A stretch of 64,000 nt of DNA from Antedon mediterranea (GCF_964355755.1 NC_092677.1:17506101-17570100); one strand, 5' to 3'. Positions 1 through 64,000 are shown, counted from the first letter of the stretch. Made by a program: numbers and translations. The notes: a model not told the origin generated them from the letters alone.

Positions 1-34
1 ATTTAATTCTTTCCATTTTACGAAAAATATTTAC

Positions 35-753
35 CTGTGGTGATCAAGCATATTCAAGTAAAATGTCGACTACTTTAACGTTCTGCATATCCACCGCTCG
101 CAAGAGTGCGTCCCCAACGTTCACATCGTTTTGTAAAAGAACTTTTACTATTTCTGAAAAGAATTAGGGGATTGATTTTAGAAACCATTGTTGACAAAAT
201 AAACATTTTTACCACCTTTATAATTTAAAAGATGAGCTTTCAGAGGAATGTTGAGTTTAAACAAAGTTTAAAAATTTCATCTGTAATTACTCGGATACTT
301 ATTTTATTTATTTATTTTTATTTTCAATCTTTCGACAATCACAAACAAAAAAGTTGAACGGGGCTGTCAAGGCAAATGACCCTTCATTTGGGTGGTGGAC
401 GCTCATCCTGGAATAGAGAATTGGCAGTACCGTGAAATTATTAAAAGCGGAATATACCTTAATTTGTCGTTTATTTGCATTAAATTATCATTAATTGATC
501 TACACAATATAACAATTTATGCAAGAACTTAGAGAAAGGTTTGAAACATTACCTATTTACCTATGTTGTTTGATTTAATTGCCACTGCTAGTGCATTTTT
601 ACCATCTGGGTTTGTACAGTTTTTATCAAAGTCACAATGAGAAAGAGCGAATTCCACAGCATCCAGATCACCACTTTCGGCTCCCTTTAAGTACAGTTGA
701 CGAAGGGTATCTTGATCTACCTCCTCTTCCATCATAGAAATATAGCGCGACTC
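35..753 (-). pseudogene. TRPC-like (short transient receptor potential channel) N-terminal ankyrin exons; premature stop in second exon; gene continues off-window
   Basis: Exon 561-753 (ATG 735) and exon 35-153 are joined by a phase-1 GT-AG intron and give ...YLKGAESGD...NCTNPDGKNALAVAIKSNNIEIVKVLLQNDVNVGDALLRAVDMQNVKVVDILLEYA*SPQ, matching TRPC ankyrin motifs (GDALL). In-frame TGA at 44-46. Confidence 0.75.
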
Positions 754-824
754 CTAAAAATCGAGGGGGAAAGTAATAAACAATATATTATTTTTATTAT
801 ATACAAACTGCATCAATGGTTAAG

Positions 825-1045
825 CACCCGTCTATTTACAGGAACTAATTCAGAAGTATAACCCTGTTCGCCAGGGACTCAGATCCACACAAGATATTAC
901 TCTTCTTGCTGTTTCTAAAACTAGTAGACTATTTGGTGATAAAACATTTTCTGCCATTGGACCTACTAAGTTATGGAATAATCTACCTCTTAATGTGCGT
1001 ATTATAGCTCCTCTAAGTGTACAATATTTTAAGAAATTGTTAATT
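825..1045 (+). mobile_element. CR1/L2-type LINE ORF2 C-terminal remnant
   Basis: Translates as YNPVRQGLRS...FGDKTFSAIGPTKLWNNLP, typical of the L2/CR1 ORF2 tail. Confidence 0.6.
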
Positions 1046-1294
1046 TGTTAAATTTTCTTTTCCCTGCTAATTTGTGGAATAAACTAGAACAGTAATATAT
1101 AATCAACTCCAAGTATATATGAATATAATATGTACTGTATATAAGTATTTATTATATGAATGTATACATTTTTTAATAAAAATTTTTTTTTAGTGATACT
1201 GTATTTTCATCAGCTAAAGAAAAAAAATCTCTATGACCCAAAGGCCAGCTGTCCCTTTAAAAATACATATACAAATAAAAATACATTTAAAAAC

Positions 1295-1600
1295 ATGCAA
1301 GGGATGCAGAAATTATTTCAAAAAATAGTTATAGCACCCATCCCCTGCGTTTTAGAAGATGTCTCTGGGCAGTCTTTAATTTTGTTCTGTCTGACAGGAC
1401 TAGGTCTTTGGCCTGGAATTGTGGGTGGCAAATTTGCACACATTTGATTTTGGGGTGATATTAATAAACACTTTGTAAATTTCCCAGTTGTTGTGTTTGA
1501 GTTTTTGGATTGTAAAAATGTAGTTTTTCTTTGTGCCGTATCACCAAGTCATATGGTGGAGTTACTGGTTTTTTGAAATAATTTCTGCATCCCTTGCATT
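1295..1600. repeat. MITE-like element with ~50-bp inverted repeats
   Basis: atgcaagggatgcagaaattatttcaaaaaa (~1295) is the reverse complement of tttttgaaataatttctgcatcccttgcat (~1570-1599). Confidence 0.5.
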
Positions 1601-3449
1601 TTTTAATTCTGTTTGTTATATTTACTAGTTCATATGGTTGATGCTTCTGCGGCTCCTGTCGTTTTTGTTGTTTTGGTGGTTTTTGCTGCTGCGGCTCTTG
1701 ATTTTATCAAATAAAGTAAACCTAAGGAAATCGTGCATTGTGTTCCATGTAGTCCAATTCTTTATACTTCATTCTTAGAGTCTTCAATATTGCTGTTTTA
1801 ATATCAGTTCCTGAAAATTTAATTGAAAATACATGTTACCGTACATATTAAAGTCCACAACACCTTACCCTTATCTTGCCGGATTCTTTTTAAGTGCAGT
1901 TCACATGAAAACGCATTCTTTTTTGATAGTGATCATTTTTTCACATTTTTAGAGGCAGTTCCCTTTCTGTTAGTTTTATGGAAAAAGTTTCTAAAAACAA
2001 ACGTTCCTTATGAAATAAGTACATTGTAAATTTAGTTTTTTGATTTTTTGAGTAATGGTTATAATATAACAAAAAAATGCCAAAAATGCAAAAAAAAAAA
2101 ATAAATTTTTTTTTTCAATATAAATATTGTTTGAATATAAATATTACATATTTAATGTTTATAAGCAGTATAGAGAACACAAGTATTCAAAAACCTGTGT
2201 GAAAAACTATATGATGTTGAATTAGTTAGCCACATATGCAATATGCGACGTCAACAGGGCCGCCACGTGAAGGCTTCAACATGGCCCCGAGGCCCCGGGG
2301 AGGGAAGGCAGCAAAAGTGTAATCAAGGTAATCAAGGTGATTGTAATTGAATGATTGATTTAAAAAAATGATGGTTGGAAATTACAGTTACTCTTTCAAA
2401 ACGCATAGCGATGAATTTGATTGAAAGTGGCTGAATTCCAGCCGTAAACCAGGCGACGCAAGACTAACCATGAAAAACCACAAAGAACTGCAAGAAGAAA
2501 TTGTAATAGAATTACGGCATTTGTGGTTTTTATACAGTATACAGGTATTAAAAAACAATGCTTTTCACGTCGTCCCTTTAGGCTGTTATTTTCGATGTGT
2601 AATAATATGGCCCGCGACCATGGAAGATTTTCATGTCACATGACTCGTACTTAATCACAACTTCTAAAAATCATGACCTTAATCATGAATCCATTACAAG
2701 TAAGATCAAAACTATAACAACCTTCTGGTCGAACAGTTTAAGGGTGGACAAGGCGCCAATAACTGAAGCACACTATTAGTTTGTCAGAGTCATCTATGTA
2801 ATAAAAGCTGTATGTTTTTTTTTTGATTAGGAGTGTATGGAGACTTATTGACAAATTACCACTCATGACCAAACTGTCATTTTGCATTGCCATTCATAGT
2901 CAGTAAACCAGAGAATGGCAAGTACGGAACAAAATTGGTAGCTTACGGACCACTTTTTTATGTAGATCTAAAATTATTTTGTGGCCTTGAGTGTGATGTG
3001 GCTGTTCTTACCTGTCCTTTTTTGGAGGTGGAGGCCTGGCTGCCGACTTCTCCTCAGAGGCTTTGGCCTGGACCTTTGTGGCAGCCTGCAAAAAAAAATT
3101 GGAGTTTGATAATTGCCTTAACTATATACTCTACTACACTCTAAAACTAAATGTCCATTTTAAAATTACATATACAAATACATCATCAATGACGTGCAAG
3201 TTGGATGAATCTTTATGCAAATGCGGCTCAAATTGCCCAATAGTAACATGTTAATACACATGGTTTCTATAATATAAAACATTTAATAGGTATGGTAATT
3301 AATTATTGGTAAAGCTATGTATGTAAAACTATTAATAAGTAGTTAAAATTTAAACCTATTACAATATTATAAACAATAGTCAAATCTACTCTTGTTGATG
3401 TCTTTGCTTAAAGTAAATCTGTCTGTGCGCAGAATCAATCGGAGCTAAA

Positions 3450-3641
3450 TTAAATACTTCGGTTTTGATTAAGTCCATTCTGTTCGCGTCGAGTAGCGCC
3501 GTTTTGTCCTGATGTGTTGCAATTTCGTCTTTCTTCCTCGGTGAAGTAGTATTCTGTCAATAGTTGTGCCATCTTTAGTCGGTAAAGCTGAGTAGTTTGT
3601 CGCAGTAAGTCCTGTGGAATTTTATTGGGGTCATTGTTCAA
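3450..3641 (-). pseudogene. BEN-domain-like fragment
   Basis: MAQLLTEYYFTEEERRNCNTSG...GLNQNR resembles the BEN consensus (L..lFt.eE...cn..G...Ld..r). Confidence 0.4.
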
Positions 3642-4169
3642 TGGTGGTTGTTGGTTTATTTCTGCTTGTGGGAGAGAGAGATCCTGCTGCCATGCGGTAT
3701 GTCCGCCAGGGGAACATATTCTCGACGATACAATTTTTTTTAGAGGGAAAAAGTATCTGTACTTTGTTTCTCTATGTAAATTGCGTTACTATAAAGCGTC
3801 GACATATATCCAGATGGCAGTTTGATAATAATCCGAGGTTGTATATCAAATCTTTTCTGTTCGGTTTTCATATATTTTCATCAGTAGAATATTTTGTGAA
3901 TCTAACCTGTTTCTTGCAGGCGGTTTATACCATCTTAGATCACCACATGATGAAGCAGATAAATACAGTAAAAAAGTAACATCAAAACTATAACAACCTT
4001 AAAATAGTAAGACTGATTTAAGAATTTTAATGAATAACTGTATATTTAAAAGAGTTTATACCATTATACGTACATTGAATATTTGATCAGCTTTGAATTC
4101 TTGCTAGATGGATAGCTTCTTCTGCTTGGGTTAGATTGCAAAGAACCGTATTGAAACCAGTGGGAAGGC

Positions 4170-4475
4170 ATTTTATAGTGGTGTCGTGTATACTATTTCT
4201 GATATTTCTGAAGCACCAGGCTAAAAAATTCCCTCTGAAGTCCTTGATCTATGGCTTTTTCTGTTTGATTTATGGAGTCGGTAAAAAGTATGGATAGCTT
4301 CTTTGATGGGCTAAATGATTTCCTTTTAAGGCTCCGAACAGCTCCAGTACAAACGTTCGACCGACAGATATTGAACATGGAGTTTCCGCTCATTTCATCT
4401 ATAATTGATCAGAATAAAACCAAACAATCTATATCTTCGTTCCTAAAAAATAAATGGAAGAATTGGATTAGCAAA
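4170..4475 (-). pseudogene. G2E3-like HECT ubiquitin ligase N-lobe fragment (other copies at ~5195-5300, 44245-44550, 51730-51890)
   Basis: ICRSNV...LKRKSFSPSKKLSILFTD...EKAIDQGLQREFFSL resembles the HECT 'V.F..E.a.D.GGp.REFF' motif; near-identical DNA recurs 4 times. Confidence 0.6.
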
Positions 4476-4500
4476 TTCATTTAGGAAGCCTACCACCAAT

Positions 4501-5150
4501 CTATTGACTATTGTCAGGAGGGGATGACTGCCATCGCTTTTTGTATCTCAAAAAGTAGATTAGTTCTTGTTCTTTAATTGATGAATCTGTTGACCCATCA
4601 GACAAAATAGCCAGATAGCTTGCGTTATCAAGATAATTTGACATTTTTTTTCTTTCAACCTGGGATATTTCATCGGCGAATACTTTTGCCGTTGATTGGT
4701 TAGTGTACGTGTTGCCAATGACCAAACTATCTAATTTGCATTGCCATTCATAGTCAGTAAATGGCCTGTTATTCATTGCCAGAGAATGGCAAGTACGGAA
4801 CAAAATTGGTAGCTTATGGACCACTTTTTTATTTAGATCTAAAATTATTTTGTGGCCTTAAGTGTGATGTGGCTGTTCGTTAGCCTTCACGAGCGCTTTC
4901 ACTTTTGCGTGTGTTGCCAATGATTCATGTAGTTTTATTGATTCTAGTTTTAAGGCGCTGGAATCTTCATAGAAAGTGTTACTTACGTTAATGCTTGGAT
5001 CTATTCTCGCTCCATCGACGCACGTCCGACAAGACATGGTACCGGACAAATCGTTGTGGAAAAGCCATGGTCGGCCATGTTGCCATGCTGACAAAAACTT
5101 TCTCTTGCATCCTTCTTTTTCATACTTTCTTTGTGATTCTGATTAGCGAT
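4501..5150 (-). mobile_element. hAT (ZNF862-like) transposase fragment; partial copy at ~2870-3007
   Basis: WQHGRPWL...MSCRTC...IKLHESLATH (TTF/BED-like zinc finger), then LFRTCHSLAMNNRPFTDYEWQCKLD...ILSDGSTDSSIKEQELIY (first catalytic D); frameshifted. Confidence 0.8.
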
Positions 5151-5845
5151 TCAGCCCTGCAAAAACAAATAATAAATAATTAGATTTCAGTCAGTAAAAA
5201 GTACGGATAGCTTCTTTGATGGGCTAAATGATTTCCTTTTGAGGCTCCGAACAGCTCCGGTACAAATGTTTGACCGACAGATATTGAACATGGAGTTTCC
5301 GTAGTACATCTTACCATACATTCAATAATTTGTTTTGAAAACCGAGACATAGAATAGCTCTGCCTACGCCATACTTCCAAATACCAACTCCATTTGCTCT
5401 CTAACTTCTTTGGCAGAGTCTGATTAACGGATCGCAATTTATGCCACCAATTTACGGTGGATCAATTGTACCTTTCTGGTTTGGGGACTTTGTAGTCCCC
5501 ATTGTGATCTTTTTTTTAATCCATCGGCAACATTACTATTTCTTTTTTTGCTTTCTTTTTTGATGGGATGTGCCCTTTTTCGACGGGATGATCCAAATCA
5601 GAGGAGGCTACAAAATATAGAAACAAACATTTTGTGTTAAAAATAGCAGAAATTAATTCTAAAAATCTTTGGGAATCTGATTGTCGTTCTGAATTGGTGT
5701 ATCTGGTTCAGGTTGTCTAACTACTAGTTGTTGTATGGTTGGTGTTTGTTGTTCTAATACATTGATGCGTTGATATAACGGTGCTATTTTTCTACGAGTG
5801 CAGCTCAGTCTTTCTTTCTCTTTTTTCTGAAAAATAATTGCTGTT

Positions 5846-6150
5846 CTATAATAGATGTGTTTTTTCTTCATTTACATGAATTTCCTCAAGTTCCACCTCA
5901 TCATTTTGGCTGATAGAGAAATTGTGCAAGACGCAACAACTGCTAACTATTAGAGGCACCTTCGAAACATCTGTATAATTCCGTTGCATCAAAATACGCC
6001 ATCGACCTTTGAGTTGACCAAACGCTTGGTCTACAACCATGCGTGCCCTACTCAGTCGATAATTAAAGGTTCTTTGTTGCCTTTTGAAATTTGCACCTTC
6101 TGAGAATCCTTTCATTAGCCAAGGTAGTAGAGGGTAAGCTGGAGGGTAAA
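5846..6150 (-). mobile_element. PIF/Harbinger (HARBI1-like) transposase C-terminal fragment
   Basis: PAYPLLPWLMKGF...FNYRLSRARMVVDQAFGQLKGRWRIL...CCVLHNF (DDE_Tnp_4 signature). Confidence 0.9.
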
Positions 6151-6795
6151 AGGAATTGACTGTGTGGCTCTTCGTGTGATTAAATCTTTTAGGCCCAGAC
6201 CCAACGGGCATTTATGGGCTACTGTCTGGGGCTACTGTCTGGGGAAACTTACAGGATAAAGTTGCTGTCATCGGTATTTTTCGCTATCCCAAGACGTAAC
6301 AGTTCCAATAAAAAAGGAATTAGCCGTGTGGCTATTCGTGTGATTAAATTTTGTATAGCCCAACGGGCATTTCTGGGCCACTGTCTAGGGCTACTGTTTG
6401 GGGCAACTTACAGGATAAAGTTGCTGTCAATGATATTTTTGTGCACCCCAATGTGTAACAGTTGCAATGCAAAAGGAATTAGCCGTGTGGCTCTTGACAT
6501 GAATAACACCATTTTTTAGTGGTCACTTGGGGCTACTGTCTCGGGCAACTTACAGGATAAAGTTGCTGTCATTGCTGTTTTAACATTGTATACACATATG
6601 GGAACAATGTCCAACAACTTTTATCCGTGTGGCTTTTCACATGATTAAATCCATTTTTTACCCCTCCTATTTGGTGTCCCCAGGGTAAATTTACAGGATA
6701 GGACCCGGCAGCAATATTGATTATTGAATCTTGGCCATATATCTACCTAATCAGCCCATCAGACCTTTTGTGGCTTTTCACATGAATAAATCTTC
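6150..6795. repeat. Degenerate tandem repeat, ~4 units of ~140-165 bp
   Basis: Recurring motifs ttacaggataaagttgctgtca and ccgtgtggct.ttc...tgattaaat. Confidence 0.65.
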
Positions 6796-9700
6796 TGTTT
6801 ATTAAATCTTCTGTCTATTCTGATGTCTATTACTGTTGAGCGGCATGCCAGTCTTTTTTCTTGCAAATTTGAGCATACATTTGACAATCATTCGAGTGTG
6901 CTTGTGAATGTAGTTCCAAAATGCACTTGTCATTTACCTGTGAGCCAAGTCTCTTCTAAATCCATAACAGTTTTACATTCTAGTAACATAGATGCAAATT
7001 CTTCTTCATCACCTGCATCCATTAGGCCCTTTGAAAGGTCATTTCTAAAGACAATATCCAGAAAAAAAAATTGTTTGGATTTCTTTTGTATACCCAGATT
7101 TTTCAACTTGTCTTTGACATTTTGTATTTTTAATACTAGAGTAAATCTCTTCCATAGAAATTTTTTTTGTTTCACTTTTAAATTCAACCAAAATCGATTG
7201 ACTTCAGTCAATTTGACTTTCGCTTGCTTTAAATTACAGTTTTTGTTAAGAAAATCATTTCTTATTTTTTCCATCCAATTTTTTACGATTTGTGTCATTA
7301 AAATGGCATATTGAACAACAAAAATTGTAAGAATTATTTTTTCAAGGGGACAATACATCTTAATACTTATACATAGTGAAATTTTAATTTACATTTTCTA
7401 TATATTTATTCTTCATTATTTGCAATTTCTTGCTCAATTTGTAGAATTTGTTGATTCATTTTTCTCTTAACTTCAATTTGCTTTAGTTTTGGAAACTTGC
7501 GGAAAGTTGCAAGGTTTGCTAAAGTAAGATCATATCAGATTCTTTTTGGTCATCTCTTGCCTTATTTGACTTCTCCTTGATGTCTTCCTACATTTTTTCT
7601 TTTGCTGCAATTTGATTTAATGTAGTTTATTCATTATTCATTCCTTTATCATCTGCAGGAGCTTCAGATACCTTAACCCCCCCCCCCTCCCAAAAAAAAA
7701 CAAAAAAAAACAAATTAAATTAAATAACATTAGTCTGAACTTACTCCTGATGCAATATGTGATCAGCCCACTTGTACTTGTTCTTTGATTTGAATTCCTG
7801 ACCGCTTTTTGGAATCTACAAATCTTTCCATTTCTTAAAAGAATCTCTTGTGCTTTCAAATTTGGTCTTTACATAGTACATATGCTATGCTACGGTAATT
7901 AATTGAAAATAAGGTTGTAACTGTATTAAACTACTGTGGAGTAGCTTTGCGTCAGGGATTTGAGTAATTGGTCAGATGTTTTGCCCTACTCTAACGTAAC
8001 TTGTACTTCATACTTTCATTTGCAAGTAATTCTCGGGTGGAAAGAGTGCACGATAATTGTACCATAATGTAAAATACCTGAGAATTACAAGCCTATAATG
8101 TATGTATGTTTGATCAAAAGCTGCAAATTAACCTTATCCCTTCTGTTGTTAATGTTAAGGCATAGAGCCACTTGATTAGAGCCAAGCGATTAGGGAAGTT
8201 TCTGGCCACATAGAGTTCTGCGGTGTGACGTTACAATGATAGATGGCGCTGCGTGGTTCCTTTATATCATCATAATTGTCAATAATAACAAAAAAAGTTA
8301 AAAGCCTATAGATATTTTGATGTTCCATTGGTCCACTTATTATGCTATCTGAAGTATGCAAATTTTGGTAATATATTACCAAAAATACTCAATAATCATA
8401 GTCTATTTCACAATAAAATTAACATGCTGTCTCCATTTCTCTAAACAACTCTTTCAATGTCCTTTTATTCCCCCATAACTGCTCAGTTGGCTGATTATGA
8501 ACTGAGGACCAAACTGAAGTAGACATTTTGTTCCATTTTTTTAGCATTAACTGCCACACCTTTTATTTTCAACTTTGTTGTCAGGCAATCCATCCTTGAT
8601 TTTTTTAAATTATTTTTGGTCACAAGATGAACAATTTCATAATTTTCCTTCCTTTCCTTCATCATCTTTTCTTGACCCTCCAGTATCTACAGCCCCTTTT
8701 TTATAATTTTGTTATTTACTAAAGCTGCCGTTTATGGCGTTAAGGAAATTTAGGTCTCCATAGATCTAGGACACAAGCATGGACATCAATTATGAATGGT
8801 TTTGGAAGCATGTTTTTTTTAGTTGATTCAATCAAAACTAAAGAACAAGGTACTAAAATATGAAACTTCATTTCACAAACAGACTGGTGATGTTATTTCA
8901 AGTGTTTTCTGACATCACGTTGTTGTTGAGGTCGCTATGTTACACTGTGTCATCAACAATGCCTTTGTGGGAATAGATGTCTTGCTTCAACTCTGTTCAT
9001 TGTATCTTAGGACAATACAACCAATTATTCACAACATAAACACAGCAAGCGTCAACATTTTGAACCCATTAATAAGAATATTGTGTGTTTGAATAAATTT
9101 GCACAAGAAGTGTCCAGTATGTATGTAGACTATGGTTTCACGTATTTCATGTTGCATAATTGAAAACAAGAACAAATTTCGAAGTAGAAGATGTCATAGA
9201 ACTGTATTAAACAGGTATTGAATATTGTCTATTATTTTAGACAAGAGAAAGAGATGGAAAACCCAGCAAACATACCTATGGATCGAAGAAATTCATTTAA
9301 CTTCTAAATTATGGATAATAACAATTGGTTTTTGAAAAACTATATCAATCTCTAGAGAATATTATAAGCCTATTGCACTTGCTGGTCATTGCACCTGTTG
9401 TTCATAATGACGTCATATGCCTCTTCTGTTAGTAGATTTAATTATTACATGTGGAAACACGGCGAGAATCAACCAAGCCCACATACTTTAAAAGATGTTG
9501 ATTACATAAGCAGCCATTACAAAGAATCTAGGTGTATCAAGACCTAGATTTCAACTCTCACTGGCCATCAACATGCTCATAAGACAATGTACGTTGAACT
9601 TCTTCCATTTGAAACTCCTCGATAAATTTAGTTGCAACACGTTGAAAGAGATTCAACAAATCAAGTGTTAATTGTTAATACATCAGTAGTGTGGTATGGA

Positions 9701-10700
9701 AATGAACTGTAACAACAAGAGAAGATATAATACAGAAAAAAAAGAAGAAATTGGTACCCAGATTGGCATAAAATCCTCCAAAACAAACAACAATTAAAAA
9801 GGCTGGATGATCATGGAGATCTGTTTCTACAAACAGCAGAACAAAATCAATCAAATATTCAAATTGAAAATTATTTTTTCGGTCTAATCTGCAAACATGT
9901 TTACCTTGGAGAAACTGGAATTGAACAATAAGATGCAAGTCCCTGGGACGCCCGTCTTGGGTCCAGAAGATTACAAAGTGTATTCAAACCTGATACAAGT
10001 TAAAATACTTAAATAAATCAACCATCACATAAATGTAATTCAATTAAAACATATTGCACATTTGGAAATTCTCCATAAAGAACCATGCTGGTCTAAAAAT
10101 CCATCTGGATAAAAAAAATCAAAGATACAATGAACTAATATGACACATCTATCTATGATTTAATCATACAGGCGTATAAAAATAAAAGAGTAGCAGGAGC
10201 CATTGTCAACACTGCAGTAGTAACACACAACACCCTCAACAACACAGAGGTGAAGCCAGAAAAGAAATTATACCATCAGTCTACTTTAGAGATGTAGTTT
10301 GTGTACTTATTTATTTACTTTAGATTGATCAACAAGAAAAGGAACAGCATCTTTAAGATTAATTTCATCATTAAATGAATCCAATCATAAAATGAAATGA
10401 TTTAGCTCTATTGATCTTCAAAATATTATAATATCATCATTCTCTCTTTACCATTTATTAATTCATGTTGTTAAACTTCACCTTTACGGGATTTTTTTGC
10501 CGAATGGTTTATAGTCAACTCGGGAAAGAGTTTAACTCTCGCATAGTTTTTAGCAGAATTGAAATCAATACCACCATTTGGGATGTACAGATACTCCCCT
10601 TCTCGGCTAATTGAGCAGCTCTCTTTTTATTTCGATAAGTATAAAGCTTTTTTTGTTTCAGACATGCAAGTGACCAATTTTTGTTGTTGTAATTCTAACC

Positions 10701-10872
10701 TGCACCCATTGCATGGTCTGACATAATATGATTGTGTAGGTTTGTCATTCTGCACCCATTGCATGGTCTGACATAATATGATTGTGTAGGTTTGTCATTC
10801 TGCACCCATGGTCTGACATAATATGATTGTGTAGGTTTGTCATTCTGCACCCATTGCATGGTCTGACATAAT
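10701..10872 (+). repeat. 50-bp tandem repeat x3.5
   Basis: Unit tgcacccattgcatggtctgacataatatgattgtgtaggtttgtcattc; single copy at ~49011-49058. Confidence 0.9.
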
Positions 10873-10874
10873 AT

Positions 10875-11070
10875 CCTACTCCTACTGGCCAAACAATGTA
10901 GGCATCGTACATGAGGTCTACCACTGCCTGACACACTTGCTTGATGAATCTGCATACATTAGACCTGTGCACATCAAACATATTTCCAATTGTGCAAAGG
11001 TCGCAACACGTTGAAAACCTCCATAGCGTTATGCCAACTACATGCTCTACGGTCATCCCATTTCCAAAGT
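10875..11070 (-). mobile_element. Harbinger transposase HTH fragment (longer copy at 50960-51260)
   Basis: MTVEHVVGITLWRFSTCCDL.TIGNMFDVHRS.VCR.IKQVCQAV...YIVWP. Confidence 0.85.
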
Positions 11071-12929
11071 TTGTTGTTTCTCTTTGTAAATTAGGCCCCA
11101 GTATTCCACATAGAACAAAGTGTCATAAAAAACAATATTAACTTAATTTTGTTGTAGTTTTTGTAATTTATTGATAATTTTGTACCTAAATTTGGCCCGC
11201 ATAGCATTCGACTGACAACTCCTCTTAGTTCACTTGTCACTCGTTTATTGACATCAAAATCAAACTGTCTGAAATTGCAAAAGCATTTAAATTTACCACA
11301 AAAAAAAAAAATCTAGAAAACTGAACCAGCTTTTTAAACAAAAATGTTGTCTTTCAATAATTAAAAATTATTTTAAAAACTATATGTATCATTGACATTT
11401 TGTGCAACCTATTGAAAAAAGAAAATTCTTTACTTGCAAGACAGTTAACTGAAACTTTCCCTCATAGAATATGATGCAGGCCACAGCTACCTTTTGTTTA
11501 CTGCGTTTGTTTACCTCATACATACATGCATAATGTAATGTAGATTTAGAAATTTCTAAAACTGCTATCCATTCCCTTTAGAGCTGTTGTTTGTTTGTAA
11601 AATACAGGGCTCTGTATTAAATTTTCCATGCTCTTGCCACAGGGTATCTCGCACTGTGCAGAAAATCCACCCTTATCTTGTCTTGTGGCATTAGAGGTGG
11701 ACCTCAAATTTTATGACTCTTTGATATATAATTAATACATAGTATGTCGAAAATTAACTAATTCAGTATTCCTTTAATATACTAAAGTAGACAAGTAAAC
11801 AAATATTGTTTGGTTTCACATCCCATAGTTGAAAGTCCAGTTGAATTTTACACATTTTGGAACACATGATGATACAGTATTTCAATTTTTTGCAAATAGT
11901 AAAACAAAATGTTGTGCGGCTCTAAATACAAACTTGCAGATAAATTATTAACACAAATTAAAAACTTGAAACCTATTTTATTAACATCTTAAAACTGCTT
12001 AATTTTAACCCAGCACTTCTCGAATCTGGTAGAACAGAAGAAATATCATTTTGGTTGTAAAACACATCTACTTGGATCAGTGTTGCTGATGGTAGCGCAT
12101 CTGACCTCTTTCTTTGATTCAAGTCTACTTGATATGCTGCACGCTTCATTGTCTTTTAGGCAAGACCATAATTCTTTTTGTAAAGTAGAGTTGCATACTT
12201 CTTCTTGACATGCAGAGTTGAGGCCAGCAGACGTTTCATGTATAGATCTTTTTCGTTTCTCTTCTTGTTAATCAAATCCAGATAGTAATCTTTAAAATAA
12301 AAATATTTATGTTTAATAATTTTGTGGTAAATAAATTCTAATCAAATTATACAACTGATGGTAAATATACAGTCATAGAGTCTGATGTATCAATTTAACA
12401 AATTGAACCGCCCGAACGACGATTATGAGTTACCATTTAAACAATGTTTTCAGGAATAGGCAATTCATGAAAAGTTAAAAAACAATTATTTACAAACCTT
12501 TAAAATCCGTGTTCTGTCTAAAACATAAAACTTCACCGCGCTAGAAACAATATGAATTTTTGTATCCATTGCCGTTGTATTTATTCCTGGTATATTTAAG
12601 TCCTCGGCCTCTTCCACTGCGGTTTTTAATTAATTACTTCATTAGAACTAAAATAAATATAATGATAATCTTTATAAGCTGTCTTTAATGATTATTAATT
12701 TACAAAATATGTTCTACCATTTTTAGTTAGTACCTCCAGATTTGATTTAAAAACGGAATGTGAATTAATGGTGTCTATATCATCAGAAAGAGGCAATTTC
12801 AAATCCCTCCCTTTCCCCTGGTCATATATTGTATTGTTGCCTCCTCTGAAGAAATGATTTCAGTTACTGAGCCTATGAACCAGTCCTGTTCATAGGCCAT
12901 AGCAACAAACAACTGCCTCAGAAAATTGG

Positions 12930-14799
12930 CCAGGTTAAGGCATATGAATCCTACTGTATAATTCATTTCCTCTGTATACCAGGTCAAGGGATATCAATCC
13001 TACTGTATAATTCATTTCCTCTGTATACCAGGTCAAGGGATATCAATCCTACTGTATAATTCATTTCCTCTGTATACCAGGTCAAGGGATATCAATCCTA
13101 CTGTATAATTCATTTCCTCTGTATACCAGGTCAAGGCATATGAATCCTACTGTATAATTCATTTCCTCTGTATACCAGGTCAAGGCATATCAATCCTACT
13201 GTATAATTCATTTCCTCTGTATACCAGGTCAAGGCATATGAATCCTACTGTATAATTCATTTCCTCTGTATACCAGGTCAAGGCATATGAATCCTACTGT
13301 ATAATTCATTTCCTCTGTATACCAGGTCAAGGGATATCAATCCTACTGTATAATTCATTTCCTCTGTATACCAGGTCAAGGCATATGAATCCTACTGTAT
13401 AATTCATTTCCTCTGTATACCAGGTTAAGGCATATCAATCCTACTGTATAATTCATTTCCTCTGTATACCAGGTTAAGTCATATGAATCCTACTGTATAA
13501 TTCATTTCCTCTGTATACCAGGTCAAGGCATATCAATCCTACTGTATAATTCATTTCCTCTGTATACCAGGTTAAGTCATATGAATCCTACTGTATAATT
13601 CATTTCCTCTGTATACCAGGTTAAGGCATATGAATCCTACTGTATAATTCATTTCCTCTGTATACCAGGTCAAGGCATATGAATCATACTGTATAATTCA
13701 TTTCCTCTGTATACCAGGTTAAGGCATATGAATCCTACTGTATAATTCATTTCCTCTGTATACCAGGTCAAGGCATATGAATCATACTGTATAATTCATT
13801 TCCTCTGTATACCAGGTCAAGGCATATGAATCCTACTGTATAATTCATTTCCTCTGTATACCAGGTCAAGGCATATGAATCCTACTGTATAATTCATTTC
13901 CTCTGTATACCAGGTCAAGGCATATGAATCCTACTGTATAATTCATTTCCTCTGTATACCAGGTCAACGGATATCAATCCTACTGTATAATTCATTTCCT
14001 CTGTATACCAGGTTAAGGCATATCAATCCTACTGTATAATTCATTTCCTCTGTATACCAGGTTAAGGCATATCAATCCTACTGTATAATTCATTTCCTCT
14101 GTATACCAGGTCAAGGCATATGAATCCTACTGTATAATTCATTTCCTCTGTATACCAGGTCAAGGCATATCAATCCTACTGTATAATTCATTTCCTCTGT
14201 ATACCAGGTTAAGGCATATGAATCCTACTGTATAATTCATTTCCTCTGTATACCAGGTCAAGGCATATGAATCCTACTGTATAATTCATTTCCTCGACTG
14301 TATACCAGGTCAAGGCATATGAATCCTACTGTATAATTCATTTCCTCTGTATACCAGGTCAACGGATATCAATCCTACTGTATAATTCATTTCCTCTGTA
14401 TACCAGGTCAAGGCATATGAATCCTACTGTATAATTCATTTCCTCTGTATACCAGGTCAAGGCATATCAATCCTACTGTATAATTCATTTCCTCTGTATA
14501 CCAGGTTAAGGCATATCAATCCTACTGTATAATTCATTTCCTCTGTATACCAGGTTAAGGCATATCAATCCTACTGTATAATTCATTTCCTCTGTATACC
14601 AGGTTAAGGCATATCAATCCTACTGTATAATTCATTTCCTCTGTATACCAGGTCAAGGCATATCAATCCTACTGTATAATTCATTTCCTCTGTATACCAG
14701 GTCAAGGCATATGAATCCTACTGTATAATTCATTTCCTCTGTATACCAGGTCAACGGATATCAATCCTACTGTATAATTCATTTCCTCTGTATACCAGG
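12930..14799 (+). repeat. 49-bp minisatellite, 38 units
   Basis: Unit ccaggt(c/t)aaggcatat(g/c)aatcctactgtataattcatttcctctgtata; one unit carries a 3-bp insertion; contiguous units with no spacers. Confidence 0.97.
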
Positions 14800-16088
14800 G
14801 AAAGTTCATAAAGAATTCCTGTGGTAAGAAGAGACAAACAGATAAGAAACTTTTAAGCTATGAACACAGTTTTTGCTTAAAATTTTTTTTTTTAAAGTAA
14901 TGGAAGACAATGCTATCCCTAATTTATATACGTTCAACAGTACATTACTGTATATGAAAGAAGTAAAAAAGTAACACACTGTCCGACCATTTGCCACTAA
15001 ACTGACCGACCATTTGCAAAGGAGATCATCGAAATTCCGCTCATCGTCCCCACTAAATTTATCGGTATAAATCATGACGGAAGACAATGCTATCCCTTGT
15101 TTATAATACGTTTTACAGAACATTACTGTATAATATGAAAGTAGTAAAAAAGTAACAGAAGACAATGCTATCCCCTGTTTATACTGTATATATTTATAAA
15201 TTAAAATGAAAAAAAAAAGTAAAAAAGACAATGCTATCTCTTGTTAATATATGTGCTACAGTAAATTATGGAAGTAAATTGAAAAAAATTGTGGCTCTTG
15301 CTCTTGAGTCTTGCTCTACTTTGGAAACCATTAATCTGAAATTGCAACATCTTTATCTGGCCGAAGGAAGGTTGAGCACACAGGTGGTGGTGGTGAACTT
15401 AATTCAGGAATTGAAAATGTTGCATCTGTCAAAATTGGATAGTTGATATTTTTATGTTAACTTTTAATATGCTATACCAATAGTAAGTGTAAGGATAAGT
15501 ACCTGCTTAACATGCCATTGTATGAATACCCACCCAAGCATTTTGGGTGTGAAATGTAGTATGGTTCCATGGAACACCTCTACTCCTGATGTTGAGCATG
15601 TGGACTTAATTTCTGAACATCCTTTCGTAGATGAGTACTTTCTAGCAGGTCTAGCTGCTTCTCACAAAAGCCTGTTGAAAATTTACACAATTACACAAAA
15701 CAGTACTAACAAATTATTAGTGATTTTAAAATGCACAAATAAATTAGTACCTGGTTTAAGCCATTTTTTTTCTGCCATCTGGTATGGGTGCATGTAGATA
15801 TTCTTTAAAATGCTTTTGAATCAGTTGAGCTTTATTAATATTGATACAGTAGGCCTACATCCACTGATGGGACCCCGACACTAAAGGCAACAATGAGATT
15901 TGTTTGGATAGATTAATGAAATAGGCCTAGGGGCAGGGGCCTAACTAGGCCTAGGAATGAATACTTACAATAACATCCTGTCTCCGGTGTTTGACAGAAC
16001 TTGTCCTTTTGCCTTTCTCCGCAGTTTCACTATTTTAATTTTTTCTTATGGTCGGGACTGCATCGGCCTTAAGTTTTAGCGTGGATGG

Positions 16089-16415
16089 TGTTAAGGTTGT
16101 AGGATTGTGAGCCATATCGATAACAGTATTTGACGCAGATACAAATGTTCTATCTAGAACTATAATAACTTTATTGTAATAAACTATACAAAGTACACAT
16201 CTACACAGTAGGAATAAATATGGAAGAGTGATTCACATAGAAGAATGTTATCATCTTAAGGAGTGAGCAAAGCAATGATGGATTGCTTTGTGGTCTGGGG
16301 ACAGTTCAGGTATATCATCTATTTCTTAGAACAGGAACTTTCACTTATCATCTATAGGTCAATGACCAGTAGGCTATTGGTAACATTTATTGTACAATGA
16401 GAGCACATTTTAACA
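16089..16415 (-). repeat. Copia 3' LTR (327 bp)
   Basis: Identical to 24678-25004 except one base seen by eye (ttcagg vs ttccgg); preceded on the minus strand by PPT GAGAACAAGTGGGAG (16416-16430). Confidence 0.97.
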
Positions 16416-16596
16416 CTCCCACTTGTTCTCATTTTTCTTAATTTTACAGTAATACTAATAATATTAAAAATCAAATATAATACAACATGCATATTCATCA
16501 AATTATAAAAGTATAAAAGTGTTTCTCTAATTTACCATATTAATTTTATAAAATGTATTACATTATTACATTGTACAGTGTGTGTATCACAACACA

Positions 16597-18020
16597 TCAT
16601 TGTCCAAAAATAAAATTCTTAAATTTACTTAACTTTAATTTTGTTGCTGGCTTAGTCATAATATCAGCAACCATTTCAGCTGTTGGACAGTAAACAACAT
16701 TTATTTTACCATCGTTTAATACATTTCGTATGAAGTGATATCGGATGTCAATGTGCTTGGACCTTTGTCGACTTACTGGGTTTTTAGTTAGGGCGATTGT
16801 GCCTTGATTATCTTCAAAAATTTGAATAGGCCCATATTGATATCCGCTAACAATTCCATCTAATAGTTGTATAAGGTACAAACATTCCTGAGTTGTTGCA
16901 GCTAGTGCCATGTATTCAGATTCACATGATGACAGTGCTACTGTGGTTTGCTTCTTTGATTTCCAGGAAATAAGTGGACCACAATTATTTAAACTAAAAC
17001 AGTAGCCAGTAGTACTACGTCTGTCCTCTGGGGATGATGCCCAATCAGCATCACTATAAGCTATCAATCTTAAATTTTCAGAGCACTTACTGTAACACAA
17101 CTCATGATTAATTGTACCTTTGAGATACCTTAACACATGTTTAGCTGCCACCCAGTGTTCAATTTTTGGATTTGACAAATATTGTGACAACTTTGTAACT
17201 ATCCAGCCTATATCTGGCCGGGTACATGTCATAGCATAAATTAAACTACCTACAACTTCACGATATTTTGTAGGGTCAATGGCCTCCTGGCTATTACATT
17301 CTAGTTTCTGTTCACATGGAGTAGACCTTGGTTTACAAGGTCTACAATCGGTCATTCCAAATTTGTCTAGCATTTTTGCTATATATCGACTTTGATTCAT
17401 TTTTACGGAACCTTTGGATTGTTTAAAATCAATACCAAGAAAATATGAAAGTTTACCAAGATCTTTCATATGGAATTTAGTTTTAACATTTCTTTAACTT
17501 TTGTCATCATGGACTCATTACTTGTCGCAATAATTAAATCATCAACCCATATGAGTAGTACAATCATCTCATTTTCTACATATTTAGTGTATACACAGTG
17601 ATCAACAGGGTTTTGTACAAAATTATTTTCACATAGAAAAGTATGCAATACATTGTTCCAATTTCTGCCAGATTGTTTCAAACCATACAGTGATTTATTT
17701 AATTTGTATACTAACTTTTTGTTAGAATTTGTAGGGACTTCAAAACCCTCTGCTTGCTCCATATAAATTTCACAGTCAATTGGAGCATTAAGATAAGCAG
17801 TTTTCACATCCATCTGATGTAAAATCAAATCATGTTGTGCTGCAATTTGCATCAAAATACGTACGGATGTCATACTGGCAGTTGGAGCAAATGTTTCATT
17901 ATAATCTACACCTCTTATTTGGCTATACCCTTTTGCAACATATCTTGCCTTATAGTTCTTTGAACCATCGGCAGTTTCTTTAGTAGTGTACACCCATCGT
18001 CCTCCCACTGAATTCATACC
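16597..18020 (-). pseudogene. Copia reverse transcriptase + RNase H (one frameshift near 17480)
   Basis: VGGRWVY...YKARYVAKGYSQ..GVDYNETFAP...HQMDVKTAYLNA...KSLYGLKQSGRNW...LIWVDD; then MKDLG...TRPDI...YSDADWA...EDNQG...KHIDIRYHF. A 1-nt loss in an A-run splits it into two ORFs. Confidence 0.95.
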
Positions 18021-21000
18021 CCAAAAACTATTTAGCATTAATTTGGCCAGAGATCGAAGCCCAGGATTGTACGCAATGTCGTCATGATTCAAGTCGATAC
18101 CTTCTACGGTTCGATAGTCCGAAATGTATTTTTGTTTATCTTCGGGCGTTTTACACCATTCAGGCCAACCCGAAGCTTCTTGTTTCAATTTTAAAAATGT
18201 GTTAATGTAAGAGGCAAATAGACCGGACGAGGGAGAATCTGCAGAGTACGCGCTTTTATTTTTAAAGTGCCATACTACGTGAACTTTACGTATCTCGTAC
18301 CCAACCTCCACGGCTTTAGCGACCTCGATCGTTGCCCAAGAACCTGTAAATTCTCTATCTGTACCAGAATGATTGCAAGCGGTTTGTTGTTGAGAATCGA
18401 CGCATGTTCTACAGAGAGCAAACATTAATTTACCGTTTGATCTATAAGGTAAGACTGGATGGAATAAATTTTTAGGCGCTTCGATAGTACACTTTATCAA
18501 ACCGAAATATTCGTTGATATCTGTGGACAAGTCTTTGCGATCATCGATTTCAGGATGTCCTACGGGGTAGGTACCGTATTTATTTACATAAGGGTACAAG
18601 GAAGTATAATCGATGTAATTAATTTCTTCACCCGGTTTTACCTTATAGAACAAACAACTGGCATTAGTCCTCCCACCGAAAAACGCGTCTCTTGGATTCA
18701 AAGTTTGCCTAATGAAAGGAACTTTGGAGACGATAGATTTAATGTTAGGGGCCAGCGATTGTTTGATCCGTTTCCATTCGTGTTCCCAAATTTCGACGTA
18801 CTCAAAATCTGGAAATTGCTCCTTCAGAAACCGTGTTTTCTTACTTGTTTTGACAAAGCATTCCAACATGGCTTCGTTAGTGAAGGGGTTAATGGAATCG
18901 GGTCTATAACATTCTTGGCACCCGTGGAACAAACAGCCCATAAATTCAAAAATAATTTTGTTTTCTAAACATGCGCCGTCGACAAAGTAAGGCCCAAACA
19001 TTTTTTCCCCTCCATTTCTCGCATGATGGATAAAGACCCCCCTTTTATGCGACTCGTAGCACAACCATTCCATGCTAGAGTGAGAATGGTTAACGGTTGT
19101 TAGATACCCTGATGGTGGAAATAAAGCGATGGTGGATGGTTTTAAAAAATTTCTAGAAAAGACTACACGCCGAGGCAATTGTCATTAAATTATTTGAAAA
19201 GGGGTCAACGCCTCCGAGTAGAGGGTTTTTCGGCGATGTAGTTACTTTAAAAAAAAGATGCCTAAAAGTAAGACAACACTTTCTGAGAATATCTACATCG
19301 CTGATGCAATACTCGACGAGTTCTTTTTGGAGATTGAAAATTTGTTTAGTTACAATTTTCTGATTATACCATTTAAAGAATGATTCTCGGCCTGAAGTAG
19401 TCATTTTATCGGGGGAATAGGTGTTGAAATAATGAGGAAAGTAACCTTTTTTTAGCTCGGCGATGCCAAAAGTTTTGGGTAATTTGGATAGAGACATGGC
19501 TAGAAATGAAAGGGAATCAATGAATCGGATACTCGTTTCTTTAACCTTAATTGAAATAGGTTTACGACCGCGAGCAATAATATCTGGGACAATACAGTTT
19601 TTGTATAGGTACTCGAGCACGAAGTAACTATCGTAGCCCTGGAGGTTGTGAGCGATACACGTAATGTTATGATTATATTTGTATTCGTTAAAAACGTAAT
19701 TGCAAAAATCTACGCATGCAGTCTCCCCGTGAAAAGTCATTGATTTCTCCCCACACACGTCGCACTCGGCAGAGTCATTAGCACCATCGATACAATTAAG
19801 ACAAGTTTTTTGAAGAACGCATAAATTTGGTTTGTGTTCGCCAGTTTCTTGCGTGCATTCAAAATCAAAAAAGAAATATTTAGTGACAGCCTTTTTTTGG
19901 TCCTCCTGATTCTTAAACTTTTTTTCAGTATGTTTAGGGGCTACAACCGGTTCCATGTAGCATTGATGATCGTATGAAACGAAAGTCCGACAAATTCTAC
20001 AAAAACGGTTTTGACAATTGTGATCTTTTTGAATGATCCTATCACAAGTTGAACAATTTTTAATTTTGTCACATACTGAAACTTTTTTAGAATCAGGAGA
20101 TTTTTTATGATTGGTGAAGCATTGCAGGTGTTTAAAAAATCTATTGCACTCTTTACACTCTACAGTATTATTTACAGATACGTTAATAGAAGGGTCACAT
20201 TCGTGATGCTTACAGAGTACACACGTGTATTGACACTTGTGAGAATACTTGTGTGTATAACCTGTAAAACATCTATCACAAAAATAAAAAACTTTTAAAA
20301 AGCCTGTCATAGTCGTTATAAGATCATAATGATTAGAATGATGGTAAAGATAAATCTGCTTCTTACAATAATCGCCGCTAAAAATTACAGAATTTAAATT
20401 GTCTTTAGAAAGGACAATAATTTGATAATTTGGTAATTTGGATTGCATCTTTTTTAATTCCTCGATGCCGCAAGCTTGCTCCCTAACCCCCGAATCTCTA
20501 AGTAAATGAAGGGCGGCTGTCTTTTGCTGGTCATAGCTCTTCCTAATGTTATTCCACCTAGCCACGTTATTAATTTTATCTTCGAGCATAGAAATACCCG
20601 TGACAATTGCGCGTGCGCAGCAGATAGTTTCGTTACCATCATTCTTAATCTTAATTATGCTTTTAGCATTAATCATTTTGTCGATACCGTTTCTTCTATA
20701 GCCCCCACCCCTAGGCATTCTCATATGGAGAACGTTAAACTTAAATTTGTTGTTAATTAAAATATCCGTTTTGGACTGAAGGACCTTCATGATGGCTGCA
20801 AAAATAACATCAGCTGTCAGATGGGCCCTCCGACCAAAAGGAATAGAGATAGGTGTATCCAACCCCTCAGCTTGAATAACTATCCGAAGCATATCGTCGA
20901 CATGCACGTTAATGCAAAGATTATCAACGACATGTTCGAAAATTCTATATAGAGTGGGAAGGAACACCTCTAAACTTAAATGGTCTACATTAAAAAATTT

Positions 21001-21805
21001 AACCGTAAAATCGCTAATCGTGGCGTTAAAACGCTGGTTAAACCTATCAGCTAAGCGGTTAATACTACAAAAATGACTCAAATCTACCTCGTCAAGGTTC
21101 AATTCATCGCTGTCATTATCGTCAACTTCTTCTTCTTCGGCTATCCTTGGTCTTTTCCTGTTGGCTCCTTTCCCGTATTGTACCGGTACAGGCTGAAATA
21201 AAAAAGTATAACGGTAAAGAAATAGAAATAAACGATGTAATACAGTATCAACAATAGCAAAGAAAATAAAATGATAGTTACCTCATCAATAACCGAAGAC
21301 TCCTGAGAATCACTATCCTCGCCACATTCCCTCATTTTCAAACATTTGGTGTGTGCACCAATACCATACTAAAGAAAAAAAAAATTAAAAAATTAGAAAG
21401 GAAACGCATTGGAATTGTAAACGCAGAAGCACATTCGTTTACACAAGCTACTCTACGAGTTATATACGGTAATGAAAAAATTATTACGATAAAAATATAT
21501 TAAACAAAAACACTTACTTCTACGTGATCAATTATTAAACTTTCCGATAGATCTTGAACAATCTCTATGGCGTTATCACATATATCCGTAAGAGAAAGAC
21601 TACCGGTTTCAGAAATACTTTGACTGACCGGTAAATCAAAGTCCTGGTCTCCAAACACAAAATCCTCTAGTAAACCCACATCTGGGATATCATTGTCAGG
21701 CACATTATTAGCACGCGACAGATTAACTATAGCGTCAACAGCTCTTTGACACTCGATAAATAAACTATCGTTAGAATCAGTTGAGGAAGAAGCGAATTGA
21801 GACAT
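18018..21805 (-). pseudogene. Protein-primed family B DNA polymerase (pPolB), spliced; exons 21518-21805, 21282-21368, 18018-21192; frameshift near 19160; truncated after motif B
   Basis: CCARAIV...HYD N-terminal domain, Cys-rich zinc fingers, Exo I FFDFEC, Exo II AHNLQGYD, Exo III YCISDV, inserted VDG...FEFMGCLFHGC endonuclease-like domain, FFGGRT, motif A YIDYTSLYP, motif B KLMLNSFWG; motif C (DTDS) absent. Two phase-0 GT-AG introns join in frame. Confidence 0.9.
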
Positions 21806-22209
21806 TGCAAAACTTTGAAGAAAAAAATCGGTACCAAAACTTTGAAGAATTAGTAAATGAATGATGAACTAAACAAGTAACACACGGTTATTAAAACCTT
21901 CCCGCGACGATTACGATTGGTCAGACATTCTTTAGTAATTAGGAAGCCCCCGCCCATAACAGTGACCATTAGAGCTAGCCTTCAACCGTGAATACGGGGG
22001 TCGGTAAACGGATTAATTAATAACAGTTGGGAGAATCGTTAAGGATTATTCAAGGTTTTGCAGTGGTCAAACAATATATACACGATTGGAAATTAATTAA
22101 CAATACCTATTCGAGTAACACTGAAACACTAAGTTATTAAACAAATTTAAAATAAAGCCGCCGTAAACTTTATTAAAATTCAAAAAATTAATCGACAAAT
22201 TAAGGCCTA

Positions 22210-22410
22210 TTAAGATGCAGGGTAGGGCCAGCCCAGGACCAACTCCCAATTCTGGTCCTCCATCTCCATTGCCCTACCCCGCAGCAGGTACCATAATGTA
22301 GTATCTGCCCTTGTTGTGAGCAGTAGTTCTCTAATGTTTTTGTACGAATCGATTCTCTTCACCAGATTCTCCAGGGCTTCAACTGTAATTGAGATTTTTG
22401 CTGAATCCAT
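22210..22410 (-). CDS. Small 66-aa Polinton accessory protein of unknown function
   Basis: ATG directly follows an AG acceptor; upstream GTAAGT donor (~22707-22712) and TATAAAA (~22840-22846); AATAAA downstream (~22169-22174). Confidence 0.45.
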   Translation of the reverse strand: MDSAKISITVEALENLVKRIDSYKNIRELLLTTRADTTLWYLLRGRAMEMEDQNWELVLGWPYPAS

Positions 22411-23259
22411 CTATACATCAATACAATAACAATAATTAAAGAGGGTAACAATGATAATAAATAACAAAACAAACGAAAAAATACTAAGAATAAAAATATA
22501 AAAAGCAACTTACAGAAACGAATGAGCGATGAACAAAAAAAAAAAGCAAAAGAAAGATCTTCAACTCCGAGCAAAAAAAAACGGTTAATCAGTGGACTAG
22601 AGTGAGAGAGAGAGAGAGAGAGAACTATTAAAATCTATAACAAGAGAGAACTCCTCAAAAACAACAAAATACTAAATAAAGTCTACACCATGATAACAAC
22701 AACTGTACTTACATAACGTGGAAAAATCAGAAAATATTCTTTAAAGAGCAATGTACAAGGAACTACCGTAGCAGTGAATGGATGTACAGGCTGACAGATA
22801 TCAATGAGTTTTGAGATGATAATTTGGATGTAAAGATGCTTTTATAGGTTTTATAAAACAATCTTTCGATTGTTAAAAGAGGTTCCAATTACGTAAACCC
22901 CCCCCCCCCCCCCTAGCCTACACAGAAACCCTGAAATATTTTGAACGGTAACATTGGTAGCCTAGTGTTCAAAGAACAACAAATTTATTGTTAAAGGAAT
23001 GTTAACATGCCCTCTTGAACTAGTCTTAAAAACGTGTATAGGCTACAAAATAAATAAAACAAACATACTCCTTGAACATGTCTTAAAAACGGGTAACAAA
23101 ATAAATAATACAACGCATACCCTTAAATGTAGTAATCTACAGTATCTACATTAAAACTATAACCTTGTACCAAACAAAAAGAACAATGAACAAAGAAATT
23201 AGAAAATACTATACAAAAGTAACCTTTGCAGTGGACAAGTCGTCGAAATAAAACAATAG

Positions 23260-23790
23260 CACTCCTCAAACAAAGAATGACCTTTCATTAATTTTTGTAA
23301 AATACAAATTCTTTACTAATTAGGAATATAACCTAGGTACCCAACAAAAACCTGTCAAAACAACAAAACCTTCTCAAGCAAAGAATGACCTTTCAATAAT
23401 ATTTTTAAAATACAAATTCTTTACTAATTACAAATATAACACAGGCCAAAACGAAAACCCCGCCAAAATAACAAACCCCCTTCTCTAACAAAGAATGACC
23501 TTTCGCTAATTAATATTACAATAACAGGAAATTAAACAATAGAAAATATAATATATACCCTGGGGATATGACATTCCTTTCGGGTCTGGTACAAAGAATG
23601 ACCTTTCACTAATTATTAATACAATACCTGGAAATTAAACAATAGAAATATGAAATATACCCTGAGGGTATGACATTCCATTCGGGTCTGGTACAAAGAG
23701 TGACCTTTCACTAATTATTATTACAATACCTGGAAATTAAACAATAGAAATATGAAATATGCCCTGGGGGTACATTACGGCCTGAAGTCC
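23260..23790. repeat. Subterminal tandem repeats of the Polinton end (5 units, ~102-110 bp)
   Basis: caaagaatgacctttc core at ~23271, 23379, 23489, 23592, 23694. Confidence 0.85.
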
Positions 23791-23798
23791 TACATCTA

Positions 23799-24704
23799 CT
23801 ACTTATGGGATGTTGCCCCGCAATCTACTAATAAATTACCATTACATAAATTACTATTAATACTTGCTTTGAATGCAAATTCAACTCCATCAGTTTCATC
23901 CTTTTCCAGCTGCACTGATTTTGCCGCAGTGACGTTACTTTTCTTCCTGCAAAACTTGGTGTCATGCGTTTTATTCTTGCATACTTTACACCACCTTCCT
24001 CGATCCTGTTTACTTCTGCATTCAAAGGATTTATGGCCTTGCTTCCCACATTTAAAACATACAATTCTTTCACTTTCTTGTGTTTTCATTACGCTGTCAT
24101 CTTTTGTCTCTCTTTGAGCCTTCTCCGACTCTTCGAAGCTTCTCAGCGCAATTTTAAAATCGGTAAAGTTTATCTCCTTTTCTTTTTGCATTATTACGGT
24201 CGCAAATGTCCGGAATCGCTGAGGTAGTCCTTTTAGGACCATAGCCACAAGCAAACTGTCGCTGATTTGTTCTTTAGCAGTTTTTAAACTTGTAGCTGCT
24301 GTTTCTGCACGAATAACGTAGTCAGTTACACGTTCGTGTTCGTCCATTTTTAATGAAGTAAGCTCAGTATATAGTGATATAATTCTTGGCTTACTTTTTC
24401 CCAAATAATGTTCCCGCAGGATTCCTAAAGCCTTTCTTCCATCATTCTTTGCGTCTCTCATTATCAAAGATAGACTTCTATCGTCCAGGTACTGCACAAG
24501 TTCGGCGAATGCATTACTATTTTTCGCCTCATCGGGAGCGGCTACTCCACCTTCGCTTTCCGGTACAATAATTTTACTTAATTTTTGTATGTGCAAATGT
24601 CCTAGGAACTTGACTTCCCACAACTCGTACTTAGTTTCGTCTCCATTAAATAAAAGCCGTTTACTGGGCCCATAACCTGTTAAGGTTGTAGGATTGTGAG
24701 CCAT
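23799..24704 (-). CDS. gag: Copia Gag (intact 301-aa ORF) ending at the protease active-site motif
   Basis: FNGDETKYELWEVKF...two zinc knuckles (CFKCGKQGHKSFEC, CKVCKNKTHDTKFC)...LLVDCGATSH then K-stop supplied by the inserted AGTAG; ATG lies inside the 5' LTR. Confidence 0.93.
   Translation of the reverse strand: MAHNPTTLTGYGPSKRLLFNGDETKYELWEVKFLGHLHIQKLSKIIVPESEGGVAAPDEAKNSNAFAELVQYLDDRSLSLIMRDAKNDGRKALGILREHYLGKSKPRIISLYTELTSLKMDEHERVTDYVIRAETAATSLKTAKEQISDSLLVAMVLKGLPQRFRTFATVIMQKEKEINFTDFKIALRSFEESEKAQRETKDDSVMKTQESERIVCFKCGKQGHKSFECRSKQDRGRWCKVCKNKTHDTKFCRKKSNVTAAKSVQLEKDETDGVEFAFKASINSNLCNGNLLVDCGATSHK
24664..24677 (-). promoter_or_regulatory. Primer-binding site GGTTATGGGCCCAG (half initiator-tRNA-Met type, as in Drosophila copia)
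   Basis: Immediately internal to the 5' LTR. Confidence 0.9.
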
Positions 24705-25004
24705 ATCGATAACAGTATTTGACGCAGATACAAATGTTCTATCTAGAACTATAATAACTTTATTGTAATAAACTATACAAAGTACACATCTACACAGTAG
24801 GAATAAATATGGAAGAGTGATTCACATAGAAGAATGTTATCATCTTAAGGAGTGAGCAAAGCAATGATGGATTGCTTTGTGGTCTGGGGACAGTTCCGGT
24901 ATATCATCTATTTCTTAGAACAGGAACTTTCACTTATCATCTATAGGTCAATGACCAGTAGGCTATTGGTAACATTTATTGTACAATGAGAGCACATTTT
25001 AACA
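24678..25004 (-). repeat. Copia 5' LTR (327 bp)
   Basis: TGTTAA...TTAACA termini; paired with 16089-16415. Confidence 0.97.
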
Positions 25005-28000
25005 GATGGTAGTCCCAATTTTCTTTTCATCATACAGGACGACTCAAAACATTCGTTTTCCACAAAGTGAACGCTGCATATTTTAGAATATTCATTAGTG
25101 CCTAGGAAAATCGGCTCTAGTAAACTGGACAAAACGAATCCACTGGCGTCTTATTCGTTTGAAGTTAGAACACAACCACCAACGACACAATTGACTGGCA
25201 TAATATCGGAAAATAATGTAAAACTTCGATGAAAATATACTCGCTCAATAGAGATACAATACAACACAATAAGGATAGAGAAGATACTGTGGTACTGTCA
25301 CACCAAAATCAGTCCGGGCCAAAATCGGTCCGGCGGACCGGTTTTGGCTGCCAAAATCAGTCCGGTGGACCATTTTTGGCGGCCAAAATTGGTCCGGCCT
25401 GGATAAAATTTGGCCGCCAAATATGGTACGGTCTTACAAATATATGGTGCGCAAAATGAGTCATAATGTATATATCATTAAAAAAAAAGGCCATGATTAG
25501 TCATTATATTGAAAACTACGGGGTTTTATTTGTTATTTTAATATTATAAATTAAGCCTGTTTTTTTTATTATTATTAGTAGTAATTGTTAGGCTTTTTGT
25601 ATACAATATGTATCTCTGCCAGTTTTTAATCCATTTTGTTCTTTTTTAACATCTTCGTTTCCCCATGATGTTAAAAACAATTTAATCAATATATCAATTC
25701 AATACAATTATTATAAAACAATTATCCAATATTGATTAGGCTGAGGAAGGAAAAAGGCCTCAATCATAAATAAAATCTAGCTGGCAATATCAGCATCTCA
25801 TACCCGTTCGTATGAGTGAATACCTAAGTCATGTTTTTAGATAAAATACATTTATTTATAGTATTTATCCAACAAGATAACTTACTAATATATATAATGG
25901 GATATTTTTCTAGCCATAAACAACTTAAAACAGCATCATAGGCCTAGTAATTCAATTAAAATCGACAGAAGAAAAGCCCGGACCGATTTTGGCAGTGGCG
26001 GACTGCTTTTGGCCACAATTTTAGAGCCAAAACTGGTCCGGCCGGACCGATTTTGATTGGCTAATAATAAGGCGGACCTGGTCTAAAGCATCCTTCTCTA
26101 AACACAGAGAATCACAACATCAATAATATGACAATTATCTAGGCCTAGGCTAGTAGCCTATGCCTGTACTATAATATATTCTTATTTTTAGGACATAAAA
26201 TTTAGAAGCGTCGACTTTTCTATAATACTTTAAATATTATTTAATGGTTCCAATCAACAATCAACTAGGCCTAGTATTTGATACAATGTAATTATAATTT
26301 TATTAAACCGTATTCTACCTTTCTCGGAACAAGGTATCAATCGACGGGTGTGTCCTCGAAAGCGAAGATAAATGGTAGTGTGCACAAAATCTGACAAAAA
26401 TCGATGACACCTTGAATTTACAGATTCTAAAAAAATATTTCGATTTTAATCGTTATGTTATCAAAAAACATGACTTTATCTGTGAACAAGCTCACGTTTT
26501 TTCGCCAATGGAGTTAATATGTGATATAGTTTTACGAACAAACACATTGCGCTATTTGCAAGGCGACGGACACACAAGAAGGACCTCGAATTGAATGCAA
26601 TATTAAATGTCACTTTTTCCGATAACTTTGTATTGTAGCACACGTCGCCTACAATTTAAAACCATAGCCAACTGTATAGAAAAGTATAGAAATAAACTAC
26701 AGTAAAGTAAATAAATTAAAGTAAGTAAATTGTAAGAAGTAAAGGATGGCGATAGGCTTATTTAGCCTAATTTTAGAGCCTATAGGCCTATAAAAAGTGT
26801 CCGTATCATAGATTTTACACTTGTTTTTAAAAATGTTATACGTACGCGTGAATACAACTTAGAGATCCTTTTTTTTGCCTTTAAATATTATTATGTTGTC
26901 TAAATGTATGAATAAATACAATAAGATATTTATTCATCCTTTAGTTATTCTGTATAGTATTTTAAACTTGTACATTTTCCCCATTGTAGCCAATACTACA
27001 GTATTACTGATTTAATTATTCGCCAGTTTAAAAATGTTTTTCTAATGTCTTCATAATGGACAAATAATATTATCAGTATCGGTTAGTGTGGTTGGTGAAG
27101 CGACAGCACTATGTAAAGAAGAAAAATGTAAAATAAATATTTCATTAACCAACGTATGAACTACTAAACATCCTACCGCAACGTATCGTATTGACGCGCG
27201 CGCAACATAAGAAAATACTATTTTTGCATCCCCTCTTCGATCGAGAATCATGATGAACGTAAAGCAGTCGGTGTTGAACACGTCGGTTCCAACTTGTGAT
27301 GACACGCAAGTTTGTTCTTAAGGCGCACTTTGCGTCGATCTGGAAACTAATTCCAGCTCTTAAAGTATTTCCCGGGCCAAATTTGGCAGAATATATTCAA
27401 ATTATGATTTGACAAGAAGTAAAAAGAACGAACGATATAGGCATCAGCGTTCTGCAAATTTTGGTTATAAATCGGTCGTTTCCTGCGACATATCATCTGT
27501 TTCACGGCTTCCATAATTCCGAATAATTATGCCATTATGTCAACGTTCACAAAGACAAAAGCCATTCAAAACAAAGATTGAAATAGAAAATATTCCCTCC
27601 AAAATTACAAGTTGCCGATTTTGTTACGGTTGCAATGTGATTAGTGACGATAGTGTGTTCACGTTTAATTTATTTTTTCGCTAAGACTATTACGAAACTC
27701 GTGTTCATCATTCGTCGTATAGCCAAATTCGTGAATGTGGGAACCGGTCGTTCCACTGTGGTGTCGTTTGTCGATTTTTGATCTTAGTATTGCTACCCAT
27801 ATCGATTGTTATTATCGTTGTTGTTTTATACTATTAATAATAAGAGGCCCTTGATGGCCACTTGCGTCCCAAAATGTGGACTGGGAAAAAATAAGGCAGG
27901 TGTAATTTCTTACAAAGGAAAAAAAAAAAAATACTGATAGCAGTAATGACAACAACCTAAAATAATTATACTAATAATAATTAACGTTCTATATTTTATT

Positions 28001-28689
28001 ATTAATCATTATTAAATACGCCCAAGACGTGCAACAAAATAAAATAAATATGGACTTATCTTAATACAAAATCAAATGCAACCATTTATAAAATATTATT
28101 ACATTAAAAAGTATATAAACACTAGGTTATAAAAATACATTCAATACATTTGAGCGAAAAGTAAAAGATTGTGTTATGGAAGGATATTATAAATTTCGTT
28201 GCGTTACTAGAGGGCGCTATTAGTTTTAAACGAACTGAACAATAGAATATCCCAAAATCCGTTTAGAGTTTCTTTAATTAGTGTTTCGATAATTTATTTT
28301 CGTTTGTACGGTAATATTTAGTATATTTACTTTAAGCTTAGTTTACTTCAACCATTTGGACTGTTTGCAGGCTTCTTAACACATTTTAAAGAATATCACA
28401 GATACACCTATATGAGTTGTTGATTTTTGAAGTACTTTTTGTGCTGAACACATATTTGATATAATTTTTTGTTTTTAACAATCGGAAATTGCCGAAAATA
28501 CATAATTTTAATATTTTTCTAAGCCCCGCCCCCGGCGATGTTCAGCGAAGCGCGTCCAAGCCCTGTGACGTCAAAGCAGTAACATAGCTTTCTTGGGATA
28601 TCGCTTGCCTCCTCTCCTGCATCGTGCGCTATATACACACAACACAGTACTTTTTTATCAGCTATTCGCTATTTATCGTGTTGAAAGAG

Positions 28690-29841
28690 ATGGATTATAT
28701 ACAGCCGTATCAATTTGAGCCACTAGCAAATGAAGATGAGAGTGCTAGAAGTATTGCAGAAGATGCATTAGTAATCGAAAAACAGAAGAGACTGGAAAAT
28801 ACGGAATGGTAAGTTTCGATTTTAAATTAAAAAGCCCAGCCTCCCCATCCCATTTAACTATTATAGGCCTAGACCTAGCTAGGCTATGCTAAGCATGGAT
28901 GTATTATCCGTATTAAACCTCCATGGGCTTAGGCTGCCTTACCTTTGATTAGAGCCGGGCCTAGCTAAATAGGCCCTAGTTTAGGAATAATTTGTGACTT
29001 TTTAACCCCACTTCAACAGTACAACGAATCCAATCGGTTTTTAAATGTGTTGGAATGGTTTCCGAAATGACGACTACTACTACAGTACCGTACTACTACT
29101 ACTAGGCCTAGCCCTAATAAATAATACTAGGCCTCTAGGCTAGTAATAATCAAGCAACACTTTCTAGCCTATCTCTTAATTATATTATAATGGATAAAGC
29201 CATTGGATAAAGGGTAGTAGTACTGTAGTAGCTGTTATCGGTCACAATCGGTAAGACAATAGAGCCAATTTATTGTTATGTTACATGGTCTCCCTTTTTT
29301 AAAAAAAAACAATACTACCATTTTTGTTAAGGTGCACATGTGGGAATTGTAAAATAATGCAGTCCTTTGAAGAGTGCCTATGTTGCACCGAGGTAGCAGA
29401 TGTCATCAGCACCAGAGACCGTGATGCGGAGATTACAGGAGAATTTCAGTGCATCACCGACCACCCAGGATTTCATGCAAATTGTCTAGATGTGTGGGCT
29501 TTACAGATGGCAAGAAAAAATACACCCAAAAAATTCTTGACTAAAGAAGCTAAATCAATGCATGAGTAAGTATTTATGACAACTGTTTTAATAATCAACA
29601 ATTTTCAGCCAATTCTACAAAATAAATGTATATAACATTATATGGTTTCTGAAATTGACTACAAATCTATATTTTTTGTTATAGAAAGTACAGGCACACA
29701 AGTTACAGGAACTTCGTGAAATGGACACATGGATACATGGGTCGAAGCAATCGTGTAATTATCCCAGCATGTGTTGTTTCGAGAATCCGAAACACATTTT
29801 CATCCGAGCAATACACCGGTTTCAAATATCCATCTCTTTAG
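28690..29841 (+). CDS. KolX / P2X7 C-terminal (ballast)-like Cys-rich protein, 169 aa; exons 28690-28808, 29332-29565, 29685-29841
   Basis: IQPYQFEP...RLENTEWCTCGNC...EECLCCTEV...CITDHPGF...YRHTSYRNFVKWTHGYMGRSNRVIIPACVVSRIR; GT-AG introns; 510 nt with no internal stop. Confidence 0.88.
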
Positions 29842-32800
29842 GTTGAAAGCGTGTACGGTGAGCAGCTATTGCTTCAGTTTTGTTGGGACGGGCAAACTCG
29901 CTGCATAGTGGCGGTGGCACATCTTCAATTTGCATGATTTCGTTTTTACTGCAAGACATTACCAAGTCAACTAATTTACCAACATACTCTGCAAAATAAA
30001 AATTTCACCTTGATAATTTTGTTTAAATCATTTAAAACGTTAGTAATATTCAAAAAAAGTAAATAATTTACTGTACTTACCATAGGTTGGATTCACCATT
30101 ACACACTTTACAACTGATCCGCCTTTCTTGAACTTTGGAAAATTTATGGCATAACGCATCTCACCATCCTTGGTCTGGGCCTGACAACGTCCACCATTCT
30201 CATTGTAATGCAATGCAGCTAATAGTGTTCTGTAATTAACAAATAAACAAAAAGAAATAAAATTTGAAGACTTTTTTTTATATATAAATTGTATTTTAAT
30301 TATTATTATTTCATATTATTTACCTGCATTTTTGAACCCGAAATGTGAAGTGACATGCCTTTGGCGCATAATGGTTCAGAAGAGAGTGGAATGCTTCTAA
30401 TTTCGATGTCTGGTGCTTTTCGCTCATCTGTCCAATGTCTTTTACTAACCTCGGATTTGTGACGATGTCTTTAGTTTTGTTGGCAGCAATACTACCTGTT
30501 GAAAAAATATATAGTATTATTTGTTTTTTATCAAAACAAGAAAATATTTACATGCGGTTTAAGAAATAGAATATCTCACCTGGGATTAACCATTTCTTCC
30601 GTGGTTCACCATCACTGATTTCATCATGGAGGCAACAAGGGAAGAGATCACCATGACCTGTGTGCATATTCTGCATATGCCGCAACAACGAGTTCCACTT
30701 TGCAACCATGACTTCCCCGTCCCCGGACGGTGTTGACGTAGCGCACCAATATATGTGGTGGTTGATGCTCTTAGCCCATGGTCTCAAGTCTTGACCACAA
30801 ACCAACTTTGCTGCTGCGTCAATTTTTTTCTTGATTCCTTAAAAATGCAGAAATAAAATGTTACCAACACCCTATTAAAATAGCCAGATGTGAAATGTAG
30901 CGTTTCTAAACATTTGAAAGTCTCACCTTTAGCTATATGCCAAATGTCAAACTTGTGGGTTGTGCCGTCCATATTCTCACGAACCCACTTCTTGATCTGG
31001 GAGTGGCGGTCTGTCACCAACACATTAATTTTGACGTTTTCTTTCTTTAAACTCTCAACACCTCTTATAAGCCCTTCCTTTTCCATGGCGCTACTTGACG
31101 ATACTTCATTTGACTAAAGGACAACATCTATTTTTAATCAATACATGAAGATTTGGTTTAGCATTTATTAGCGATTTTTATAGTGAAATAATACCTACTT
31201 GAACAAGCTGTACGTCTAGAATTTTTCCACCACTTAGATCCATCAGAGTATAGCAGCCATACTTTGCAGAATGACCAGGAGAGTCGCACCTTCCATCACC
31301 TCCAACCACTAGTTTCTCATACTCCCTTGTATGCTGTATTCTGCACCTCCTATCCTCTTCCCATAGACGTTCGATACTTGGCAACAAAAAATTGCGCTGG
31401 TGAACAAAGAACGTCTGTTGGGAAATGGCAGCACATTGCATATGATTTAGCATCCGAAGTGCTTTTGATGGACTGGACCCTGAAAAAAGAATTGCTGCCG
31501 ATAACAGTAAATTGCCAGCTGGTGCATTCTGTATCTTTGGCTGTGACTCCCAATGTCGTGTGTAGTTGCAAGAAGGACATTGTTGCTTGACGCGGCAAAA
31601 GGTTCCTTGGACAAAACTTGTTGAACTGTCAGTTTCAGCACTACACATGGGACAAATTTGAAAAACAGCCAACAATCTGTCTTCGTAAACAATAAACTTT
31701 CGACCTCTAAAAGTATCTCCTGCTACATACTCCCTGAAAAATTGTATACAAATAAAAATGTTTAGGCTTACTTCAAATATTTGTTGGTAACTTTCATAGT
31801 ATTTAAACCATCACATGTTACACAAGTTGTAAGAGTTATTTGAAAACTCACATTTTCTCATCTTCATTTGCATCCATCCCTATGTCTTCCCATGGGTCAT
31901 AGTCTGGGTCGTTACAGTCATCATCATCGTTATCTTCTTCATCATCATCCTCCTCCTCCTCCTCTTCTTCTTCTTCTTCCTCCTCCTCTTCATCTTTTTC
32001 ACTGTCTTCTCCATCCACTTCTTCACGGCCTTCTTTAATGTTTGGTGTTCTAGAGGTAATTTTATAATCATTGGTGCTTTGGTCATCCTCTGGAAATATC
32101 TGTACTCCTAAAAAACATTAAAAAAAATAATCATTTAGTTTCATGAATTGTAAAATAGAGAGATTTTCCAAGGTGTGATATAGGCCTATAAAAAAAATTG
32201 TATTGGAACATGTACTGTATACTGGAATGAAATTTCTTTCCAGGAGAATAAAAAAGAAAATTACCTTTATCAAACATACGCGTCTTGAATTGAATACTTA
32301 AATTAGACGTCTTTACTTTAGGCTGCTTATGTTTGCAACAATCGCAATGAACAACAATTGGGTCCGTCTGGAAATGAAGGACATTGTTGAGATAATAAAA
32401 TTACATTCAAAAGTAAATACATTTTTATATTTGGTTGCTCATTGCATAATTTTTTTATATGTATCAAGTGTTAATTTGTTCCCAATTTACTCATTAAATG
32501 TTAATTGTAATCTTACCTGTACTTCTGCAACAGCTGTGTTATTTTCATCATCTGTAGTTTCAACTGATGATATCATGTCATCAAAGTCCATGTTGTCATT
32601 CTGTAGTAGAGGAATTTCTTGCAACACCTATCCATAAATAAATATACAGTAATTTATTATCCAATAATTATTAACTGACTACAGACTCAGACTCAAAAAT
32701 TTCATCTAAAATTGAATAGACTACCAAAAATGTACAGGCTAGTTAGGTAAGCCTAGGTTAATAGTAATACGAATCGTGTAGGTAGTGTAGGCTAGAGAGT

Positions 32801-33309
32801 AGTAGTAGGTCTGTACTAGTAACTTGAGTAGGTAGTGTGTAGTAGCATGTAGGCCTAGTACTAGTAGGCCTAGACTAGTAGGCCTAGACTAGTACTAGGT
32901 AGTAGTAGACAGTATCCTAGCTAGCCTAGCTAGGCCTATTTTATTTACTTACTCTTGCTCTCTCACGTTTTTCGTAGGCATTAGATCGTCTTTTCTTTTT
33001 GTTATTTGCAACCAGTTGCCCTGGAGGATCGGGCCGTTTAAAAACAGTTGGTATTGCTCCTTTTACCAGCCGCATATAATTGTTGCCACTCATCCCAATT
33101 GAACTTGCAAGTAAACTCCTTGCCTCGTAGTCCGTCTCCAGAAAATGATCGCTACATAGGACCGAATATGCCGAAGCTTGGAAATTGCTCCGTGTTCTCG
33201 AAACGGCATTAGTCCACTTCTTCCTCAAAATTTCATCTTTTGGGAACTTATGGAAGTTCACATTGTGTGTATGGTTGTTGTCACAACCAGCAGCTACACA
33301 ACGAGGCAT
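29822..33309 (-). CDS. Kolobok transposase with N-terminal THAP domain, 764 aa; exons 32953-33309, 32517-32627, 32265-32367, 31852-32107, 31199-31733, 30927-31113, 30580-30837, 30324-30495, 30081-30229, 29822-29988
   Basis: THAP (CVAAGC...CSDHF...AIPT), acidic tract, CPMC/CPSC finger, GGDGRCDSPGHSAKY, LVTDRH, FDIWHIAK, QTSKLEAFHS, LAALHYNEN; all nine introns GT-AG with compatible phases (2295 nt). Confidence 0.9.
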
Positions 33310-35351
33310 TTTAAAATGCTAAAATCTCTGTTTGAAAATGTGTGCTTTAAACTATCGATCGGTAAAATATGAATATGCACTATGTAATGAAACCACCGCG
33401 CCAAACACTGTTACTGCTTATGCGTCATTTCCGCTAAAGGTCATGTAAAGGTCATAGTCGGTAGGTGGGGCGTGCGGCGAAGAAAACCGTCAAAATCGGT
33501 GGTTTAAAAGTCGTTTTATACAACAATGCGATAAAAAAAAATAAAATAGAAGATGAAGATATGTTAATTTTGTAATAGTTTAATGATTTTTAATGAACTG
33601 AGTGAAGATTAGTATTGTCACCTTAATTATTCTTTAAAGAATAAATAAGCGAATTTAAAGGCCGGACCAGTTTTGGCCTAGCCGGACCTGTTTTAGCGGC
33701 TGTTCAACGCCAAAATCGATCCGGCCGGACCGATTTTGGCCGGATCAATTTTGGCGTGACAGTACCTATTATGCATCATACATACAGTTATACATTGTAG
33801 CATAGCATGTTCTAATTTGTTGGTATGATGACGTTATCAAAATAAACTTGAAGATGAAAATTTCGAAAGAATGAATGTAGCAAAAAAAAAATATAAGGTT
33901 TGGAAGAAAATTTGGCGTGTACATGTGCAATGCGCGCTCTTTAAAATTGTTATGAATGTGACGAAAGAGATGAAAAAAATTTTTTAATTCAACTGGCCAT
34001 ATCACAACATCCGATGTGAATTTTTATGTGAATTCATATCTAAATTTCAGCAGCTATCAATTTATTTTCACGAATCATTCTATTCCAACTCAAGTTCCAT
34101 CTTTGCTATATTAACAGTCCAGTCAACATTAGGGGATAGTGAATGAAAACTAACTATACCCTATATTACATAGTAATTTTTATATTAAAAGTCTAGACAC
34201 AATAATTGACAAATGAGTTTTAAGTCAATTACCAAACCAATGTTTATTAAAGAAAAGCAATAGAAAATAAAAATGCATTTCAACTTTTAAAATCCAAAAG
34301 GAAAACGAATTATACGGTCTTTTCATCGTTTTCGATAAATGTCATGGCGGGACATGTGTTATTTAAATTTTTTGGTTGGGAAATCTTTTTTTTTGTGAAG
34401 GCTAATGAAAATGTCAATGGTTATAATTATAATTTAATTGGTAAACAATGTAACATAATTGCAAAGAATGGTGAAATTAAACCAGCTAATTTAATGATTA
34501 TATTGCATTATTTTTTAGGGCAGTCGCATATGTGTATAAAAAGAAGGAAGTATTAAAAAATAATGTATTATAAATATAATAATAATCAATTTACTTACTT
34601 CTGAAACAGTCCCACGTACTGAAATCCTATGTTTTGTAGGAATTCGTGGGATATCGGCAATTTTGAGTACAGGGGAAATTGGTAGGCATCAATGAAAAAA
34701 AACTGCAAATATAAAAAAAGAAAGAAATGAATGAATGAACTAATTCTGTGATCTTTGTCGGTATGAATTTATGCATTACCGTACATTGAAAATGCTCAAA
34801 CTAAACAAGAAGCTGTTGTTGATACCAATGAAGGAAAAAAAAGAAAAAAAGGAAACATGGCTTCACAGATGATGGAAATAATTTATATTTGGCTAAATCC
34901 TTTTCCATCAATGATTGTGTAATATATTGGTATGAGGTTTCTGACTTGTAATGAAGACTCTTACTCGCTTAACTGTCGTAACACATATTGTTTATTCAAT
35001 AATACTTGATGCAATAATGATACAGTACAATATACAACTATAACTATAAGTTGATACAGGGGTGTTTAAGTGGGAATGATTGATCTTATCTGGGGAGGTT
35101 ACAATGATGAATTGGCCCTGTCGAATCTCTGCTTAAAACTGTCAATATCTAATTGTTTTACAATGGGAACGGTTAGAGAGGTCAAATAAACTGTTTACTT
35201 TTTGGATTTAATTATGAACTAAATGGACTAAATGTACTTGAAACATCTGGACAATTTCTCCTCTGGTCTTTCTGGGCCAAGTTTGTGAACTTAGTTGAAT
35301 TCTAATACAAAGGTTGATTTCTTAATTATAAAAGTATATCATTATATTACA

Positions 35352-35724
35352 ATTGCTTCTTCCATCAAAACTCGAAACTCCCCTGGGTCTTGGTTACCTC
35401 TTGGGAGATGTTTAGCAGTTACAATTTATATTTGGCTAAATCCTTTTTCATCAATGATTGCTTCTTCCATCAAAACTCGAAACTCCCCTGGGTCTTGGTT
35501 ACCTCTTGGGAGATGTTTAGCAGTTACAATTTATATTTGGCTAAATCCTTTTTCATCACTGATTGCTTCTTCCATCAAAACTCGAAACTCCTCTGGGTCT
35601 TGGTTACCTCTTGGGAGATGTTTAGCAGTTACAATTTATATTTGGCTAAATCCTTTTTCATCAATGATTGCTTCTTCCATCAAAACTCGAAACTCATTTG
35701 GGTCTTGGTTACCTCTTGGGAGAT
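35352..35724. repeat. 105-bp tandem repeat x3.5 derived from the 3' end of a HECT gene
   Basis: Minus strand of each unit encodes HLPRGNQDP.EFRVLMEEAII.EKGFSQI*. Confidence 0.9.
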
Positions 35725-35885
35725 GAAGTTCCAAAGTTGAGGCAGTTAGGTATTATCCTTTTAAAATGTGACGTCTAGAGAAAAATCGGATCCTTATTTT
35801 TTCATAGAAACCCAGTGGAGGAATGGTATCTGCTCCGCTAACAAATATGAGGAAATCTTCTAGGTTGTTCTTGCCAACAAATCAA
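35630..35885 (-). pseudogene. G2E3-like HECT C-lobe remnant
   Basis: LEDFLIFVSGADTIPPLGF...TASTLELHLP...MEEAII..KGF* with frameshifts. Confidence 0.7.
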
Positions 35886-36289
35886 GTTACATTATGTACT
35901 TGCATAGATCTTCATCATTAGTGTTTTGCTCTTGTTCAAAGTTTACTTTTCCTTTTTCCGTCTCATCAGATATCTCATGAATCCAAGCAGCTGCCGTTAA
36001 AACAATCTGTTCATTGCAGACACCAGGCGTCTTTACATTACTGTGAACTGATCCCACTTTAAATCCATATCTGAAATATCTTGTGTAACTTTCTCCTGAA
36101 ATTAAAACAATTTATTTAAATGATTTCAAATGATAAGATGTATACAATTGATATCTATTTGATTTGAATAGATTAGCCGTCTTGTTGTAAAGCATTAAAA
36201 ACTCACTTGCCATTGTATCTTGTGTGCCTCAAGGAATTCAGCAATCAAATGTTCACAAATCTATGTGCTTGACACCAGTCCATTTCAGA

Positions 36290-36370
36290 CAGGTATTAGC
36301 TTGATATGCGAGGGTATGGTAAAGGCAGTTTTCATCACCTGGTGTTGCGTGTATTCCTACCCTAATGTCA
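36290..36370 (-). pseudogene. OTU-like cysteine protease fragment
   Basis: VGIHATPGDENCLYHTLAYQ resembles the OTU GDGNCLY motif. Confidence 0.45.
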
Positions 36371-36547
36371 GCATGTGAAAAACGTACTTCAAATGAATTT
36401 TTTTAGGAATTGAATATCTCTTACTCGTGATCTGTGGAGTTGTTCTGCAACTTGTGAATTTCGCATTTCTTTTTTTAAATTAAATTGGAGCAAGGTATCG
36501 AAGAGGCAAAGCAGTGTCCTCGTTTGGCTGCATTATATTTTCCTCTG

Positions 36548-36838
36548 TTGGTTCTGCATGTCTTATCGTTTGGGTAGAAACCATTTGGGGCATATGGCAT
36601 ACAACATAATTCTCTGTGTGATGAGTAAAATAGAAAGGAATGTCAATAATGTTTGGGTTTAATTAAATCTCCTCTCCCATCTCACCTGACGTTATTATTT
36701 ACACTATTTAAATATACCCAATTGAATATATGAAATGACATTTGATTAGTGTATGTACAGTATTCTTTAATGTCACTTAAGTCTAAGACAACAGTAGTTT
36801 GCTTAGACTGTCTGGCCTTTCTTCCACCTTCTTTATCT
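36548..36838 (+). repeat. ~290-bp near-identical dispersed duplicate (copy at 59068-59357)
   Basis: ttggttctgcatgtcttatcg...ccttctttatct occurs at both sites with very few differences. Confidence 0.9.
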
Positions 36839-37791
36839 TTAGCAGACGTTCCAACCCTCCCGATTTATCCGGGAATCTCCCGAATTTTAACATCACCTCC
36901 CGGTCTCCCGAATTTTTAAATATATCTCCCGATTTCACACATTCCTATAAAATTCAGTATTAAATTAAATCTCTAATCACTTAGAGAATTGGTAAGGTAT
37001 AGATCTAATCTATACCTTACCAATTCTCTATCGATTGCACACTATTAGTGTGTGGTAACGGGAACTAGAGTGGGCGTTGAGGACAGGTGGTTGAAACACG
37101 AGGTTGAGAAAGAAAGTAGACAATAAAGTGTTGATTCATAAGACTGTGTTTCTTGCTCTTATTTAAATTGTGTGGATACTACAAACTGTATTTTTAACTC
37201 AATTTAAATTTTAAAAAAGTAACCGTTTTCATGTGAATTAGCCTGACAAAAACCAACAAATACCTTAATCTGCGCTGCCAACATTTTAAACATTATTGCA
37301 CATTATTTTTCTCTAACTGAACCCAGGTCGAATACACTGTAAAGCTACAATAAAATACCAAAAGACCTTTTATTAGAATTTTTTCAAGGTCAAACCATAT
37401 ATAGCCTCTACTATAAGTACTCCGTTAACTTGTGCTTTTACAAAAACGAAATTTGTCATCTATTTAAAAGAATCATTTTACAATAACTTCTTCCAATAAT
37501 TAACTTTTTAACAAAATTTTTATGGGTATATACAACATAATTCATCTCAAGAAGTTGAATTGAATATATTGAAAATGACAAGAATGATTATGTTGTATAT
37601 ACCCATAAAAATTTTGTAATTACACAATTCACATGCATGAACTTGTATTTCTGTGTAGGCCTACCCTATCTAAGTATATGTATACATTTATATTAATTTC
37701 TTCTATGTACATTTTATGTTTAATGCTAGTAATACTGTAGGTCTAATCAAATTGTCTGACATTGTGCGAGATATTATGCGCGATCCAGCGT

Positions 37792-38170
37792 TTAAAAGAG
37801 ATCTTGCTGAGCGGTTGCCGCACCTCGAGAAGCAGCACGTTGTACACGCGTCAGATCTTCCCTGTATACCAATTCAGCAGTAACTGCAACCTGCTCACTT
37901 TCCTCGTGCAATACTTCTAAAAGTAAGTACAGTTGAAGTTTAGCTGAAAGAAAATCGACAAGGTAATGGTTACAGTGTTGCAATGTTAGGCATAGTTGAA
38001 TTCCGCCCTATACTCAACTTGCGATATTCCTGTCCCACATTCTCTATGTTGCCACAAGTCACATCCATCGCACTGTACAGCTTCTTGGTTATCTGTTACT
38101 TTGAGATCGCATTCCTTAAATGTAAATGTAAGCGTTGTCGTTTGATGACAGTGGTAATGGTCCGACAAAA
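37792..38170 (-). mobile_element. PHD finger abutting a MULE-like transposase C-terminal fragment
   Basis: ECDLKVTDNQEAVQCDGCDLWQHRECGTGIS (PHD); LYLLLEVLHEESEQVAVTAELV..EDLTRVQR. Confidence 0.6.
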
Positions 38171-38229
38171 TCCACCCCTACATGGTACCAAGGGCTTTTG
38201 ACAGGTATTGGATGCAACTCTGGTCTTGT

Positions 38230-38570
38230 TACTGTCATTTTACGATTCATCTTTTGACATGTATCACAGCTAGCAATCTGAAATAACATAATGTTTATTT
38301 GAAATAGAGAATGCTTTGCTTATACCCCGTTAAGAGTTAATTTATTACACATATTAACCCAATAGGGGAATTGTACAACCATTGTACAAGTAAGCTCACC
38401 ATTTCTTTAACATCTTTCACCATTCCCATCCACATGAAACGTTCACTTATACGGGCCAGGGTACGTTTAACAGCCATGTGTCCAGATGTTGGATCTCGAT
38501 GACAAGCATGCGCAATTTTTTGCTGTTCTTCTTTATCTCTGACAAACTGGAGTTTCATATCATGCATGGA
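38230..38570 (-). mobile_element. Ginger/GIN-like integrase zinc-binding (H2C2) fragment with intron
   Basis: KIAHACHRDPTSGHMAVKRTLARISERFMWMGMVKDVKEM|gt...ag|IASCDTCQK. Confidence 0.75.
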
Positions 38571-39989
38571 ACGGACAATTGATAAAGTGGTTTCATAGGG
38601 AAAGGAATGTTTTTTATAAATTTACCTGTGAAATGCAACAAGCTATTTTATTTAGTGAATTGGATAATAACAAAAAATCTTCTCTTCTGTACAGAGGCTT
38701 CAATTAGTAATATTTAAGTTGTGGTGGAGTAGTATTTCACTAAATGAACAAATAGAGTTGTTTTGTTGTAATTTAATTGCTGCAGCGAACTTAGAGATGC
38801 TGTCAGCTGCTGTATTTGAATAAGAAAAAAGTATATCTTACCGAATATCGGTAAGAATATTATTTAACTGCAGTTGCAGTTAAAAGACATTGAAAGCAAT
38901 TTTCCAACTTTGAATGTATCTTCACCGTTCCTTCTCATTTTTTTTGCTAACTCAAAATCAGTTGTTAATTTGCTTATTTTTCTGATTTTGAATAATTTCC
39001 ATTTTTCTCTATCCGGTTGTTCGTGTTTATATGGCAATTTTAAAATGTTTGATTGGCCAACCGGCCAATCACCGCTCTGACAATTTTTTTTTCAAAAAAA
39101 AAAAAACAATTGCATTTTTTATTTTTCTGTGCCAAAACAAAAACATTACGAAAACTTTCTGGCTACACAACTACAGCGCCCGTTGCCATTAGACTACCAA
39201 CCATTTGCTATTCAACAGTGAATCTAATGGCAAATGGTCAGTTTAGTCTTTAGCACTAACTGATACACAAGCTACACTAGCATGCCTTGACCGTTAGACC
39301 CTAAATTTTTGAATTGGCCCCTAAGTTTTTTAGTATTTTGACAGTCAATATAAGCTGTACAATTCTTACCCTCATAACAGGCCCTAATAGGCACTTCCAG
39401 CTTTTGATGACCCCACTCCTCCAATCCGAATCATCTTCATTTATGACGATTTCCAGCTTAATATGGGCATGGGCTTTTTCTTATCTTCTGAATTTTCGGC
39501 CATATCCTGCAGGAACAGCGCTTGGCCATGATTTTTAGAAACAATGAAACAGGGTCAATTGATTTGGGTTCACAGAATTCACCATGGCTTCAATCCCTGT
39601 AAAAGTTTTGTACAAGGGAAGGTGGGGCACATCCTAAGGTTCAAGGAAGATTTGTTTCATTTCTGTGTGCCTGAAGGCCCTAGGGGTGTGGGTTCACAGA
39701 ATGCTCAATAGAAATTTTATAAAGAATAATCAGTTATGACATATCTCCATCGTAAGTCAGTTGGATGGCTCATATTTCTGTAGCGTTCATGGCCACAGAT
39801 TCAAAACCCAACGATGCCTAAATTTTGTTTGTAAACGCCATCTTCTTTCTTGACCATTGTCTTTTCTCACCATTTGGCAAGAGGGATTGGTCTATTTTGT
39901 TCCTACTTAAAGGTGTAGGCTACATTTTTGTCCCCCAAAAAAATGAAAAATGAAGTTAGACAGTTATGTAATATCTATTATTAATTGTG

Positions 39990-40285
39990 GACATGGTATG
40001 CGCCTTCATAATGGATTTCGTTCTGGTATTCTCATTGTGCATACCCCAAAATGATCGTTTCCTTCTGTTGATTGAGGCATGTATGGACTCTCCTCCCTGC
40101 TCTCCTAGCAGTCCTAACCCTCCCTGATTGAGGCATGTATGGACTCTCCTCCCTGCTCTCCTAGTAGTCCTAACCCTCCCTGATTGAGGCATGTATGGAC
40201 TCTCCTCCCTGCTCTCCTAGCAGTCCTAACCCAAGTCCCCACTCCTTTATTGATAGTAGCACATGATCCTCAAGTAAACACCCTG
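39990..40285 (-). mobile_element. RAG1/Transib-like transposase C-terminal fragment containing a 56-bp x3 tandem repeat (40069-40232)
   Basis: LLEDHVLLSIKEWGLGLGLLGEQGGESIHASINRRKRSF resembles the H-x4-H...EqG.Es.h region around the catalytic Glu of RAG1/Transib-type transposases. Confidence 0.55.
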
Positions 40286-43200
40286 CAATGGTTGATACTG
40301 TTCTGCACGGCTTAGTATTTAGAGTTGATGTACTTTACTTCAATCTCTGCTGCCTTCGTTGTGAGCTTACTAATGGAAAAGAGATCTACTTCTATACTAA
40401 ACACTCTAGAAACATTCTTGCATAGATTATGTATGACATAAGACTTTATAAAAATAAATAATACAGTATTATTATAAGTAGTCACCAAACCAAAACACTC
40501 ACAGATTATACTCTCTATGAAAAAAAATAATAATCTACATTTATAGATAAAGATATTAGTGTATTTGTTACTCTGTTGTAATACATGGTATCTTATCCAT
40601 GTTTTTAAAAACTGAAACAATAAAACTACATCCACTGTAGACCTACGTGCCAACTGGAATAAACAACAGTAGCTCATTTTTTTATTCCAACTCGCAAAAC
40701 AGTTCCTTCTAGCGTTCTCTCATTATCATTGCCAGGGCCATCAACTGTGATGCTTACTTGCAGTGATGCTTGCAGCCTGCAATGTTTTGGCTGGTGTGGA
40801 TTTTAGTTAGGTAATCTCCTGCTTATCTGAACAAGTATTGCTGATCTTGTTTGTGTATGCCCGTATGTCATCACATCTGTTTTTGAGTGTCTTTTTACTG
40901 CATTTTACACTCAACACTGATGGATTGGAAATGAATCCAATTTTCCTAGGCTGTAAAACAGGCGTGTTTGAAAAGTTTAGTTTATAGATTTGATTACCAG
41001 ATAATCTATTGGAAGACTTTTTAGACGAATTTAATGCACTTGTCAATTGTATGACCCACCGTTGGGTCATACAATAGCAATAGTAATTTCTGATTCTATT
41101 CTGGTATTCTCATTGTGCATACCCCAAAATGATCGTTTCATTCTGTTGATTGAGGCATGGAGTTGTTACAACTCCCTGATTGAGGCATGTATGGAAATAC
41201 ATCATTTCACGGAAGAATGTTGTTGATGTTACATGTTCACCGCGCATATAAAAGTGACATGTAACGCGTAGGAAGTTGATTACAGATTAATTTTGCGCAA
41301 TTTGAAATTTGAAATGTGCGTTTGCACGTAAGTTGTCGTAAAAAATGTCATTTTTAGTGTACAAAAATTGACGTCAATCAGAAATATGAGATGCACCAGT
41401 TCACATAAATTTCCATATGCTGACTAAGTTATGAAATTGAATATTTACAAGTTGTGAGTTGCGTGCCAACGCGACTTTGCAGCTCAATTATGTCGGTTGG
41501 TAGATTGGTTGGTCAGTGAACACAAATTTCTGCAGCTGACTGCAGCTATGGCCTTGGTGACATACGCAAGACACAACAAGGCCATATACATGGCTGCAGT
41601 CACGTGCTCAAACTTTAATTAGTGTTTACCGACCGACATTGTGAGCTGTAGAGTCGTGTTAGCACGCGACTAAAATGGAGGAGAAAGAAAGAATAATGTT
41701 GGTCTCGGTTTCAGGTTTAGGTTTATTTTGGAATTGGCAATAGCCTACAACATAACATTTATCGGTTTTATACTTTACTATCTGTTACTTCAGCAACCGC
41801 GTTGTAAGAAATTGTTGCCGACAACGGTAGATATCGGTTACTGTAAACGATAAGTCTTCAGGAACCTTATAAGTTTTCCCATCGTCAGTCACGATATCTA
41901 CTGGGTACCTGAAAAAGGGAAATGTAATAAGAACGATAAGTCTTCAGGAACCTTATAAGTTTTCCCGTCGTCAGTCACAATATCTACTGGGTACCTGAAA
42001 AAGGGAAATGTAATAAGAACGATAAGTCTTCAGGAATTCCATGGTCACTCGCATTACACATTAGTCATTTTTGTTAGTCTAAGCTTTGTACTTTCTATAC
42101 TAATTGGATTTTTAAGTCAATGTTTTATATGAACATACTTACGTCAGCATTCACACGAGGAGCGAGCTAGACACCGTGACGCTGGTAGTTTTAGGAGCGC
42201 GTGTGTTTTGAAAATGGGTATTTTCCGAAGATTGTAAATCGTGTTTTCTTTTTAAACTCTTGAATTCATAATAGTAATTGAACTCTTAGCTCTTTCACTG
42301 TCTAGGCCTATTTACACACAACTATTAATGCTAACCCTAGCTCTAGTAAGTAGGGCCTAGCTAGGCCTACTCTTCTTAATTAAAAGATTAATCCACGTCT
42401 AGCGACGGTCAATCGCGATTAGGTTACATCTTTTTTTTTTTAGAATTAAGTGGGGTGGCTAGCCACCCTATTCACCCCCCCCTAGATCCGCCACTGATGA
42501 ATGGGGTTGCAATTTACCGTAAATTTGGTGGATGCCGTGCTTGAGGCATGGCCTTCTTGGGTAATTACTACTGCGCTCACGATAATGTTATCAGTAAGGG
42601 TTGCGACATTTTCCGCCGCAGATCCCCATAGCGTTATACTCATGGGGGCCTCTCTTGTCCCCATGGTCAGTGTTCTTCTGGTGTAGGTTGGTGCCTGAGT
42701 CAGTTGGCCGATCTAAAAGAGAAATATAATTATTTTAAGGCAACATTGTGATTTTTATTTTAGAATGAGAAAGTGAAATTGTATGTTTTAACCAAAGATG
42801 TAAAAAGATTTAATTGGAAAATTATGAAAACGAAACTCTAACGCATTGATTTTTCTCCGCTTTTTCGTACATCCCGAATAATTTCGTTGTTACGTAATAA
42901 TAATGAAACTAGCGTTTAAACGAGCACTCTTTTTAGTAGGCAGGTCTTGTTTGTGAGTTTGTTAGGGAAAGTTAAAGGAAAAGTATCTAAGTATATTTAT
43001 ACATTTATATTAATTGTTCAATAGTTCGTTTAAGTGGTATAAGTAAACTATCAATATGTATAGAAAAGTTGTATACATCGTTTGGTTTCTTGAAAAGGAA
43101 AATGTATATAGGTGGAAAAATATTAAATGTAATAAAATGACTGATTATATTATTTGATTCAGAAGAGGAATATATGGATTAAAATTTAAAAATAACTTGT

Positions 43201-44699
43201 GCAGAAAAGTCATAGCTTATTAAGCTATTTTATTGATAAAAAAAATAAAATTGCTTATTCAATATACAAATTGAACACAACCATACTGCGAATAAAATAA
43301 TATAATCAGAGTCTTCACTCCATGCATCGCCATCAGAATCACTCGATTCTTTGATCTCTGCTTCTTCCGTTTCACTGTCATTTTCCACCTCATCATGTGT
43401 GTCATCATTTGAAAACATTGTCCATGTCTTTCTTAATTACACTGTATCCTAATCTCATTATGTATTGGTTTAATTATTTTGTTATGTATTGTATAATGCA
43501 TAAGGACATATTTAGAAACTGACTGATCTCTATAATGGTTCCCTAGAGAATAATGTTATGTTGATATCAACATTTCAACACAAAGGCTAATTTTTTTTTG
43601 TCTGTGTTTCCCCTTGCCTCCTGGGAGGGGCCTCATTATCGCTGCCCTTAAAAGGCGGGTCAGGCGCCTCGATTCCTCCTCTGCAATGGTTACTGAGCCT
43701 TGTTGCTGACTGTGCAGATTGTATATACATGTGATCGCCTGTGTTGTGTATGGTTTTCTGTTAAAAGGTTAAAACAAATGGATAAACAACAAATCAGTGG
43801 GTAGATGGGCCACAAGTTATAACCAATTTGCATTTTCTGCAACATTTGACATTTGTGAGGAACAAACAATTTCAGAATATATTTTGCATTGGCAAATACT
43901 TTTGCCGTTGAGTAGTTAGTGTACTTGTCTAGCATCTTTGTGGTCGACTCCCATTTGGTGTTTTACAAAGTTATCTTTTTTCGGATTATTTGTAACTTTT
44001 CCACTAACATAAATGTTTTTTTATGAGCTCCCATGCTAGCCGCAGCGGCCAGCGATGAGGATCCTGGCGCCGATCTCGGTTTCCCTTGAGCTTCATGGGC
44101 TTTTCACGGTGGTGGAGGACACAAGTCTCTATCTGTTGATGGTGCCTTCCAGTTGACTGCTGCAGCCGTAATTGCTAGTTGCCTCAACCAGCTCTCAGAT
44201 GGTACTGTCGCAGGAATTCGATGGGATGGGAGGGGGAGGGGGAGAGGCATTTTATAGCGGTGTCATGAAAACAGGCCCTTCAAATATACTATTTCTGATA
44301 TGTTAAAGCACCAGGCTAAAAAATTCTCTGAGGTCCTTGGTTAATGGCGTCAGTAAAAAGTATGGATAGCTTCTTTGATGGGCTAAATGATTTCCTTTTG
44401 AGGCTCAGAACAGCTCCGTTAAAAACGTTCGACCGACAGATATTGAACATGGATTTTCCGCTCATTTCATCTATAATTGATCGGAATAAATCCATTTAAC
44501 AATCTATATCTTCGTTCCTAAAAAATAAATAAGAATTGGATTAGCAAATAACAGAACTCAATCTTCTTTAGTAAACTCGTTTTAAACTTTTATTTGCAAA
44601 TTGTTAGTTTATTTATATATAAAAAGAATATTTATTATTATTTACAAACTTTATTTTTCATTTTTACATTTACTTCATTGGAGCCTTCATATGTCGCCG

Positions 44700-46000
44700 G
44701 GCTGTATCAATTGATTTTTTCGCGCAGGTGCTGGACATATATTAAATGTTTCGGTTTTAACTAATTGCATATGTTTTGGATCTAGAATAAGTGCTCCATT
44801 TTTCCAGATATATTAACCTATCGCTAAAGAACTTACGTAATTCAAAAAATACGTCACACGAGTACATCAACGAATTACTGCGTACAAACAGTCCTTCCGG
44901 TCCTTGGCCTAGGCAATTAATTGATGTTATGACTGTGTATTTTTGTGAATGGCCTTGTATTAATAATATCAGTCGGCGTGACTGATGCCATCTTCCTGTT
45001 TTTCGCCATGGATTCTTGTGGCTTCCTCCCTTTTTTCCCTGCCCTTCCTTTGGCATTTGCACAAGACTGGTTCTAGATGGGTTCTTGCTTTAGGAGGTCG
45101 CTGTATATATTTCAAATGTTTCTATAATATTTCTTCTATTTCAGCTACACAAAGACTGTGCTTACATAAAGGACATGAATATTTAACATGATCCTTAAAA
45201 ATGGTACTATGATACATCCTATTTTTACATGACTTTGCTGCAACACGATATGTAACTCTGTTATTAACCTCCACTGTAGGCATTCTCAACTGCTTGTTTA
45301 TTGTTTAATAATTTTGTTGCAAGAGATCATCTGACCAGGCACCATCATTTTCAAAGATTTTCATCTGTGTTTTGAATATGTGTACCTTTTATTTCTTTTC
45401 TTTGTAATGCTTCATCCACTGACATGTTGTTGAATTTTTTCACATATTTCCTTCTTTCATTTTCATTCATCATGAATGAATCTGTAAATAGTTTACAATA
45501 TGTGAAAGTTCATAAATTTCACTTATTCCACATATCGCTAACTGAATCTCATGCTGCTGCTGATGATAGTCAACTTCTTTGTCCCATACATTTTTTGTAA
45601 ACCTTGGCTTTCTCATTCTTTTTTATTGCCTCCTTTTTTTCTGGTTAGTTTGTTGTTAATACTTTCTGATTGGTTTGTGTAGCATTTTAATGGTATGCCC
45701 TTACTGTTGAGCGGCATGCCAGTCTTTTTTCTTGCAAATTTGAGCATACATTTGACAATCATTCGAGTGTGCTTGTGAATGTAGTTCCAAAATGCACTTG
45801 TCATTTACCTGTGAGCCAAGTCTCTTCTAAATCCATAACAGTTTTACATTCTAGTAACATAGATGCAAATTCTTCTTCATCACCTGCATCCATTAGGCCC
45901 TTTGAAAGGCCATTTCTAAAGACAATATCCAGAAAAAAAAATTGTTTGGATTTCTTTTGTATACCCAGATTTTTCAACTTGTCTTTGATATTTTGTATCT
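44700..46000 (-). mobile_element. MULE-like transposase remnant (partial copy at 6831-7140)
   Basis: NIKDKLKNLGI...FFLDIVF...GLMDAGDEEEF...FWNYI...CYTNQSESINNKL (catalytic-E region); multiple frameshifts. Confidence 0.6.
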
Positions 46001-46703
46001 TTAATACTAGAGTTAAATCTCTTCCATAGAAAAATCGGTTGACTTCACTCAATTTGACTTTTGTTTGCTTTAAATTACAGTTTTTGTTTAGGTAAATCAT
46101 TTCTTTTTTTTCCATCAAGTTTTTTACGATATGTGTCATTAAAATGGCATATTGAACAACAATTTTACAATTTTTGTTGTTCAATATGCCAAGAATTATT
46201 TTTTCAAGGGGACAATACATCTTAATACTTATACATAGTGAAATTTTAACTTACATTTTCTGTATATTTATTCTTCATTATTTGCAATTTCTTGTTGGAT
46301 GGATGATGATGGCTGGCGCTGCGTGGTTCCTTTATATCATCATAATTGTCAATAATAACAAAAAAAGTTAAAAGCCTATAGATATTTTGATGTTCCATTG
46401 GTCCACTTATTATGCTATCTGAAGTATGCAAATTTGGTTAATATATTACCAAAAATACTCAATAATCATAGTCTATTTCACAAATGTCTTTTTATGCCCC
46501 CATAACTGCTCAGTTGGCTGATTATGAACTGAGGACCAAACTGAAGTGGACATTTTGTTCCATTTTTTTAGCATTAACTGCCACACCTTTTATTTTCAAC
46601 TTTGTTGTCAGGCAATCCATCCTTGATTTTTTTTAAATTATTTTTGGTCAGAAGATGAACAATTTCATAATTTTCTTTTCTTTCCTTCATCATCTTTTCT
46701 TGA

Positions 46704-46887
46704 CCCTCCAGTATCTACAGCCCCTCCAGTATCTACAGCCCCTCCAGTATCTACAGCCCCTCCAGTATCTACAGCCCCTCCAGTATCTACAGCCCCTCCA
46801 GTATCTACAGCCCCTCCAGTATCTACAGCCCCTCCAGTATCTACAGCCCCTCCAGTATCTACAGCCCCTCCAGTATCTACAGCCCCT
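46704..46887 (+). repeat. 18-bp perfect tandem repeat x10
   Basis: Unit ccctccagtatctacagc; single copy at 8676-8697. Confidence 0.97.
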
Positions 46888-49439
46888 TTTTTATAATGTT
46901 GTTATTTACTAAAGCTGCCGTTTATGGCGTTAAGGAAATTTAGATCTCCATAGATCTTGGCCATCAATTATGAATGGTTTTGGAAGCATGTTTTTTTTAG
47001 TTGATTCAATCAAAACTAAAGAACAAGGTACTAAAATATGAAACTTCATTTCACAAATAGACTGGTGATGTTATTTCAAGTGTTTTCTGACATCACGTTG
47101 TTGTTGAGGTCGCTATGTTACACTGTGTCATCAACAATGCCTTTGTGGGAATAGATGTCTTGCTTCAACTCTGTTCATTGTATCTTAGGACAATACGACC
47201 AATTATTCACAACATAAACACAGCAAGCGTCAACATTTTGAACCCATTAATAAGAATATTGTGTGTTTGAATAAATTTGCACAAGAAGTGTTCAGTATGT
47301 ATGTAGACTATGGTTTCACGTATTTCATGTTGCATAATTGAAAACAAGAACAAACTTCGAAGTAGAAGATGTCATAGAACTGTATTAAACAGGTATTGAA
47401 TATTGTCTATTATTTTAGACAAGAGAAAGAGATGGAAAACCCAGCAAACATACCTATGGATCGAAGAATTTCATTTAACTTCTAAATTATGGATAATAAC
47501 ATTTCGTTTTTGAAAAGCTATATCAATCTCTAGAGAATATTATAAGCCTATTGCACTTGCTGGTCATTACATCTGTTCATAATGACGTCATATGCCTCTT
47601 CTGGTAGTATATTTAATTATTATATATGGAAACACGCAAGAATCAACCAAGCCCACATACTTTAAAAGATGTCGATTACATAAGCAGCCATTACAAAGAA
47701 TGTAGGTGCATCAAGACCTAGATTTCAACTCTCACTGGCCATCAACGTTCATTTCAACGTGCTCATAAGACAATGTAGGTTGAACTTCTTCCATTTGGAA
47801 TTCCTCGATAAATTTAGTTGCAACACGTTGGAAGAGATTCAACAAATCAAGTGTTAATTGTTAATACATCAGTAGTGTGGTATGGAAATGAACTGTAACA
47901 ACAAGAGAAGATATAATACAAAAAAAGAGGAAGAAATTGGTACCCAGATTGGCATAAAATCCTCCAAAACAAACAACAATTAAAAAGGCTGGATGATCAT
48001 GGAGATCTGTTTCTACAAACAGCAGAACAAAATCAATCAAATATTCAAATTGAAAATAATTTTTTCGTTCTAATCTGCAAACATGTTTACCTTGGAGAAA
48101 CTGGAATTGAACAATAAGATGCAAGTCCCTGGGATGCCTGTCTGGGGTCCAGAAGATTACAAAGTATATTCAAACCTGATACAAGTTAAAATACTTAAAT
48201 AAATCAACCATCACATAAATGTAATTCAATTAAAACATATTGCACATTTGGAAATTCTCCATAAAGAACCATGCTGGTCTAAAAATCCATCTGGATAAAA
48301 AAAATCAAAGATACAATGAACTGATATGACACATCTATCTATGATTTAATCATACAGGCGTATAAAAATAAAAGAGTAGCAGGAGCCATTGTCAACACTG
48401 CAGTAACACACAACACCCTCAACAACACAGAGGTGAAGCCAGAAAAGAAATTATACCATCAGTCTACTTTAGAGATGTAGTTTGTGTACTTATTTATTTA
48501 CTTTAGATTGATCAACAAGAAAAGGAACAGCATCTTTAAGATTAATTTCATCATTAAATGAATCCAACCATAACATGAAATGATTTAGCTTTATTGATCT
48601 TCAAAATATTATAACATTATCATTCTCTCTTTACCCTTTATTAATTCATGTTGTTAAACTTCACCTTTACGGGATTTTTTTGCCGAATGGTTTATAGTCA
48701 ACTCGGGAAAGAGTTTAACTCTCGCATAGTTTTTAGCAGAATTGAAATCAATACCACCATTTGGAATGTACAAATAAAGCTTTTTTTGTTTTGTCCTTCT
48801 TAAAACCTGTATATATTTTTGCTTTCATACATGCAAGTGACCATTTTTGTTGTTGTAATTCTAACCTATACCTTCAAATTATTTTATTCCTTCTGAACAT
48901 TTTTGAATGCTCTTCCCAAATATATATATATTCATCATTTGGCATTAAAGTAATTTCTTCATATGCATCACATGAACTTTTTCCATGTTTTGTTGCAAAA
49001 AATGCCATTCTGCACCCATTCCATGGTCTGACATAATATGATTGTGTAGGTTTGTCATATTCATGTGGTTTTTGTTGGCTTTCAAAACCATCACTTAAAA
49101 TAAATTTATTTTACTTTTCCTGGAATTTGCTCTGCTTGTATGAAATGTATGTTTTGATGAATTCATCAAAAGTATTTATTTAATATAGTCCAAGATTAAT
49201 ATTTTAACACTTGCAGATTTTCATGTTTTAAAGGCAATCTTTAAAGGTTTGAAAGTTGTTTGCAATCTTCAAATGAGTGTGGGGTAATAAGGAAGCGTTC
49301 GCTTTCATCCTCGTCTAGCAGGGGTTTTGTGAACTGCTTCTCCAATGATACCATTTATGAAATCCGTTTAAACTCCTGAACTGTATCATTATGGACAGGT
49401 CACTGCAATTTGGTCAATAACGTTTCAAAGTGCTACACA

Positions 49440-49690
49440 TCCTCGCTATGGAATCATGGGCTGAATGCAGTGCGTGTTCTGGTGCGATGTCGGGATATTT
49501 GTCTACAAATCTCCCATATGCTGGAATACTTTGTTGTACATGCTTCCTGTTCTTAATGGCTGACACATCCCAAAATCTTGTGCGATTGTCTTAAAACTTT
49601 AATCTTAGTATAAGTATATTTCTTGAAGCCAAGTCATTGTGCAGTAATCCCAGACTATGCATTTTCTTAATCCTTGAGCCACGGCCAGTG
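49440..49690 (-). pseudogene. Protein kinase catalytic-core fragment
   Basis: KKMHSLGLLHNDLASRNILI, followed by DFGM and IAPE in shifted frames. Confidence 0.65.
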
Positions 49691-50959
49691 TAATGTCAAT
49701 TAACTTGATGGCATTGAAGTTTCCATCGTATACTCTCTTCCTTTCGTAAAACTGCATACACTTGTGAAAATGTTAATCATTCTCCAGATATACTTGAGGC
49801 ATCTGCATCTTTGGTGTCTTTATTATATTTCAATATTTTATTTTATATACATTGAGACATGCCAAGCTCCTCTCTCGACTCGCTTTTTTTTTTCCTTCTC
49901 TTTCAAAATTTCAAAACAGTTGAAAGTGAGGTGTAAAACTTCTTTCATTGTGACTTTAATTATCTACCAAATAAGTGAAATCAAAACTACTACATGTTTA
50001 TCGGGAAAGCGGACAATGCAACCACCAAATGTGTGTGTGAAGATCGAGTTGTGAGAAGTTACCTTGTTCTGTGTATTATCCTTTCCTCTTCCATGAGTAA
50101 TGCCCGCTTTAATATTTAGTGACTGTATTTTAGTGTAGGTCACAAACAATTTGACAGCTGCAACAGATTCCATTTCAGGGGGCAATCTGGAATTGAATAA
50201 AACTCAAACAATATAATTTTAAGTTCAACTATATAATAATCTCACAAAAGTAAGTTAACGTTATAATTCGACAGTAAATATATTTGATACGCTCATGTGA
50301 CTTATTTATAGTCTGCTGTCCGGTTGTTTATATATAGCTCGTAATAAGCTCTACTCCTCCCTCAAGCGTTAATCAAACATCAATCGGTCAAATTAAAAAA
50401 TACAAAACTTAAAGAATAATATATTACATTGAACGTACATGAAATTGTGCGACAACTTATCGCATTCTATTGGCCTTCGAACAGAAATCAATCAAATTAA
50501 AACATAAAACTCTGTGGCTGATTAGCCTAAAATCAATAATTGACTCAAAATATCAAACTTAATAACTTGAAACTTTAAAGAAACAAATGTGTGTGTTCCG
50601 TTAACACAACTTTATCGATTTAAGCATTTATACTCACAGGTAATTACGATTTCAATCGGTCGACAAATTCGACTTTTGTACTCAATGGAAAAAAAATAGA
50701 GGAGAAAAAGCAAGGGTCCCAATATAGACCCTGTGGGATCCCACATATACTGTAAGAATATATTTAAGAATTAAATTTACCATACCAATTATCATCTAAA
50801 ACATAAAAATATACATTATGTAAATATACATATAAAATGAAAATATTTTTTAGTTAATTTTGTTGTAGTTTTTGTAACCTATTGAAAATTTTGTACCTAA
50901 ATTTGGCCCGCATACCATTCAACTCCTCTTAGTTCACTTGTCACTAGTTTATTGACATC

Positions 50960-51260
50960 ACAGCTTTTGACTGTTTAGGTGCAAGAATAGGGATGTGTGA
51001 TCCGTCAATGGCACTTGCACATTGAGGAAAGCCATGCAGTACATTGAAGCCTGGTACAGTAGTAGTTAAGCGATCTCCTACTGGCCAAACAATGTAGGCA
51101 TCGTACATGAGGTCTACCACTGCCTGACACACTTGCTTGATGGATCTGCATACAGTAGACCTGTGCACATCAAACATATTTCCAATTGTGCGAAGGTCGC
51201 AACACGTTGAAAACCTCCATAGCGTTATGCCAACTACATGCTCTACGGTCATCCCATTTC
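50960..51260 (-). mobile_element. Harbinger transposase fragment
   Basis: VGITLWRFST...HGFPQCASAIDGSHIPILAP (first catalytic D). Confidence 0.9.
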
Positions 51261-53591
51261 CAAAGTTTGTTGTTTCTCTTTGTTCTATGTGGAATACTGC
51301 GGCCTAATTTACAAAGTGTCATAAAAAACAATGTTAACTTAATTTTGTTGTAGTTTTTGTAATTTATTGATAATTTTGTACCTAAATTTGGCCCGCATAG
51401 CATTTGACTGACAACTCCTCTTAGTTCACTTGTCACTCGTTTATTGACATCAAAATCAAACTGTCTGAAATTGCAAAAGCATTTAAATTTACCACAAAAA
51501 AAAAAAAATCTAGAAAACAGAACATCTTGGGAGGACATTCCTTCCTGATCTTCTTCAGTGCTGTTAAGAACATTATAGGTGAAGAAATGGAAACATTAAC
51601 ATGGTTGAATGTATTGTCATCCCGGTTTTTGTAATTGCTAGTTGCCTCAACCAACGGTCGCTCAGCCCCCAGCTCTCAGATGGTACTGTCGCAGGAATTC
51701 GATGGGATGGGAGGGGGAGGGGGAGAGGCATTTTATAGCGGTGTCATGAAAACAGGCCCTTCAAATATACTATTTCTGATATGTTAAAGCACCAGGCTAA
51801 AAAATTCTCTGAGGTCCTTGGTTAATGGCGTCAGTAAAAAGTATGGATAGCTTCTTTGATGGGCTAAATGATTTCCTTTTGAGGCTCAGAGCAGATAGTA
51901 ATCTTTAAAATAAAAATATTTATGTTTAATAATTTTGTGGTATACTGTAACTGTGCTGGAGTGATAAAATTAGTTTTCATTAATATAAATAAATTCTAAT
52001 CAAATTATACAACTGATGGTAAATATACAGTCATAGAGTCTGATGTATCAATTGAACCGCCCGAACGACGATTATGAGTTATTATGTTACCGTTTAAACA
52101 ATGTTTTCAGGAATAGGCAATTCATGAAAAGTTCAAAAACAATTATTTACAAACCTTTAAAATCCGTGTTCGGTCTAAAACATAAAACTTCACCGCGCTA
52201 GAAACAATATGAATTTTTGTATCCATTGCCGTTGCGTATGTATTTATTCCTGGTATATTTAAGTCCTTGGCCTCTTCCACTGCGGTTTTTAGTTTGTCTA
52301 ATGTCGTTGCAGACTCGTTGCTCTATGCTTCTGGACTCTCTTTTTTGTTAACTCTCTGTACTTTTTTTTTTCAAGTCAAGATTGTCTCTGTAGTCTATTC
52401 AATGCATTTATATTTTTTGTCTGATAATAATAATTATTTCAAATTATATATCTTCATTAATTACTTCATTAGAACTAAAATAAATATAATGATAATCTTT
52501 ATAAGCTGTCTTTAATGATTATTAATTTACAAAATATGTTCTACCATTTTTAGTTAGTACCTCGCCAGCCTATGAACCAGTCCTGTTCATAGGCCATAGC
52601 AACAAACAACTGCCTCAGAAAATTGGCCAGGTTAAGGCATATGAATCCTACTGTATAATTCATTTCCTCTGTATACCAGGGAAAGTTCATAAAGAATTCC
52701 TGTGGTAAGAAGAGACAAACAGATAAGAAACTTTTAAGCTATGAACACAGTTTTTGCTTAAAATTGCAATATTGTATTTGTTTTAACCCCTTTTAACAAA
52801 TTCTGCAACACGCTGGAAGCCGCACCCTTGTCTGTGTTTCCCCTTGCCTCCTGGGAGTGGCCTCATTATTGCTGCCCTTAAAAGGCGGGTCAGGCGCCTC
52901 GATCAGAGCAGCTTGAGCTCTAAATACACATGCCAAGCTTATTGCCCATGCAATAGTTGGTGAAGATGTGTGCAGTAATTCTCATTCAAGAGGGCATCCT
53001 TATATTCTTTGTCTGCTAAAGCATGGTCCCATTTAATTTAAAACAAGTTTATTTACACGAAAGTGGCAATAGGTCAGGAGAAGCTACCTGCATTTTTGCA
53101 CAAGTTTGTTCATGGCCATTGTTTATTGTGTGCATTTGGAGTTATAAAATTGAGTTATCCACCTAGTGCGGAACCAGTTCATCATCCTAACTATACAAAA
53201 TCACTTCAAAGATCTTCCTGAAGCTGTATGATTCAATTTCGGTAGCCAGTATCCTTTTCAGTGTCATCCAAAAAATAAGGGAGAAAAGTTGGAAATGTTT
53301 GCATCCCATACCTCATATGGATGCATTGGTGCCTTGAATTTGACATGAATGTACAGGTATTTTCTTTTAGCACTGGATATAGTCCAGCCTCTAATGGCCA
53401 GAGCTAACTTTTCTGCATCTTTGATGGCTTCTTGTATTTCAAATTAATGTTGAATTTATGCCAAGCACCTCTCTCATCTCACCTGATTCCCTTATAATGC
53501 CAATTGCTCTTTTTCTTTCACAGAACTTTTAATGGCAAATGTTTTTCTTTTCTTGTTTTTTCTTTATTATTATATATTATATTGGCCTAGA

Positions 53592-54033
53592 CTAAACAGT
53601 ACCTGATTGTCTGTCGTTGATTGTAGCTGGCCTAGGTCTAGGCATTGGCCGCCGATTGCCAGCCATCCCAACCTCATTTGGTGCAAACGAGTCTCTAATA
53701 GAAACTAGGGCTGGATTGATACTGGGACGCCTACCTAGTATAGCATTCAATACAGCATAATGTTTGAAGTCTATTTCTTCCGTCCCAGCACCTGATTTGT
53801 TTGATTTGTCTTTAGCTGCCTTGAATGCAGCTTGCAGACATTTTATTTTGGTCTGGACATAATGTCCTTCTTTTTGGCTATGACCAAGATTTTGGAGTTT
53901 CAACGCAATTTCCTTGAAAACAGCCATCTTGTTGCCGACGCTAGCTTTCCAGTTTTTTTATTTCAAGCCTGTCTATATATTCAGGTCTGCCCCATAATGC
54001 AATCAAATCAACCACTTCTGTACTCTTCCATGT
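53592..54033 (-). pseudogene. Myb/SANT-like (trihelix) Harbinger accessory gene, frameshifted
   Basis: LIALWAD..I, then AVFKEIALKLQNLGH...VQTKIKCL...KDKSNKSGAG...FKHYAVLNAILGRRPS. Confidence 0.7.
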
Positions 54034-54344
54034 AACATGTTTAGTTTTGTTATTTTCGAATATTGCTGTTGATTGTAAAAAACTGGCCATGCTAGCTCGA
54101 GAAACCGCGCGAATAGACTGGCTGCTGATTGCGGTCGTGTCTTTTCATTGGCTGACGTTGACTGGAGGTTGAAATCACTGATGCATCAATGAATGAGCGT
54201 TATGAAATCTACCCTCTTCCGCTAGGGTTATTAACGCCACTGGCGCGGAGTAACAGCTCCCTAACGCTAATCTGCAGCCTGGTTCAGACAAAAAAGTATG
54301 TAGCTGCTTACATAACTCTACCTTAATGCCGTGAGTCTGAACAT

Positions 54345-55705
54345 ACCCATAGAAACAGTAGATTTATCAACAGCTGTAGGTAAATCATTCACATAGAGGA
54401 GAAAAAGCAAGGGTCCCAATATAGACCCCTGTGGGATCCCACATATACTGTGACATTCATCAGAACTTTTGCACTTGTGGCATTAGAGAAATTGCGTTAA
54501 ACTGGTTTGAAAGTTATTTAGTAAACCGTAAACAATATGTTGCGTTATAGGCTCATTTAAATCATCAGTGGAGGCTGTGAATTGGGTCGGTTTTAGGACC
54601 ACTACTATTTTTAATTTACGTAAATGATCTTTCTAGATCAAGTGACACTCTGAAAGTCATATCCTTTGCTGATGATACTACGATTTTGTATTCTCATTCT
54701 GATATCAATGTCTTATATAAAACCGTCAACACTGAACTAAATCAAATGACTGACTGGTCAAAAACCTATCTTGTTATACTAAAAAATTAATTGATATTGC
54801 TAAAAATTTTCATCTAACTCAATTAATAACTGAGCCAACGAGAATCACAGAAAATAGTAGTACTTTAATAGACCATATTTACACAACAGTTCCTAATAGT
54901 ATCTCCAAATCAGGTGTTTTACATACAGGTATCAGTGACCATTCTGCTATCTATGTAATTGTTGGTAAACAAGAAAAGTGTAAAGCTCATAAGCATAAAT
55001 ATAAAACAAGTAGAAACTACAAACATTTTAATGAAAATGAATTTAAAAGGGATATTGAAAAAATAAACTGGCAAGAAATTCAACATTATAATGATATTGA
55101 TGACGCTACATATTTTTTCGAATCTAATTTTCTTAAAATTGCTAATGATTATGCCCCGCTAAAAAAGAAGAGGGTGCGAAACAAAACTAGTCCTTGGCTA
55201 ACAGATGATCTAGTTAGGTCTATTCGTAAGCGTGATGTACTAAAAAAGAAAGCATCTAAAACTAATACACCTGAAATGTGGGCTCAATACAAACTAAGTA
55301 AAAATAAGGTAAATGCTGAAATAAAGAAATGTAAAAAAGAATATTTTTCTAAACAATTAGATACAAAAGATTAAAGAAAATATGGGAAACTTTAAGATAT
55401 ATTGTCCCAGCAAAGAGTATAAACACTGAAATATCAAACTTAAAAACAAATGATAACAAACTAACAGCAGACTCTTCTAAAATAGCCAACAATTTAAACA
55501 AATATTTTTCTAAAATAGGACCTGACCTTGCAAAAAACATCCCACCAGAAATTCCTAGATTACTTATTGTAAATAATACTAATCAAAGTAGGGACCTACT
55601 TAAATTTAGTTTTGTTAATCAGGAATATATTTATAAACAATTAAACGCACTCGATGTTAGTAAAGCGACAGGCTTAGATGAGCTTCCAGCTAAAATGTTT
55701 ACCAT
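54345..55705 (+). mobile_element. Rearranged CR1/L2-type LINE fragments (short minus-strand piece 54345-54460)
   Basis: LNWFESYLVNRKQYV, GSVLGPLLFLIYVNDL, FADDT; then QLITEPTRITENSSTLIDHIY, ISDHSAI, PWLT, KATGLD. Confidence 0.85.
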
Positions 55706-56119
55706 TGTATACCCACTCTAAAAGGTCAAACTGACGGTGACCTCGCGAGCGCGAAACGTGTCTATTATTAACCGACGGTCGCGTGCCTAATATATTGCTT
55801 ACTGCACATGCGCAACAACCTTAGCATCTTGGCATGATTTCATATTTATGCTAGCTGCTATCCTAGTAAACCCAATGGGTTATCCGACATTTTATCTTAA
55901 GTTTAGATCATGATCTATATACTCAGCTTTGTCTACTTCTTGTATCTTGTGAAAACAATAATGTGGATCAGATATATAGCAGTTTTGGTTCGATTAGGCT
56001 CGGTGATTAGCTGTGATGTAGATGACGCAACCACTAGCCAATCAATCACCAGGCACTATAATTTAAATATAATCACATCGATAATAGGGAGATTCATGAA
56101 GAAACCCTGCTTAGCCATA

Positions 56120-56243
56120 ATTAACAAGGTCATATACATGGCTGCAGTCGCGTGCTCAAGTTAGTGTTTACCGACCAACCGACCAACCAACCGACCGACT
56201 GACATAGTGAGCTGTAGAATCACGTTGCACGCGACTAAAAACA
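56120..56243 (-). repeat. Helentron/DINE-1-like non-autonomous element end (related copies at 41457-41675)
   Basis: tttttagtcgcgtgcaacgtgat...(gtcg/gttg)n microsatellite pattern. Confidence 0.4.
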
Positions 56244-58317
56244 CGTTTGTTGTACTGCATACCACAGCACACGGTAACGACATACATGGTCAAATACATA
56301 ATTTAATATTCTATAGATTAACGCAATTGGTAATTTCAGTAGGTTGCATGACAATATGATGATTCAAATATAAAAATTGCATATTTTATTAATATTACCA
56401 ACTACTTACAATTACGGTCGTAAGAAAGTGAACTTAGTAGTCCGATTGTGATGAAATTAAAACAAATTGTTCAGCAATATCTTGTTGTTGTCAATCATCG
56501 ACGCAGACATGTCAATAGAACAATCTATACTGCGCATACGATTTCTACATGGGTATATTTGTTGTCAAGAAATGTAACAGTTGATTCGCAGCGTTCTATA
56601 GAGGACCGCAGTTAGAGACACGCAGTTCAAAGCAAAGATCGTATAGCGCCACGTAGTTTCGTGGCGCTATAGTATCTTTGGTTCAAAGAGCGTGTTTGTT
56701 TGATTGGCAGCAGTGCTTTAGTATAGTCAAGCCCGTAGGAAAATCGTTTTATTCCACCGTCGATACGTATCCTTCTATTCATTAATTTATGATATCACTA
56801 AGCGGTTTCAAGTTACTATAATTATGTCTGTCAAATTTATATAACTATACAGTTGTACCAATCTACGACGGGTCGGTATTGATACGTAGGTCTACAGATT
56901 TCACATGTAAATATGCATTGAAGAGTTTATGTTCAATTGGTACGTAAAGAATTACAATTTAAAATGTTAAAGTTTATCCTGTCATCCCATCTTTAGCATT
57001 TTAACAGAAGCAAAACTCTTGAATATAGTAAAGTATTTTTTTATCTATAAAACTATCATTAAAATACATATACTTGGATTAACAAAACTAAACAAGAAAA
57101 ACACCAACATCAAAAATAAGATCAAACATTAAATGTTCACATTTTTAAACTACTATTTTTTTTCTTATGTTTAGAGCAAAGCACATGCACGTTCAGAGCC
57201 AAACACCTAAACATTGAAGTACTCCTCATGTAACAGCCTGTAGTGCATTGCAACTATTTATATTATGCTTTGCATCAAGCACTTTTTTTGCCTACATAAA
57301 ACTGGTTAAAATAAGTGAGGTTCAATTCATATCAATAACATATGTTAAAATACACAATAATTGATTATCAATATAGTTGGAAAACCTTAATATTTTATAA
57401 CTAGAAGAACCCGTGCTCCGCAAGGTATTTTTATGCCTTTGCATGGGCAAGTATAATAAAAACGCACTCTGATAAATGTACTTTGACAATTTTTTGTAGT
57501 TTTGTAATTACATTGTGGTCTAGTTTTGATACTTAATAATTACACATGTCGCGGATTCGAACGTACTGAACATTAATATAAATGGCCGTGATTAAGATAA
57601 TTATTCTGTTCAAAGAATAAGTGTAATTAATTAAAACTTCGCACGGTTATATACTTTACATGGGCAAGTATATCAAAAGCGCACTCTGATAAAATTACTT
57701 TGACAAATAAAACCAAATTGTATCAAGCATAACATTCAGAACTACTGTATTTACGGCGGCCATTGATTGTTATACACTATCCCTTCACTTTGAAATATAT
57801 GTAGACTAAAAAATGAAAGTAATACTGGATATGGAACTTTATACTTTACTTTTGACTGATCAGACTTTGCGAAAATAAAAGACGCTAAAGAAAAATTGTG
57901 CTGTGTGAATTAGATGATGCGCGCAGACACTAAAGTATGAAAGCATAAGTGCCAAACTATATTATTATTATTTTTTCGCATAATATTAGTTATTTGATAC
58001 ATACAGATAACATAAAAAAGTTTAACATAAATCGATTAGAATTGTTAGGTTGGTTTTTTTTTTAATATGAATATGAAATAAATTATAGAATAATAAAACT
58101 ACAGCTGCTTACGCACACAAAAATTGTCCGAAATTAATGCACTCCGACTTTTTTTTGGCTGTTGATATTTTGTCGAAACAGGACACCCATTTGGATTCAT
58201 TTTATTTGTGTTTGTGTATGTATTCGACAGAAGTTGGCTTGTACATGTAAAATTAAATTAAATTAATTTCTCTTGTGACTGCGAGAATATCATACAAAAA
58301 TTAATACTGTATTTTAA

Positions 58318-58488
<171 letters not shown>

Positions 58489-59448
58489 TAACCTGCCAAT
58501 TACAGGATGGATAAACTATTTAAAATTTCACAAGACAAACATATACACAAGATGCTCTACATAAACAAAGACTTAGTATTATGGGCACAGACAAGATGAA
58601 AGAAGCAGCAACTTCCTGTGGTAAGTATTGACAAAATACCAAGTAGGGGACACTCTTAGGATCCAACAAAGTGTCTCTTTTAATGGGGGTGTCCCCTGAA
58701 AAAATGTTATAGTGTTAAAACCCCTTATACGTTTTTAGGAAAAGTGTACCCACTTGAATAGGGGTGTCCCTTAGGAGAGTATTGATAACAATGTTAATGG
58801 TAGTCAGTGTTTATAGTAATAACAGTGTCATAGAAGTCTTTTGCTTGTAGTTTGGTTATTTCTATTGAGATAATACAGTACAATGGTTAGGGGTTTTTGT
58901 TATTAGTTTCGATAGGATTTCAAAAATAAAAGAAACTGAATTGAATAACCCATATAAAAATAATAATCATTTTACAGTAGGCCTATTAGACATTACCAAT
59001 TCTTAATTTTGATTCATACAAATTTCAATTTAATTAAAATAACTTACTCTTTTTTTTTTTTTTTTCTTGGTTCTGCATGTCTTATCGTTTGGGTAGAAAC
59101 CATTTGGGGCATATGGCATACAACATAATTCTCTGTCTGATGAGTAAAATAGAAAGGAATGTCAATAATGTTTGGGTTTAATTAAATCTCCTCTCCCATC
59201 TCACCTGACGTTATTATTTACACTATTTAAATATACCCAATCGAATATATGAAATGACATTTGATTAGTGTATGTACAGTATTCTTTAATGTCACTTAAG
59301 TCTAAGACAACAGTAGTTTGCTTAGGCTGTCTGGCCTTTCTTCCACCTTCTTTATCTAATAATAATAATAATAAACAGTATTTATATAGCGCCTAATGGA
59401 TCACTGACCCCTCTAGGTGCTTTACATAGGACCTTAACTAATGGTAAT

Positions 59449-59712
59449 AAACTATCCCCCGCCGGACACCATTCCGGTATTTCTTAGTCGAGGTTTCGGG
59501 GATGGAGATAATCAATAATGTGAGAAAAAAAATGTAACAAAGCTTAACTATGCTTAACTATGCTTAACTAAGGTAAAACTATCCCCCGCCGGACACCATC
59601 CCGGTATTTCTGAGTCAAGGTTTTGGGGCCAGAATTAACAATAGAGAGTAAATGAAGCATGCACAACTTAAGCTAGGGTTAAACTATCCCCCGCCGGACA
59701 CCATCCCGGTAT
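59449..59712 (+). repeat. Three spaced copies of a 31-bp motif
   Basis: aactatcccccgccggacaccat(t/c)ccggtat at ~59450, 59577, 59682. Confidence 0.8.
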
Positions 59713-59944
59713 CTAGAGTTGTAAAGATATGTTTTGACAGCTGCAATTACTTCCTCATTTGTGGAATCCTTTGAATTTGGGTTTTTTCGAACCCCTCCTT
59801 TAAAAAAAAAAGGAGGACAAATCAAATTGTGTTAAAAGATTTCTACCTTGTTTTTCCCAACAGAGATCAAACTGGTACCCACTGCCATTCGAACCTACGG
59901 TTAGAAAAAAAGGCAGATTTGGTACTTTATTTTTATATATATAT

Positions 59945-60955
59945 ATTTTTTTTAATTTATTTCCTTTATTGCATCAAGTAAGCAGTGATGAAGTTGACAT
60001 AAATATAATAGTAAATATGTAAACACATAGTATAACACAGTCCAAACAAGTGTATACTAAAATATATCATAGTCCACAAATCAGTCTTTCAATGGCCATC
60101 ACAGTACATCCAGTAACACAAACCAATAGAGGTTCACAATTTACTTATCATAACTCAGTTACTGATCATTCACCAATCATTGAAAACTCCGTGGAAAGTA
60201 ATGAAGTTTTTTGTGCGTTGTGTCCGGACTTTGGGGAGGGTGAACGATCTAACGCGTTGGAGCTGATGGTTGTGTGTGGGAGGTTTAGGTAAGAGAGAGT
60301 GTAATATATGATCTTCTTTTTTCATTTTATCAAAGAATTTTCTTGACAACTTCTCGCGGTGTTCAGATAGAGTGATGATGTTAAGGTATCTGCGGGTATC
60401 AGCATACAAGGTACCATCAGGGCATATTATGTTACACGCTCTTCTTTGGACATGTTCGATTTGGTCAGATTGTGCTTTGGATAAACTCGGGGACCAAACA
60501 GCACAGGCATATTCAAGAACTGGTCGTATCACTGCTTGATAGTATCGGAGCAGTTCCAGTCTATCTAGGCCAGACCTCTTGAGTTGCTTAAGAAAAAACA
60601 ACCTTGGTACAACGCGCTTGGTTAAACAGTCAACATGCGTCTGCCACGGCAATTTACGGTCAAGATTGACACCTAGTAACTTTGCATGTTCAACACACTT
60701 GACTTCAGATCCATTCACAGTGATTGGGTCAAACTCAGTTGGTGTTCTCTTACATGTAATGCGCAGTTCAACCGATTTTTTTCTCATTCAGTTTCATACT
60801 ATCTTGAATTTTGCACTCGGAGTTCTTATTATATCTTTGGTAAAAGGTGGTATCGTCCATATATTTCATAAGCGGCAGATCGACCTGGAGGTCATCAATG
60901 AAGGCAACAAACAGGATTGGACCAAGCCATGATCCTTGTGGGATTCCTCCATTTG
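59945..60955 (-). mobile_element. 5'-truncated LINE (RT C-terminal half, 3' UTR, A-rich tail)
   Basis: GIPQGSWLGPILF, KYMDDTT, KLLGVNLD, LFFLKQLK, IRPVLEYACAVWSP; AATAAA and A-rich end near 59945-59970. Confidence 0.9.
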
Positions 60956-61489
60956 GTTTTAACACCAAATGTTGGTCAGTCAGTTAATTCTTGCTGAGAA
61001 TATAGGTTCTGTTTTAGCCCTAAATCTCCCACAGGCCTTTTGGGTAGATAGAGCTAAATATTATATGTTTGGAGTTCATCTCCTGTAGTAGAAATCTGAA
61101 CAAAGTGTTGATGTAATTTGTTTAGGTGTAAGTACTGATGTATATTTGCATATGACCTTCACCGATTATTTGTACCATAACACAAATAGATTCAGATTGA
61201 AACGTAGGCCTAGGGATGGTAGGCTAGGCTAGGATACCTAATTTGTCTATAGAAGATACAGTATTTAACGCTATATCTAGCCTACTGACTACATATTATT
61301 TGATTTTGTGTTTTGGTAATTTCATTGTAGCAACATTGTTTTTTTGCTTTTACTTTTTAATTATGTGACCCAAATTCATCCTATCCAATCAAATGACAAG
61401 AATCCACAATTGTGCTTGATGTACCTCAATTTTTGGTTGTTGAAGCTACATCAGATATTAGGATTGACACGGTTTTGATTGACCTAGAC

Positions 61490-63920
61490 AATATTAAAAT
61501 CTCGGAGAAAAAGGAATACAGACAAGCGTGATGCGCTCCATTTAATGTGATGAGCAATAAACGAAAGAGACAAAAATCATATATTTTACATTCGTGTGGC
61601 CATAAGATGATGTCACAATGTCCGGTTAGCCATATTGATTAATGATCCGATATCTACAACTCATCACCTTCCAGAATATGTAAGTAAAAAAAAGTTTACC
61701 TCGTAGTTCAGAATCTATGATTGTTTTAAAAAAGGCATAATTTTGACGAATTGTTTTAAAATTTGATACAATTACTATAAAAGGCTGGAAAGACATAATT
61801 CACGCAAAAAAAGATGTTTTTAGCGCTACGTGCGGACCACGCGCGTAAAATTGTTCGCGCGCGTGGGAATTTTTGACATGCTCAAAATGTCATGATCAGC
61901 GTAGAAAGTTGATTAGAAATTAATTTTGCGCAATTTAAATTTTAAATGCGCGTGCGCGCGTAACTTCGTTTAAAAAATGCCATTTTTAGTGCACAAAAAT
62001 TTAGCGCAAGATATAAATTAAACTTTTGCTAAGTTTCAACTTACATAGTTATATGGTTTTCAATCTATGTTGAATACGGGAAATTCATAAAATCACACGT
62101 AAGTCACGTTACGCATTTCTGACGTCATTCACAATAGTAGGTGCACAACTTCACGTCAATGCCCATATGTTGACAAAGTTATGAAATGTTATGTTTACAC
62201 ATTTTTGATATAAGCGAGACACAAAAATAGAGGAGAAATGCGTGTGCGCGCGTAACGTCTTGTAAAACATGGCATTTTTAATCCACAAAAAGTTGATATG
62301 ATCAATCATAAAAAATCATAAAATCGCACGTAAGTCACGTTGCGAAACTCTGACGTCATTCAAAATAGGAGGTGCACAACTAGAAAGAAAGAAGAATAAT
62401 ACTAGACATGAAACTCGTCACTTTGACGAGTTAGTTATCCGCACGACAAACGCCACGTGCACGTCATACGTTGGAATATTGCACACAGAAAAAGATTATG
62501 GCATTATGACCTGAAAAATATGATATGTTGTTAGTGCTGAATTCTGTCAATTTTGTGTCATATTATACAGTATAAACAGTATAATATGTATACATATTAC
62601 ATACAGTGCAGAATAGGTGAAATTATGGGACCCGCCATTTATTCATATTTTTAACATGGCTACGGTATCAAAATTAAACTCTAAGATAGCAATTTCGGAA
62701 GGAAATTATCTCAGCAACAACATATTAACATGTAGAAGGAATTTGAATACGTAAAATATAGATGCGCGCTCTTTTAAATGTGATAAACTATGACGCAAAA
62801 GGTGGAAATACGACATTTTTTAGTTAACTGGCCATATGATGACGTCATAACATCTGATTAGCAAAATTTTCACATGAATTCGTATCTACAATCCAATAGC
62901 TTCCAGAAAACGTTTTAATCATGATTATCACTTTTTATTCTTACGAGCTATAACAGATTGAAATTTACTGTAAAGATGAAAATAAGTGACCCACGTTATT
63001 TACATTTTTAGACATGATGACGTTATAAAAATTTAAATATTTTTAACTCATTGGAAAGATAGTTGATTGACCTAGACAGTATTAAAATCTTGCAGAAAAT
63101 GGAATACGGATAAGCGTGATGCGCTCCATTGAATGTGATGAGCAATAACGAAGAGAAAAAATTCCTATATTTTGCATTCGTGTGGCCATACGATGACGTC
63201 ACAATGTCCGGTTAGCCATATTGATCCATCATCCGATATCTAAAACTCATTAACTTCCAGAATATGTAATTTAAAAAAAAGTTCACCTCATAGTTTAAAA
63301 TGGTAAAATTACTCTAGAAGGCTGGAAAAACATAATTCATACGAAAAAAAGATGTTTTTCACGGTACGTGGCAACCGCGCGCGTAAAAAAATGCGCGCAC
63401 GTGGGAATTTTTGACATGCTCAAAATGTCATGAAACGCGTAGAAAGTTGATTAGAAATTGATTTTTCGCATTTTGAAATTTTAAACACGTGTGCGCGCGT
63501 AACTTCGTGTGAAACATGCCATTTTTTCCCCACAGTCAGTTAGCGCAAGATATAAATTACACTTTTGTTAAGTTTCAATTTAAATTGCTATATGGTTTTC
63601 GATCTATGTTAAATACGCGAAATTCGTTAAAACGCGCGTAAATCACGTTGCGCAATTTTGACGTCATTCACAATAGGAGGTGCACAATTTCACGTGAATG
63701 CCCACATGTTGACAAAGTTATAAAATGTTTTGTTTACAAGTTCTTGAGATACGCGAGACACAAAATTGACAGAAAGAAAGAATAATACAGAAAAAAAAAA
63801 AAAAGATGATTTCATACAGTTACAAGGAGTTATCCGCTACTAAGCGGATAACTAATAAAGAAAAGAAAAAAAGATCCAGGACGATTACAAGGAGTTATCC
63901 GCTACTAAGCGGATAACTAA
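61490..63920 (+). repeat. Non-coding complex repeat family, two diverged ~1.6-kb-spaced units (related pieces at ~33780-34040 and 41255-41450)
   Basis: 61523-62230 aligns with 63111-63770 (aagcgtgatgcgctcca..., gtgggaatttttgacatgctcaaaatgtcatga, tgacgtcattcacaatag). Confidence 0.8.
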
Positions 63921-64000
63921 TAAGAGATGAAAGATAAAAAATGTTTTCAATACTAATATTCTGTAATACTGAAAAACATTAAATATAGTACAGTAGTATA

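What the first reader, a model, noticed from the sequence alone, without database searches (positions are those of the whole stretch)
2860..54050. Extreme strand bias: essentially every TE/gene fragment over ~51 kb is on the minus strand (unistrand piRNA-cluster-like)
Seen: BEN, four HECT-N pieces, hAT, three Harbinger pieces, MULE, THAP, Copia, Polinton pPolB, Kolobok transposase, HECT-C, OTU, PHD, Ginger-like integrase, RAG1-like, OB-fold-like, kinase and Myb/SANT all read on the minus strand. The only exception I found is KolX, which is obligately opposite its transposase. Plus-strand LINE pieces occur only outside the block (825-1045, 54470-55705). Independent insertions should orient randomly. 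Known: flamenco-type unistrand piRNA clusters accumulate antisense, nested, fragmented TEs. Inference: a plus-strand precursor would be antisense to many superfamilies, including a Polinton virus.
Basis: partly seen in the sequence, partly recalled or inferred. Interest (0 to 1): 0.78.

Follow-up and report, generated by a model that had tools for sequence, protein, structure and literature searches.

The report
One-way transposon archive, piRNAs untested
About 52 kb of this marine-animal genome is a patchwork of broken transposon and virus-like genes that nearly all point the same way, likely because one long RNA read from the other strand would turn them into silencing small RNAs (piRNAs), but those small RNAs could not be tested.

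Summary
In 2860-54050, 11 of 202 minus-strand and 2 of 208 plus-strand ORFs hit Pfam at E<=1e-3; one plus hit is KolX. Two strand-blind coding scores agree (14 minus vs 3 plus). After collapsing an 8-kb duplication and copied pieces, 8 of 8 confirmed one-way units are minus (p=0.008; about 0.03 with boundaries chosen afterwards). BEN, HECT-N, OTU, RAG1-like, MULE and kinase labels were not confirmed.

New anatomy: a young Copia (LTRs differ at 1 of 327 bases, 5-bp target duplication) holds a Polinton remnant with its own terminus; one deletion removed the rest of it. A Kolobok has intact ends. One public library holds a spliced KolX contig and bridges the Copia/Polinton junction; the strand of the latter is unknown.

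Best reading (0.55): a plus-strand-transcribed, unistrand piRNA source locus, like the DNA-transposon-rich mollusc clusters rather than Gypsy-rich flamenco. No small RNA and no genome-wide baseline were available. The scan noted this layout before in at least 4 other genomes.

The parts
2253..2340 (+). Candidate 5' end of a plus-strand transcription unit: CRE-like site, E-box, AACATGGC and a donor-like site (motif names recalled)
   Evidence: Only plus-strand match to AA[ACG]ATGGC[GC] in the window; sequence. Picked after the fact; function untested; could also be a start codon of a gene scrap
2865..3007 (-). Copy of part of the hAT-type piece
   Evidence: 86% match to 4718-4878; tblastn
3453..3785 (-).
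   Evidence: No Pfam, PDB or Atlas support
4189..4476 (-). HECT-N-like piece; copies at 5189-5301, 44285-44549, 51766-51894 (one unit)
   Evidence: Copies 78-95% alike and all direct; HECT label by eye only (negative)
4504..5142 (-). hAT-type transposase piece (C17orf113-type zinc finger)
   Evidence: PF25431 E 4.9e-4; hAT label recalled
5849..6211 (-). Harbinger DDE transposase, C-terminal piece
   Evidence: PF13359 E 2.6e-15
6830..14884 (.). Copy 1 of an 8-kb direct duplication: MULE-like piece, Harbinger N-terminal piece 10748-11122, 49-bp satellite 12930-14799
   Evidence: 82-100% matches to 45701-52765; satellite
16089..25004 (-). Young Copia LTR retrotransposon: 327-bp LTRs, target duplication GATGG, intact gag; protease-integrase region lost; RT has a frame break near 17.48 kb
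   Evidence: LTRs differ at 1 of 327 bases
18018..23803 (-). Polinton/Maverick remnant nested in the Copia: (AGT)2 terminus at 23803, subterminal 102/108-bp repeats, broken pPolB cut off at 18018 and joined to Copia RT
   Evidence: PF03175 E 1e-18 and 4.5e-17; terminus matches the motif in PMC8097293 section 7; junction bridged by one X1 contig
28390..33633 (-). Kolobok (Kol0-type) element with AGAATA ends and TTAA on both sides; THAP plus transposase on the minus strand
   Evidence: TTAA rule recalled
29303..29841 (+). KolX accessory gene of the Kolobok, the one confirmed plus-strand coding piece; intron 29566-29684
   Evidence: PF20478 E 6.5e-10; KolX resembles the P2X7 C-terminus (PMC9587614, passages); intron skipped in an X1 contig
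35756..36402 (-). HECT C-lobe piece (weak) and OTU-like piece (unconfirmed)
   Evidence: PF00632 E 0.013; PDB searches empty
37795..38177 (-). PHD finger piece and adjoining coding-like piece
   Evidence: PF00628 E 8.9e-5; the overlapping plus ORF 37674-37880 has no relative in 1.84 billion proteins
38119..38621 (-). Integrase piece (H2C2 zinc finger and start of core), split by an intron-sized gap, so Ginger-like
   Evidence: PF17921 E 1e-13; frames; splice sites not checked
39304..39480 (-).
   Evidence: No PDB or Pfam match
42485..42712 (-). OB-fold-like piece (very weak)
   Evidence: PF16900 E 0.13
44972..46250 (-). MULE-like transposase pieces (label by eye)
   Evidence: High coding scores; no fitting Pfam hit
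45701..52765 (.). Copy 2 of the 8-kb duplication, with Harbinger N-terminal piece 50947-51303 (-) and LINE RT scrap 50651-50753 (-)
   Evidence: PF13613 E 0.011
53595..54144 (-). Myb/SANT-like gene piece
   Evidence: PF13837 E 1.7e-5
54321..54465 (-). LINE RT piece; last minus unit, strand switch at about 54,465
   Evidence: PF00078 E 2.6e-4; junction
54470..55718 (+). Plus-strand LINE RT and endonuclease pieces just outside the block
   Evidence: PF00078 E 6.5e-7; PF14529 E 0.0013

Best explanation
The 52-kb block is a dense, nested, locally duplicated heap of transposon and Polinton pieces that read on the minus strand, and it is likely a unistrand piRNA source locus: one long plus-strand RNA would be antisense to nearly all of them and would be cut into silencing piRNAs. 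Shown: the strand bias; three separate insertions (Copia, Polinton, Kolobok); a large deletion inside a Copia whose LTRs are still almost identical, so the locus turns over fast; a library that holds spliced KolX sequence and the Copia/Polinton junction. Inferred: Pol II starts near 2.25-2.3 kb and reads to about 54.5 kb; elements land in either direction; antisense coding pieces are kept because their piRNAs silence active copies elsewhere, while sense pieces are lost or trimmed; direct duplications and deletions then reshuffle the archive without changing strand. Untested: the precursor, its strand and the piRNAs.
For: Pfam 11 of 202 minus vs 2 of 208 plus. 8 of 8 confirmed one-way units minus (p=0.0078). 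Strand-blind scores 13:3 and 14:3. DNA transposons, an LTR element, a LINE and a Polinton all share the strand. Copia has its own 5-bp target duplication and the Polinton its own terminus, so their orientation is not inherited from a duplicate. Non-coding repeats sit in both orientations (two families), which fits a filter on coding content better than polar insertion. The plus strand is pyrimidine-rich in 70 of 102 tiles of the block against 9 of 19 to its right. No intact host gene, tRNA or Rfam RNA was seen in the block. An X1 contig skips 29566-29684 exactly at GT..AG while the X2 and X5 contigs run through it, and another X1 contig bridges the Copia/Polinton junction. Precedent: snail clusters are enriched in Kolobok and hAT, oyster class 2 clusters in Polinton (PMC6128900, passages); 402 of 457 Nematostella clusters are unistranded (PMC5731801, passages).
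Against: No small RNA was tested. The independent count is small: p is about 0.03 once boundaries are free, before allowing for the many windows scanned, and there is no genome-wide baseline. Polinton and Kolobok are two-strand element types, so their orientation is a weak vote; without Polinton the count is 7 of 7 (p=0.016). Both coding scores favour purine-rich DNA and still list 3-8 plus-strand segments, somewhat above the control. AATAAA is not depleted on the plus strand (75 plus vs 80 minus). The spliced KolX contig is explained by KolX's own promoter or by sister copies (6 differences and 24 gap letters in one arm). The junction contig has no strand, comes from one sample and could be carried-over DNA; no silent control stretch could be laid. 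In planarian type B clusters DNA transposons, Polintons included, are mostly sense to the piRNAs (bioRxiv 10.64898/2026.01.28.702291, section 6), so a biased block need not be antisense.
Confidence: 0.55

Rival explanations
1. An untranscribed transposon graveyard. A few founding insertions happened to share a strand, direct duplications and deletions multiplied them, and the boundaries were drawn around the run.
For: The 8-kb duplication and the small dispersed duplicates inside the block are direct. Only 8 confirmed units; run probability about 0.03. Both flanking host-like genes look broken: the TRPC-like exon has an in-frame stop and the CDC7 exon is interrupted. The two 8-kb copies differ by about 3% substitutions in the longest block (63 of 2038), so part could even be two haplotypes assembled in series (not tested).
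Against: The bias remains with one duplicate masked. The youngest separate insertions follow the rule.
Confidence: 0.22
2. The block is an intron or the body of a plus-strand gene or long non-coding RNA. Sense insertions were purged because they cut or mis-splice the transcript; no piRNAs are involved (intronic antisense bias, recalled).
For: A plus-strand CDC7 exon lies to the right (E 7e-13) and a plus-strand start-like motif group to the left.
Against: The CDC7 exon is interrupted by an insertion with a stop, and motif searches found no other CDC7-like exon in the window. Plus-strand LINE pieces lie between the block and that exon. AATAAA is not depleted on plus. DNA-transposon scraps are not expected to show a strong intronic bias (recalled).
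Confidence: 0.12
3. One giant cargo-capturing element (Helitron- or Pack-type) collected gene scraps in its own direction, and later insertions matched by chance.
For: Many 100-400-bp pieces of unrelated genes are joined end to end and reused locally.
Against: No inverted repeats pair the block ends among the 25 longest of 360 pairs. No Rep or helicase Pfam hit. Copia, Polinton and Kolobok have their own ends.
Confidence: 0.06
4. The block is transcribed on the minus strand, sense to the pieces, for example from the Copia LTR or towards the TRPC-like gene. It would act as a ping-pong substrate, like planarian type B clusters.
For: The X1 junction contig could be a sense read-out from the Copia 5' LTR. 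The TRPC-like gene needs an upstream minus-strand exon (acceptor near 755). Planarian precedent.
Against: A sense transcript would meet many donors and poly(A) signals of the embedded genes (inference). The only strand-resolved RNA seen, spliced KolX, is plus.
Confidence: 0.05

Closest known systems
Drosophila flamenco and flam-like unistrand piRNA clusters (PMC10643416, passages; PMC13226689, abstract)
   Same: Dense, fragmented transposons with most pieces on one strand; such clusters were predicted from strand bias alone in that paper.
   Different: Flam-syntenic clusters are 227-1,085 kb and their bias is driven by Gypsy elements only. This block is 52 kb, mostly DNA-transposon pieces plus one Copia, a LINE and a Polinton, and has no small-RNA data.
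Mollusc piRNA clusters of pond snail and oyster (PMC6128900, passages)
   Same: Enriched for young elements, including Kolobok and hAT (snail) and Polinton (oyster class 2), the mix seen here.
   Different: They were defined by sequenced piRNAs. The passages read give no per-cluster strand bias to compare.
Nematostella unistrand clusters (PMC5731801, passages) and planarian Seed/Spread clusters (bioRxiv 10.64898/2026.01.28.702291, abstract and section 6)
   Same: One-strand piRNA loci exist in other invertebrates; planarian type A clusters are antisense to transposons.
   Different: Planarian antisense enrichment is for LTR elements; their DNA-transposon and Polinton content is mostly sense (type B).
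Maverick/Polinton elements (PMC8097293, passages and section 7)
   Same: (AGT)2 terminus and a pPolB gene pointing inward from that end.
   Different: Only 5.8 kb with one end is left; no second end, integrase or capsid genes were found. Vertebrate elements carry a second module on the other strand; whether this family does was not tested.

Membership tests
Unistrand piRNA cluster | Produces 24-32-nt, 1U-biased piRNAs from one strand | not testable with these tools
   No small-RNA run among the 5 holders listed; only contigs could be laid
Unistrand piRNA cluster | One long precursor from one promoter | tested here: inconclusive
   Motif group at 2253-2340; X1 has cover in 30 of 30 bins of 23300-31900, but no piece spans it and contigs give no strand
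Unistrand piRNA cluster | Dense, nested, fragmented transposon content | tested here: met
   tool-confirmed elements cover 17,407 of 51,606 bases, the rest is repeats and unlabelled scraps
Unistrand piRNA cluster | Transposon pieces share one strand | tested here: met
   8 of 8 confirmed one-way units; strand-blind scores agree
Unistrand piRNA cluster | That strand is antisense to transcription | tested here: inconclusive
   Only KolX's splice gives a strand, and its own promoter explains it
flamenco / flam-like clusters | Strand bias driven by Gypsy LTR elements | tested here: not met
   No Gypsy gag or RT hit; the one integrase piece looks intron-split; criterion from PMC10643416
Copia LTR retrotransposon (16089-25004) | Paired TG..CA LTRs, target duplication, gag and RVT_2 | tested here: met
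   protease-integrase region missing
Polinton/Maverick (18018-23803) | pPolB and (AGT)2 terminus | tested here: met
Polinton/Maverick (18018-23803) | Second terminal repeat, target duplication, integrase and capsid genes | tested here: not met
   Not found in the window; it is a remnant, not a whole element
Kolobok, Kol0 lineage (28390-33633) | Transposase plus KolX accessory gene; short inverted ends with TTAA | tested here: met
   (TTAA rule recalled)

The most novel reading that the evidence does not exclude
This is an echinoderm antiviral and anti-transposon memory locus that is edited after capture. Two-strand invaders are trimmed by deletion to their antisense half: a Polinton DNA virus integrated into a very young Copia and then lost everything except the polymerase end that is antisense to the precursor. 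That would make deletion, not only choice of insertion, the force that builds a unistrand cluster.
Probability: 0.2. Interest if true: 0.7.

Novelty: new member of a known kind. Interest (0 to 1): 0.42.

Why it matters
If small RNAs confirm it, this is a mapped piRNA source locus in an echinoderm class for which my searches listed no piRNA-cluster paper. It would show that strand bias alone can find clusters built from DNA transposons and Polintons, not only from Gypsy elements. The Copia/Polinton nest gives an ordered series of events (Copia insertion, Polinton insertion, deletion) that population data could test for selection. If not confirmed, it is an ordinary rearranged transposon heap.

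Tried and rejected
No genome is held for the window, so no genome-wide strand baseline, copy numbers or empty-site test were possible. No RNA holder listed; X1 was only a guessed RNA run. Contig depths were not used to rank anything. Only 23300-31900 could be laid, so the candidate start, both boundaries and a silent control stretch have no read evidence. Table 5 is cut (12 rows not shown), so missing transposase splice joints prove nothing. A plus ORF that looked protein-like (37674-37880) was tested as a counter-example: no Atlas hit, no relative in 1.84 billion proteins, and the minus frame scores higher. A short query makes these blanks weak. Searches for related loci were empty for pPolB in viral contigs and for the Kolobok in metagenome contigs. 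The TRPC-like exon gave no hit and only weak ankyrin/TRPC4-5 hits (E 0.005-0.3). No tRNA or Rfam match. ORFs under 45 aa were not scanned in Pfam, except 35756-35881. The inverted repeat 25291/33766 was first taken for Kolobok ends and rejected: it is a palindromic non-coding repeat, and the ends are at 28390 and 33633. Capture of Polinton RNA by Copia template switching was considered and ranked lower, because the Polinton begins flush at its own terminus; it is not excluded. Literature search returned nothing.


Full report
Setting. The window is AT-rich animal DNA (GC 0.32-0.40) from a contig of about 28.6 Mb. The Copia gag's named relatives come from crabs, soft corals, a priapulid, echinoderms and fish. 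Earlier scan notes call this genome a feather star; I did not test that label.

Is the strand bias real? I scanned all 503 stop-to-stop ORFs of 45 aa or more, on both strands, against Pfam; 10 ORFs inside the 49-bp satellite were left out. Inside 2860-54050, 11 of 202 minus ORFs and 2 of 208 plus ORFs hit at E<=1e-3. The plus hits are KolX (P2RX7_C) and a weak DUF on a K-rich ORF. At E<=0.02 the count is 21 minus and 8 plus, most of the extra hits being unrelated families. To avoid relying on labels I scored coding potential blind to strand, after masking Copia/Polinton, Kolobok, the Harbinger DDE, Myb, the LINEs and the left duplicate (the hAT, PHD and integrase pieces stayed unmasked). A codon model trained on the window's confirmed frames picked the right strand in 64 of 70 held-out chunks and gave 13 minus vs 3 plus segments, against 1.2 per control (overlaps not collapsed). 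An amino-acid model trained on 119 foreign gag proteins gave 26:8, 18:6, 14:3, 9:1 and 5:0 at thresholds 4 to 8 (not cross-validated). Both models favour purine-rich DNA, so they are not independent of the base skew (plus strand pyrimidine-rich in 70 of 102 block tiles and 9 of 19 tiles to the right).

How many independent votes? 6830-14884 and 45701-52765 are a direct duplication. The four HECT-N-like pieces, the hAT piece and a LINE scrap are local copies. THAP and the transposase belong to one Kolobok. Confirmed one-way units are hAT-type, Harbinger, Copia, the Polinton remnant, PHD, integrase, Myb and LINE RT: 8 of 8 minus, p=0.0078. The Kolobok is set aside as two-stranded. With free boundaries a run of 8 among 13 has p=0.027; if the unconfirmed labels hold, 13 among 19 has p=0.001. 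BEN, HECT-N, OTU, RAG1-like, MULE and kinase found no support in Pfam, PDB, the Atlas or the protein search. They remain by-eye labels. The one plus ORF I suspected was a counter-example has no relatives. The minus run ends at about 54,465, where a minus LINE RT piece abuts a plus one. Two non-coding repeat families occur in both orientations inside the block.

Anatomy of the young insertions. Copia 16089-25004 has 327-bp TG..CA LTRs that differ at one base and GATGG on both sides, so it is a recent insertion of its own. Just after the start of its protease, at 23803, the sequence switches to AGTAGTAG followed by 102/108-bp repeats. (AGT)2 is the commonest Maverick end motif (PMC8097293, section 7). 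A broken pPolB follows and is cut off at 18018, where it runs into Copia RT. The simplest order is Copia insertion, Polinton insertion, then one deletion taking the rest of the Polinton and the Copia protease-integrase region (inference). Vertebrate Mavericks carry a second gene module on the other strand. If this family does too, the deletion removed the part that was out of line with the block; that is the basis of my novel case and is untested. The Kolobok spans 28390-33633 with AGAATA ends and TTAA on both sides, transposase on minus and KolX on plus (PMC9587614, passages).

RNA evidence. Five runs hold 26001-36000, none on record as RNA. I laid three on 23300-31900. One X1 contig joins 29565 to 29685, skipping GTAAGT...TTATAG, while X2 and X5 contigs run through that intron. 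X1 therefore holds spliced plus-strand KolX sequence and is likely an RNA library. That contig may come from KolX's own promoter or from a sister copy. Another X1 contig (23766-24243, 2 differences) bridges the Copia/Polinton junction with 38 letters on the Polinton side; the listed X2 and X5 contigs stop at 23804, and 2,911 further pieces were not shown. So the junction exists in a second library and is probably transcribed. Contigs give no strand, this is one sample, DNA carry-over is possible and no silent control could be laid.

Ends. At 2253-2340 a CRE-like site, an E-box and the window's only plus-strand AACATGGC match lie within 35 bases, followed by a donor-like site (names recalled). 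This suits a plus-strand start 0.5 kb before the block, but was noticed after the fact. AATAAA is not depleted on plus (75 vs 80). The flanking host-like pieces look broken: TRPC-like exons on minus with an in-frame stop, and one CDC7 exon on plus interrupted by an insertion, with no other exon found by motif search.

Mechanism. Most likely (0.55) a plus-strand precursor makes piRNAs antisense to these families; selection keeps antisense coding pieces, and direct duplications and deletions reshuffle them. The bias, the separate insertions and the fast turnover are shown. Promoter, precursor, selection and piRNAs are inferred. Rivals: untranscribed graveyard with duplication and chance (0.22), intronic or lncRNA antisense bias without piRNAs (0.12), giant cargo element (0.06), sense transcription (0.05).

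Comparison. It works like flamenco but fails its Gypsy criterion (PMC10643416, passages). The content is closer to mollusc clusters enriched for Kolobok, hAT and Polinton (PMC6128900, passages). Unistrand clusters are the rule in Nematostella (PMC5731801, passages). Planarian type B clusters hold DNA transposons mostly in sense (bioRxiv 10.64898/2026.01.28.702291, abstract and section 6), a caution. piRNAs are reported from starfish, sea cucumber and sea urchin (PMC8538981, passages). Searches listed no paper on crinoid piRNA clusters, 25 of 291 papers were listed and two of them, both reviews, mention piRNA. The library is open-access only and no supplements were read. Also read: PMC10045372 (passages), bioRxiv 10.1101/2023.08.22.554363 (passages), PMC13226689 (abstract). 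The scan has 26 similar notes in at least 4 other genomes, sea urchins among them; these are unchecked and are not support.

Verdict. A real one-strand transposon block and a good candidate for a known kind of locus, unproven without small RNAs. Interest 0.42.

Noticed in passing
window 16089-25004: A young Copia holds a Polinton end at 23803, and the pPolB remnant runs in frame into Copia RT at 18018 (one 571-aa ORF with both Pfam domains). Both parts have frame breaks, so it is a dead chimera.
   Followed up: yes
window 6830-14884 and 45701-52765: 8-kb direct duplication with about 3% substitutions in its longest block. A 49-bp unit is a 38-copy array in copy 1 and about one unit in copy 2; an 18-bp unit has 10 copies in copy 2 only. 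A haplotype artefact was not excluded.
   Followed up: partly
window 33-755 (-): TRPC-like ankyrin exons with good splice sites but an in-frame stop in the second exon; a plus-strand LINE 3' end (by eye) lies just upstream at 824-1048.
   Followed up: partly
window 58340-58625 (+): Single CDC7 exon (E 7e-13) interrupted by a 135-bp insertion that starts with a T-rich run; no other CDC7 exon was found by motif search.
   Followed up: partly
window 28386-28816: An X1 contig begins exactly at the Kolobok's left TTAA, upstream of the KolX coding start: read-through from flanks or DNA carry-over.
   Followed up: no
window 41458-41672 and 56140-56240: Heads of a non-coding repeat with CACGCGACT ends and an ACCA/ACCG microsatellite (HINE-like, recalled); two face each other at 41.5-41.7 kb.
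   Followed up: partly
window 25291-26133 and 33659-33766: High-copy palindromic GGTCCGG repeat family; many contigs of all three laid runs match 25.3-26.1 kb.
   Followed up: no
window 36548-36838 and 59067-59357: 291-bp segment 99% identical inside and outside the block, same orientation; also 61475-62226 vs 63063-63765 at 81%.
   Followed up: no
window 35352-35725, 40069-40232, 41846-42036, 6148-6492: Short tandem arrays (105, 56, 86 and 159 bp units) scattered through the block.
   Followed up: no
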